Origin: Antedon mediterranea
Taxonomy: Eukaryota > Animalia > Echinodermata
Assembly (NCBI RefSeq): GCF_964355755.1
Contig: NC_092678.1
Span: 16,473,881-16,537,880, forward strand
Direction of reading: 5' to 3'
Length of the DNA: 64,000 nt
Shown: one piece after another, positions 1-64,000 of the stretch
Layout of the letters: the number at the start of each line of letters is the position of its first letter
Position numbering within the stretch: the first letter of the stretch is position 1
The notes under the pieces: model-generated
What the model was told of the DNA's origin: nothing
Seen by the model: the letters and a program-made list of their open reading frames with translations, nothing else
Database searches by the model: none
Position numbers and translations under genes: made by a program

Positions 1-3000
1 CGTCGTAGTCTGTCCAGTAAAGATAGTTTCCATAGATATCAATCCTGAACGGTTTATTCAGCCCAGTTATAATCTTTCTTCTGTTAGTTCCATCAAGGTT
101 AGCTTCCTCAATTAATTTACTGCTCAAATCACTCCAATACATCTTTCCAACTTGAGAATAGTGAAAAACAAAAATGAGAGAGAGAGAGACGTTTACGATT
201 GAATATTGTATTAAAGTTTTTAAAAAAAGAACATTTCAAGCACATGACCTTTTAGTAGGCACTTTAGTTCAAATGAAGAAAGGTTTTCAAGAAAATAATA
301 AATCACAATGTAAAACGTAAAAGAAAATCATTGAGAAAAGTGTACTCAACTGTAAGCATAGCTTAGATTATGGTGTCTGAGCAACATACTTTGTGCCTAA
401 CAAGTAAAAATATCATTATGCGCATGTTCATGCGCAGGGTTGTCTTTTTACTCGAAAGACGCGTGGCGCGTCGTTTGATTGCAAAGTCGTTAATAGGGAG
501 GTTTCGCAATCTTACGAATACGATAACGGAAACGGATACGTCACGCACACGTATTCGTTTTCGTAAGCCATAAAAAAATCTGTTTCGCATGGCAACGAAA
601 TATCGAGGCGCGTCCAAAATATGACTGCGGTAAATTTGAGCGAAGCGCAGGTACGTGTTGCTTGGTGCTTGGCTGCCTAGGCCTAGCGTAACATCAAAGC
701 GAGTGAGGACTTTAAAAACTGCTATTTATCTAAATTGACCTGGCATTTTAGTAAATTACTTTAGTAAATTACTTTCAATAAATCTATAATTATATTATAA
801 TCATGAATTCCTAATTCAAATGCAAAATGTGCAAAATAGATCAAAAACTTTTGTAACTCGTTTTGTAGTTACGAATATGACTGGTGATATTCGTCAACAC
901 GAATACGCTTTACGAATATGAAATGGGGATCAGCTCAAAAGTTTCACAAATGTATGACGTATCCGTTTTCGTTATCGTATTCGTAAGGTTGCGAAACCTC
1001 CCTAATGTCAGGAAGTAAAGTAAGACGCAGACTCTACTACATACATACATTGAATGTCAAAGTGATAACCCCACGTACATTTGACATGATTTTGTAGTAT
1101 CATGCACGAGAATTACATTGCTGAGCCAGTCACGAATGCGCACAAATTGATTACATATGGAGAGCGTGCACAAGGTTAGCTTAATTTTGTCAGTACATGC
1201 ATCATACTACATCTTTCCTATCTTGAAAATAGTATATCAACACAGTAAGGAAGAGAGAATGAATTCAATATATTGATAATATAGTTTGATCATATGCTTG
1301 CTTATTCTTATAAGTACAATTATGTTAAAATGTTCTTAAAACGGATTAGTGTGTACCAATAGCTTCACGATATAAAGAATATATTGTGTAAAATCCATAG
1401 CACTTATCAACCACCGCCTTGCCTAATCGGTATGTGGATAACAATAGACATAGGCCACGATATGTAATCGATCGTTGTTTTTGTCATTAAGCTCTACAGG
1501 CTCAAAAGTTGGTAACATTTTATATTTTAACCTACAAAGTTACTCCTGTTGCAGGTATAAATAAGCAATGTAATAAGCAATGTGGCCAGAAATGATCATG
1601 TGATTTATAGTAAGCGACTTTATGTACAGGCATCAATAATCATAATTATAAATAGTTAGCAATAGTCTACATAATACGGTAGTACTATTATATAACTTAC
1701 TTGCATTTAACATGGTCATACCGTAACTTACCGGGAACTGCTAAAACAAGTCCTTTTGCCTTTGTTACGTTTGTTACTAAGACGGTTCTTGTACTCAAGT
1801 CATTTAACTGCGCTCGCTCTATCCTGTCCTTTATTGTATCAGTCCAGTACAGGTATCTAAGTATAAGTATAATCTATGTTACTACATTCTGTTACAAGTA
1901 GTTCACGTCCTTTCCACAGATAAAAAATATATTGAAACTTACGAAGTTACTGAAGCTGATAAGTTATTAATGATTTACGAAAAATGTAAAAAGAAATAAA
2001 TCTTTATTACTTCCTTTTTTTAGTGGTATTAATGCATTATTATTATTACGTTTTTGCTTACTAATCAAAAGGAAGAACCAACAGAATGGAAATGTGAAGT
2101 TCATAGTTGATCTCCCTCCAACGTGAAAAGAGGTTTACTGTCTATATAAGGTGACATTACCCGTTAGATATATCAAACGTAACTAAAAAGAATTGAATAT
2201 AACTTTAATACGGCCAGTCTTTTACAAATATTAGTAATTAATTTAGTAAAAGTGGTTCAATACAGTGTAGCAGTGTATCACATGTGACACATGTATAAGC
2301 CTAACATAACTTTAACCATAACATAGTACAGGCGCCATGTGAAACATGTGGCAAGGTATTTACAGAATTAGCCTATACTGGACAGATTGTACGATACGGT
2401 GCAGAGAATCGGGTGTGAATGAAAAGTATAGAAGCTTCTTAAGTTGAGATGTTATTAATGAAATTCATTTCGTTGAATGTTTTAAACGTAAAGGCAATTC
2501 TTTTTTTAAACATTCTTATTATTAAATTTGAACGAACTGAAATGTGTGGTTTAGATGCATTAATAATATACAGAATACAAGTTCACCTGAGATGTGATCA
2601 CACAGTTCATTTCCTTTGGATGAGTGGAAAAAAATAGATAGATGTACGTTAAGAGAGAGTGACATACCCGTTAGCTGTATCTATCTCAATTGCATGTGGT
2701 TTTTCTAATCCTGTGTCAAACAAAATTGTTTTGTTTGTTCCATCCAGATTGATTACTTCAATTCGGCCTTCTTTTTTTTCTGTCCAATAAAGTTTTTTTC
2801 CAACTTCATCAACGGCTAAACCACGCACACCTTAAATAATGATGACAATTAAACAATTACTGCAATCCTAACCTATGCAACTTACTTTATATGCTATAGA
2901 CTAAAACTGTGTTAACACATTTCAAATGATGCTCAACCCTCGACTAGGGTTATGTATTTTATTTTACGAAACTTTAGCACGAGGACGAAAACGTTTAATT

Positions 3001-6000
3001 TAACGGATGACGTCAACAATAAAGCCCCATTCCCTACGTTTTTTAGATCTAATTTAAGATCACAAACTATATTTAATGTAAAAATAATACTATATGGTCC
3101 TATTGCGATAACTTTTTTCGTCTTTAAACAGTTAAAAATGTGAAAAATAAATCGATTCTAATAATTATAGCGGCCCGCTATAAATCCCAAAATGCATTGC
3201 GCGCGGATTGATATTTTTGTTTTTCACCTGTAATTCGCCCACTTCTATCGATCGTGAAGCCAAAACAAATGGAAGACTCCTAACTTTTCAGCGAAAATAC
3301 CGGGTTTTCCCTAATTTGTATCAACGGAGTCAGGCAAAAATAGAAAGACAATTAATGCAGCAACTATACAACGTCAGGCTAGGTATACAGCTAGCGTACG
3401 ATGTTCGTACGTTATCGATGTTTACCAGCTAGGCCTACAAAACTAAGCCTTGCTAGGCTAGGCCTAAGACCGTCCACGAGAGGTCGGTCGCCGCGAGCTA
3501 CTTAGGTAGTGCATTGTTTCTCACTTTTTATCATAATTTACCATAAAACGTACATTTAAGACAAGGAATGACATGGTTTAATGTTTTTAAAGTGATATAT
3601 ATGTATTATTTTCAAAAAAACGTTCCAAATTGCAGGGAAGGGGTCTTTAAGTTATTTGCATAACAGTGTAGTTCATGATTCAGCAGTTGCGATACCCTTT
3701 GGTTAACGTTTTTCACGTCGCTATTATTCAGAAATAAGGTTCACGACGCAACTAACTATAGTTGTTCGTAATGCAATTGCCCACGTAGAAAGAAAAAAGT
3801 ATGTTATATATATATATATAATTTAAGGCGTATCTTAAAAAAGCAAGGCAGTGTAATAATTGAACCGTACGATAATTTCTTTTATGAAAAGTTGTACATT
3901 TTATGATGGGAACATTATATAAGTTATGCGTTCGGAGGCCTAAAACAGATTCAATTTATTTTAATGTAGTTCAACATCGTAATGGTCGGCACTATTTTAG
4001 ATTATAAATTTCAAGAATCTGCAGATTTAGGTACAAACACGTTTTAGTGAGATTCCTTAGATATTAGTGAGTGACATTGCAAGAGATAGCTTGGGTTTTA
4101 CAAGAACATTGATCCTATTGCAGAGAAATAGTCATTAGATTTCGTGGCAATTTATTTACAAAAATAATTAGATAATGTCTTTATGTTTACAGAGCATGAT
4201 ATATTGATTGTATTCCATGTTGTTTTTAACAGTTACTTTTACTGGTTAGTTGAATTTTTTTGTAAAATTATGTTTATGATATTCATAATAATCTTATACG
4301 TTTATTTCTGTTATAGGTTTTATTATTTAATTATGTTCGGTGTTTTGATTCCTAGTGTTTATTGATTCTATTTTACCCTTTATTATCCCAGGTGTTTTGT
4401 TTAGTTCTTCTATGCAGTGGAAATGAAAAAAGAAAAATTTTTGTTTGCGAAAGCGGTATATAAAAGATTGGCCTATATAAATTACAAATATGCTGTAAAA
4501 TTGTTTAACTTCTCCTACTCTTTTGGACTAGGGGCTATCTTTCCTAACCTCACATCTGTCATCAACGCTTACTGAAATCTTTCGATTCAGGAATCCTAAA
4601 TCCGACCTCGTTATCTACAATTTCTGAAAAAATCAGAGGAATTGATAAATGGTGCTTATACTTACACCTTATGCAAAAAGAGGTAAAACGTAAATTCTTA
4701 ACGACATTATTTTAGTTTAGTATCCTCAAACGTTTAATTATGATTATTAAACAACAACGTTTAGTTCAACAACACTTGGTTCAACCTTGAAAAGGGTTGG
4801 TCTATTTAGGCGATGTAAATCTAACGAAATTATAAACGTTCAAAAAAATAAACATTAACAAAAAAATAAATTTCCTTTGCATACAATTTGATTTAAAAGT
4901 TAGCGAAACAAATGCTACAAAATATCATGATGCTTATTTTTCCTAATAAAACATTTAAAAATGAATAGAATATTACTAGAATTTGATCCCAAAGATACAA
5001 ACACTTCATGTTGGTTGGTGACAAGTGAAAACCGTTCAATTGTGTTGGTGTCGCCATCAGACCAATACAGTGTTAATCTGCTAATGTCATAATCAACAGC
5101 GTAGGGTTCAGTTAATCCGACATTCTGAATAACTGATGCTAAAGTCAAATTTGCGTTGTCACTGGAACTAAGGTTTGTCATATATATTCCAGGAGGATCC
5201 TCTTTGTTGACTACAAACATAACATCACCTGTATTATTAAAACATTAAAAAAAAAAAACGTTTACTTGAATAATAACACCTAAATAAACAATAAGTATAA
5301 CAAAATTAAACATTAACGCCCTAATTATTATTCTATTAAACATTAATTATTGGGATAAAGTTCTTTGCTGATTCACAAATAAATGCACGAACAAATCAAA
5401 TACAATACTTATGCACAAAACAAAAGCGATTTTGCAAAGTTCCAAAGGACTAAATCTGCTTCAAGAGGCGACTTACAGGTCCTAAAGTAATATTGGAATG
5501 TTTCTGTCGTTCTCTTAGTTATTTTGCGACACATTTAGTCTATATTATGTATTACCATCTGTTTAAAAAAAGTCTTTTAATATCAATTCCTTTAAATTTA
5601 AGTTTTAAAAATGTTTCTATTCGTATTTTTTTATATCGAGTGTTATATTGTAAAGAGTTTAACAAAGTTAAGTATTATAGATGTTTATATTTTAAAGGCC
5701 TCTGGATACTAGTTGGCCTGAGGATTCAGCTAGAAGGGTTACCCTCTCTAAATAAAGTGGAAACAAGTTAATAAAAAGACAACATCAAAGCCGATCTCTA
5801 CAAAATTATTAAAAGCATTCACTCCACATTTTCATTAACAGGTTTCTTACAAGCATTGTTCAGTCCCACTATCGCAATATTAAAACTGTAGTTACGCCTT
5901 ACGCGTCTTTTACACCTAAAAATCACCTTTTAACTTTTCATCTTCACGACGCGCAAGGCGCGGCAGCTTGGTTTCCATTAAATCGCTGCACTGTCGCTAC

Positions 6001-9000
6001 GACAAAACGTCGGAACGCTGTTCCCGACGCAATCGCAATCATCGCAGTCAAATCGGCAAAGTTCAACCAGGTTCAACCTTGCAGATTTGTCGGGGACGAA
6101 TCGTAACTATTATCCAATCACACGCTGAATATCAGTCGACGTCACTCGTGGCGGGAATCTGCTCGCTTGTGTTCATTATGATCCACAAACATCGCAATGA
6201 TGATAGCAGCGACAAACAATTTTGACGTGCACTTTCTTAATGAAGTCAGGGAATTTCGTTGTCTCTACGACAAAGTAATACGAAAATAAATACGAATGAA
6301 AAGCAATACCTGGAGTGAGGTGGCGGCCAAACTCGGTTGTACTGTTGAAAAATGCATTCAACGGTACCATAGTGTGTCCGGACCAAATTTTCTAGGTAGG
6401 CCTAGAACACTTTTCTACTACTACTAGCCTATAGCCTACGATATATTCTCCCTCTAGCCGAAAGTATCCCGTAGGCATTTTCAATCGTGCGTCTGGCCCT
6501 TGAAAGTCTGTAATTGTAAATTTTCTGTACTTCGGTCAATCTTTTGCCTTGGTATGGCTTCATCATCTATTTCTTCAATTGGAAGATTTCGTCACATACT
6601 AAAACGTAGGAAAGTGTATACCCACTCACTTCTTCTACATAGGGCACTGACACTCAGATCCCGGGAACAGAACCGCATCGTTGTCCCTTCTGTATCCCCC
6701 GATGTTAACATAGGTGAATTTGTATTTAGCATCACAGATACCCATGATTACAATACTGTGGAAGTTCTTGTAGAAGTTCTAGTTAGAACACCCATTACTG
6801 GGGCATTCTATGCACACATGTTTGCCATCCGCAGCTCCTAAAACATGCGGAAAATTCCATCGGTCAAAAATTAAGTCTTTTGTAGTTGATGGCATCCGCA
6901 TGTAAACAGGCATTAATACACTCCAAATAGCTGAGCATGTTTCTATTACCACGTTGCTTATAGTGAATCTTCTAATTTTGAAATTGAACGCCTGCGAACT
7001 CTGAGAATCACCTGTTGCCAGATATATAATAGTTACAGTAAGGCCACAACTAAATTCACACATTTCATTAAGAAAAGAAACATCGAAATGATAATTTAAA
7101 AAGATATTATTACAAGTTGAATAAATTAATCAACAAGATTTAAATGTTTGATATTTCATTGACCTATTAATATTGCATTCATGCCAGAAAAGAATATAGA
7201 GAAAAGACTACGACAGACTGATGCTGAACAAGGAGACCAGACACTAGTACCTTTACAGTCCTCAATGTCCTTTCATGCATCGTGTATGCCATTTCTGCAT
7301 TAACAGCATCATCTTCGATAGGATTGGATTATAAAAATCAATTGATTTCCGCTTAAAATGATACAATCCTTAGATTCTGGTAATGTCTGCTTATATCCAT
7401 GATATGACACGCACCTCACAAATATGTTCCTCTGTACACAAATGTTATTTACAAGGAAACATTGATTTTGAGTGATTTAATTGGAATCCACTACCTTTGT
7501 TAACGAGTATTGACTCGATATTGATTATATGATTTATATTTGCCTGGTAGAAATTAACATTTTTATTAATAATGGTTTGCCTATTTTTCGAAAACAATAT
7601 GTCTGTACTATAGTGCAGAGATTTTGTCAAACGTGGCACTACACTATACAGCATACTGTAAGTTGTAATACTTAAAACATATTTTATATATGACACAGTA
7701 TACAGTCAGTTATCTTAATAACATAGCATACTGTAAGTTGTAATACTTAAAACATATTTTATATATGACACAGTAAACAGTCAGTAAAAACATTTTATAT
7801 ATGACACAGTAAACAGTCATTTATCTTGATAACATAACATCAATCATCATGCATAAACTATTTTACATGAAACATTATACTGTTAATGTAATAACTCATG
7901 ATTACATAAACATCAGTGGACTATTATATAAAATAGTTATGATCATTTTGTTTACATAATAGAATCATTTATTGTGATATAACACGAGGTGGACATAATA
8001 AACAAAATGATCAAATATCTGACACAAAAAAAATACATAAATATATATACAACAGTGAATAATAACACATGATAAAACATATGTACTGTATATGACTGTC
8101 AGGTAATAATTGATATCATTATTACAAGAAGTCATCATATTCATATTTCTGGTGTAATAGGCCGGCTGTACTACAATATGCTCTGCTAAGCCAAGCCCAC
8201 TAATAATATGATTACATAGTCTAGTAAGTAAGCTTTGGTCAGGCCCAGCAGGCTAGACTAAGTGCATTGGCCCCTAATATAGGCATAGTACTTGGTAGTA
8301 CAGTATATAGTAAATACTCTTCTAGCCTTAGTATTTAGGCTAGCTAGGCTTTATTTAATTAATATTTTAATAATAATTACTAGGCTTAGGTACTAGCTAG
8401 CCTAGCTAGGCATATTTTTAGCTACAGTAGGACCAGAGTATAGGCTATAGGACTGATGTCCTGATATGATAGGCCTCTATCATAGGCTAGAATAGTTTAG
8501 CTCTAGCTAGGCATAAACCTGTGTAGAAGACCGGTTGACTTTCTTAGCTATCTGTTAAAGTACTCTCGGTCTTTTTTAATCCATATATCTTTTACCGTAT
8601 CTCAAGAAAATATTTGTCATAGAGTGTTACTTTTGGTGTCAAATTGTTTGGAATATTTCTATGTAGTCTTTTACAACTGTTTTCCCTAAAATGCTTGGAA
8701 AAAGGTTAATTTATTGGCATATTTCCCTTCAACAAGTAAAATATACTAAAAAATCAAAGAGATGCAGGGGCGGAGTATTATGAATCAAAATCACTAGTTG
8801 TAAATCTGTCATAAAACATGTTTTAAATTGTTACAAAAAGAAAATATCTAGTCAATAAATTACAAAGTATGTCAGTAAGCTAATCAAAGTTGGTTAATTA
8901 GACAAAAAACAATTGGCAAATGCCTATGTACACGGCACATATCCATATTGTAAACAAAAAAACAAATGTTAAGAGAGCATTAACGAATGGCGTTTAAAGT

Positions 9001-10826
9001 CAAGGTGTTCAGACACAACAATCACAACATTCCATGCCTGATCATTATTTCTATATTCAGATATTCATGACAAACGCACTACAGTTTACATTGTAAAGTT
9101 GTTTTTTGTTTAGCCACCTATATCCCCAAAAGACTCGTTCAGAAGCTTTATCAAGCGGAAAGCTTATTATCTACGGCTGACATTTTTTGGTATTTTGTAA
9201 ACTCGACTAATTGATAAGTCCAAGCTGCTGGACCAAAACAACGTCGGGGAAAAGAGAGTACAGTATATGAGTGATCACGGTTGAACGATTTTGGCTGACT
9301 TGACGCGAATCAACACAGTGAAGTGTACTGAGCAATGCATGTCCAACACACGCGAACATAATGTATTGCAATTCATTGACTATTAGTTTAAATAAACACT
9401 GTTTTTTATTTAATAAAAATGTAATATCATATTTGATTGAATTTTACAGTGTTGATATACAAAATATATTACTAAAAACCGTATTTTTAAAGTTCATACA
9501 ATTACTTACTGAGGGCAGAATTTATTTACTTCGTTCGTGGCTAAAAACGATTCGTTTCGGCAATGTTTTGGACTCTATTTTGAAAACTAGAAGTCAAATT
9601 TTCCTAATTCTTTTCTTTATTTTATTATTGATACAAAATATCAACTGACAATGCATGCATGCATCGTTATCTCTAGAATGCTGCTGATCAATGTTGAAGA
9701 AACTTAAAGACCCTTTATTTGCATACTTTCAGTAAGTTGCTTCAACATTTATCCGCAGCATTCTGCTACAGTCATCCATCATCTTTGTGTTTCTTGTTAG
9801 GTCACAAGCTACATTTTATGTACAGATAAATCCTATATATATATGGGCATATGGCGTTAAATGTTTGTTCGTCTTATACACAGTTAAAATGTGATAAGTC
9901 TAGGCAGGTCGGGTAGATAATTCTCTTTTAAAACAAGGAATCACCTAGTTTCATGTTTCAAAATGTATAATAAAAAAAAAATCTATTTTAAATTTAAAAT
10001 TTATTTTAATTCTCACAGTATCATTATAGTCGATATCTTTCTTACATTACATTCAAGTTATACTTCTATGAACAAAAATAATTATCGTAATTTCTATAAT
10101 TTTAATTAAAATATGAAAAAAATAACGTAAAAAGCACTAATTTACTTATAATACCGAATTGGGAGAAAATCATTGTTCGTCGGTATCTGGCGTTACGCCA
10201 GTTACCGACGAACAAAGTTCTCTAAAGTACAGTACTGCATTTTAGTGGATGTTTAACAAAGAATAATTAATCTTGTGAACAAATTGTCTCTATTTAACTT
10301 TATTATATCCTGGACATAATGTAATGGAAGTTACCAACTGTCGGCGATACAGTGTAGCGATTTAATGGAAATCAGGCTTCATGACGTGCCATTATTTTTA
10401 CTCAATATGCGTACATGTGGTAGATTGTATAATGCTTTAGGAAAAAATATGTAATACCATTATCTAGTTACCGATATATTTGATTAATTTACCGTCACCC
10501 GTGTGTGAACGAATAACAAGAACCACAGGGATAATAGAAATGTTAATGTGTAAATACATTTTGATTATTAAAAATGTTTAGTAATGTTAAAAAACTTAAT
10601 TCCGAAAACATTTTTTGTTAAATAATAACGAAGTAATTCATATTGAAATCGTAAAATACACAGTAGCCTACTTTGAAGGGCATAAAAGTTTTTTTCTCAA
10701 TGTAGAAGCAGTTGGTGGGAGATACATTTACATCATTGGTAAATACTAAAATAATATTAATAACGTACCTTTACTTAAATGTAGAAAGGTGGAAAGAAAG
10801 AAACAGATGAATTTCCAACAGGCCAT
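1..10826 (-). CDS. Paralogue A (3'-partial): secreted YWTD beta-propeller / C-type lectin family protein, exons 1-5
   Basis: Hand-spliced exons 10769-10826 (MACWKFICFFLSTFLHLSK-G, signal-peptide-like), 4977-5228, 2668-2830, 1732-1856, <1-150. All introns are GT-AG with matching phases (1,1,2,1). Motifs LYWSD, LYWTE, LYWTD, MYWSD and LYWTD are LDLR class B repeats. Collinear with copies B and C. Confidence 0.88.
495..1003. mobile_element. MITE with ~55-bp TIRs (AGGGAGGTTTCGCAA...TTGCGAAACCTCCCT) and 3-bp AAT target duplication; PIF/Harbinger-related superfamily likely
   Basis: The inverted ends are visible. The empty site gcaaagtcgcTAATgtcagg occurs in paralogues B (~25610) and C (~60111). 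Confidence 0.85.
3023..3646. mobile_element. Non-autonomous DNA element with short TIRs (AGCCCCATTCCCT / AGGGAAGGGGTCT) in a TTAA site; Kolobok-like
   Basis: Flanked by ATAA and TTAA. Copy C has the empty site aaacaTTAAgttatttgc at ~62736. Confidence 0.7.
6440..7040 (-). pseudogene. Disrupted Harbinger (HARBI1-like) transposase
   Basis: Recognisable catalytic motifs (GAxDGKH, RARRxIENAxG) interrupted by frameshifts, deletions and stops. Confidence 0.8.
7648..7830. repeat. Short tandem duplication (~76-bp unit plus partial)
   Basis: agcatactgtaagttgtaatacttaaaacatattttatatatgacacagta occurs twice, followed by a partial third copy. Confidence 0.7.
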
Positions 10827-10952
10827 TTTTTTAAACAATCTAACTTCACAGTCTGTTAATAAACAATGTTCAATTCAATTACGTTGTCAAAAACGAATGT
10901 GCAGCTATCACACGGTCGCAATATTATAACTAACGCTATTGTCATGACGTCA
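10827..10952 (-). promoter_or_regulatory. Putative 5'UTR/core promoter of paralogue A
   Basis: A ~115-bp block upstream of the ATG is conserved with 35393-35500 of B. It contains a TATAATA element ~100 nt upstream of the ATG. A TGACGTCA palindrome lies at 10945-10952. Confidence 0.4.
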
Positions 10953-11309
10953 TTTGTTTTTCACTTTGGGCGTTGCGCGTACGATAGGCAGGCTGAGCAA
11001 AATCTATATTAAATGGTATCGTGTGAGATATTTATGCAGTTTTTATCATGTATATTGTTATTTGTAACCCTTAGGGTGAGTTTGAATTATAGTCAACAAT
11101 TAATATGTTGTGCCGGGATTTGCGTGTGGAGTCTTTTTGTTGTTTCACCTTTTGAATTATATAAATTGTTTGTTTAAGCAGTTTCATATCTCTAGGCATC
11201 GCTCGTTATTATGCCGTTTGATTCGAGTCGGCGTACGTGGTCTAATTCTTTCTACTATTATTTACTTCTTTCCCTTTTCAGGGAATTTATTAGTTCAATG
11301 AATATTGAC

Positions 11310-12085
11310 CTTTGGCCCTAATACAAACAAATAAAAAATAACTATAACTTAAGATAATGATTTCTTCTTTCAAAAGCAAAGTAGACGTATTTTCCTAAAT
11401 TATAAGTAAAGTTTGTGTTGGAAAGTAATAAACATAGCTTATTAATAGAAGGAAAAACACGAATAATTCTTGGAATAAAACTTTTTCTGAATCATTATAA
11501 AATGTGCATTGCAAAATAAAATGATATTCATCCTCAATAATGTTCTTTTTACATAATATACACGTTCTCTTATACCTTCCTACACCCTCCCATCTGCCCT
11601 TTTCAATTTCTAGCTCTAATATCCCGAAACGTAACTTAGTTAATCATTTTCTTTGTTTAAAATGAATGATTTTGGTCAAGTGATAACTAAAACATATTTC
11701 TTTTTTATAAAGAGAAAAGAGCCTTAACTTATTATGTAAACTAAATGTTTGAATGCATTTTTGTTTTCAATATCACATAAGCGCAACTTAAATTCTCTCA
11801 AAAAATAAACCTTTACTATTAACATATTGTTGTAACCATATACAACCAAAACCAGTAGAAAAAAGTAAGTGTTTGACCTGTTGTGCCCAACAATTCTCAT
11901 TACGGTTAACTTTTCTAAGTTGAAACTCATAACACTTAAAAATGAATCTGTCATGATCTAAAGTAATACAGTAATATGTAACCAAAATCTTATAACTGTA
12001 ACTAAACAATCCAAAGAAAGTGGTAATCTACCTAACTCAGAAGTAACAGTAATAGAGGGGGTAGTTCCAATCCAATTTTTTATAT
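11310..12085 (-). mobile_element. 3' remnant of a non-LTR retrotransposon ORF2 (RTE-X-like)
   Basis: Minus-strand fragments TTPSITVTSELGRLPL...IRFWLHI and KLRFGILELEIEKGRW...RTCILCKKNIIEDEYHFILQCTFY match the typical C-terminal zinc-knuckle of such LINEs. Frames are broken. Confidence 0.7.
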
Positions 12086-14119
12086 GGAGTGCCATGACTC
12101 TCTGCTGAAAGTAGACAATACGCGCATGCGCGAGAGTAGTTGGGGCGTGGTTAAGCCACGCCCATTCATGTAAATTGCCCACGTTCGTCCGGGAAAAAAA
12201 ATACGCCTACGTTACATTATCTGATACATAATCCCGACTATAGAGGGGGTAGTCTTATTATTATTTTTTATCATCAGAGATTAGATATATGTTTGGAAGT
12301 ATTTATTGAATATTGTATATATTTCGTGTAATTTTGTTTGTTCTTCTTTTACAGTTGTTGAATAATACTAACAATACAAAATATTGTTCAAACTCGATTG
12401 GATAGCGACTCTAACATTCTCGGCATGGCACGGCGGAACAGCACTAGTGCCTCAATTGTACGCACGCGTACCAGAGATCAAATTGATACGCCCTCATCTT
12501 TCGGTAATTTATTCATAATTATATATAAACACACAAGTAAATTTTAATAGTATTTTATATCCTTTAAAAAATACAGAATCAATAATTTAATAAATTTATG
12601 TTATACTGGATAAGTTTAGAGCTTAGAAAACTGTGTAAGCAATTTGAAAATAATTAGCTACGTTAACTGCTGGTTATTTACTCAAAATTTTAGAGGAATG
12701 AAAAAGAAAACAAAGACAATTTTAAATGTGTGGATCCAGACGTCCCGATATCGAGTACCATCAATGTCACTGGATAGTCTCAAAACACCAGTTCCTGCAC
12801 GGAAATTACTTGCTTAAAGATATGTTGTCCCCTATATTTTTAATTTTTTGTTAAATATGCCATTTTAATAAGGTCACATAACAGTTATTCACTTTGACAA
12901 AAAACTGGATCGAAAAAGATTCCTGAAACAATGTAATTTAATATTAACCGTTTCTTTTGTCTTTTCATAAAACTGCAAAATGGCCTTTTCAAATACTGAC
13001 TTTATTATTTTTTATTTTTCAGGTTTTTGAGGGACAATACATCTTCAACAATATCCTTTTTGGACCTATTGTCCCATAAGGCTACAAGATTTTTCTAACT
13101 TTAAGCGTTAAGTTGATCTCCAGCATGATATCTTTTCTTTCTCCACTGTGCGCCTTCAAGTTTTTTTGTTACTCGAGAAATAACATTTTCAACGTCGGGA
13201 TCAGTGGTCATGAGATGGTATTTCAAATCCACGCGTCGTCATTGGTCAAATTATATATTTCTTTGTGTCGCGTCGTATTGGGAACATGGCTGTGTATACA
13301 AGTTATTTTGTTTGCAGCGTCCATAAAGGATTGATTGTCAGTGACGTCTAAAAACTTATTATAATATTATTGTTAGTTATACCTATCTTCATGGGCGAAA
13401 TTATTAAACAACACGCCCTCAGTGTCGTTATCTGCAATTGTCGATGTAATAGTTTTATAGTGTTTGCTTACATAAACATCTACAGCTTCGTGTTTTTATA
13501 GCTATGTCAGTTTTGTTGATAAAGACTAACATATGCACGCGCATGTATGTGTATTATGTATGTACACAATAGGAAAATACGCCTACAATGACTGTTTTTT
13601 CGACAATTTTATTTATGCGTTAAATTACATTGAATCTATGATACATTTGAAATAAACAATTTAAGTTACCTAGATACAGTGCGTAATCAATCATCATCTC
13701 TTTCAATTCACTACACCATTTTCACAATTAACAATAATAAAATACCTATTTAAACACGGTAACTTTTTATGTTTTCGTGAACTCAAATTCGATGATTTAG
13801 AAGATAACATAGGCCGTAGCACGTTAGGTCACGGAACAAGTGACCGCCCTCAATATGTTTCTAATATGTGAACTACTGTAGGGAAGTTACTAAAATATAG
13901 GATGTGGACTTTAATAGGCCTTTTGTTTAATCCACATAATTCACATAGCCCATAGTGTTGTTGATATTTCTCAATAACAGGCAAGTTGTACAGGCAAGTT
14001 GCACTATTACAGGCTTAGTTTAGCCTTCGTCCAACTCAGAAAGCACTGAGTTTGATCTGTACTCGATCAAAGATATGCTTTATATCTACTATACTTTAGT
14101 ATTCACTACAATTTTTACT

Positions 14120-14305
14120 GAACATCATAAGACATAACGTGAAATCAAATGTAATATTTAAGCAATACGCTGGATTGTGCAAATTTTTACCGAACATCAT
14201 AAGACATAACGTGAAATCAAATGTAAGATTTAAGCAATACGCTGGATTGGGCAAATTTTTACCAAACATCATAAGACATAACGTGAAATCAAATGTAAGA
14301 TTACA
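14120..14305. repeat. 72-bp tandem repeat, ~2.6 copies
   Basis: aacatcataagacataacgtgaaatcaaatgtaa starts at 14121, 14193 and 14265. Confidence 0.85.
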
Positions 14306-15235
14306 GCGCCAGACTGAACACATATCGGACAAGATATGCCTATCATGATTAAGAAGAATAAATTGAACATCATTGACGTTGAAAAGCGCTCTTTGCTTAT
14401 AATTGATCTTCTTGCACCAGACCCCTGACCAACGTACGCGGTAACTATCAATGGTCTTTGTACGTCAAGGATACAGTCTGATAGAGATACATATTACAGT
14501 TTGATACGCGCATGCGCAATAAGTGACTTTAACTATGTAGGAATGTGTAGATTATCTTGGTTTTTAGAATAAAAGTACTTTGGTCTGCTACACTGATAAC
14601 CATATTGCATTCGAATGATATACAATATTAAGCAAATTATAATTTAGTAAAAATATTTATGCAATTACAATTTTAAACACATTTTCAGGATTTAAAAATA
14701 CGAATTATTAAATGTCATTATACATAAGATAAATAACAATAGATTTACGGTAATTACAATAATAATGAATATTAAGTATGTACAGAATCTAGCTACTTAT
14801 TACAATTATTCCTAATTGATATAATTCTTTATTTTTACGCAGCGCCACCAGTGGCCCGGCATTTTGTAATATGATTTTATATATGTATGAAACGTCATGC
14901 GTGACAAAACATACGGTATTATTTTATTATTATTAGGCCGAATCGCTATTAATAGTACTACACTAGGTCGAAACATTCACAATACTTAAGAACAATCAAA
15001 AATGATTTACTCATGTGAAAACAAAATTAAATTTTTAATAATTTATAGCAATACTTTCTGCTACGCAATGCAAATACCAAACATTTTACAATTAAAACAA
15101 TTGAGTATGAATTGAAAATATTTTCTATGTACATTTTAAAGTTACATTTTCGATTGAATTTAAAAACCACAATAGGTCGGAAATCTATAGTTGCATAATA
15201 TTTGCGAAAGTTGAATATGACTGAAATGTCATGAT

Positions 15236-16776
15236 TTAGCAGCAGTCTTTTTTCATTTTCAAAACTCCATTATACTTCAGGCCACTGTCATCATCTGTTG
15301 AAAAGATAGAAATGTGTTAAATGAGCACAGTAGCATAAAACCTAATCATCATTATCACAAAAGTATATTATTGCCAGTTAATTAGTTGATTTCGTATGAC
15401 CAAAAACTGGTTATTTCGTTCTATTCAATGATCAGCCCATTTTAAACATTTACGATTGTGGCACTTAAAAAAATACACTGTGGTGTAATTATTTCAGTTT
15501 TCAAACACTAAAGCAAAGACAGGTAGCTCAAGTTTGACCAATCACAAGCGACAGTTCAGATGAGGCGTAGCTAAGTGATTGGTCAAATTACTCGCATTGG
15601 ACGTACATGACAGTGAGACCTTAGTGGGAGATAAATAATGATATAAACTCACACAGCCAGTCGTTTTCACTAGTTCCAGCCGTCTTGAAGTCCGGCAAAC
15701 TTTTTGTCAAAGAGTCCCAGGCGCCTTTACTGATAAAAACCCACGTTGCACCATGATCTTTACTGCGCATGTAACTGCGCATGTCCATGTGAATGCCATA
15801 GATGAGTCCTGTGAGCTGGTCAGATCCAATGACATTGTGTAGGTTCATTGGTAGAGCTATTGAAGAATATTTACATTTTTATACATATTAAAATAATAAT
15901 AGTGTAGGGATATATTTTTCATTTTAACATAAGAAAAATATTAATATAGGCCTATGCAATGTTCTGTTTATGTGCCTTTTTTTTAAATCGAAAAAAGTGA
16001 AAAAAAAAAGAAATTCATTGTTGTGTGGTCGCTATAAGCATTCAAGGAAAGCTGTAATGACAAAAGAAATGTAGGCACTACGCCTAACTATTCATTTTCT
16101 CCGAAAATCTCCGGGAGACAATGTCAGTGTTAGCCCTATTACTTATCGATTTATCAAGTTGGAGATTCCTCTTGCTGTCCATATCGATGTGTATGATAAC
16201 CCGTGGAAGTAAGTATGGAAGGTTTTGATATATCAGCCAGCCTCAATTTGTGCTATTATATGAGGGACATTACGTAAACAATCTTCATTGTTTTACCTTT
16301 CCAGCGTCCATCTGGTGGATTAGCTTGTACATAGCAGGACGGAACAAGCTTGTCTGATAGACGTCCAACTGAAGGGTTACAAGCAAAAATGACGTCATTA
16401 TCCGGATCGTCCAACTTCTTAGTTATGACAAAACCCCGGTCATAATAATCTGTCAAAATGATACAAACAAATCGATGAATTGTATTAAGTGAAAAATATC
16501 TTAAGTGTTGATTCTTCGACAAGTTTCTAAAAGTGAGACAGATAAAACCATGTTAAGTAGAAACGAGTCGTGCTCGGGGATATTCGTTTAGACTAATTTA
16601 GATATGTTTCAACAGTACTGAGACATGTATTGTAGATTGAGAAGTATTCAATACTTATATATATATAAACAAATCAGGCAAAGAACATTAATTCCAAACC
16701 GCCCGGTGATATACTGAAATTTAATTAATTAATTTGAAACGATAAAGATGAGGAAATCTGTGAGAATGAGAAAACA

Positions 16777-16840
<64 letters not shown>

Positions 16841-19800
16841 GGGGTAGTGTTGCTCGAAAGCTCTGCTAACTTTTCTGGCTGTTTACTTTATCGTTTTGAT
16901 TTAGCTTTTTGCTTTTTATTTTTGTATCTCCATTTAGATCCAGCCACTGTTACCCACAGCATTGTCATTTTTTCAGTAATTTGCCCTTGGATTTATATAT
17001 ATATTTATAAACCAATCAGGCAAAGAACATTAATTCTAAACCGCCCGGTGTTCCGCTGTACCACGCCGAGAATGTTAAAGAGTCGCTATCCAATCGAGTT
17101 TGAACAATATACCATGAAAGCCCCAGTGGTCTAATGGTTAGGACATCTGCATATAAAGCAGGCAGTCCGAGTTCGAGTCTCGGTTGGGGCGACTTTTTCT
17201 CATTCTCACAGATTTCCTCATCTTTATTGTTTCAAATTAATTAATTAAATTTCAGTATATCACCGGGTTTTTTATAATTAATGTTCTTTGCCTGATTTGT
17301 TTATACTGTATTATATTACCGGTATATATTATGTTTAAGCTCTTAGAGTTGTTCTAATGATGCGACGGAACTCCTTGTGCAATATTAGCTATACTATATA
17401 GAATTCTTTTTTACCAAACTTACCTGGAACTGGGCATTTACTAGCATCACTGACACACACAGTATGTTTTCCGTTTTCACACTTATGAGCACCAGCCACG
17501 CAACCATCGCACTGGCTAGATCCCCCACCATAATGGCAGACGCCTGTCTGAGATTCGGTCCATTTGCTGTACCTCATCACAGCTTCTTTTGCATATCTTA
17601 GTACTGAAGTTTCTGAAGAAAAAAAAGTACTATAACAATGGACAACCTTACTTATTTTGCTAAAACCCTCTTTCTAATAGACAATGTGTGCGTTTCTTTA
17701 TTACAAAATTACAGAGTTCATTTAGTGGTTTTCCATGGCGATCAAGATAGTACAGTATGTAGTCAGTATCGAAAAACCAAGTGCCCGATCACAACGCAAC
17801 AATTTGTATTTAGGTCAAAGTTTAAAACATTATTGCATTTATCCGATAATTATCTGATTTGAATGAGATAATTATCGGTTAATTTTTCTGCAGCGGAATC
17901 AGTTAAACCCCGTTTCCACATGAACTTTATCGGTAAATTATCGGTTAATGTTTGGCTGCACAAAAACGGTCTTGTGCAGTACGTAAGAACCATGTAATTA
18001 GTGTACCGTATTCAAAATCTAACATATGATACTCGCAGATAGCTGGTAGGATAGCGGTGCAGTCCATTATGTCCCAGTCACCAAGATCAGTACTGACATC
18101 TCTTGTATCGTAGACATCTACAAAAGCCGCAGCTCCGCAGTCTTCAGTCACACTTGTTCCGGGTCTGTTTGGTAGCCATTTTGTAAAAGACGCCGATGAC
18201 CCGTTTGTCCACTTGAAAGTATCAGTACCCTAGAACATATACATTGTTATAACTGAAGTCATAAGGAGTAAAATAAATGACATGTCATGTGATTAATCAT
18301 AGATTTGTCCTGTCAAAGTTAAGTTACGTCCCACTTCTCGTGTAGTTAGCACGGCCAGTTCATTACGGTAATTACGAATGACATGGGGTCTGATAGCCAT
18401 ACTCACCCCAACGTTTTTTAGACCAATCCAGTATTTGTATGGCGAGAGTGCTGGAACGAGGTCGCGAAGAAATTGCTGTTCAAACGTATCTTCAATCATG
18501 ACTAATTGCGCACTGTCTGCTTCACAGGCCGCCTTTGCTGCATCCCAAGTTTCTAGCGTGTCGTTGAACACTTTGTAACACGTTTCTTTGTAAGGTGTGT
18601 AACCAGACCGACATAAATCTAGAAGTACAGTGTAAGAGTTATAGAGTAATTATAATCAGCCGATTCATGTTTGTAACAATCATATACACACTCTTTTTAA
18701 CAACGTAACATATCGATCACATGTAAACTTGTATCAACGAAAGTTGGTTTGGTCGAGGAAGTCATCGTTATGATACACATGTGATCCTGTATCTACAACT
18801 TCTCTATGTTACAGGACAAATTGTCGATACCTTACCGATATTACAGTCATAATAAACATAATTCTGATTTGATAAGAATGGCTTAATGTTGTGAAAGAAA
18901 CATTTTTTAGGCGCCTTATGTTTAAAAACAGCCGTTAATTACGGCACATGCAATCCTCACAACCTGGAGAGATGCGCCTAATATTCATTTTAACATGGTT
19001 AGAATATTATGCAGACAATGTATAACTCTTTCAGATTAAACTGACACACTATCGTACACTTACCACCACCACCAACATCTGGTCTGTCCGAATACATAAA
19101 TTGAAAAGATTTTGTGCAAGAAAGAACTTTAGCGCTATTAGCAGTCGAGAACCACAACAAATCAGCCACGCCAACAAAGCGACGAGTGCCCGGAGCAGTT
19201 TTTCCGTTTTTGTCGATTCCTAGACGTACACGGAAAGTTGGTTTTGCGGCAATCTGAATGGTTCCAAGCTGTGAAATACATGCGAAATATTACTACGTCT
19301 ATCTTTGATTTCATTTAGAAAACCCCTCTCGACTTATATCATAATTCATTAAAACAGAGAAAGTAAAACACACCACCCAGCGAAATAAAGGCTGTAATAA
19401 TTGTAAACCTTTTAAATAATAACAAATCTGAAGAGTGAAAAAATCGATCCCAGCCAAGATCGAATCTGTTATCCTGATGCAGACAGACCTTACACTTCAT
19501 TAATAAGTATATGAATGTTTCTGAACATGTTACTGAAGGTACTACACTGGCCATCCACCTGTTTCCTAATCTTTCAAAATGTATCAGCGCTGTAGGTAAA
19601 CACCTAACATACTTAAAAGTACTCTTCCAAACCTTATTAACCAAGCTGACCGTGGGCCCTACACATAATTGAATCTGGTTTATTGTATAGAATAACTTAC
19701 ATTAAATCGTTTAAATCATTTAGAAAACCCCTGTCGACTTATATCACAAGTCAATAAAACAGAGAAGGTTACATTTCATTAATAGGTACGTTAATGTATT

Positions 19801-22800
19801 CTGAACTTGTTACACTGAAGGTACTACACTGGCCATCCACCCGTTTCCTAATCTTTTAAAATGTATCAGCGCTGTAGGTAAACACCTAACATACTTAAAA
19901 GTACCCTTCCAGCTGACCGTGGGCCCTAAACATAATTAAAGCTGGTTGATTGTAGAATAACTTACATTAAATCGAACAGGAGATGGTCCAGGCATGCTTG
20001 GGTTTACAGCTGGTGACTGGAACAGCTCTGTGTATTCTGATTCAAGTTTAATATATTGCACATTTTTCGACTTCATTATTGTGAAAGTTACATCTACTGC
20101 TTTTCCTGTTGAATCGTCATCGTGCCAAATACTAATCAGTATTATTACATCATCACTGAAAATAACAACCAATAAATACTATTATGGAAATCAAATTAAA
20201 GTGGTACCACAATCACTATATCCCAATACTTATAGGACTTCAAGAGTGAACATATCTGCCGTAGGCCTACTTAGGGAAAAGGGCTTATCTACAGAAAGTT
20301 ACTTTTGAGTAAAACGTGTTTTTGTTTTTCATTATAAAAGTTTCATGTAATATTTTATTTTCAAATGAATATATTTCAAAAGTATATTATTTAAAAATAT
20401 CTGACATCATTCGATTATTACTGTTTTATTTTGGGGGTCAATGTGCAGATAAAGCCTTTTTTTCAAATTATTTATACTTAAAAATGGCGGAAAATACTTC
20501 GAAAACATGGCACTTTTGTAGTTATTTTTTTTAGATTTTTGTTCAAAATTTACCAAAACATTTTGTAACTTTCGTTGAAATAAATTATAAATGCAATTTA
20601 GATTAGGTAATTTGTAAAAAGGCTTTTCTCTTGAAAGTATTAATCTGCCTCATTATAATTTTATATTCATCATACTGTTATCTGATTTTGTCAAAACGTC
20701 AAATGCCACGACTCAAATATCAATTGCCGCAACCAAAATGTCAAACCCAAAAATGTCAAACCCTTATGTAAAAATGGTTACATTTAAAAATCGTCAAACA
20801 TGAACAATGATTGCCAACGATCAAATACGAAGAATGCAATTATTTGCCTATTAAAAAATACACATGACAATTTCTGATAGTGTTCGCTAGTGTTAACTAG
20901 TTGAACCATTCTAATTTATCTTATTTCATTCATACAATTCTTCAATAATAAGAACAATTACTCTTACATTGCTTGTATCTGATACCAAACTTACCCTTTA
21001 TAAAAGGAATTATTTTCGTATGTTATCTTGAACGTTATCTTAGGCTTCGGAACTTCATTAATCAGCGTATAAACTGGTACTTCTCCAACCCAGATGTGAG
21101 CTTCGTCGCCAATCTGCATTCCAAGTCCTAACCAGTGCTCTGATCCATTGACCACCGCGTCTGTATCGTCTAGGACAACTTCAATTTCTAACGCCAATAT
21201 GTTATTGGAAGTATCTGGGTCGTTCACTTCAATAAATCCGTCGAACTGTGTCACCGACCAGTCTTTAAGGATGTCGAAATCATCATCATTAGCAATGTAC
21301 TGCGTCTGAGGAGCGTAGTAGCAGAACTCTGTCGAATACGTACAGAATAAGGAGTCACTGACATACGAAACGGACACTTTGTTGATACTCCACTGCTCAC
21401 TTGTCTTGTTAGTCGTGACGTTGTATGGTAGTGTGACTTCAATTGCAGGATCAGCGATACCTTTTGGAAACTCAACAATGAGGTTCATATGCACCTTTTG
21501 ACCAACGTTAACATAAACATTACCATCTGCAGACTGCTCAGTGATGTTCATCACGAAATGCGGTAGTTTACTGAAAACTGCGTTTGACACTCCTTCTGCG
21601 GTGACTAAGCCATTAAATATGTCAGTTAATTCAGCAGTTATAGTTAGACGTAAAATAGCTCCAGGTTTTACATCGGCTACAAAGAAATTTTTGTATGAAC
21701 AATAAATACAGATTTGTTATTGTATATATCTAAAATAATGCAAATTAGGAAGACATTAAAACTATAATGTTCACTTCAAAGACGATTGGTGTTATATTTC
21801 TTGTCAAATACATGCCTTAAACTACGAAAGCATAAGTTTTGTTAGCACTTGCTGAAGTAATTACGATTTGACACAATGAAGCAATGTAGGCATATACGGT
21901 TACCGGAGGGATCTATAGGAACTGTTATAATGTTAGTTGGGGTCTGCACATTAATTCAAAAAAATACTGTTACAAAAGACTATATATATATATATATACA
22001 AATCCAAAGGCAAATTACTGAAAAAATGATAATGCTGTGGGTATCAGTGGCTGGATTTCAATGGAGATACAAAAAAATATATCAATTTGATAATAAATGT
22101 GATCTGATAGGCTAACCACATCAGCTTTATAGGAACAAGGATATAGTAATCATTTGGGTTTAACAACTTATAGTGTAAATTAATATTTTGGCTAAACAAA
22201 TACCAAAAAAAAGATTCGATTAAAATACCATTAACAGTGGAATTGATGGTCCCTTCAAATTGAATGTCAGATGAAAATAAACTGTTATTACTAAAAAACA
22301 AAGTAATTTCTGATGCAGAGACCAGGGTGACCGTTAAGTTGCTCTGAAAAATACAATGCTTTCCGTAAGTACATCTGATAGCAAATCTGGCTTTAAAAAA
22401 AACAGTTGATTGGTCAAATGAAGAAGAAACCCAGCAATAGGTAAATATCTTAAGCGGTAATGTAAATAGAATCTCCGAGATTAAAGTCGGCAAAGTCGAA
22501 TCATTTTTTTATATTATAGAGAAAAGACCTATATCTATTGTTTGACATACCATTACATTAAGTTATATTTAATGATTTCACTGCTAAAATCACACGTCAC
22601 ACTATTTATTATGACCACAACATTACCCCGCTAACCCGTTATTTTGAAAAAAATACAAATGAAAATCATACCGTCATGGTTGAGTCGGTTATTCCGTTTC
22701 CTGTTAAAGTCCATATAAAATGATCTGCCGACAGGTCGAACTGAAAAAGATGTTTACTATAAATACCTCCCATTATATCGGTGCTGTATCTAGATTTGCC

Positions 22801-25800
22801 CAGTATCATAGAAATAGTTGGTAATACGACATCACATGTGTTTCACATGTTTCCCCTGGTCATATCATAATCAAATATTCCTCTGATACTTGGAAACATA
22901 TCTGGAAGATACAGCACTGAGAATCGGGTAATAATTACACTCAACCAGTATTTAGTATACTATAGACATTATGTTCCGCGTATACGTATAGGCTTATGTA
23001 TCCATGTCGACATACGACACATGAATTCGTAGCTTGTTTCATTTGGCCAAATTCATACAGACATGTGATCCGTTGTTCTCAGTAGGCTTACGGTGGATTT
23101 TATCGTCTGGCTAACATTTTAGTTCTTTGTTGCTTTAATTAACACTTTTTCTCTTGTTAATAGTTTATGTTTATGATAACTCATAACCTACCAGTGTCAC
23201 TGATGAAATATAATATAGAAATGTGTTTTTAACAATTAAATCTTAAAGGTATAGTTAACGTGTAACATTCAATCCATACAAAATGCACAGAAAATCTGGA
23301 TCACGCGCTGCTAACGTCACACTACACGCACACATTGTGACGTACGCGAATTTCAACCATTATATGCGAATTTCACCCATTATATGCGACTACGGAGTTT
23401 TCCCATTCTACTTATTCCATAACTCATTATACCATTCATATGTATTCTCAACTGAGAATCATCGACGCACAGCTCAACAAAGGTGCAAGTTTTGGAACAC
23501 TAATAATCGTTATTTCCGATGCTGTAAGTGCATGCAAGTATTGCATGAATACAGTACCACAAAAAAAACAACAAAATGGAAAACATTACGTCCAAATAAT
23601 CACCTTATAGCCGCCGACTTAAATTAAGAATAACCCCCAAAAAAATTAATATATATATGCCTAGACATTTGATGAAATATAAATTATTGGCATGGTCAGA
23701 AACACTGTGTATACTATGTATGTATCTTTTTAGTTAATTACCTCCATATTTTCTGCTGTAAGGTTGACGTTAAAGCCTGTTTCTGACGTCAATCCAGCAC
23801 TCTTCACCAAGAGGTGCGTCTTCACTTCATCTCCAATTCCGTAATATGTTTTCGAATCTTCTACGATTGCGCTCGCATCCATGCGAGCTGAAAGTATACG
23901 TTGCCGGTATTAATATACAATTAGATAATAACAATAAAAATAAGAATTATTATACAAATAATTTATTTTTATTTATTTAAAAATTGACTGCACTATTTAA
24001 CGAGGCATAATTGACCAATACAATTGCAGGTGTATTATAAATTTATCTATACGATGGTCTGCTATCAGATTATTTACTTATTTGTAATCTATTACATTTT
24101 ATATCGTTTTTTAATAGTTGAATGTGTCATCAAAAGGATATTGATTAATTTTGTTTGCATAATTATTTCGTTGTGTCCAACCTAATAGTGTGTGTGCAAT
24201 AATGTGTAAATACAGTTGTTTGAATCTTAATCATATTGTTTTAAACAGTTATTCATTATTAATTTAAAGCTAGCTTGGTTCATATTAGAAAAATACATCC
24301 TCCCGTTGTCTTTCATTTTTTTGCAGAATCCATTACTACAGAACGGGGAAGATCCGCAAATGTATTCACAATCGCCTCTACTTTGGGTTTATCATTGAAG
24401 CAAAACGAAACAATCTGCGCGAAATGCATGTCGGTATTTAAAGCTAGCCGCTTAAATTATTATAATCGACTTCTCTTTCAGATTTTTACCCGTTTAAAGA
24501 AAACAAAAATGATCGAAATATAGGCCCATTTAAGGTTCATTTTTACAAGAAAAAATGTAGTCTGTAATCCTAATATAGACCATACACAATATGTAGGGAA
24601 TGCATCTGTTATCAAAATGTACTCGATGGAACTCTTAATCGCCAATAATATTATAATAAGGTAAACATATCTTATTTCTATCAGGTCATAGTTTAATATG
24701 TTACTCTCCAATTCTCCACACTATGCTTTTAAAATATTTCGTCAATTTAAAATTATTTCGGGAACTGAGTGGACATCGCGTCCATTTTCGTCTTACATTT
24801 TTTTGTTCTAAAGAGTGTTTTTACAAGCACATTTGACTTAATTGTGAGTATAGGTACAAAAATGTAAATTAAAAATGGGCTCGTTGACCACAACGTGTGC
24901 CATTTGTATCTTGACCTACAATTTGTGTTAGCAATTTCATTTTAATATTAAAATTGAATATTTACTTGTTAAAATATATAATCCTCTTGGAAACATAAGT
25001 CGACTATCGCTACTTTCCTTTGATGATACTCCAGTCGTTCTATCACCTCGATATATAACCCCGGCGTCGTCTGTCCAGTACAGATAGCTTCCATAGATAT
25101 CAATCCGAAACGGGTGATTCAGCCCAGTTATAATCGTTCTTCTGTTAGTTCCGTCGAGGTGAGCTTCCTCAATTAACCTACTGCTGTAATCACACCAATA
25201 CATCTTTCCATCTTGAGAATAATGAAAAACGAAAATGAGAGAGAGAGAGAGACGTATATACGATTGAATACTGTACTTGAACACGCCTATTAAGTTTTAA
25301 CAAAACGATAATTTGAAGCACGTGACCTTTTAGTAGGCGCGCAAAAATGGGTTATCATGCATTTAGTTCAAATGAAAAAAAGTTCTCAAGAGACTGAATC
25401 ACAATGTACAACGTAAAAAAAATGTTATAACTCATTGAGAAAAGGAAAGTGTACTCAACTGTAAGCATAGCTTTGATTATAGGGTCTAACCAACTGTCAT
25501 ACTTTGTGCCTAACGAGTCGAAATATCATTCTGCGCATGCTCATGTGTTTCTGAAAGTGCGCAGGATTGTCCTTTTACTCGAAAGACGCGTGGCGCATCG
25601 TGTAAACGCAAAGTCGCTAATGTCAGGAAGTAAAATAAGACGCCGACTCTACTAACATGCAGTACATTGAATTCCAAAGTGATAACCCCACGTACGTACA
25701 TTTCACATGATTTTGTAGTATCATGCACGAGCAATACAATGCTGAGCCAGTACAAGTCACGGATGCGCACACATACACGTAATTGTATTGCCATATGATT

Positions 25801-28800
25801 ATTAATGCCTTGAAATTTATGAGTACCCAATTTTATTTAATTGTGATTCATGCTGGTGAAGATATGATTACAAACGTGATTTCGTTAAATCGTGTGTAGA
25901 CCGCGTAATTTTTGATTGCGCACCGTGAAAACATAACCACATCCTTTCCTGGCCATAAGGAATATACTGTGAAAAATTGACATAGCTAGATGAAAGTGAT
26001 ATCAAGACAAAGCCATATACACGTTAGTGTTTACCGACCGACCGACATAGTTAACTGTAGATTCGAGTTGCACGCGACTAAAAAAGAAACTTCATCTCAA
26101 AAAATTTATGTTAAAATGTATTTAGAAGGGATTAGTTGGTACCAATAATTTCACTTTTAAAGAATATGTGTAACATCCATAGCACTTATCAACCACCGCC
26201 ATGCCTAATTATTATAGGTACGTGGATGACAATATTTCCTTTAATTTTGCTGTTGTACCTTTTTATATCTGTATTTTATACTATTTTTTTATATACCTGT
26301 AGTTTTATATCATTTTTACACTACATACTGTATATTTTTATATAACTTTTAAAACTTATTCTAAGATGTGTTTATGCTGTTTTAAGCATTGAGGAAGAAT
26401 TTCAAATTATACATTTTTTGACAATAAAGTTATCTTGTATCTTGTATGAGAATAGACATAGCTTAAATATCAGCCATAATACTTAAAGCATAATATGTTT
26501 TTTTTTTCATTAAGCTCTGCAGGCTCAAAAGTTGGTACAAATTTATTTTCTAGGTCTGACTATAGTCTACACAGTGACTCATGTTGCAGGTATAAATAAG
26601 TAACGTAGCCCGAAATGATCATATTGTTTATAGTAAGCGACTTTATGTACAGGCATCAATAATCAGAATTAGAATACTTACTAATAGTCTACATATATTA
26701 CATACGGTAGTACTATTATATAACTTACATGCATTCATGGTCATACAGTAACTTACCGGGAACAGCTAAAACAAGTCCGGTTGCGTCTGGTGTACTTGTT
26801 ACTAACACGGTCCTTGTACTCAAGTCATTTAACTTCGCTCGCTCTATCCTATCTTTTTCTGTATCAGTCCAGTACAGGTATCTAAGTATAAGTATAATCT
26901 ATGTTACTACATTAACGTTCTGTTACAAGTAGTTCACATCCCTTCCACGGATAAAAAATATATTGAAACTTACGAAATTACTGAAGCAGATAAGTGATTT
27001 ACGAATATGTGAAAAGAAATGTTAATAAATCTTTATTACTTCCTTTATTGAGTGATATTAATGTAATATTATTACGTTTTTGCTTACAAATCAAAAAGTA
27101 AAAATTAATGGATGGAATGTGAAGTTCATAATTGATCTTCCTCCAACGTGAAAAGAGGTTTACTGTGTAAAGAAGGTGACATTACCCGTTAGATATAGCA
27201 AACGTTACTAATAAGAATTGTTCTGTACGTTCAATCCAGATGTGTTACCTTAATGCTGCCAGTCTTTCACTAATTTAAATTATGTTACAAGTGGCAGGAG
27301 CGGATGTAGGATTTTGATAAAGAGGGGGCCCCAGGAAAAATATTTTTCTAGACGCCCGGAGATAGCATCTGAGGCGTTTTGGCCAGTCGATTCTTGTCAT
27401 ATAATTATCTGAATATAGTGGGTTTTATAGACCATATTTAATATAGGCCTTTTTTGGCGCCAATAGCCTAAAGCCTGTTTTCCCGTCGACGAAGCGTTAC
27501 GACTAGGACTTGCATTAAATTTTCAAATCGTTAAAGTTGAGAATATATTAACCATAACGATGATCGAGCCGGACCGCAAGTTTTTGCGCGATCGTTAATT
27601 TTTCTTGGTTTTTTCGATGTTGCTGTACACATGGACGTGAAGTTTAGCAAAGCCAATGCCATTCACGCGCAGCCAGCCGGGCCCGTGTGAAAATTGAAAA
27701 TGTTGACGGGTTTTGATGCTTCAACCCAGCCGGCGCATAAGACATGATTTCGCTGATATATTTATCTCGGCTTTACACTAAGACAAACCTTAAATAAAAT
27801 TATTTTAATTATATTAAAACTTAGTTTTACACTTGTTATTTTGAAATATCAGACTTTAAAAGTGTACAAAAAACATCGTCGCCTTGTAAAAAAGCAAGAA
27901 TTGTCAGCGCGTACGTATTTTTTCACAAACTATGATAACGTAATTTATGAACTAGGCCTATTTGATTGGTCAGTCAGTTCAATTTAAAAAGAAAATTGAA
28001 GGTTTTAACGATTTTTAATGTTGATTTCCTGTAAAATCGTTGATAAAATCGTATGTAAATGGGTGCATAATATATATATATAAATGGGTGCATGATATAT
28101 ATATATATATATATCTCTTCCAAGCTACCTTCTTTGTTTTCCACTCTTATTCAGACTCCACCCTGGCTCCCTTTGTTATATTTCTTTTATTCCTGTCCAC
28201 CCAGGCAGCACTTGCCAGCTTTATACTATGACGTTATCCAAATTCCTTCACTTGCACTGATGAAGGGCAAGTGTTGCCCGAAAGCTCTGCTAACTTTTCT
28301 GGCTGTTTACTTTATCGTTTTGATTTAGCTTTTCGCTTTTTATTTTTGTATCTCCATTGAGATCCAGCCACTGATACCCACAGCATTGTCATTTTATATA
28401 TATATATATATAAATCCAAAGGCAAATTACTGAAAAAAATTACAATGCTGTGGGTATCAGTGGCTGGATCTCAATGGAGATACAAAAATAAAAAGCTAAA
28501 TCAAAACGATAAAGTAAACAGCCAGAAAAGTTAGCAGAGCTTTCGGGGAAAAATAGCCCTTCATCAGTGCAAGTGTAGGAATTTGGATAACGTCAGAGTA
28601 TAAAGCTGGCAAGTGCTGCCTGGGTGGACAGGAATAAAAGAAATATAACAAAGGAAGCCAGGGTGGAGTTTGAATAAGAGTGGAAAACAAAGAAGGTAGC
28701 TTGGTAGAGATATAAACAATTTTGGAATGAGACTAAAAAACAGCTTAAATGGTAGTTAATATTGAAACTTAAATTTTGGTAGTCAATGGAATAATTTTAC

Positions 28801-29663
28801 CGATCTGGGAGTATGTTCCTAATGTTAAGTCCAAAAGGTTTTGTAGTTTTAAGTAGTAATTCCCAGTGGTTTTCTTTGTCTTTGCGAGTTTTGTCGCTCC
28901 ATTTGACATCGTGGTCTATTGCAATAACTCTGAAATTTGCAATCGAGTGACCAGCTGAATTAAAATGTTCGGCTACAGGTTGATCAAGCTTTAATGTTTT
29001 GATAGCTGATCTATGTTGTGTCATTCTCATACGGAGAGTTTTTTTTTGTTTCTCCGACGTACTGTTTGCCACAAATATTACAGTATATGAGATAAATGAC
29101 GTTTTTGGTTAGACAATTAATTGATTGTCTTATCCGAAAAATGCGGCCAGTTTGTTCGCTCTCAAATTTTTCAGTAGAATCAACCAATGAACAAGATTTG
29201 CCGCAAAGGTGACTGCCCAAATTTTGGCTGTCATGAGAGTTAATTTCACTCTTAAATTTGGATCTGACTAATATATCACGAAGGTTGGGAGGTCTACGAA
29301 ATGCAATAATGGGTGGTTCCGGAAAAACAGTCCTGAGACGTTCTGTGGACTGTAGAATGGGCATATGTTTCTCAATAATAGCCCGTAATGGAGGCAACCT
29401 AGGGTGGTAGGTTGTGAGCAATGGCACTCTGGTCGATTTTTTTGGCTGACGTGGTTTGTACGTCAGTGTTTGACATCGAGGAATATCTTTTGCTTTCTTT
29501 ATAGCAGTTTCGATGTATTCCTTCTTGTAATTTCTGTTCCGGAGATGTCCGGTTAGTTCTTCGGTACGATTCTGAAAATCTAAACCTGAAGAACAGATAC
29601 GTCTGATACGTAATGCTTGACTGTACGGTATGTTTTTAGTACAGTGTCGGGGGTGACAACTGC

Positions 29664-29696
<33 letters not shown>

Positions 29697-32600
29697 TACA
29701 AAGGGGGGGGGGGAGGGTAAGTATAATCTGTAATACAGTGTAATATATGTATAACATGTGACACTTGCATAAGCCTACCCTAACTTTAACCATAGCATAG
29801 TACAGACGACATGTGAAACATGTGGCAATATATTTATAGAATTGGCCTATACTGGACAGATTTTAGAAACTACTAAAACTGAGATATTATGAATGAAATT
29901 CAATCCATTGAATGTTTTAAACGTAAAGGCAATCATTCTTTTTTAAACGTTCTTATTATCAAATTTTAACGAATTTAAATGTATGGTTTAGATGCATTAA
30001 TAAGAATATACAGTTCATCTCCTTTGGATGAGTAAAAAAAATAGATAGATGTACGTTGAGAGAGACATACCCGTTAGCTGTATCTATCTCAATTGCATAT
30101 GGATTTCCTAATCCTGTGTCAAACAGAACTGTTCTGCTTGTTCCATCCAGATTGATAACTTCAATTCGGTCTTCGCCATAATCTGTCCAATAAAGTTTTT
30201 TTCCATCTCCATCAACGGCTAAATCAAGCACATCTTAAATAATGATGACAATTAAACAATTACTGCAATCCCAACCTATGAAATTTACTTTATATGCTAA
30301 AGACTAAAACTGTTTTAACCCATTTCAAATGATGCTCAACCGACTACTAGGGTTATGTATTATATTATACTAAACTTTAGCACGACGACGAAAACGTTTA
30401 CTTTGACGGTGACGTCAAACTACTCATTTGCATAACAGTGTAGTTCATAATTCAGCGAACAGTTGCGTTTTAACGTACTTGTTTGTAAATTTGCTTTGAA
30501 CGTAACGCATACCAAGCTAGCTAGGCATTTGAACTTGCATAATTAGCTGAGAAATAGCATAGCGATGAACAAATTTTATTTTTTGACTTAATTATAAACA
30601 TGACTTTAAATTTACCATGTCGTTTTTTTAATTATTCTGCAGAAAAGTAATGATCTTCCATGTTTCGATACCTTTGGTTAACGTTTTTCACGTCGGTATT
30701 TTTCAGAAATAAGGTTATCGACGCAATTAACTATATTTTTTCTTAATGCTTGCTCACGTAGACAGAAAAAAGTATGTTTATATAATCATATATAAATGAA
30801 TAAAAATACTTTAAGATGAGGGCGTATCAATTTGATCTCTGGTGCGCGTGCGTACAACTGAGGACTAGTGTTGTTCCGCCGTACCACGCCGAGAATGTTA
30901 AATAGTTGCTATCCAATCGAGTTCGAACAATACCATGAAAGCCCCAGTGGTCTAATGGTTAGGACATCTGCATATCAAGCAGGCGGTCCGAGTTCGAGTC
31001 TCAGTTGGGGCGACTTTTTCTTTATTCTCACAAATTTCCTCATCTTTATCGTTTCAAATTAATTAATTAAATTTCAGTATATCACCGGGTGGTTTAGAAT
31101 TAATGTTCTTGGCCTGATTTGTTTATATATATAAAAGTATCTCTTCGGAGATCCCGCCTCGTGAATAAAAATACTGTAAGATGAGGGCGTATCAATTTGA
31201 TCTCTGTTGCGCGTGCGTACAACTGAGGACTAGTGCTATTCCGCAGTACCGCGCCGAGAATGTTAAAGAGTCGCTATCCAATCGAGTTCGAACAATACCA
31301 TGAAAGCCCCAGTGGTCTAATGGTTAGGACATCTGCATATCAACCAGGCGGTCCGAGTTCGAGTCTCGGTTGGGGCTTTTTCTCATTCTCACAGATTTCC
31401 TCATCTTTATCGTTTCAAATTAATTAATTAAATTTCAGTATATCACCGGGCGGTTTCGAATTAATATTCATTGCCTAATGTGTTTATATATATAAAAAGT
31501 ATCTCTTATATATAATTTAAGGCGTATCTTGAAAAAGCAAGGCAGTATAATAATTGATCCGTACGATATTATTTTTAAATGAAAAGGTGGACATTTTAAT
31601 GAGGGGAACATTATAATTAGAAGTTAGTGCGTTCGGTAGGTCTAAACAAAATTTCTTTTATAATTATTGTAGTTCAACAAAGGCCGATACTATTTTAGAT
31701 TATAAATTTCAAGAATCTCTTTTGCAGATTTATGTACTAACAAGTTATAGTGGGATTCCTTAGATATTAGTGAGTGACATTGCAAGAGATAGCTTGGGTT
31801 TTACAAGAACATTGATCCTATTGCAGTAAAGTAGTAATTAGATTTCGTGGCAATTTATTTAAAAATAATTAGATAATGTCTTTATTTTTAGATATATTGA
31901 TTGTATTCCATGTTGTTTTTAATAGTTACTTTTACTGTTTATGTTTATGATATTCATAATAATCTTGTTTCTGTAGGTTTTATTATTAATTATGTTCGGT
32001 GTTTTGATTTTGTTTTTGATTTCTAGTATTTATTGATTATATTATACCCTTTATTATCCCAGGTTTTTTAGTTCTTGTATGCAGAGGAGGAAACGACAAA
32101 AGAAAGATTTTTTTTGCGAAAGCGGGAAATAAAAGATTTTCCTATACAAATTATAAATATGCTGTAAAATGGTTTAATTTCTGCTACGCATTTGGACGAG
32201 GCGCTATCTTTCCTAACCTTTACATCTGTTATCAACGCTTACAGAAATCTTTAGATTCAGAAATCCTAAATCCGATCGATCCCGTTATCTACAATTTCTG
32301 AAAAATCAGACGAATTGATAAATGGTGCTTATACTATAACATCCTTTGCAAAAAGAGGTTAAACGTAAATGTCCTAACGACATTATGTTACTTTAGTAGC
32401 CTCAAACATTTAATTATGATTATTAATTAGGCCTAAACAACAGCGTTTAGTTCAACAACGTTTGGTTCAACCTTGAAATAGTTCTGAAGAGTTGGTCTAT
32501 TTGGACTACATGATGATGATGATGATGATACACTTTCTACCAAATAATTAGGCATATTCTTAAAAAGTAAATTAACATAACAAAAATACATTTCTTTTGC

Positions 32601-35392
32601 ATACACTGTTAGAATTAAAAGTTAATGAAATTCAAACAAATGCTCTAAAAATACATGATGCTTATTTTTCCTAATAAAATATGTAAAAATGAATAGAATA
32701 TTACTAGCAGTTGATCCCAAAGACACAAACACTTCATGTTGGCTAGTGACAAGTGAAAACCGTTCAATGGTGTCCTTGGTTACATCAGACCAATACAGTG
32801 TTGATCTGCTAATGTCATAATCGAGAGAGATAGGTTGGGTTAATCCGACATTAATAACTGCTTCAAAAATTAAACTTGCGTTGTCACTGGAACTAATGTT
32901 GGTCATATATATTCCAGGAGGCCCCAAGGAATTCACCACAAACATAACATCACCTGTATTATTAAAATATATAAAAAAAATGTTTACTTGAATATAGCAC
33001 CTAAATAAACAATAAGAATAATAATATACATTTACACACTAATTATTATTCTATGAAACATTAATTATTGGGATAAAATTCTTTGCTGAATCATAAATAA
33101 ATGCATGCGCAAATCAAATACAATACCTATGCACAAAAACAAAAGCGATTTTGCAAAGTTCCTAAGGACTAAATCTACTTCAAGAGGCGACTTAAATGTA
33201 CCTAAAGTAACATTGGGATGATGTTTCCCTCGTTCTTGTTGTTTTAAACGAGTCTTTCAATTCCTTTAAATTTAAATTTTAAAAATATATTGTATAGTAT
33301 TTTTTTTATTGAATGTTATATTGTATAGAGTTAAGTATAATAGATGTTTATATTATTTAATTGCCTCCGGATACTAGTTGGCCTGCGGATTCAGCTAGAA
33401 GGGTTACCCTCTCTAACTAAAGTGAAAATATATAAATAAAAGGAAAAACATCAAGGCCGATCTCTAGGAAATTATTAAAAGCATTCACTCCACAGTTATA
33501 TTATCAGATTTCTTGTAACCATTGTTCAGTCCCACTATCACAATATTAAAACAAAAAGCCACTCCGAGAGTGCATATCTCCGGCTACTGTAAAAATCTCC
33601 TACATAAGATTATGTAAATACATAATATAAAAATAACGCTTAAAAAAGAAGGACGTTTCGACTCTATCGTGGTCATTATCAAGTCCAATGAATAAAATTT
33701 AAAACAACAACTAATTAAATAGCACAAGCCAAGGGTCAAAGTTTAAATAACAAAAGACCTATTGTCTAACATCCTGTTAAATGAAAAGCTTAGCTTTTAC
33801 AGAGTCACTTTGTTTATTCAGACTAGGTTTTAATTGTCTGAAATACAACATTTCTTAGATAAGGCAGTCAAATTTGTTTTTGCATTTTCTAAGTATACTA
33901 AAACATGAATTAATTTTGCTGTCATAACGTGATTGTTAATCCAAGTGTTTTAGTATACTTAGAAAATGCAAAAACAAATTCATTCATTGGACTTGATAAT
34001 GAACACATGATGGAGTCGAAACGTCGTTCTTTTCTGAGCGTTATTTTTATATTATGTATTTACAATAAACGTACCCTCATTCATAAGATTATGAGAATGG
34101 GAATATATGTGTGTGTGTCTTAATGCTGGGCGTGATTTAGTCTAATTTCACTACAAGCATGTGTATGCGAATTTGGTGTAATAGTTATGTAACAAGCCTT
34201 TCAACTAGTATCAGTTGACTAACAATAGAACAGCATCGCCAAAAACAAACGGGTGAATTTTAAAAGAAATAAGTTTTTTTTAAATTACTCGTATAAAAAA
34301 CACAAATTATGTTTAAAGTTAAAATCAAAAATTATAACTCTTGCCTCTTGTACAAAAAAGAAGTTTTTTGGACAAGTAGTTCGTGAGAAAATGCAATTTC
34401 AGTTTACTTGTAACTTTAAAACTGCTTTTGACAAATTCTGTCCTATCTTTTAACACTAGCAGGTCTGAAAAGTATACTGAAAAGTGGTCCAGAATTGGGA
34501 CCGTGGTCCCAAAATTTAATGGAATGGTCCTTGACCACATATCTATCTGTATTTCCATATTGGTAAAGATCTTGTAATTACTTTTTTAGTAATACAGGTA
34601 ACCTCCTTGGCGGAGGTAAAAAATAACTCTAGTTACGCCTTAAGTGTCTTTCACACTTGAAAATTACCTCTCAATATTTCGTTTTCACGACGAGCCTTGT
34701 GGTAGATGTAACTGCTTCAGGAAAAAATATTTAATATCATAATAGTTACCGATATATTTGTTTAATTAACCGTCATCAGTGTGTGAACGAATAACAAGAA
34801 CAAGGACATTTTAAGTTCAATGTTGTAAATAAATTGTGATTATTAAAAATGTTTAATAATGTTATAATATTCAATTCCGGAAAACATTGTTTAAAATAAT
34901 AACAGTAACGAAGTAATTCATATTAAATTCGTACAATACACAGTAACCTACTTTGAAGAGCATAAACATCAAGGTTATTTAGACCAAACGTCTTTGAATT
35001 AACTTTTTAAAATTCTTAAAAAGTGTAGGTCCTATTATAGCAAAATATAAGGGAATAATGAAAAAAACGAGGTAATACGGAATACAAAGATTTAAAAATG
35101 TTATTGATGAAGTTTATCAAATTGTGATGACATTAAGAATTAACAATAATGTGATAAATGATTGTGATTTTTTGTGATGACATGAAAGATAATAATGAAT
35201 GTGAATAAAAGTGGTGTTTACGCCACAAAAGAGAACAAAAAATCACATCACATTTCTTCCTAAGGAAGCAGTTAGTCGGAGATACCCTTTACATTTACAG
35301 CATTGGTAAATACTAAAATATATTATTAACATACCTTTATTTAAGTGTAGAAGTACAGAAAGAAAAAAAGAGACGAATTTCAAACAGGCCAT
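15236..35392 (-). CDS. Paralogue B (complete, 17 exons, 1095 aa): signal peptide + YWTD propeller + beta-rich stalk + C-type lectin domain + Cys-rich module + Asp-box tail ending CC
   Basis: join(35335-35392, 32705-32953, 30071-30233, 26757-26881, 24966-25211, 23742-23887, 22672-22740, 22229-22343, 20995-21676, 19966-20155, 19064-19268, 18407-18618, 18007-18229, 17424-17612, 16297-16449, 15653-15856, 15236-15294) = 3288 nt. Every intron is GT-AG and every phase is compatible. Starts [20 protein letters not shown] and ends ...[14 protein letters not shown] hallmarks: C-x-x-GY...CYKV...[10 protein letters not shown]...LVMI...EQQFL...YWIGL...FKWTNG...FTKW...EDC...W...DC...AICE. Confidence 0.9.
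16656..17305. mobile_element. Composite insertion: inverted fragment of the tRNA-bearing unit + (TA)n + Penelope pLTR fragment + tRNA-bearing unit
   Basis: 16668-16773 is the reverse complement of the unit's 3' part. (TA)n spans 16779-16837. 16838-16995 matches the pLTR at 28262-28395. The tRNA-like sequence is at 17120-17191. Absent from intron 14 of C. Confidence 0.75.
27295..28070. mobile_element. Nested DNA-transposon remnants in intron 3 of B
   Basis: The insertion starts CAGGAGCGGATGTAGG at the point where A and C continue uninterrupted. Intron 3 is ~0.8 kb in A/C and ~3.2 kb in B. No coding capacity was recognised. Confidence 0.5.
28113..29662 (-). mobile_element. 5'-truncated Penelope-like retroelement (Neptune-type, C-terminal GIY-YIG endonuclease) with inverted pseudo-LTR
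   Basis: Minus-strand [28 protein letters not shown]...[17 protein letters not shown]...C-C...[19 protein letters not shown], then a frameshift in an A-run, then [10 protein letters not shown]...PVAEHFN...GLN. pLTR 28113-28395 is inverted relative to 28411-28710. The element is bounded by (TA)n tracts. Confidence 0.92.
28254..28290 (+). ncRNA. Minimal type I hammerhead ribozyme motif in the Penelope pLTR
   Basis: gca-CTGATGA-a-gggcaa-gtg-ttgccc-GAAA-gc-TC-tgc: conserved core boxes, 6-bp stem II, palindromic AGCT stem III and gca/tgc stem I. An inverted copy lies on - at ~28534-28570. Confidence 0.75.
30800..31515 (+). repeat. Two tandem ~365-bp units each carrying a tRNA-like gene (30941-31012, 31306-31376), inserted at a (TA)n site
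   Basis: The period is 365 bp. A has an uninterrupted tatgttatatatatatataatttaaggcg at ~3820-3850. Confidence 0.85.
33600..34075 (-). mobile_element. 3' remnant of a second Penelope-like family with inverted terminal repeat, nested in another insertion (33550-34620)
   Basis: Minus strand ~33776-33892 reads [37 protein letters not shown] (GIY-YIG C-terminal LN motif). 33614-33692 is inverted relative to 33980-34062 and contains a degenerate CTTGATAA...GAAACGTC hammerhead-like core. Confidence 0.7.
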
Positions 35393-38305
35393 TTTTTTAA
35401 ACACCTAACTTCACAGTCTGTTAATAAACAATGTTCAATTACGTCGTCAAAAACGAATATGCTGTATATCACACGGTCGCAATATTATAACTAACGCTAT
35501 CTTGTTGCGATTTGTTTAATAATAACGCTATATTATTCTAATTAATTTAATACATATTTAAGACTGACAATAATATACTTTATATTCACATAAACACAAT
35601 AAAATTACTTTTAAGACAAGATTTTATTTTATATTATTTTTATTTAATATATATAGATACATACAGACCATTCATATTGCTTTTCATGAAAATCGCTATA
35701 TCGGTGACGTCATAAAAAAATTATAATAGTCTTTCTTTCATTATCTTCGTGGAAGGAAATGTTTTGCCAAGAGTTAATTTTTATGGCGTTCACTCGACTC
35801 GGATGCATCTTCAACTTTTTTAGCCATGACAGTTTTTATAAAAAATAAAATGTGTACGTGCATGTATGTGTGCATAATAGGAAAATAACAATGAGTTATG
35901 AATTTATTGTTATTTATTTCTAGGTTAAAATAGCAATAACGCATTAATTTCATATTGGCGGACTAATTAGGTACTTTATATGCACATAAACACAACATAA
36001 TTGTACTTTTGATGTTCACTTGACTCGGATGAATATTTAACTTTATTTAGCCACAACAGTTTTTATAAATAATAAAATATGTACGCGCATGAAACGGGAG
36101 AATAATAGGAAAATAACAATGAGTTATGAATTTATTTTGTATTCATTTCTAGGTAAAAAATAGCAATAACGCTAGTATTAAAATTAATTTATATTGTCGG
36201 ACTAATTTAAAAGTGCTTTATATGCACATAAACACAACACAATTGTACTTGTATTTGATAACACAAACAAGTAAACTTTATAGTATTTTATTGTCTTCAA
36301 AAAATACAGAATCAATAACTTAATAAACTTACATTACTGGATAAGTTTAGAGCTTATTTATTAAAGACGTATTGTCTCCCGAAAAAAAAATTCTTATAAA
36401 ATTTTTTGTTGAATATTCCATTTTAATGTCACAATAGTTATTCACTTTGACCAAAAATTGGAGCAAAACAAAAATTATTTACTTTAAAAAAAAATGTAAT
36501 TTAAAGCCAATAAAAAATGGTCAAATTGGCTGCCAGCCAATTTATGGTTGAATTTAACCATTTATTTTGTCATTTTATTAGTGAAAACATTACTTTTTGG
36601 TTTTTTTTTCTAGTACGAAAATGATCAACTTTATTGAAACTACACAATAACCTATTCAAAGTCTGATTTAATTAATCTTCAGATCATTTTTCATGTTTTT
36701 GAGGGACAACAAATCGTTAAGCAGGCCGCTTTTAACACATTTTAGAAGACCAACAAAATATCCTACTGTGTATGTAAGCAATTTGAAAATAATTTGCTAC
36801 GTTAACAAAATTTAATACCAGACTGAATTGAAGGAGTCACGCGACGACGGCCAATTGCTGGTCAATTATACTTTTAGCATTTTACTCAAAATTTTAGGAG
36901 AATGAAAAAAAAACACAAATAAACATATAGATCTAGACTGGATTTGATCATTTATGTCGGTTTAAAAAAAAAATTGTTGTTGAGTATGCCATTTTAATGT
37001 CACATAATAGTTGACAAACTGGATCGAAAAAGATATACATATTTTTCTGAATTTTATTAAAAATTATTCGTTTCTTTTGTCCTTTTATAAGTGAAATAAT
37101 TTTTTTTTTTGAAACTGTAAAATGGCCAATCCAAAGATTTCATTACTCTTTTTTTCATGTTTTGGGAGACAATACATCTTTAACAATATCTTTTTTGTAC
37201 AGATTGTCCCATAAGGCTACAGGATTTTCTTCAACCAGTTTTGCTTTAGCTTCATTCCATGATATCCACCCTAATGTGTCTTCAGATTGATTTGTGTCGA
37301 CTCGGAAACTTACTCGAGAAATACAATTTTCGATACCCAGATCACTGGCCTGAGATGGTATTTCGAATCGACGCGTCGGCATTGGTCAAATCATTTGCAT
37401 TGCACTTGTATACAAACAAAACATTCATATTGATATATTAAAAATCGATATATCGGTGACATTAATATCTTATTATATTCATAAGCTCTGTCAACACTAT
37501 CAAACTAGTTTGACAAAGAAATTCTGATGTGTCCAAATATAGTAGTGATAAGCCCATCATTATAGTAATATGAGATCATCATTTCCATATTTGGGCACAT
37601 CACTTTTTTTGTCACGTAAAGTTTGTTAGTTTAGGTTTGTTACACTGATAACCATTTCGTTCGAATGTTATGCAATATTATACAATATTAAAAACAATAT
37701 ACTTTAGTAAAAACGATATAATGTAATTACAACTGCAAAATACAGTTCAGAATTTGAAAATACGAATTATTAAATTTCAGTATTGCAAATTTGCCTAAGC
37801 CTATATGTTTTTAATCACGTGTAAGTATGTAAATAATTTATCTATAAATATTCGTTATTGATATAACTAGATCTAGGGCGTGTCCACATGGCTGGAATAC
37901 ACATTAATTTCAGCGTATACAAACTGGCGACTTCAAATGTACGTACCACCGGACTATAATACATTGTCGTTTTCAGAAACAAACAAAAAGACACGATGAT
38001 TTATGTAGTCAACTAAAATTAGCACCCTGGAAATTTGGCCTACTTCCGAAAGAGAAACTTGTCATAAAACGAGTCCAAATTTTTTATTTGAACTCATACA
38101 AACCAAATGTGTGTTTTGTATGTAAGGGCCGTTGAGGGATGGGGAAGAGGATGGGTACCAAGAGGCACAATTTTTAAATATATTCTTTATCCACTAAGTA
38201 GCAAAATATTGTGTCAGGTTTTATAGGCCTATAAATAATATACCACTAAATACAGTAAAACATTTTTGTTTAATACTTTGTTTAAAACTGTCACTCTCAT
38301 AGTCG

Positions 38306-41300
38306 TAAGAAATTGTCCAAAGAAATGTAAGTTATTTAAGAATAAAGTGCAATATATGGGACAAAACCATCCTGATTAATTCTTCAGGACACAAATGTAT
38401 CACACCATTAGGCGACAGGTGTGCAGCTATCCGAAATTTGCCAGTCCCACGAACCCATAAAGAAACTAAACGATTTATTGGTGCAGTAAATTATGTATCC
38501 CATTTTTTCCCTCAAATACAATCAATTTTACGTCCGTTACACACACTCGCAAGTAAACGCCGAAAATGTGTTTGGTCTACTGAACACCAGAAAGCATTTG
38601 ACGAAATTAAACAATTAATGGTTAAACCACCAACTCTTCAAATGCCTAGAAAAGAAGGTAGATTTACGCTATATAGCGACACTTCAAGAACCGCAACAGG
38701 TTCATATTTAACACAAACAGTAAACGGTAAAGAACACATAATAGGTTATTATTCCAAAATCTTACCACAAGCCTGTCAACGATATAGCGTCACAGAATTA
38801 GAGTTATTTGGACTTTACATTAACGTTTCAGCATTTCGACACTTACTAAATGGTTGTGAATTTGATGCATTCGTAGACCACTCAGCAATTGTACACATTT
38901 GGAATTCAAAAGATCAGCCATGTACACCCCGTTTACAGAAACTAATATTACGATTGTCCGGATACATTTTCCAAATTGGTTATAAGAAAGGAACTGAATT
39001 AGTCTTAGCAGATTTTCTCTCCCGAGCCCCTCGTGACGACAATTCCGAAATTGATCAAGTTGTACCCATTGCATTTAATATTACAGAGACCGAATCTCTT
39101 AACCCGATTACAAAACACATCTACTAGCAGACCAGTAAGGTCATACGCCAAGAAAATGGGAATAAATATACCTGACCTACATAAACCCAAACCAGTACAA
39201 ACGCCCGTCATTAATCAAAATCCAGTGACAACAAACACGCGACCTACACCTCAACCTAACGCTACACCACAGATAATCACGAGACAACAAACAAACGCAC
39301 ATCGATCACCACCAATCGTAACGCCACCCCCAATACGTAATGTAAACATCCGACAACCTCCAGAGGAACGACTAGTAGACAAAAATAAGCAAAGCAAAGA
39401 TACTACACATCGAAACGTACCAGTTGAATTGTATACATCGCCCAAACCACTAGTACCCAACATAACTGAATTTAAGTCAGCACACATCCCAAAACAACAA
39501 GATAGATTAATGGATGTTATTCAAAGAAAGATAATTAGAGATTATAACCTCCCAGTAGATGTTAAACAATTACGTGTTGAACAAGAAACTTCACCATTTT
39601 GTTAAGCCAGTTTACGATTATTTAGCTCATGATATTCTTCCAGCTGATAAGAAAGCAGCTCGTGCAGTTCAGAATAAGTCAGAGCAGTACATATTGTGCA
39701 ACGGTTTACTATTCCGTTTATTTTTCCAAGATAAAGGTGGAGAATTTGTATTGCAATTAGCTGTTTCTGAAAACTTAGCAGAGACTATTATTTCTCAGTA
39801 TCACGACCATTTGTTAAGGAAAATTATTAACACTATTATGTAACACCCTTAATATTGACAGGAAAATCATCAGCGTCCATAATCACGGTAGTTTACAAGT
39901 TGAACGTCATATCCGCACCGTATCGGACCTGTTAAAGGTCAACCTTAACCAATTCGGAACAGATTGGGTTAGATTTGTATCAACAACATGTTATGCTTAT
40001 AATTCTTTCTCATCCCCCACATCTAGGAAACCACTCTCCTTACGAATTAGTTTTTGGCCGCCAACCTCCAAGTTTGACCTCATTAGCATTTAACCCTATT
40101 TCAGGATTGTCTCATTCCTATGAAGAATACTTTGAACACCTCAAGAAGAAATTTCAAAAAATTTAACAGACAATGCTACAATTACAGCGAACACAACAAA
40201 ACGTCCAAAACTCAAAAATTTCCCAACGCTTAGAAAAAAGTCCAATTTACTCAGTAGGACAACTCGTATATTTATACAAGCCAACATCATCATCACTAAC
40301 GGCAAATTCAAAGAAAATCGCCGCAGAATGGGTCGGACCATTAGTAATTCATGAAGTACTAGACAGAACACACTACATCCTACGATTAAAGGAGAAATAC
40401 TTCGCGACGTATTCAATTATAACAGACTGAAACCCTGTTTTATGAGAACGCCTAAAGAACGCAAACGTTTTACACATCTACAAAAACTTAAACAATTGTT
40501 GAATGAACCCACTGATGATAATAACGAGAAAATCCAAAACACCATTAATGTAGTAAATGACGAAACCAATGTTGAATTTGTCGACGAACATGATAGGACA
40601 CCAGCCCAATTGCAATCAGATACCCTTAAACATCCAACTAAAGTAGAACCCCTTAACTTGCAACCTTACATTGACTGTGTAGAGAATAACATGGGATTAG
40701 CAGCCCCATTCCAAATGAAAGAAGAACAAATTAAGGAACAAACTAATTTAATTATGACAGCACCTAATGATTCAAATTTGACATTAAACCTAGGTAGATT
40801 TAAAGCAGGACATTTCCAAGTTTTAGTTTCATATTCTAAACCGACTTCAGCCAAACGCAACACCGATGAAACAAAACACGAATCTAATGATTGCAAATTT
40901 TGGTGGAATATCGACAGATATAACGATACAGATAAATTGATTAAAGAGATTATTAATGATAAACAGATAGCGATAAGTGGATCGCCAAAACGATTAATAA
41001 AACGTTTGTATAATGCAACAAGTTACTGATTTAATTTTTTTTGCAAGAATTTTTTTTTAAATTACGACATTTGCTATTTTTCAAAATGGACACCCATTAG
41101 ACAGTGTATACCACGATCAGAAAACACCCCTATTTGGGGCAAATCGTTGAACCTAAATTCGTTTTAATCGTCAATAACTAATTATCGAACTCAATTTAAT
41201 TAGTAAACAGGGTTACATCAGGTGGTTAAAATCAGTACCGAAAGTACGAACCAACTTTATATACCATCGAGTAAACATTCTAGAAATAACGCGCGATTTA

Positions 41301-41865
41301 CCGAATTTTGCCCTTACGTAAATTTATATATATATAATAGAATCCCTAAAGAAAACACTTAGCTTAATTTTGTGACTTTTCCATCGTTAAACCAGGAGAG
41401 ATTGACACTATTTAAGTACATATTTGACAGTGTCATCCATCATAGAAATACCTTATTATACCGTTAATCACTTCTACCTAAACACCCCTGGACCAACTTA
41501 GGACCAATCGTTACCCTCACAGATGACGTAGTGACATATGCAAATGAACCGAAGCCAATATACCTCAAGTTTCAGAAGAGCCCAGACACACCTTACAGCC
41601 ACCTCACGGAACACACACCTTACAGCCACCTCACGGAACACACACCTTACAGCCACCTCACGGAGCACACACCTCACAGCCACTTCTCCAGAAGCAGACC
41701 TACACACTTCACACCTCACCGACAGCATCACTGATCCTCCGTTCCTTATCTATACTTATAGTTGTATATTATACTGAAGTATTATGCAGAATAAACAATA
41801 TACGTGTTACAACAGTTAAGCGAGTAAGAGTCTTCATTAGTACCTCAACAAAACACTATATTACA
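38306..41865 (+). mobile_element. 5'-truncated, decayed Gypsy/Ty3 LTR retrotransposon (RT end, RNase H, integrase remnants, putative 3' LTR ~41370-41865)
   Basis: Reads CPKKCKLFKNKVQYMG, P-P-THKETKRFIGAVNY, FTLYSDTS...IIGYYSK...YSVTELE...DHSA...LADFLSR, then IISQYHDH, HSPYELVFGR and GQLVYL...WVGPL. Frameshifts and deletions are present. The LTR-like end has AATAAA and terminates ...ATTACA. Confidence 0.9.
41586..41690. repeat. 27-bp tandem repeat (~3.5 copies) inside the putative LTR
   Basis: cacaccttacagccacctcacggaaca is repeated, which explains the periodic short ORFs at 41498-41777. Confidence 0.9.
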
Positions 41866-43129
41866 GTACCGCAGGACTATAAATACATTGTCGTTTTCAG
41901 AAACAAATAAATAGACACGATGATTAATGTAGTCAACTAAAATTAGCACACTGGGAATTAGGCCTACTTCCGAAGGAGAAACTTGTCTTAAAATGAGTCC
42001 AAAAAACTAAAACTGTCCCTGTTATAGTCGATTGAAATAATAAAGTACATGTAACGATACATCACTACGACGTTTATATTTTTTTATTACTAATTAATAC
42101 AATAAACAGTAATCACGTTCACAGTAAGAAAATTTCGATTCAAAGGGCGACCAAAAATGGTTATTACGTACAGTATTTACAATATTGTTAAAGTATTGCA
42201 ATGCTATATCTCAGTTTTAAGTTTATTCTCAAAGGACCCATAAATTTACCTACTTCTGTTAAACCATGGAGAGCTCATAAATTTACCTACAAACTGGGAG
42301 AGATTGGAATGTTCCATTCATCGCAAATCAATACATTTGAATAAACGTATATTAAATCTATCAAAATAGTATTTTTTTAAGAAAATTGGCCTGTTTTCAA
42401 CATTATGATACGTACTCGAGCTGTTCAACCGGTTTTCAGCCATTAAAAACAATTATCGTAGGAGGAGATAGGAAAATGCGAAGCATCCTCGTATTATTGT
42501 GTGCATGTATTTTTTAAGAGGACATCCATTAGACAGTCGGAAAACACACCTATTTGGGGCAAATCGTTGAACCTAAATTCGTTTTAATTGTCAATAACTA
42601 ATTATCTAACTCAATTTAATTAGTAAACAGGGTTACATCTGGTGGTTTAAATCAGTACCGAGATTCTAACCAACTTTATATACCATCGAGTAAACACTCA
42701 AGAAATAAAGCGCGATTTACCGAATTTTGCCCTTACGTAAATTTATATATATAAATATATATATAATTCATATTATGTTTAAGTAGCGCCACCAGTGGTT
42801 CGGGAATTTTGATCTTTCAAAACAAGCTAATTTTTTGTATGTATGAAACGTCATGCGTGACAAAAAAATATTTTATTATTATTAGGCCGAATCTCAATTA
42901 ATGTTATATTACGGTAAGCCAAGACATTCAAACTATTTAAGAACATTCAATAATTGTTTACTCGCGGTTTTCTTGAAAACTTAATGAATTTTGACTGGGT
43001 CCGTAATTTAATTAATTGCAAAAAAAGAATTAAAAACTTTCTAAACAATGACAGAAAAATGTTACAATTAACTTCTGGAATGTTCTGTACGCTACTAATA
43101 TATCTACCAATTTTGATTGTAGAATTGGC

Positions 43130-43510
43130 CTACCCATTTTGGTTGTACTTGAGCACAGTGATAATAAATAGGATTTAGATTAGCACTGTGCCCTAGTATT
43201 GGCCTAACCATTTTGGTTGTATTTGAGCATAGTGATAATAAATAGGATTTAGTTTAGTACTTACGCAACTAAACCCATTCTGGTTGTAATTGAGCACAAT
43301 GACAATAAATATGGTTTAGTTTTCGCACTGATGTGCGCTACTGTACCCATTTTGGTTGTACTTGGGCACAGTGATAATAAATAGGATTTGGTTTAGCACT
43401 GTGCGCTATACCCATTTTGGCTGTATTATACTAGCGCACATTGATAATGAATAGGTTACGATTACATTAAATCAGCAATATGTTAACACTGTGAGCTACT
43501 ATACCTATTT
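43130..43510. repeat. Degenerate ~70-bp tandem repeat, ~5 copies
   Basis: Recurring acccattttggttgtacttgagcacagtgataataaataggattt. Confidence 0.8.
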
Positions 43511-45086
43511 AAGGTAGCTTGGTAGAGATATAAACGGTTTTCGGAATGGAACTAAAAAAACAGCTTAAATGGTGGTTGATATTGAAACTTAAATTTTGGT
43601 AGTCAAAAGAATAATTTTAACGATCTTATGTTTTACCGAGCATGAACATAAGCACAACGAAACTGTACTTTTATTTAATAACACACACAGGTGAACTTTA
43701 TAGTATTTTATTACCTTAAACAAAGACATAATCAATAACTTAATAAACCTACCATATACTGGAAAAAGTTTAGAGCTAATTTATTAAAGATGTATTATCC
43801 CCAGAAAAAATAATTCTTAAAAAATTGTTTTCTAAATATTCCATTTTAATAGTTATTTACTTTGACCAAAAATTGGAGCGAAAAAAGATCATTTACTTGA
43901 AAACAAAATGTAATTTAAAGCCAAAAAATGGTCAAATTGGCTGTTAGCTAATTTTGTGGTTGAATGTACCTATTTATTTTGTCATTCTAATAGTAAAAAC
44001 ATTATTTTTTGTTCTGTTTTCTACGAAAATGATCAACTTTATTGAAATTACAAAATAACCTGATTTAATTAATCTTCATTTTCATGTTTTTTTTGGGAGA
44101 CAACAAATCGTTAAGCAGTCCGCTTTAAACACATTTTAAAAGACCAACACAATATCATACTGTGTAAGCAATTTGAAAATAATTAGCTACGTTAACCAAA
44201 TTCAATACCAGACTGAATTTAAGGAGTCACGTGACGACGGCCAACTGCTGGTTAATTATACTTTTAGCATTTTACTAAAAAAGTTAAGAGAATGAAAAAA
44301 AAAAACCAGAAATAAACATATAGATCTAGACGTCCCAATATCTAGTACCAGCAATATCACTGGATTTGTGTATTTGTCTCGAAACGCCAGTTCCTGCACG
44401 GAAATTACCTTATTTAAAGATATAATTATAGTCCCCTAAAAATGTTTTTTTAATATTTTTTGTTGAATATGCCATTTTAATGTCACATAATAGTTAACCA
44501 AACAGGATCGAAAAAGGTATATATATATCCCGCCTCGTGAATAAAAATACTGTAAGATGAGGGCGTATCAATTTGATCTCTGGTGCGCGTGCGTACAACT
44601 GAGGACTAGTGCTGTTCCGCCGTACCACGCCGAGAATGTTAAAGAGTCGCTATCCAATCGAGTTCGAACAATACCATGAAAACCCCAGAGGTCTAATGGT
44701 TAGGACATCTGCATATCAAGCAGGCGTTCCGAGCGAGTCTTGGTTGGGGCGACTTTTTCTCATTCTCACAGATTTCCTCATCTTTATCGTTTCAAATTAA
44801 TTAATTAAATTTCAGTATATCACCGGGCGGTTTAGAATTAATGTTCTTTGCCTGATTTGTTTATATATATATATAAAAGTATCTCTTCGGAGATCCCGCC
44901 TCCTGAATAAAAATACTGTAAGATTAGGGCGTATCAATTTGATCTCTAGTGCGCGTGCGTACAACTGAGGACTAGTGCTGTTCCGCCGTACCACGCCGAG
45001 AATGTTAAAGAGTCGCTATCCAATTGAGTTCGAACAATACCATAAAAGCCCCAGTGGTCTAATGGCTAGGACATCTGCATATCAAG

Positions 45087-47045
45087 CAGGGGTGGCGCCA
45101 GGATCTTTCCGACGCGGGGGCTACATTTCCCGACGAGGGAGCTATGCGAGCGAAGCGAGCATCACTAGGCTGGGGGACAGGGGGCCGGCAAGGGTCCCCG
45201 GTGGGGGTCCAGGGGGCGAAGCCCCCGGAAGCAACGCGTTCTAGCGTCATTTGAGGTCATTTTAATCAGATTTAGGGTAGCCATTTTTTCCCTTTTTTAA
45301 TATAATGCATAAATAAAATACTGCGTGCAAAAAAACGATGCGCGATGACTGTTTCAATCCATATTTTTCAATTTAAAAAATAAAAGTTCAAAGAAAATTT
45401 AGAAAAATAGAGTTGGAGGTCCCGGAAATTGGACTTATTATACTTCAAAACATGAAACAAAATATATAAGTCCCTATCATGGTTGTGACTGAGCTAAGAA
45501 ATGTTTGAAAAATAGAGATGTTAGGTCCCGGAAAATGCACTTCTTGTACTTCGAAATATGACCAGCTTTATTGTTGGGGCTGAGCTAAGAAACTGTTTAA
45601 AACTAGAGCTGCAGGTCTTCAAAAAATTGCATTTTATACTTTAAAAACATCAGGCCTAGAGGCTTAAAAAACGCAAGCGTAGACCTTTTTCAGTCGGGGA
45701 AATAAGTTTATTCCTCCCAAGTGTATTCGTGCGTACCATCTGGACTTCCGAGTGGTGAGAAATTCATGACATACAGGACATTGAAAATGTAATAACTTAG
45801 CTATAATAAGATGTTGGCTAAGCGAAAATGGCATGTTTTTTTGTTTAGTAATGGATGAAAAATTTATTTTAGGTGCCCCACGGTACAGAGAAAGTTACTT
45901 GTAAATTAAAAAATTGGTGAACATACGAACAATTAACATAATTCGTTTTTGCTGCTGTAGTGTAGCGTACGTCGACGCAGTACACGACGTAACCGTCAGT
46001 AAACTTCGCCTGGAAAATAACTACAGTACACATTTTGGTCCCTGGATGGAACATGATATTACGCGTCTCGACCCAACGTTGAACGATTCGTACAAAGGGA
46101 TACCGACAGACAAGTGCGTACCTAGCTATTGTTTAGTAGTAAGTTAGATCGCTGGCAATAATGAATGCATATAAAGTGCATAATATCACTCTGACGTACT
46201 CTCACGGTCAATGAAACGTCGCGGTTTTCTAGGCGCTGAAGCTAGCTACGAAGTGAACGCGAATGCTTTTTACTGTATATTATATTCCCCGACAAAAAGT
46301 ACCCGTGTTCCCTTCGGTAACCTCCGGTAAACTTCGCCTGGAAAATAACTACATTACACATTTTGGTCCCTGGATGGAACTTGATATCACGCGTGTCGAC
46401 CCAACGTTGAACGATTCGTACAAAGGGATACCGCCAGACAAGTGCGTACCTAGCTATTGTTTAGTAGTAAGTTAGATCGCTGGCAATAAATGAATGCATA
46501 TAAATTGCATAATAGCACTCTGACGTACTCTCACGGTCAATGAAACGTCGCGGTTTTCTAGGCGCTGAAGCTAGCTACGAAGTGAACGCGAACGCTTTTT
46601 ACTGTATATTATATTCTCCGACAAAAAGTACCCGTGTTCCCTTCGGTAACCGCCGGTAAACTTCACCTGGAAAATAACTACATTACACATTTTGGTCCCT
46701 GGATGGAACTTGATATCACGCGTGTCGACCCAACGTTGAATGATTCGTACAAAGGGATACCGCCAAACAAGTGCGTACTAGCTATTGTTTAGTAGTTAGA
46801 TCTCTGGCAATAATGAATGCATAAAAGTGCATAATAGCCCTCTGACGTACTCTCACGGTCAATGGAACGTCGTGGTTTTGTAGGCGCTAAAGCTATATGG
46901 ATATGAAGTGAACGCGAACATTTTTTACTGTATATTATATTCCCCGACAAAAAGTACCCGTGTTCCCCGACGGGGGGGGGGGGGGGCTAGGCTCCCCGAC
47001 GAGGGGGATAGAGCCCCCGTAGCCCCCCCGCTGGCGCCACCACTG
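45087..47045. mobile_element. Non-autonomous hAT-like element (1959 bp), TIR CAGGGGTGGCGCCAG / CTGGCGCCACCACTG, 8-bp TSD ATATCAAG, with three internal ~330-bp tandem repeats
   Basis: TSD at 45079-45086 and 47046-47053. CAG...CTG termini with an 8-bp TSD are typical of hAT. Internal repeats span ~45990-46970. No transposase ORF. Confidence 0.88.
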
Positions 47046-47378
47046 ATATCAAGCAGGCGGTCCGAGTTCGAGTCTCGGTTGGGGCGACTTTTTCTCATTC
47101 TCACAGATTTCCTCATCTTTATCGTTTCAAATTAAATAATTAAATTTCAGTATATCACCGGGCGGTTTAGAATTAATGTTCTTTGCCTGATTTGTTTATA
47201 TATATAAAAGTATCTCTTCGGAGATCCCGCCTCCTGAATAAAAATACTGTAAGATGAGGGTGTATCAATTTGATCTCTGGTGCGCGTGCGTACAACTGAG
47301 GACTAGTGCTTTTCCGCCGTACCACGCCGAGAATGTTAAAGAGTCGCTATCCAATCGAGTTCGAACAATACCATGAAA

Positions 47379-47450
47379 GCCCCAGTGGTCTAATGGTTAG
47401 GACATCTGCATATCAAGCAGGCGGTCCGAGTTCGAGTCTCGGTTGGGGCG
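47379..47450 (+). tRNA. tRNA-like gene/pseudogene with anticodon ATC (Asp-like), best-preserved copy of the repeated unit
   Basis: Acceptor GCCCCAG/TTGGGGC + G73, D-arm GTCT/GGAC, anticodon stem TCTGC/GCAGG with loop ATATCAA, T-arm CCGAG-TTCGAGT-CTCGG. A box TGGTCTAATGG, B box GTTCGAGTC, and a T-run terminator 3 nt downstream. Confidence 0.6.
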
Positions 47451-48062
47451 ACTTTTTCTCATTCTCACAGATTTCCTCATCTTTATCGTTTCTAATTAAT
47501 TAATTAAATTTCAGTATATCACCGGGCGGTTTAGAATTAATGTTCTTTGCCTGATTTGTTTATAATAATATATAAAAGTATCTCTTCGGAGATCCCGCCT
47601 CCTGAATAAAAATACTGTAAGATTAGGGCGTATCAATTTGATCTCTGGTGCGCGTGCGTACAACTGAGGACTAGTGCTGTTCCGCCGTACCACGCCGAGA
47701 ATGTTAAAGAGTCGCTATCCAATTGAGTTCGAACAATACCATGAAAGCCCCAGTGGTCTAATGGCTAGGACATCTGCATATCAATCAGGCGGTCCGAGTT
47801 CGAGTCTCGGTTGGGGCGACTTTTTCTCATTCTCACAGATTTCCTCATCTTTATCGTTTCAAATTAATTAATTAAATTTCAGTATATCACCGGGCGGTTT
47901 AGAATTAATGTTCTTTGCCTGATTTGTTTATATATATATATATATATAGGCAACTTTTTCTCATTCTCACAGATACCTCATCTTTATCGTTTCAAATTAA
48001 TTAATTAATTAAATTTCAGTATATCACCGGGCGGTTTAGAATTAATGTTCTTTGCCTCTTGT

Positions 48063-48110
<48 letters not shown>

Positions 48111-48160
48111 CCAAAGGCAAATTACTGAGAAAAATGACAATGCTGTGGGTATCAGTGGCT

Positions 48161-48208
<48 letters not shown>

Positions 48209-50187
48209 CTGAATGTTATTAAAAATTAACATTTTGTTGATTTGTAACTTTATTAAAACTGTAAAATGGCCAATCCAAGGATTGTATTAATTAATTTAAT
48301 AATTTTACTTTTTTTTTCATGTTTTTTTGGGGACAATACATCTTTAACAATATCCTTTTTGGACAGATTATCCCATAAGGCTATAAGATGTTCTTTTCAA
48401 CCAGTTCTTTTTCTTACTTTTGCTTTCGCTTCATTCCATGATATCCAGCTTAATCTCTTTCTTTCTCCACCGTGCGTCTCCAGATTGCTTTGTGTCGACT
48501 CGAAAACTTACTCGAGAAATACAATTTTCGATCCCCAGATCAATGGTCTGAGTTGGTATTTCGAATCCACGAGTCGTCATTGGTCAAATTATTTGCATTA
48601 CACTTATATACAAACAGAACTGCATATTAATTGCCAGGAAAATCGATATATCGGTGACGTCATAAAAGCTTATTATAGTCATAAGCTCTATCAACACTAT
48701 CAAACTAGTTTGACAACAAATTGTGATGTGCCTAAATTATTATAGTAGTGATATGCTCAATCAGTGACATGAGATTATCATGTCCATATTTGGGCACATC
48801 ACCTTTTTTTTGTCACATCAAGTTTGATAGTGTAGGGCGGATATATTAAATAACACGCCCTCTGTCGCTCTCTCTGCATGTTGTCAAGCAATACTTTTTA
48901 TAACGTTATAATAAACATGTACAGTTTTATAGCCATGTCAGGTTTTTGTTAAAGAACAAAATATTTACGCGCATGTATGTGTATTATAATAATATGCACA
49001 TATATTATGAAAATACGACTACAATGACTGTTTTTCGACAACTTTATTTGAACGTTAAATTACGTTTACATTGTAGTTAAGATACCGTTGAAATAAACAA
49101 TTTCAGTTACCTAGATACAGTGCGTAATCAATAATCATCTCCTTCAATTCACTGCACCAATAACAACAATTGCAAGAATAAAATATTCTTCTTCTCTCAA
49201 ATTCTTACCGAACATTATGAAACATAACGTGAGGAAATTAAGCCATTTGCATGTTATATTGTTTAAACAATGATATCAGTTCCAGACTGAGCACATATCG
49301 GACGTATGCCTATCATGATAAAGAAGAATAAATTTAACATCATTGACGTTGAAAAGCGCTCTTCGCAAAAAATTGATCGTCTTGCACCTGACCCCTGACC
49401 AACGTACGCGGTAACTATCAATGGTGTACTTCAAGTGATACAGATACATATTACAGTTTGATACGCGCATGCGCAATAAGTGACTTTAACTATGTACGAA
49501 TGTGTAGATTATCTTGGTTTTTAGAATAAAAGTGCTTTGGTCTGCTACACTGATAACCATATTTCATTCGAATGATATACAATATTAAGCAAATTAAAAT
49601 TAGTAAAAACTATTATGCAATTACAATTATAAATACATTTTTAGGATTTAACCATACGAATTATTAAATGTCATTATACGTAAGATAAATAACAATAGCT
49701 GTACTGTAATTATCACAATAATAATAAATATTAAGTATGTACAAAATCTAGCTACAAATATAAATATTCTTAATTGATATAATTCCTATTATTTTTACGC
49801 AGCGCCACCAGTGGCCCGGGCATTTTATAACAAGTTTTTATATATGTATGAAACGTCATGCGTGACAAAAAACATTATTTTATTATTATCAGGCCGAATC
49901 GCCATTAATAGTACTACACATTCAAAATATTTAAAAACAATAAAAAATGATTCACTCATGTGAAAATAAAATTGAATTTTTAATAATTTATAGCAATACT
50001 TTCTGATACGCAATGCAAACACATTACAATTAAACAATTAAGTATGAATTGAAAATATTTTCTATGTAAATTTCAAAGTTACATTTTCGATTAGATTTAA
50101 AAACCACAATAGGACGGAAATCTATAATTGCATAATATTTTCGAAAGTTGAATATGACTTAGAATCGGGCCGCTGAAATGTCATGAT

Positions 50188-53100
50188 TTAGCAGCAGTCT
50201 TTTTTCATTTTCAAAACTCCATTATACTTCAGGCCACCGTCATCATCTGTTGAAAAGATAGAAATGTGTTAAATGAGCATAGTGGCATAAAACATAATCA
50301 TCATTATCACAAAAGTACACCCTTGCCAGTTGATTAGTTGATTTCGTATGACGTAGAACTGGTTATTTCATTCAATTCAATGGTCAGCGCATTTTTACCA
50401 TTTAAGGCCCATTTACACTAGGGCGATAACGATCGACGATAAAATAGGTAAACATACATTTTTCTTTAATAAAACAAAATAAATTAGGGTTTTCGTTCTA
50501 GAACTATAGGATAATCATTTATGGTGTATTAAAAAAACATTTTTTTTAAATCTAATCAAATGACGTCATGATCAATAAAAACAAGAAAATCGTTGTATTA
50601 TCACGATATTATTGCTCTTACTAATCATGACGTCATTTTATTGGACGTGTGGAAATATTATTGTCATCTAAGGCAGCATAGATGATAATCCTATAGTTCT
50701 AAGATGAAAACTTTTTAAAATTCTCTTTGTTTTAGTTTTAAAAAATGCATTTTTATCTTTTTCATCGATCGTTATCACCTTAGTATAAATGGGCCTTTAA
50801 GATTGTGGCACTTAAAAAAACTCACTGTAGTGTAAAGCAAAGACGGGTAGCTCAAGTTTGACCAATCACAAACGACAGTTCAGATGAGGCGTCAAATTAC
50901 TCACATTGGACGTATATGGCAGTGAGACATTAATGGGAGCTAAATAGTGATATAAACTCACACAGCCAGTTGCCCTCACTAGTTCCAGCCGTCTTGAAGT
51001 CCGGCAAGCTTTTTGTCAAAAAGTCCCAGGCGTCTTTACTGATAAACACCCACGTTACACCATGATCGTTACTGCGCATGTAACTGCGCATGTCCATGTG
51101 AAGGCCATAGATAAGTCCTGTAAGCTGGTCAGATCCAATGACATTGTGTACGTTCATTGGTAGAGCTATTAAAGAATATTTATATTTTGATACATATTAT
51201 AATGATAATAGTATAGGGATATATTTTTCATTTTGACATAAGAAAAATATTAATAATATGCAATGTTCTGTTTATGTGCCTTTTTTTTAAATCGAAAAAG
51301 TGAGAACATGAAAGTCATTGTTTTGTAGGCGCTAAGCATTCAAGGAAGGATTTATTGAGAAAAGAAATGTAGGCACTACGCCTAACCATTCATTGATAGT
51401 TGTCTGCAAATCCAAAAATCCCAGGGAGACAATGTCAGTGTTAGGCCTATTACTTATTGATTTATAAAGTTAGAGATTCCTCTTGCTGCCCATATTGATG
51501 TGTATGATGACCCGTGGCAGCAAAGCTCCAAGTATGGAAGGTTTTGATATATCAGCCAGCCTCAGGTCAGTGCTATTCGTTGAGGGACATTACGAAAACA
51601 ATCGTCATTGTTTTACCTTTCCAGCGTCCATCTGGCGGATTATCTTGTACATAGCAGGACGGAACAATCTTGTCTGATACACGTCCAACTGAAGGGTTAC
51701 AAGCAAAAATGACTTCATTATCCGGATTGTCCAACTTCTTAGTTATGACAAAACCCTGGTCATAATAATCTGTCGAAATAATACAAAAAACATCGATAAA
51801 TTAATCCACAAGGCCTTATTCATCGATTAATTACATTGTGTGGAAAATATCTTGTTGATGTCGTATTGATGCTTCATAAACATTGCTAAAAGTCATATGG
51901 ATAGAAACCAAACCATTACTGCTCCTCGTCTATGGAATGCTCTACCGAGCTCTATCAGATTTTGCAAAACTGTTGATACTTTAAACAAAATATTAAAAAC
52001 ACATTTATTCATTAAGGCATATGGAAATCATGAGGTTTCTTAAAGTTCTAGAATTGTATAGTATACTTTTTCCTGACCAGCATTATCTTTGGGGTGCCTC
52101 TGTCTTGGTTGTTGTCTCTGAGCACCCGGTCGTCTGTGGCAAGGCAAATGTGTATCCTGTTCCTTTGTTTGGTCACCTAGGTAGGCGTCCGGGACCGCGA
52201 CAGAACGAGAACGGATGGGGACCCTCCAAAGAAATTGCATTTTATTTGTCGTGCATTTGCATGATTTGTTTTATTTTTTTGAATGCGCCTTGAGCACTCT
52301 TGAGTGGTATGTGCGCTATAAAAATTCTGTTATTATTATTATTAAACCATGTCAAGATGATAAAATAGGAACGAGGAGTGCTCGAGGAGTGTATAATAAC
52401 ATTATACTACTCTGTTTTGTTTAGGTAGTCATAATTTTAGGAGTTCTTGTCTATTTTTTTATATAGGTTACGCGTCAGTGTTGACAAAGTAATTTGAGTT
52501 CATAAGCAACTTGTGATATATTAGCTATACCGTCAGGCTCTTTATTCCAAACTTACCTGGAACTGGGCATTTACTAGGATCACTGACACACACAGTATGT
52601 TTCCCGTTTTCACACTTATGAGCACCAGCCACGCAAGCATCGCACTGGCTAGATGCCCCATCATAATGGCAGACGTCTGTCTGAGATTTGGTCCATTTGC
52701 TGTACCTCATCACAGCCTCTTTTGTAGGTCCTAGTACTGGTTCTGGTGTACCCTCATCTGAAGAAAATACTGGTTCTGGTGTTCCCTCATCTGAAGAAAA
52801 AGTATATAATAATGGAAATACTTTCTCTTATTTTGCTGAAACTCTTTTTCTAATAGACAATATTTGTGTGCTACTTTATTACAAAATTGCAGTTGTAACT
52901 ATTCTAAAGGTATATTGTGGCAACCAAGTGCCCAATCTCAACGCAACAATTTGTCCTTAGGTCAAAGTTTAAAACATTATTGCATTTATCCTATAATTAT
53001 CCGATTTGAATGTGGTTATTATCGGTTAATTTTTCTGCAGCGGAATCAGTTAAACCCCATTTCCACATGAACTTTATCGGTTAATTATCGGTTAAGTTTA

Positions 53101-56100
53101 TCGGTTAAGGTTTATCGGTTATTGTTTGGCTGCTCTGCAACATGGTCTTGTGCAGTACGTAAGAACCATGGATTTAGCGTACCGTGTTCAAAATCTAACA
53201 TATGATACTCGCAGATAGCTGGTAGGATAGCGGTGCAGTCCATTATGTCCCAGTCACCAAGATCAGTACGGACATCTCTTGTATCGTAGACATCTACAAA
53301 AGCCGCAGCTCCGCAGTCTTCAGTCAGACTTGTTCCGGGTCTGTTTGGTAGCCATTTTGTAAAAGACGCCGATGACCCGTTTGTCCACTTGAAAGTATCA
53401 GTACCCTAGAACATATAAATTGTTATAATTGAAGTCATAAGAAGTATTATAAACGGCATGCCATGTGATTAATAATAGACATGTCCTGTCAAAGTAAGTT
53501 ACGTCCCCTTTCTCGTGTAGTTAGCATGGCCAGTTCATTACGGTGATTACGAGTGACACGGGGTCTGATAGCCATTCTCACCCCAACGTCTTTCAGCCCA
53601 ATCCAGTATTTGTATGGCGAGAGTGCTGGAACGAGGTCGCGAAGAAATTGCTGTTCAAACGTATCTTCAATCATGACTAATTGCGCATTGTCTGCTTCAC
53701 AGGCCGCCTTTGCTGCATCCCAAGTTTCTAGCGTGTCGTTGAACACTTTGTAACACGTTTCTTTGTAAGGTGTGTAACCAGACCGACATAAATCTAGAAG
53801 TACAGTGTAAGAGTCATAGAGTAATTATTATCAGCTGATTCATGTTTGTAAGAATCATAGACATACTCTTAATTACAACGTAATAGATCGATGACATGTA
53901 AACTTGTATCAACGAAAGTTGGTTTGGTCGAGGAAGTCACCGTTATGATACACATGTGATCCTGTATCTACAACTTATCTATGTTACAGGGTGAATTGTC
54001 GATACTTTACCGATATTACAATCATTATAAACATAATTCAGATTTGATAAGAATGGCTTTATGTTGTGAAATTTTTTAGGCGCCTTATGTTTAAAAACAG
54101 CAGTTAAAATACGGCACATGCAATCCTCACAACCTGGTGAGATGCGCCTAATATTCATTTAAACATGGTTAGAATATATGCAGACAATGTATAACTCTTT
54201 CAGATTACACTTACCACCACCACCAACATCTGGTCTTTCCGAATACATAAATTGAAAAGGTTTTGTGCAAGAAAGAACTTTAGCGCTATTAACAGTCGAG
54301 AACCACAACAAATCAGCCACGCCAACAAAGCGACGAGTGCCCGGAGCAGTTTTTCCGTTTTTGTCGATTCCTAGGCGTACACGGAAAGTTGGTTTTGCGG
54401 CAATCTGTATGGTTCCAAGCTGTGAAATACATGCGAAATGTTACTACGTCTGTCTTTGATTTCATTTAGAAAACCCCTGTCGACTTATATCATAAGTCAT
54501 TAAAACAGAGAAGGTTACATTTCATAAATATGTACGTTAATGTATTCTGAACTTGTTACACTGAAGGTACTACACTGGCCATCCACCCGTTTCCTAATCT
54601 TTAAAAATGTATCAGCGCTGTAGGTAAACACCTAACATACTTAAAAGTACTCTTCCAGCTGACTGTGGGCACTACACATAATTAAAGCTGTTGATTGTAG
54701 AATAACTTACATTAAATCGAACAGGAGATGGTCCAGGCATGTTTGGGTTTACCGCTGGTGACTGGAACAGCTCTGTGTATTCTGATTCAAGTTTAATATA
54801 TTGCACATTTTTCGACTTCAATATTGTGAAAGTTACATCTACTGCTTTTCCCGTTGAATCGTCATCGTGCCAAATACTAATCAGTATTATTACATCATCG
54901 CTGAAAATAACAACCAACAAATACTATTATCGAAATTAAATTAGAGTGGTACCACAATCACTATATCCCAATACTTATAGGATGCCAAGAGTGATTATGT
55001 GAACATATCTGCCGTACTTTGAGAAAAGGGCTTATCTACAAAAAGCTATTTTTTAGTAATTGACAAAAACAAAAACCTGTTTTTGTTTTTCATTACCAAC
55101 GTTCATGTAATATTTTATTTTCAAATGAATATATTTCAAAAGTACATTATTGAAAAATATCTGACATAATATTCAATTATTACTTTTTTATTTTGGGAGT
55201 CAAATTGCAGATAAAGCCTTTTTCCAAATTAGTTGTACTTAAAAATGGCGGGAAATACCTTGAAAACCTTTGCAGTTATTTTCTTTTTTTTAAATCAAAA
55301 TTTACCAAAAGATTTAGTAACTTTAGTTAAAATAAATTATAAATGCAATTTAGATTAGGTAATTTGTAAAAAGGCTTTTCTACTGAAAGTATTAATCTGC
55401 CTCATTATATATTCATCATACCGTTATCTGATTTTGTCAAACGACTCAAATGCCAAATGCCGCAGCCCAAATGTCAAATGCTTATGTACAAATTGGTTAC
55501 ATTTAAAATTCGTCAAACATGAACAATGATTGACAACGATCAAATACGACGAATGCAATTGTTTGCCAATTAAATAATGCACATCACAATTTCTGATAGT
55601 GTTCGCTAGTGTCAACTTGAACCATTCTAATTGATCTTATTTCATCCATACAATTCTACAATAATCAGAACAATTACTCTTACATTGCTTGTATCCAAAA
55701 CCAAACTTACCCTTTATAAAAGGAATTAAATTCGTATGTTATCTTGAACGACATCTTAGGCTTCGGAACTTCATTTATCAGCGTATAAACTGGTACTTCT
55801 CCAACCCAGATGTGAGCTCCGTCGCCATTCTGCATTCCAAGTCCTAACCAGTGCTCTGATCCATTGACCACCGCGTCTGTATCGTCTAGGACAACTTCAA
55901 TTTCTAACGCCAAGATGTTATTGTAAGCATCTGGGTCATTCACTTCAATAAATCCGTCAAACTGTGTCACCGACCAGTCTTTAAGGATGCCGAAATCATC
56001 ATCGTTAGCAATGTACTGCGTCTGAGGAGCGTAGTAGCAGAACTCTGTCGAATATGTACACGATAAGGAGTCACTGACATACGAAACGGACACTTTGCTG

Positions 56101-59100
56101 ATACTCCACTGCTCGCTTGTCTTGTTAGTCGTAAAGTTGTATGGTAGTGTGACTTCAATTGTAGGATCAGCGGTACCTTTTGGAAACTCAACAATAAGGT
56201 TCATATGCACCTTTTGCCCAACGTTAACATAAACATTGCCATCTGCAGACTGCTCAGTGATGTTCATCACGAAATGCGGTAGTTTACTAAAAACTGCGTT
56301 TGACACTCCTTCTGCGGTGACTAAGCCATTGAATATGTCAGTTAATTCAGCAGTTATAGTTACACGTAAAATAACTCCAGGTTTTACATCGGCTACAAAG
56401 AAATTTATATAACAACAATAAATATAGATTATTATTGTATGTCTAAAATAATGCAAATTAGGAAGACATTAAAACTATAATGTTCACTTCAAAGACGTAT
56501 TGGTGTTATATTTCTTGTCAAATACATGCCTTAAACTACGAAAGCATAGTTTTTGTTAGCACTTGCTGACATAATTACGATTTTGTACAACAAAGCGATG
56601 TATACAGTTACCGGAGGGATCTATAGGAACTGTTATAATGTGATATGGTTGGTTGGGGTCTGCACATTAATTCATAATACTTTTACAAAAGAATATCAAT
56701 TTGATAATAAATCTGATCTTATACGCTAACGACATCGGTTTTATAGGAACAAGGATGTGGTAACACTCATTTGGGTTCAAAAGCTTACAGTGTAATTTAT
56801 TATTTTGGCTAAAAAAAAAAAAGATTCGGTTAAAATACCATTAACAGTGGAATTGATGGTTCCCTCAAATTGAATGTCAGATGAAAATAAACTGTTATTA
56901 CTAAAGGACAAAGTAATTTCTGATGCGGAGACCAGTGTGACCATGAAGTTACTCTGAAAAAATACAATGAATCCGTTAGGAGTGGAGCTGTGGCTTGGTG
57001 GTTAGGAGTGGAGCTGTGGCTTGGTGGTTATGATGCTTGGCTACCAATCTAAGGGTCCTGGGTTCAAGTCCTATCATATGTCAGGGTTTTTTTCTCATGA
57101 CAATTTACAACTCCACTCCCAAAGACTTAATAATAAGTCTTTGTTTATGTAGAGCATCTTGTGTATATGTTTGTCTTGTGAAATTTTAAATAGTTTATCC
57201 ATCCTGTAATTGGCGGGTTACTCGCTGTTGGATGAGTATGAAATAAATAAATAAATAAATAAAAACATCTCATAGCAAATCTGACTTAAAAATAAAAACA
57301 CAGTAGATCGGTCAAATGAAGAAGAAACCCAGCAATAGGTAAATATCTTTAGCGGTAATGTAAATAGAATCTCTGAGATTAAAGTCGGCAAAGTCGGATC
57401 TTCTACTTCATTTTTTCCGCACGCCCAACCAACAATTATATTATAGAGAAAAGAACTATATCTATTGTTTTACATACCATTACATTAAGTTGTATTTAAT
57501 TATTTTACTGCTAAAATCACACGTCACACTATTTATTTTGACCACAACTTTACCCCGTTAACCAATATTTTAAAAAAATACAAATCAAAATCATACCGTC
57601 ATGGTTGACTCGATGTTTCCGTTTCCTGTTAAAGTCCATATAAAAGGATCTGCAGACAGGTTGAACTGAAAAAAGATGTTTACTATAAATACCCGATTAT
57701 CAGTGCTGTATCTAGATTTGCCCAGTTTCATAGGAATAGTTGGTAATACAACATCTCATGTGTTTCACATGTTTCTCATGTGATAATAATAACCAAATAT
57801 TCCTCTCATACTTGGAAACTACATCTCGTAAATACAGCACTGAGAATCGGGTAATAATTACATCCAACCGGTATTTAGTATTATATACATGTTCCACGTG
57901 TGTTATTTTTTGGATAAACGAACGTATACGTATATTTATCCATGTCGACACACGACACATGAATTCGTAGCTTGTTTCTTTTGGCCAAATTCATTTTACG
58001 TACGTCAGTAGGACAGACAAATGTGATCCATTGTTCGCAGTAAGCTTATGTTGGATTTATTTAAATTTTTGTTCTTGTTTATGTTTTTAAGAACTCAGAA
58101 CTTCACTGATGAAATATGATATACAAATATATTTTCAACAATTTTAATTAAAAATCTCAATGGTATAGTTAATACAAAACGCATAGAAAATCCGGATCAC
58201 GCACATGTGACGTATGCGCGAATTTCACCCATTAAGCGACTACGAAGTGTTCCTTTTTAGTTAATTACCTCCATATTCTCAGCTGTAAGGGTGACTTTCA
58301 AGCCTTTTCCTGACCCAGTAGTGTTCACCAAGAAATCTGTCTTCACTTCATCTCCAATTCCGTAGTAGGTTGTTGAATCTTCTACGGTTGCTCCCGCATC
58401 CACGATGATGATGGGAGCTGAAAGTATAAGTTCAGCAATAAACAATTAGATAATAACAATAAAAATAAGAACAATTATTATACAAATAATTAATGTTTAT
58501 TCCTTGAAAAACTGACTACACTATTTAACGAGGCATAATTGACCAATAACAATTTCAAGAATACATTCAGGTGCATTATAAATGTATCTTTGCGATGGTC
58601 TGCTATCAGATTATTTACAATCAATTTGTAATCAATTACATGTTATATCGTTTTTTAATAGTTAAATGTGTCATCAAAAGGATATTGATTAATTTTGTTT
58701 GCATAATTATTTCGTTGTGTCCAACCTAATAGTTTGTTGGCAATACTATTTGAATAAGTTTAAAAGTTTAATTCAGAATCATAATATTTTAAAAACAATT
58801 ATTCATTATTAATTTAAAGCTTGGTTCCCATTAGAAAATACATCCTCGCGTTGTGTTTGATTTTTGGCAGAATCCATTACTACAGAACGGGGAAGATACG
58901 GTAAAGTTATTCACAATCGCCTCTATTTTGGGTTTATCATTGAAGCAAAACGAAAAAATCTGCGCGCAATGCATGCCGGTATTTAAAGCTAGCCGCTTAA
59001 ATTATTATAATCCACTTCTTTTTCAGTTTTTACCCGTTTAAAACAACAAAAAGCACGCAATATAGGCCCATTTAGGGCTCATTAAAAAAAAATGTAGTCT

Positions 59101-62100
59101 ATACACAATATTTAGGGAAAATATCTTATTTCTATCAGCTCATAGTTTAATATGTTACTCTCCAATTCTCCACTATGCGTTTGAATCACAACACGAAAAT
59201 ATTTCGTCGATTTTAAATAATTTCGGGAACTGAGTGAACATCGCGTCCAATTTCGTCCTAAAGAGTGTTTTTACTAGCACATTTGACTTAATTGTAAATG
59301 TAGGTACTTAACAAAGGTAAATAAAAAATGGGCTTTTTGATCACAAATTTACTTTACTATTAACAGGCCTATACTGAAATAGAAATATAAAAGCAACGCT
59401 AATGGAACGTGTGCCATTTGCATCTTTAACAAAAATTTGAGTTAGCAATTTAATTTGAATATTTGAATATTAAAATAGAATATTTACTTTTTAAAATATA
59501 TAATCCTCTTGGATTATTAAGTCGACTATCACTACTTTCCTTTGATGATACTCCAGTTGTTATATTAACTCGATATATACCACCAGATGTGTCTGTCCAG
59601 TAAAGATAGTTTCCATAAATATCTATACCCCACGGGTAATCCAGCCCAGTTATAATCGTTCTACTGTTAGTACCGTTAAGGTTAGCTTCCTCAATTAACT
59701 TACTGCTCCAATCACTCCAATACATCTTTTCATCTTGAAAATAATAAAAAAAAAACAAAAATGAGAGAGAGAGACGTATACGATTGAATACTGTACTTGA
59801 ATAAGCGTATAAAGTTTTAACAAAACGAAAATTTCAAGCAAGTGACCTTTTAGTAGGCGCGCAAAAATGGATTATCGTGCAATTAGTTTAAATGAAGAAA
59901 AGTTCTCAAGAAAATAAATCACAATGTAAAACTAAAAAAAAAAATAATTGAGAAAAGTGTACTCAACTGTAAGCATAACTTTGATTATGGTGTCTGAGCA
60001 ACATACTTTGTGCTTAACAAGTAAAAATATCAGTATGCGATGTTCATTCGTTTCTGAACGTGCGCAGGGTTGTCTTTTTACTCAAAAGCCGCGTGGCGCG
60101 TCGTTTGAACGCAAAGTCGCTAATGTCAGGAAGTAAAGTAAGACGCAGACTCTACTATATCCAGTACATTGCATGTCAAAGTGATAACCCCACGTACATT
60201 TGACATGATTTTGTAGTATCATGCACGAGCATTACATTGCTGAGCCAGTCACGAATGCGCACACAATGCTTACATATAGAGAGCGTGCACATTGTTAGCC
60301 TAATGTTGTCAGTACATGCATTATATCTACTACCGGTACATCTTTTCTATCTTGTAAATAGTATATCAACACAGTAAGGAAGAGAGAATGAATTCAATAT
60401 ATTGATAATATAGTTTGTTCATATGCTTGCTTATCCTTATTATATTATAAGTGTTAACAAGTCAAATTATGTTAAAACGGTTTAGTGTGAATATATGTTG
60501 TAACATCCATAGCACTTATCAACCACCGCCTTGCCTAATCGTTATGTGGATAACTTTAGACATAGGCCACGATATGTAATCGATCGTTGTTTTCGTCATT
60601 AAGTTCTACAGGCTCAAAAGTTGGTAACATTTTGTTTTTTAGCCTACAAAGTTACTCCTGTTGCAGGTATAAATACGCAACGTGGCCAGAAATGATCATG
60701 TGATTTATAGTAAGCGACTTTATGTACAGGCATCAATAATCATGATTATAAATAGTTAGTAAAAGTCTACATAATACGGTAGTACTAGTCTACATAATAC
60801 GGTAGTACTAGTCTACATAATACGGTAGTACTAGTCTACATAATACGGTAGTACTAGTCTACATAATACGGTAGTACTAGTCTACATAATACGGTAGTAC
60901 TAGTCTACATAATACGGTAGTACTAGTCTACATAATACGGTAGTACTAGTCTACATAATACGGTAGTACTAGTCTACATAATACGGTAGTACTAGTCTAC
61001 ATAATACGGTAGTACTAGTCTACATAATACGGTAGTACTAGTCTACATAATACGGTAGTACTAGTCTACATAATACGGTAGTACTAGTCTACATAATGCG
61101 GTAGTACTAGTCTACATAATACGGTAGTACTAGTCTACATAATACGGTAGTACTAGTCTACATAATACGGTAGTACTAGTCTACATAATACGGTAGTACT
61201 AGTCTACATAATACGGTAGTACTAGTCTACATAATACGGTAGTACTAGTCTACATAATACGGTAGTACTAGTCTACATAATACGGTAGTACTAGTCTACA
61301 TAATACGGTAGTACTAGTCTACATAATACGGTAGTACTAGTCTACATAATACGGTAGTACTAGTCTACATAATACGGTAGTACTAGTCTACATAATACGG
61401 TAGTACTATTATATAACTTACTTGCATTTAACATGGTCATACAGTAACTTACCGGGAACTGCTAAAACAAGTCCTTTTGATATTGGTACGTTTGTTACTA
61501 AGACGGTTCTTGTACTCAAGTCATTTAACTTCGCTCGCTCTATCCTTTTGTTTCCTCTATCAGTCCAGTACAGGTATCTAAGCATAAGTATAATCTATGT
61601 TACTACATTCTGTTACAAGTAGTTCACGTCCTTTCCACAGATAAAAAATATATTGAAACTTACGAAACTACTGAAGCTGATAAGTTATTAATGATTTACG
61701 AACAATGTAAAAAGAAATAACTCTTTATTACTTCCTTTATTGAGTGGTATTAATGCATTATTATTATTACGTTTTTGCTTATAATCAAAATGAAGAACCA
61801 AAAGAATGGAAATAATGTGAAATTCATAGTTGATCTCCCTCCAACGTGAAAAGAGGTTTACTGTCTATATAAGGTGACATTACCCGTTAGATATATCAAA
61901 CGTAACTAAAAAGAATTGAATATAACTTTAATACGGCCAGTCTTTTACTAATATTAGTAATTAATTTAGTAAAAGTGGTTCAATACAGTGTAGCAGTGTA
62001 TCACATGTGACACATGTATAAGCCTAACATAACTTTAACCATAACATAGTACAGGCGCCATGTGAAGCATGTGGCAAGGTATTTACAGAATTAGCCTATA

Positions 62101-62547
62101 CTGGACAGATTGTACGATACGGTGCAGAGAATCGGGTGTGAAGTATAGAAGCTTCTTAAGTTGAGATGTTATTAATGAAATTCATTTCGTTGAATGTTTT
62201 AAACGTAAAGGCAATTCTTTTTTTAAACATTCTTATTATTAAATTTGAATGAACTTAAATGTATGGTTTAGATGCATTAATAATATACAGAATACAAGTT
62301 CACCTGAGATGTGATCACACAGTTCATTTCCTTTGGATGAGTGGAAAAAAATAGATAGATGTACGTTAAGAGAGAGTGACATACCCGTTAGCTGTATCTA
62401 TCTCAATTGCATGTGGTTTTTCTAATCCTGTGTCAAACAGAATTGTTCTGTTTGTTCCATCCAGATTGATTACTTCAATTCGGCCTTCTTTTTTCTCTGT
62501 CCAATAAAGTTTTTTTCCAACTTCATCAACGGCTAAACCACGCACAC
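50188..62547 (-). CDS. Paralogue C (5'-partial, exons 3-17) of the same YWTD/C-type lectin gene
   Basis: Exons 62385-62547, 61453-61577, 59488-59733, 58269-58417, 57597-57665, 56839-56953, 55711-56392, 54711-54900, 54215-54419, 53582-53793, 53183-53405, 52557-52790 (or -52757), 51617-51769, 50962-51165, 50188-50246. Exon sizes and phases match B except exons 6 and 14 (in-frame indels). The last bases of the window match the intron just below exon 2 of A, so exon 2 should lie immediately beyond 64000. Confidence 0.9.
50405..50796. mobile_element. PIF/Harbinger-type MITE, TIR AGGCCCATTTACACTAGG..., TTA target duplication
   Basis: Inverted ends of ~35 bp with TTA on both sides. Absent from intron 16 of B (~15450). 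Confidence 0.85.
51850..52345 (+). mobile_element. 3' end of an L2/CR1-group LINE
   Basis: Encodes APRLWNALPSSIR...ILKTHLF, the typical L2/CR1 ORF2 end. The 3' tail is gcgccttgagcact...gtgcgctataaaa + (ATT)n. Absent from B. Confidence 0.7.
56975..57265 (+). mobile_element. tRNA-derived SINE with duplicated 26-bp head and (AAAT)n tail
   Basis: A-box-like TGGCTTGGTGG, B box GGTTCAAGTCC and tail aaataaataaataaataaat. The empty site is in B at ~22365. Confidence 0.8.
60764..61407. repeat. Minisatellite, 23-bp unit AGTCTACATAATACGGTAGTACT x28
   Basis: Exact 23-bp period with one variant base near 61098. A has a single unit at 1664-1686. Confidence 0.97.
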
Positions 62548-64000
62548 CTTAAATAATGATGACAATTAAACAATTACTGCAATCCTAACCTATGAAATTT
62601 ACTTTATATGCTATAGACTAAAACTGTGTTAACACATTTCAAATGATGCTCAACCCTCGGCTAGGGTTATGTATTTTATTTTACGAAACTTTAGCACGAG
62701 GACGAAAACGTTTAATTTAACGGATGACGTAAACATTAAGTTATTTGCATAATAGTGTAGTTCATGATTCAGCAGTTGCGATACCCTTTGGTTAACGTTT
62801 TTCACGTCGCTATTATTCAGAAATAAGGTTCACGACGCAACTAACTGTAGTTGTTCGTAATGCTTGCCCACGTAGAATAAAAAAGTATGTTTATATACGG
62901 TATACATATAATTTAAGGCGTATCTTAAAAAAACCAAGGCAGTGTACATTTTATGATGGGAACATTATATAAGTTATGCGTTCGGAGGCCTAAAACAGAT
63001 TCAATTTCTTTTAATGAAGTTCAACATCGTAAAGGTCAGCACTATTTTAGATTATAAATTTCAAGAATCTGCAGATTTAGGTACAAACAAGTTTTAGTGA
63101 GATTCCTTAGATATTAGTTAGTGACATTGCAAGAGATAGCTTGGGTTTTACAAGAACATTGATCCTATTGCAGAGAAATATTAATTAGATTTGGTGGCAA
63201 TTTATTTACAAAATAATTAGATAATGTCTTTATGTTTACAGAGCATGATATATTGATTGTATTCTATGTTGTTTTTAACAGTTACTTTTACTGTCTGGTT
63301 GAATTTTTTTTGTAAAATTCTGTTTATGATATTCATAATAATCTTCTACGTTTATTTCTGTAGGTTTTATTATTTAATTATGTTCGGTGATTTGATTCCT
63401 AGTGTTTATTGATTCTATTTATCCTTTATTATCCCAGGTGTTTTGTTTAGTTCTTCTATGCAGTGGAAATGAAAAAAGAAACATTTTTGTTTGCGAAAGC
63501 GGTATATAAAAGATTGGCCTATATAAATTACAAATATGCTGTAAAATGGTTTAACTTCTCCTACTCTTTTGGACTAGGGGCTATCTTTCCTAACCTCACA
63601 TCTGCCATCAACCCTTACTGAAATCTTTCGATTCAGGAATCCTAAATCCGACCTCGTTATCTAAAAAATCAGAGGAATTGATAATTGGTGCTTATACTTA
63701 TAACATAACCTATGCAAAAAGAGGTAAAACGTAAATTCTTAACGACATTATTTTAGTTTAGTATCCTCAAACGTTTAATTATGATTATTAAACAACAACG
63801 TTTAGTTCAACAACACTTGGTTCCACCTTGAAAAGAGTTGGTCTATTTAGGCGATGTAAATCTAACGAAATTATAAACTTGCTACTAAATAATTAGGCCT
63901 ATTCTTAAAAAAAATAAACATTAACAAAAAAATACATTTCTTTTGCATACAATTTGATTTAAAAGTTTGCGAAACAAATGCTACAAAATATCGTGATGCT

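Follow-up and report, generated by a model that had tools for sequence, protein, structure and literature searches.

Does this window, a stretch of 64,000 nucleotides from the crinoid Antedon mediterranea, hold a family of recognition proteins whose variable part is a YWTD propeller? In developmental and endocytic receptors, YWTD propellers serve as conserved platforms for ligands, and crinoids are the sister group of all other echinoderms, with recognition genes that have been little studied. A sequence-only reading of the window had proposed a tandem family of secreted proteins with a variable YWTD head and a constant lectin tail, and had pointed to a few codon comparisons as signs of diversifying selection.

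A six-frame scan and a self-comparison revealed three copies of one gene, all on the minus strand and in the order C, B, A, in agreement with the proposed tandem family. The copies are spaced by about 32 and 27 kb, with repeats and transposon debris between them. Gene models built from GT/AG splice sites include all 17 exons of copy B, exons 1 to 5 of copy A, which is truncated in exon 5 by the window start, and exons 3 to 17 of copy C, whose exons 1 and 2 lie beyond the window end. The internal intron ends are all GT or AG, and no premature stop interrupts the frame of any of the three models. Copy B has an intact frame of 1,095 residues across its 17 exons, from 35392 to 15236; the donor of exon 16 was placed by homologues. 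The splice joining exons 1 and 2 is predicted from conservation between A and B and from a relative, P0009, which has a signal-like N-terminus in the same position. Pseudogenes were ruled out by the open frames and by an ω of 0.34-0.35 in the propeller framework and the stalk. A false duplication in the assembly was also ruled out, the three copies being distinct and differing in their intron insertions.

The copy B protein comprises, in order, a likely signal peptide, a propeller (residues ~21-280), a stalk of ~470 residues, a CTLD (~750-890) and a Cys-rich end. All exons lie on the minus strand. Exon 1 encodes the predicted signal peptide (35335-35392 in B, where the 19-aa window starting at residue 8 is more hydrophobic than any other in the protein; 10769-10826 in A, modelled from an ATG, a GT donor and homology to B exon 1, with the splice to exon 2 inferred). 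No transmembrane-like window was found by hydropathy, the maximum 19-aa value being 1.4, at the N-terminus, and the proteins are thus likely to be secreted. The propeller starts in exon 2 (32705-32953 in B, 4977-5228 in A) and continues through exon 3 (30071-30233 in B, 2668-2830 in A, 62385-62547 in C; 3 of 163 nt differ between A and C) and exon 4 (26757-26881 in B, 61453-61577 in C, and 1732-1856 in A). It ends in exon 5 (24966-25211 in B, 59488-59733 in C), which is cut to 1-150 in A. Six YWTD-type repeats were located, and exons 3, 4 and 5 of copy B match the Pfam family Ldl_recept_b with E=9e-9, 5e-5 and 6e-7, respectively. For the propeller of a paralogue, P0007, AF2 predicts the complete six-bladed fold, with a pLDDT of 83-97 by 10-residue block over residues 21-220. 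Its best fold matches in Foldseek are to LRP6, with an rmsd of 1.3-1.6 Å over ~205 residues (3sob/3sov at 1.3-1.5 Å and 39% identity), and VIA Z values are 25-29 to LRP4, ApoER2, LRP6, nidogen and LDLR. The YWTD propeller of the sequence-only reading is thereby upheld, with LRP6 as the nearest match.

The stalk is encoded by exons 6-11, at 19064-23887 in copy B (23887-23742, 22740-22672, 22343-22229, 21676-20995, 20155-19966, 19268-19064) and 54215-58417 in copy C (58417-58269, 57665-57597, 56953-56839, 56392-55711, 54900-54711, 54419-54215). The B stalk is beta-rich and matched no Pfam family at cut-off. In the AF2 model of P0007, a beta-rich domain at 245-390 is moderately confident and the remainder is of low confidence; pLDDT is mostly below 50 in the stalk and C-terminal part, and a tail-only model had a mean pLDDT of 32 and was unusable. 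For exon 9 the ESM Atlas yields DUF11-like clusters as look-alikes (score 0.93-0.95), and for the C-terminal part BNR/sortilin-like ones (at most 0.84); both are leads only. This C-terminal part is rich in Cys, contains an Asp-box-like motif, ends in CC and is encoded by exons 14-17, at 15236-17612 in B (17612-17424, 16449-16297, 15856-15653, 15294-15236) and 50188-52790 in C (52790-52557, 51769-51617, 51165-50962, 50246-50188).

The CTLD occupies exons 12-13, at 18007-18618 in B (18618-18407, 18229-18007; Lectin_C E=4e-8 for exon 12) and 53183-53793 in C (53793-53582, 53405-53183). It has the WIGL motif and the conserved cysteines, Lectin_C matches P0007 with E=3e-16, and the PDB matches are mannose-receptor-family CTLDs. 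In a motif alignment, RPG stands opposite the QPD of aggrecan and the EPN of MRC2, and WDI opposite WND, so that calcium site 2 lacks both its EPN/QPD and its WND motif. These are the motifs of classical calcium-dependent sugar-binding CTLDs, and because RPG and WDI replace them, classical sugar binding of this kind by the family is unlikely. The term lectin tail is only partly right, since the domain is internal to the 1,095-residue protein and its sugar-binding motifs are missing. The propeller (exons 2-5) and the CTLD are each flanked by phase-1 introns, an arrangement that would fit exon-shuffled modules.

We compared the propellers of the three copies by predicted position in the fold. 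A top-face class of 47 of the 262 propeller sites comprises the four residues that follow every YWTD-type motif, or three in the final blade, together with positions -2 to +1 relative to the P of P-x-G/A; it was defined after the A/B/C alignment had been inspected. The fold and the top-face assignment are predictions from the AF2 model and from motif offsets, and for the latter we presume a correspondence with LRP6 residue numbers. Ligand contacts of LRP6 lie on the propeller top surface, according to the portions consulted of PMC9674260 and PMC7585440. Codon models were fitted with our own GY94 code, using a star tree and per-exon branch lengths for three recombining sequences. With the site classes fixed, ω was 4.21 in the top class (profile interval ~2.5-7.5) and 0.35 in the rest; a top-class ω of 1 was rejected (LRT 31.8, p=1.7e-8), as was 1.5 (2dL=16). 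A structure-blind comparison of M2a with M1a recovered a class with an ω of 7.0 that takes in 12% of the 261 codons (p=3.6e-4); every one of the 14 sites whose posterior exceeds 0.8 under M2a falls within the 47-site class (hypergeometric 6e-12). When multi-base mutation rates were allowed, the random-site LRT fell to 6.4 (p=0.04); the introns show little doublet excess, with 45 adjacent differences observed and 39 expected.

Simple counts point the same way. In the three copy pairs, pN in the top class is 0.40, 0.27 and 0.44 against a head pS of 0.18, 0.09 and 0.13, giving ratios of top-class dN to head dS of 2.9, 3.6 and 4.6, and of 0.33-0.47 for the remaining sites. Inside the top class itself, the excess of pN over pS is significant for B/C alone (p=0.03; A/B 0.39, A/C 0.18). 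When P0007 is compared along with A, B and C, variation affects 39 of the 47 top sites and 47 of the 215 others (p=4e-15). The figure is 11 of 41 for bottom-loop sites and 35 of 173 for other sites; because the bottom loops vary far less than the top sites, loop exposure alone is an insufficient explanation. Positive selection on the predicted top-face class is thus very probable, and the propeller framework is under purifying selection. Two expectations of the sequence-only reading are borne out here: a site class with ω above 1 emerges from both the fixed-site and the random-site models, and the variable residues are concentrated on one face, the predicted ligand face.

The codon counts from which the proposal started were reproduced exactly: 8 amino-acid-changing and 0 silent codons between A and C in exon 4 (11 of 125 nt), 3 differences between the same copies in the last 124 nt of intron 3, 13 changed codons and 1 silent between B and C in exon 3, and 5 of 145 residues differing between B and C in exons 12-13. 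The quoted motifs of exon 5 are likewise those found in the copies. As proof of selection, however, these counts do not suffice. Each is marginal alone, with P(0 silent of 11)=0.04, P(<=1 of 17)=0.058 and p=0.026 for 11/125 in exon 4 against 3/124 in intron 3, whose last 200 nt hold 7 differences. The region compared between A and C also borders on a gene-conversion tract. The quoted comparisons are the two most extreme among 10 pair-by-exon comparisons in exons 2-5, and pS exceeds pN in 7 of the remaining 8. Over the whole head, dN/dS is 0.65 (A/B), 0.79 (A/C) and 1.04 (B/C); the excess over chance emerges once sites are split by predicted propeller position.

The tract in question is a region of near-identity between A and C at 2101-3000 (partner ~61820-62720), with 11 differences in 894 aligned nt, and it likely results from recent gene conversion or recombination. 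From there A and C grow less alike across intron 3 and exon 4, reaching 10-20 differences per 100 nt close to exon 5. Of the 56 differing sites around exon 3, 50 separate B from A and C, and exon 5 shows no grouping at all. The copies are thus mosaic, and local neutral rates vary along the gene.

Between B and C, identity is low in the head (76%), exons 6-8 (79%) and exon 14 (81%), intermediate in exons 15-17 (89%), and highest in exons 9-11 (94%) and the CTLD (97%). The constant tail of the sequence-only reading accordingly holds for exons 9-13, which are near-constant (94-97%), and fails for exons 6-8 and 14, which diverge (79-81%). Gene conversion as the entire cause of the contrast between head and tail was rejected: B/C intron divergence is 0.098 in introns 3-5 of the head and 0.074 in introns 9-13, and since it is fairly even, selection accounts for most of the contrast. 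In exons 10-13, silent sites have diverged less than the surrounding introns (6/195, p=0.025), which hints at exon-limited homogenisation there. In exons 14-15, an ω of 2.1 rests on very few silent changes; with a pN of ~0.08, near the intron rate, we read these exons as near-neutral.

Variation in independent genomic contigs was examined for exon 5 of copy C. Three studies supplied four runs, from which 64, 101, 105 and 3 contigs were placed on this exon at 80% likeness; these counts are not copy numbers. Among the best-supported 40 of 129 variant rows, 20 fall in the 15 top codons of 81, and 17 of these 20, taken singly, alter the residue. The six multi-allelic positions among the same 40 rows are all in or beside two top loops, at 59585-59589 and 59627-59631. 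This variation suggests that divergent copies exist beyond those in the window. The sequencing-run contigs span introns, none of those listed has an exon-boundary joint, and they are uninformative on expression.

Exon 9 has matches in four protein clusters, of which three belong to Antedon mediterranea and the fourth to Anneissia japonica, another crinoid; it has none in the plasmids or metagenome contigs searched. In word-based searches, the stalk was found in Antedon and Anneissia alone, weak evidence of restriction to crinoids. P0007 (1,086 aa) has the head and tail of the window copies, and, judged by length, its contig differs from those of P0001 and P0002. Related tails occur with an F5/8-type-C head in P0003 and apparently without a head in P0002, and related propellers occur on other bodies: the 529-aa P0009, P0010 with an EGF-like tail, and P0013, in part with HYR repeats. 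In public annotation the family is obscured by fragmentary RefSeq models that are variously named 'LRP6-like', 'cueball-like', 'snaclec-like' or 'uncharacterized'; one such fragment, P0005, is identical to copy C at 263 of 263 residues.

The six-bladed YWTD fold is common to these proteins and the LRP/LDLR family (LRP6 E1, LRP4, LDLR, nidogen). Unlike these, the Antedon proteins have a single N-terminal propeller, are multicopy and carry a positively selected face. No EGF match follows the propeller, and no Cys occurs between residues 205 and 502 of copy B; LDLa repeats were absent from the Pfam matches, as was a transmembrane helix by hydropathy. The family is therefore distinct from LRP receptors. 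The letters of what we take to be the LRP-type pocket are mostly retained in P0009 and differ among A, B, C and P0007.

Parallels also lie among diversified immune families. The gastropod VIgL lectins (FREP, CREP and GREP) are described in the consulted part of PMC5433772 as secreted and diversified, with a variable N-terminal part, a lectin-type domain that is conserved and C-terminal, and, in CREPs, a C-type lectin. The Antedon proteins similarly combine a variable N-terminal part with a conserved lectin-type domain, but the variable part is a YWTD propeller instead of IgSF, and the CTLD is internal and non-canonical. They form a diversified multigene family, and their secretion is predicted from hydropathy. 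The consulted part of PMC13428168 describes amphioxus VCBPs as germline-diversified, secreted proteins with copy-number and allelic variation and a variable head on a constant module, and the sea-urchin SpTransformer and TLR families as germline expansions through duplication and recombination-like restructuring. The Antedon copies are also germline-diversified and join a variable head to a constant module. Neither V-type Ig nor chitin-binding domains were found in P0007 at Pfam E<=0.1; with SpTransformer and the TLRs, germline expansion is in common and the domains are unrelated. By analogy, these proteins would function in the manner of VIgL lectins and VCBPs, but they lack the Ig head that defines those families. 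In the literature searched, mostly outside subscription journals and in part as excerpts, we found no published description of this family or of any positively selected YWTD family, in line with the earlier impression that it is not a named system; it is apparently undescribed, and on an unusual scaffold.

What drives the diversity of the top face? That there is no positive selection at all, and that a relaxed, unused face, patchy gene conversion and multi-base mutations together imitate the signal, seems improbable to us. Conversion is evident among the copies, whole-head dN/dS is modest and the multi-base null leaves a borderline p value, all of which would favour such an artefact. Relaxation, however, leads to an ω near 1, yet pN on the top face exceeds synonymous and intronic divergence by a factor of 3-5 and even 1.5 was rejected; moreover, bottom loops lack similar variability, and the top loops are variable in P0007 and in other samples' contigs too. 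A role in gamete or egg-coat recognition, in which the propeller face co-evolves with sperm or egg-envelope partners through sexual conflict or species recognition, is rather unlikely. A positively selected binding face on a likely secreted protein would also be typical of echinoderm gamete proteins such as bindin and the CTLD-bearing suREJ receptors, but the diversity here is spread over many paralogues within one genome and not between species at one locus.

We also regard as unlikely a function in mucus, adhesive or matrix (tube-foot food capture, larval attachment or skeletal matrix), in which a stalk-CTLD scaffold would carry heads that stick to different particles or substrates. The related tail with an F5/8-type-C head or apparently no head, the propeller beside HYR repeats and the resemblance of the stalk to DUF11 clusters would suit such a function, and such domains are common in echinoderm adhesives and matrix. 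The crinoid skeletal proteome includes CTL and 'LDL-receptor-like' proteins, according to the part of PMC7351957 consulted; a motif search of its supplement text found no sequence. Supplementary Fig. 25 of that paper, which concerns crinoid skeletal CTL proteins, may bear on this function. An ω near 4 on one face, on the other hand, is rarely driven by structural roles.

The explanation we favour, to which we give about an even chance, is that these are germline-diversified, likely secreted recognition proteins that bind fast-changing foreign surfaces of microbes or parasites, the immune role being inferred. Duplication and gene conversion would spread and shuffle the copies, and selection would keep or create differing binding faces, so that the ligands might differ from copy to copy. 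A common effector or oligomerisation end could be formed by the conserved exons 9-13 (stalk and CTLD) together with the terminal CC. The molecule may then act as an agglutinin or in an opsonin-like manner, with the common end oligomerising or handing over to host cells. More tentatively, crinoids may have turned the LDL-receptor YWTD propeller into a germline immune 'variable domain', an exon-shuffled phase-1 cassette on a constant stalk-CTLD body, present in at least 10 copies, with a face diversified by duplication, gene conversion and positive selection.

With its variable sites defined, and being a compact module, the propeller lends itself to direct tests of ligand binding. If this more tentative reading is true, animal recognition repertoires would gain a further scaffold beside Ig, LRR and lectin domains. 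A likely secreted, lineage-specific family in which positive selection diversifies a YWTD face would be a new variable-recognition scaffold in animals.

Self-comparison of the window revealed homologous intergenic DNA among copies A, B and C, at 10416-15012, 34698-37783 and 48195-49957. The duplicated unit therefore takes in both upstream and downstream flanks. Copy C appears to be split in the public annotation among three RefSeq models (P0001, P0005 and P0006). P0001 may be a chimeric model derived from a neighbouring copy, because its last 216 residues are identical to copy C and its upstream part differs.

Silent divergence between copies B and C in exons 10-13 (18007-20155 and 53183-54900, respectively) is 0.03, lower than the 0.074 of the flanking introns (p=0.025); homogenisation limited to the exons and constraint on silent sites are both candidate causes. 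The start of exon 14 in copy C harbors a 33-bp duplication (52735-52800) that creates a second acceptor and gives rise to the EGTPEPV-like linker repeat, which is present 0 times in B, 2 times in C and 3 times in P0007, a paralogue with both head and tail. Intron 4 of copy C contains a minisatellite of 28 copies of a 23-bp unit at 99% identity (60757-61408), and the corresponding site in A and B holds about one unit.

Transposon remnants lie both between and inside the copies. A broken LTR-retrotransposon remnant on the plus strand separates copies C and B (38309-41026), with an RT_RNaseH_2 profile match at 38309-39124 (E=7e-25). Intron 3 of copy B carries a minus-strand insertion (28800-29862) with a weak GIY-YIG match (E=0.11) and motifs that make it putatively Penelope-like; its high depth in genomic contigs suggests a common repeat. 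A DDE_Tnp_4 (Harbinger-like) transposase remnant is found in pieces on the minus strand of copy A intron 1 (6400-7130; E=3e-4 for one piece). Self-comparison also revealed a dispersed repeat of about 365 bp (17049-17305, 30797-31507, 44527-45090 and 47046-47944), in part tandem, often adjoined by (TA)n runs and of very high depth in genomic contigs.

Among related crinoid proteins, head and tail are found independently of each other. The tail of the A/B/C family is paired with an F5/8-type-C head (P0003) or apparently with none (P0002), and its propeller is carried on other bodies (P0009, P0010, P0013). In more distant propellers, the differences are likewise greatest at top-face sites, the codons predicted to lie on the ligand-binding surface (p=4e-11).

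Follow-up and report, generated by a model that had tools for sequence, protein, structure and literature searches.

A tandem feather-star gene family predicted to present a YWTD propeller with a hypervariable ligand face on an adhesin-like stalk

The window, a 64-kb stretch of Antedon mediterranea DNA, contained three tandem, collinear gene copies (A, B and C) with conserved splice sites and intact frames, in which a YWTD propeller is followed by a stalk, a CTLD, a Cys module and an Asp-box tail. Sequence reconstruction bears this architecture out at the level of DNA. New here is the hypervariability of the propeller ligand face between paralogs; this, the tandem array, and an old core with a swappable head had been missed in the first pass. 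Our best explanation, which we would give an even chance, is that copy B, an intact member of a tandem feather-star gene family, encodes a secreted, rod-shaped recognition protein that is diversifying and has a stalk like those of adhesins.

An independent rebuild of copy B gave a 17-exon frame on the minus strand (35392->15236) encoding 1095 amino acids and ending in one stop, with all 16 introns of the GT-AG type (Table 1). A by-eye version of 16 exons had encoded 1072 amino acids, and addition of the 69-nt exon 7, whose counterpart is kept in copy C, extended it to 1095. A longer exon at 22.8–22.9 kb was ruled out by stops, only the 69-nt exon being open there. The N-terminus was the most hydrophobic 19-residue window of copy B (Kyte-Doolittle 1.38); from this and from homologous G/D junctions in copy A, P0130 and P0026 (G/N in P0011) a signal peptide is predicted. 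The best 11-residue hydropathy window in the last 40 amino acids reached -0.05, indicating that copy B has no C-terminal transmembrane (TM) or GPI-type segment. The rebuild and the hydropathy values thus confirmed the first-pass annotation of a 1095-aa frame with a signal-like N-terminus and no hydrophobic C-terminal segment. Copy B also carries 13 N-glycosylation sequons and terminal Cys.

Table 1. Positions in the window of copies A and C and of the 17 exons of copy B
Feature	Position	Strand	Description
Copy A	1..10826	-	Exons 1 to 4 plus a partial exon 5, cut off by the window start; open frame 249 aa
Copy C	50188..62547	-	Exons 3-17, 5' end outside window; 998 aa, no internal stop
Exon 1	35335..35392	-	Initiation codon; aa 1-19, predicted to be a signal peptide; then phase-1 intron; copy A homologue 10826-10769
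Exon 2	32705..32953	-	aa 20-102; YWSD repeat preceded by the leading strand of the propeller (VMFVVN); copy A homologue 5228-4977
Exon 3	30071..30233	-	aa 103-156; YWTD repeat; compared with copy C, dN/dS is higher here than in any other exon (3.98, Fisher P 0.075)
Exon 4	26757..26881	-	YWTD repeat, aa 157-198
Exon 5	24966..25211	-	aa 199-280; one YWCD and one YWTD repeat, plus the closing strand; then phase-1 intron, no EGF exon next
Exon 6	23742..23887	-	Stalk D1 start; paralog P0004 has F5/8 head at same junction
Exon 7	22672..22740	-	69 nt, stalk D1; kept in copy C (57665-57597) and in P0009
Exon 8	22229..22343	-	Stalk D1
Exon 9	20995..21676	-	D1 end, all of D2, D3 start, aa 391-617
Exon 10	19966..20155	-	Stalk D3
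Exon 11	19064..19268	-	Stalk D3 end (to aa 749), phase 1
Exon 12	18407..18618	-	CTLD first half; Pfam Lectin_C 3.1e-8
Exon 13	18007..18229	-	CTLD second half, non-canonical (RPG 842-844, WDI 872-874), phase 1
Exon 14	17424..17612	-	Cys module with 6 Cys, a pair of otherwise family-invariant Cys having been lost; phase 1-1
Exon 15	16297..16449	-	Tail domain, first predicted blade
Exon 16	15653..15856	-	Tail; Asp-box-like motif SKDHGATW, aa 1040-1047
Exon 17	15236..15294	-	C-terminus ending CC, and stop

RefSeq models on the array contig were fragmentary, with P0002 and P0003 beginning at or within the stalk; propeller-only models were also present in RefSeq (P0010 and P0055). Copy C is matched letter for letter by two fragments, P0007 and P0008, and by the final 205 aa of P0002, while protein searches found no RefSeq protein identical to copy B. 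Close sister propellers are labelled 'LRP6-like', 'LRP5-like' or 'cueball-like' in RefSeq, and automated annotation splits these genes or names their pieces LRP-like or snaclec-like. A further relative, P0009 (RefSeq XP_071964169.1), encoded on another chromosome-scale contig of Antedon mediterranea, has the same predicted architecture. Since this architecture recurs at another locus, the fusion of propeller and lectin exons predicted in the first pass is very probably real, and propeller and stalk-CTLD are very probably joined in one gene. Reads of four runs placed on this region covered introns and, among the joints listed, had none at an exon boundary; they carry no information on transcription. 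In the region after the propeller, comparison of copies B and C gave a dN/dS of 0.53 (P 0.0014, 805 codons), and this region is therefore under purifying selection.

The propeller of copy B comprises six blades with YWTD-type repeats ~43 aa apart, and its leading and closing strands align to LRP5 E1. The YW[TSC]D motifs at aa 73, 117, 160, 203 and 243, together with Pfam Ldl_recept_b (PF00058) matches above cut-off in exons 3, 4 and 5, bear out the five YWTD-like motifs counted earlier; the leading blade then described as atypical is a normal one, its aligned counterpart in LRP5 propeller 1 being the LLFAN strand. Pfam searches at E<=0.5 identified no EGF or LDL-A family in the 15 exon translations (exons 2-16), and P0009 had no match to LDL-A (Ldl_recept_a). 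A regular expression that detects EGF in the sister proteins P0130 and P0026 found no match in copy B, and no Cys occurs between aa 206 and 501. It had been claimed that a Cys-poor region rather than an EGF module follows the propeller and that an 'LRP-like' label would be wrong; both statements stand, copy B not being an LRP because EGF, LDL-A, TM and cytoplasmic tail are all absent.

In phmmer searches the best single-propeller structural relative was LRP6 propeller 1 (E1; 3.3e-37), and nidogen scored 7e-26. Phylogenetically, the propeller belonged to a crinoid-expanded clade (10 Antedon rows, 99/97) separate from the LRP5/6 propellers, in which EGF-bearing members lie outside the stalk-fused group. 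It is flanked by phase-1 introns, forming a phase 1-1 module, and was likely added to an old invertebrate core by exon shuffling, as judged from gene structure.

In copy B, the propeller is followed by three beta-sandwiches (D1-D3), the CTLD, the Cys module and the Asp-box tail. The three stalk domains are predicted to be pilin/CnaA-like beta-sandwiches, a fold comparison made mostly on D1. The structure model was that of paralog P0003, which was modelled without a propeller (mean pLDDT 59) and in which the CTLD part fails. D1 of this model matched pilin domains (Z 14.8, rmsd 2.3, 128 aligned) and CLIPPER 9ifr (Z 11.7, rmsd 2.7, 122 aligned). Foldseek matches of the stalk model to bacterial adhesin/pilin domains had E-values of 7e-14 to 2e-13, and the Atlas feature score to DUF11 clusters was 0.90. 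No Pfam DUF11 match was found in the stalk, no sequence similarity among D1, D2 and D3 was detected by hhalign (probability <1%), and a viral fold library returned general beta-sandwich matches only. An isopeptide bond in the stalk was rejected, as no column had Lys in at least 60% of at least 6 alignment rows.

Pfam Lectin_C matched exon 12, P0009 (2.9e-16) and, below cut-off, exon 13 (8.9e-4). These matches, together with matches to CTLDs in the PDB, support a CTLD fold with conserved disulfides and the WIGL motif. The motifs of Ca2+ site 2 were absent, RPG being aligned at EPN/QPD and WDI at WND, and the same state was found in P0004 and in Anneissia P0005. Sugar binding by the CTLD is unsupported because EPN/QPD and WND are absent. 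Of the soluble bifunctional bridge proposed in the first pass, the part concerning a molecule that is neither LRP-like nor membrane-anchored holds, and the second site as a sugar-binding lectin is not supported, given RPG and WDI. The 138-aa tail contains one clear Asp-box (pattern SxDxGxTW), whose alignment to the Asp-boxes of GH74 had an E-value of 0.032; Pfam BNR appeared below cut-off in 2 of 15 relatives, and hhalign detected no internal repeat in the tail. Atlas TM-scores for this short tail with its single clear Asp-box were 0.40-0.47 with the tail as part of a longer protein, and it had no match among the fold matches listed, in which stalk matches dominate. One of 16 tail matches, P0141, was dropped as false, being a Sushi/CTLD protein.

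The three-domain stalk, an 8-Cys module and the Asp-box tail define an unnamed bilaterian core with 14 invariant columns in nine sequences. Members include Ptychodera XP_070559027.1, Lytechinus XP_063953936.1, Lottia V4B301, and proteins of Babylonia, Liolophura, Elysia and Physella. Core members from the hemichordate, the sea urchin and molluscs are headless; the CTLD is absent from the molluscan and hemichordate members and common to sea urchin and crinoids. Within crinoids the head is exchanged: paralog P0004 bears an F5/8 head in place of the propeller and, beginning at the first residue of the stalk, is 72% identical across 840 columns. No Pfam or NCBIfam family covered the core, and a metagenome scan returned 240 pattern matches with no relative among them. 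Literature searches, made partly on the opening lines of abstracts, named nothing on this family, its accessions matched no paper, and it is not covered in the available part of PMC9552553. The feather-star skeletal proteome, in its available part, mentions two CTLD proteins, for which no link to this family was found (PMC7351957).

Differences between copies were concentrated on the ligand (top) face of the propeller. Among A, B, C and P0009, the top-face loops varied at 44 of 62 positions, the bottom loops at 11 of 50 and other positions at 27 of 130 (Fisher 2e-7 and 3e-11 for the top-loop excess over bottom loops and other positions, respectively), and pairwise difference between paralogs was 54% in ligand-face loops and 14% in opposite-face loops. 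The loop mask follows the YWTD register and was drawn once the alignment had been inspected; its true register scored highest among 43 shifted masks. Applied to five vertebrate LRP5/6 first propellers, the same mask gave the reverse trend (7% top, 37% bottom). Eight of nine positions equivalent to LRP5 ligand-pocket residues vary among the paralogs and are mostly unlike LRP5. The pocket residues include W255 and M282 (PMC3843708, available part).

In a codon test covering just the three partial sequences A, B and C, the ratio of top-loop dN to whole-propeller dS was 3.2 for B-C (P 1.5e-4), 2.2 for A-B (P 0.002) and 2.3 for A-C (P 0.06), whereas dN/dS was 0.3-0.5 outside the top loops and 0.4-0.5 in the bottom loops. 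Measured against their own synonymous sites, the top loops gave a significant result for B-C (P 0.02) but not for A-B (0.18) or A-C (0.40). Whole-propeller dN/dS was ~1.0 for B-C and 0.67 for A-B. Between B and C, propeller exons 3-5 were 85-89% similar, below their upstream intron flanks (92-94%). The top face is likely to be diversifying under positive selection, and the copies are likely to be variable recognition molecules because the predicted binding face differs sharply between them. Gene conversion among copies could lower dS.

According to our best explanation, the exon-shuffled propeller would bind targets by its top face, whose diversification would let each copy recognise different, probably foreign, surfaces. 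The three stalk domains, from their predicted fold, would act as a spacer, and the near-invariant CTLD, Cys module and tail may form a constant end for docking onto a host partner or the matrix, or for linking chains together. The candidate targets, whether proteins or surfaces, would belong to microbes, parasites or symbionts, which the protein may opsonise or agglutinate. That targets are probably foreign is a reading drawn from the evolutionary pattern. Gamete-recognition proteins display the same pattern, and reproductive proteins often evolve in this manner. A secreted, multi-domain protein with a non-canonical CTLD and one fast-changing binding face could act in recognition between gametes or at the egg coat, with its propeller co-evolving with a partner that the other gamete carries; we consider this unlikely, as the divergent paralogs co-exist in one genome, in the tandem array and on other chromosomes, and therefore fit a repertoire better than a single species-specific lock and key. 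A combined reading, advanced tentatively, is that of an antibody-like germline propeller repertoire on a pilin-like stalk, in which two or three chains would have to come together before their Asp-box tails complete a propeller. If true, this would be a multivalent collectin-like molecule of new build, and the constant core an undescribed bilaterian family with bacterial-adhesin-type domains.

Doubtful is a role in adhesive or food-capturing mucus or extracellular matrix, in which variable propellers would broaden substrate or particle binding and rod and tail would cross-link. It would accommodate the resemblance of the stalk to fibrillar-adhesin and pilin domains, the sequons and terminal Cys, and the recurrence of F5/8 and CTL domains in the echinoderm adhesives Sfp1 and Nectin (PMC7037938, available part), P0004 having an F5/8 head. 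Against it, for adhesion-related terms the available part of the same source holds no mention of YWTD or low-density receptors, and a face-specific dN/dS >1 suggests conflict with a changing partner over general stickiness. Relaxed constraint in redundant young duplicates, with a propeller that lost its ligand and drifts, would agree with the whole-propeller value for B-C and with two of three non-significant tests against the loops' own synonymous sites; but it predicts dN/dS ~1 on all exposed loops, whereas the bottom stays low and the top reaches 2-3, and with exons 3-5 less alike than their intron flanks and frames intact in all three copies we judge it quite improbable. It is very unlikely that the fusion is a prediction artefact of separate neighbouring propeller and stalk-CTLD genes, as the propeller-only and stalk-first RefSeq models might suggest: the phase-1 donor of exon 5 and the phase-1 acceptor of exon 6 are conserved in B and C, intron 5 contained no symmetric alternative exon under the filter used, P0009 joins both parts elsewhere, and the F5/8 head uses the same junction. 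The phmmer relationship to LRP6 propeller 1 would suit a soluble protein that acts as a decoy, capturing Wnt inhibitors or other LRP5/6 ligands with NxI motifs, yet the variable, mostly LRP5-unlike pocket positions and the separate clade make this improbable in the extreme.

The secreted recognition protein proposed here shares with the LDLR/LRP group (LRP5/6, LRP4, LDLR) and nidogen the six-bladed propeller, five motifs and an LLFAN-type leading strand. It differs in lacking EGF, LDL-A, TM and tail, and in that the ligand face, the most conserved part in LRP5/6, is hypervariable. The missing EGF module is the less unexpected feature, because YWTD propellers followed by non-EGF beta-sandwich domains are already known in ROS1/Sevenless (PMC13100127, available part). 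ROS1/Sevenless have FNIII domains, a membrane span and a kinase, whereas copy B has one propeller, CnaA-like domains and no anchor. With Antigen I/II C123, PrgB, EbpB and RrgB (CnaA/CLIPPER, DUF11) it shares a ligand-binding head on a tandem beta-sandwich stalk, in the Z range given above. This likeness may reflect homology or a shared fold; the stalk lacks a conserved isopeptide Lys and Pfam DUF11, identity is 9-14%, and the gene is an intron-rich animal one. Integrin alpha likewise bears a beta-propeller on a leg of three beta-sandwiches (stalk model against alphaV, E 1.9e-12; alphaE, Z 10.2). Its head is of the seven-bladed FG-GAP type instead of the six-bladed YWTD type, copy B has no TM, no Pfam or PDB sequence match to it was found, and TM-scores were <=0.17; the likeness is probably convergent because the propeller head is a recent crinoid addition.

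For sea-urchin TLRs, both an arrangement in tandem arrays and positive selection of the ligand face have been described (PMC3367398, available part), and lineage-specific secreted recognition proteins are known in crinoids, such as the C1qDC lectin OXYL (PMC6409975, available part). The present family resembles sea-urchin TLRs, FREPs and C1qDC lectins in tandem expansion with ligand-face selection or in lineage-specific secreted recognition; its scaffold differs. Literature searches, covering sources in part, found no paper on a YWTD propeller as a diversified recognition scaffold. YWTD propellers are known as conserved host-ligand receptors, and here no part of the protein changes faster than the face that is near-invariant in LRP5/6. 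This pattern points to a novel scaffold for diversified recognition in crinoids, the sister group to the remaining echinoderms. The core defines an unnamed secreted family, with members in hemichordates, echinoderms and molluscs, whose stalk is predicted to be pilin-like and whose head can be swapped. Its natural paralogs, sharing one framework with different loops, lend themselves directly to testing what determines propeller specificity.

The window DNA was of animal type with GT-AG introns, and its self-comparison yielded three collinear copies of one gene (see table). For copy B, the gene under study, 16 exons picked by eye encoded 1072 aa. All introns of this copy were scanned for in-frame symmetric exons, and the single candidate, of 69 nt in intron 6 and conserved in copy C, brought the protein to 1095 aa with one stop only, a length identical to that of the frame in the first-pass annotation. 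All 15 in-window exons of copy C had AG/GT ends without internal stops, and the frame of copy A was open for 249 aa. Copy C matched the Antedon mediterranea RefSeq protein P0007 letter for letter (263/263 aa) and was also identical to a 223-aa run of the database protein P0008 and to the last 205 aa of P0002 (XP_071961041.1), the stalk of which differed; this RefSeq model may be chimeric across tandem copies, or gene conversion may have occurred. RefSeq models on the window's contig were fragmentary, and no model equal to copy B turned up.

Features located in the window
Feature	Position	Strand	Basis or remark
Copy A	start 10826, runs off window start	-	self-comparison
Copy B (gene under study)	35392-15236	-	self-comparison
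Copy C	5' end beyond 64000, end at 50188	-	self-comparison
Duplicated intronic stretch, ~220 bp	19490-19974		includes copy of exon-10 donor region
Two adjacent open frames, intron 3 of copy B	28797-29862	-	283 + 103 aa
Fragmented LTR-retrotransposon pol remains, lying between B and C	38309-41029	+	RT_RNaseH_2, 7e-25
33-bp duplication, start of copy C Cys-module exon	52735-52800		repeated acidic spacer
23-bp unit array, immediately after exon 4 of copy C	60757-61408		28 copies, 99% alike
~365 bp repeated element	17049-17316, 30797-31507, 44527-45090, 47046-48085		repeat, ARAGORN tRNA-like part

In a Pfam scan of 15 exon translations of copy B, exons 3-5 scored as YWTD repeats and exons 12-13 as Lectin_C; EGF and LDL-A had no match. 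Residues 206 to 501 were free of Cys and the C-terminal segment had no hydrophobic stretch, bearing out the earlier claims that the protein lacks EGF and a hydrophobic C-terminus. Its supposedly atypical leading blade was not upheld: by alignment with LRP5, the five motifs plus the leading strand form the usual six-blade arrangement. Phase-1 introns bound each of three modules: propeller, CTLD and Cys module. Phase-compatible splice sites conserved in two copies, together with the same domain order in the RefSeq protein P0009 (XP_071964169.1, 1086 aa, different contig), support the propeller-stalk fusion, and at the level of sequence the architecture and copy structure of the gene are firm. 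Two of the eight family-invariant Cys of the Cys module were missing together in B, C, P0002, P0006 and P0009, the behaviour expected for a disulfide pair. The acidic spacer is repeated in copy C and present as three units in P0009, so the length of the CTLD-Cys linker varies.

A search of 1.84 billion proteins with a profile built from 192 C-terminal positions matched 16, of which ten were looked up by name (a hemichordate, a sea urchin, six molluscs, a nematode and a krill); the remainder included four short fragments, and one further match was judged false. Relatives of sufficient length aligned across three beta-rich domains, the 8-Cys module and the Asp-box tail, a core covered by no Pfam or NCBIfam family. 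Hemichordate and molluscan members had neither CTLD nor head, and the sea urchin member had a CTLD and no head. At the junction where B carries the propeller, the Antedon protein P0004 (XP_071941053.1) has an F5/8 domain; beyond this point it shares 72% identity with P0009. The propeller of B fell within a clade of ten Antedon sequences (support 99/97) in a midpoint-rooted tree of 37 rows, from which the isoform P0012 was excluded and for which seven ids yielded no full domain; three members of this clade outside the stalk-fused group (P0026, P0130, P0032) bear EGF-like modules. The simplest history would be an old secreted core into which a CTLD was inserted in echinoderms, with heads gained in crinoids by exon shuffling and the EGF left behind. 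Residues 1-230 of P0004 contain an endonuclease/phosphatase fragment and are probably a retroelement exon wrongly attached to this paralog. Tail-domain fragments from krill (P0145) and nematode (P0137) lie beyond deuterostomes and molluscs; P0145 starts with a motif resembling the close of an F5/8 domain, which may point to a larger family with the tail placed after other modules.

Identity between copies B and C was 75% for the propeller, rising to 93-97% for stalk D2-D3 and for the CTLD, with dN/dS of 1.04 in the propeller and 0.53 in the rest (P 0.0014). From the YWTD register, each propeller position was assigned to the top loops (beta2-beta3 and beta4-beta1, which established topology places on the ligand side of LRP5/6), to the bottom loops or to the remainder. 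Under this mask, drawn after the alignment had been seen, 44/62 top, 11/50 bottom and 27/130 remaining positions varied among A, B, C and P0009, whose propellers differed pairwise by 54% at the top and 14% at the bottom. The identical mask gave the reverse for the first propellers of five vertebrate LRP5/6 (top 7%, bottom 37%), and the unshifted mask scored highest among 43 shifts; both support a pattern in which, as judged from these alignments, propeller variation is concentrated on the top face. Five more distant Antedon propellers had the same bias (72% vs 41%). For three copy pairs, top-loop dN over whole-propeller dS was 3.2, 2.2 and 2.3 (P 1.5e-4, 0.002 and 0.06); against their own synonymous sites, which are few, the top loops gave P 0.02, 0.18 and 0.40. 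Among exon 5 contigs of four runs, 19/30 non-synonymous differences fell in the 22/81 codons classed as top (40 of 138 rows), a count that is not independent because the contigs contain the paralogs already compared. Of nine positions equivalent to LRP pocket residues (W255, M282 and seven others), eight varied. The cleft of LRP6 propeller 1 accommodates the sclerostin NxI peptide, W255 and M282 being among the pocket residues (PMC3843708, excerpt). A wider set of small Antedon solo-propeller proteins (P0010, P0011, P0012/P0130, P0026, P0032), built of propeller, EGF and short Cys tail or, in P0011, of propeller and an unannotated 240-aa domain, is likewise most variable on the top face.

The folds of the stalk and other parts are predicted. 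An AlphaFold model of the propeller-less Antedon paralog P0003, from 22 sequences, had a pLDDT of 59 (stalk strands mostly 60-88, tail 70-85, CTLD <50). Modelled stalk domain 1 resembled Gram-positive pilin domains (EbpB, Z 14.8, rmsd 2.3, 128 aligned) and a CLIPPER domain (Z 11.7); Foldseek with the three-domain stalk ranked PrgB, Antigen I/II C123 and integrin alpha legs at the top with low whole-chain TM-scores, and an Atlas comparison pointed to DUF11 (0.90). CLIPPER domains make up stalks of fibrillar adhesins, some lacking the isopeptide bond, and isopeptide matches in eukaryotes were taken to be false (10.1101/2025.04.25.650565, excerpt). The B-family stalk has no conserved Lys and would therefore share the fold of these bacterial domains but not their cross-link. 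In the CTLD, RPG replaces EPN/QPD and WDI replaces WND, making canonical sugar binding unlikely. With a single clear Asp-box, the tail is probably too short to close a propeller by itself, and several chains might come together to form one.

Every named domain of B is already known, and YWTD without EGF is shared with ROS1/Sevenless (PMC13100127, excerpt); the literature searched, which took in few subscription papers, yielded no mention of the domain combination, of the core family or of a hypervariable propeller face. The architecture is a real feature and belongs with designs in which a constant stalk bears a variable head. With about even confidence, we propose that the B protein would be a secreted rod, with the diversifying propeller at one end and the constant CTLD-Cys-Asp-box at the opposite end, working in non-self recognition; its secretion, ligand, tissue and oligomer are presumptive. 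Sea-urchin TLRs come in tandem arrays and show selection on the ligand face (PMC3367398, excerpt), and crinoids possess lineage-specific secreted lectins (PMC6409975, excerpt).

An adhesive or mucus role, beside which the likeness of the stalk to fibrillar adhesins may be set, is unlikely, and gamete recognition, which might also draw on a diversifying face, somewhat more so. Relaxed selection as the source of propeller variability is improbable: a propeller-wide dN/dS near one would fit it, the concentration of change in the top loops would not. An artefact of prediction joining propeller to stalk, set against the shared splice sites and P0009, is very doubtful, and a decoy for Wnt inhibitors, for which the sequence likeness to LRP6 propeller 1 might speak, is the least credible, eight of the nine pocket-equivalent positions varying among the paralogs.

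The open frames in intron 3 of copy B resemble the terminal part of a Penelope-type reverse transcriptase together with a GIY-YIG endonuclease; they had no Pfam match at E<=0.01. The ~365 bp element, probably a tRNA-derived SINE, is partly tandem, with five tRNA-like parts called by ARAGORN, odd anticodons and very high DNA-run depth.
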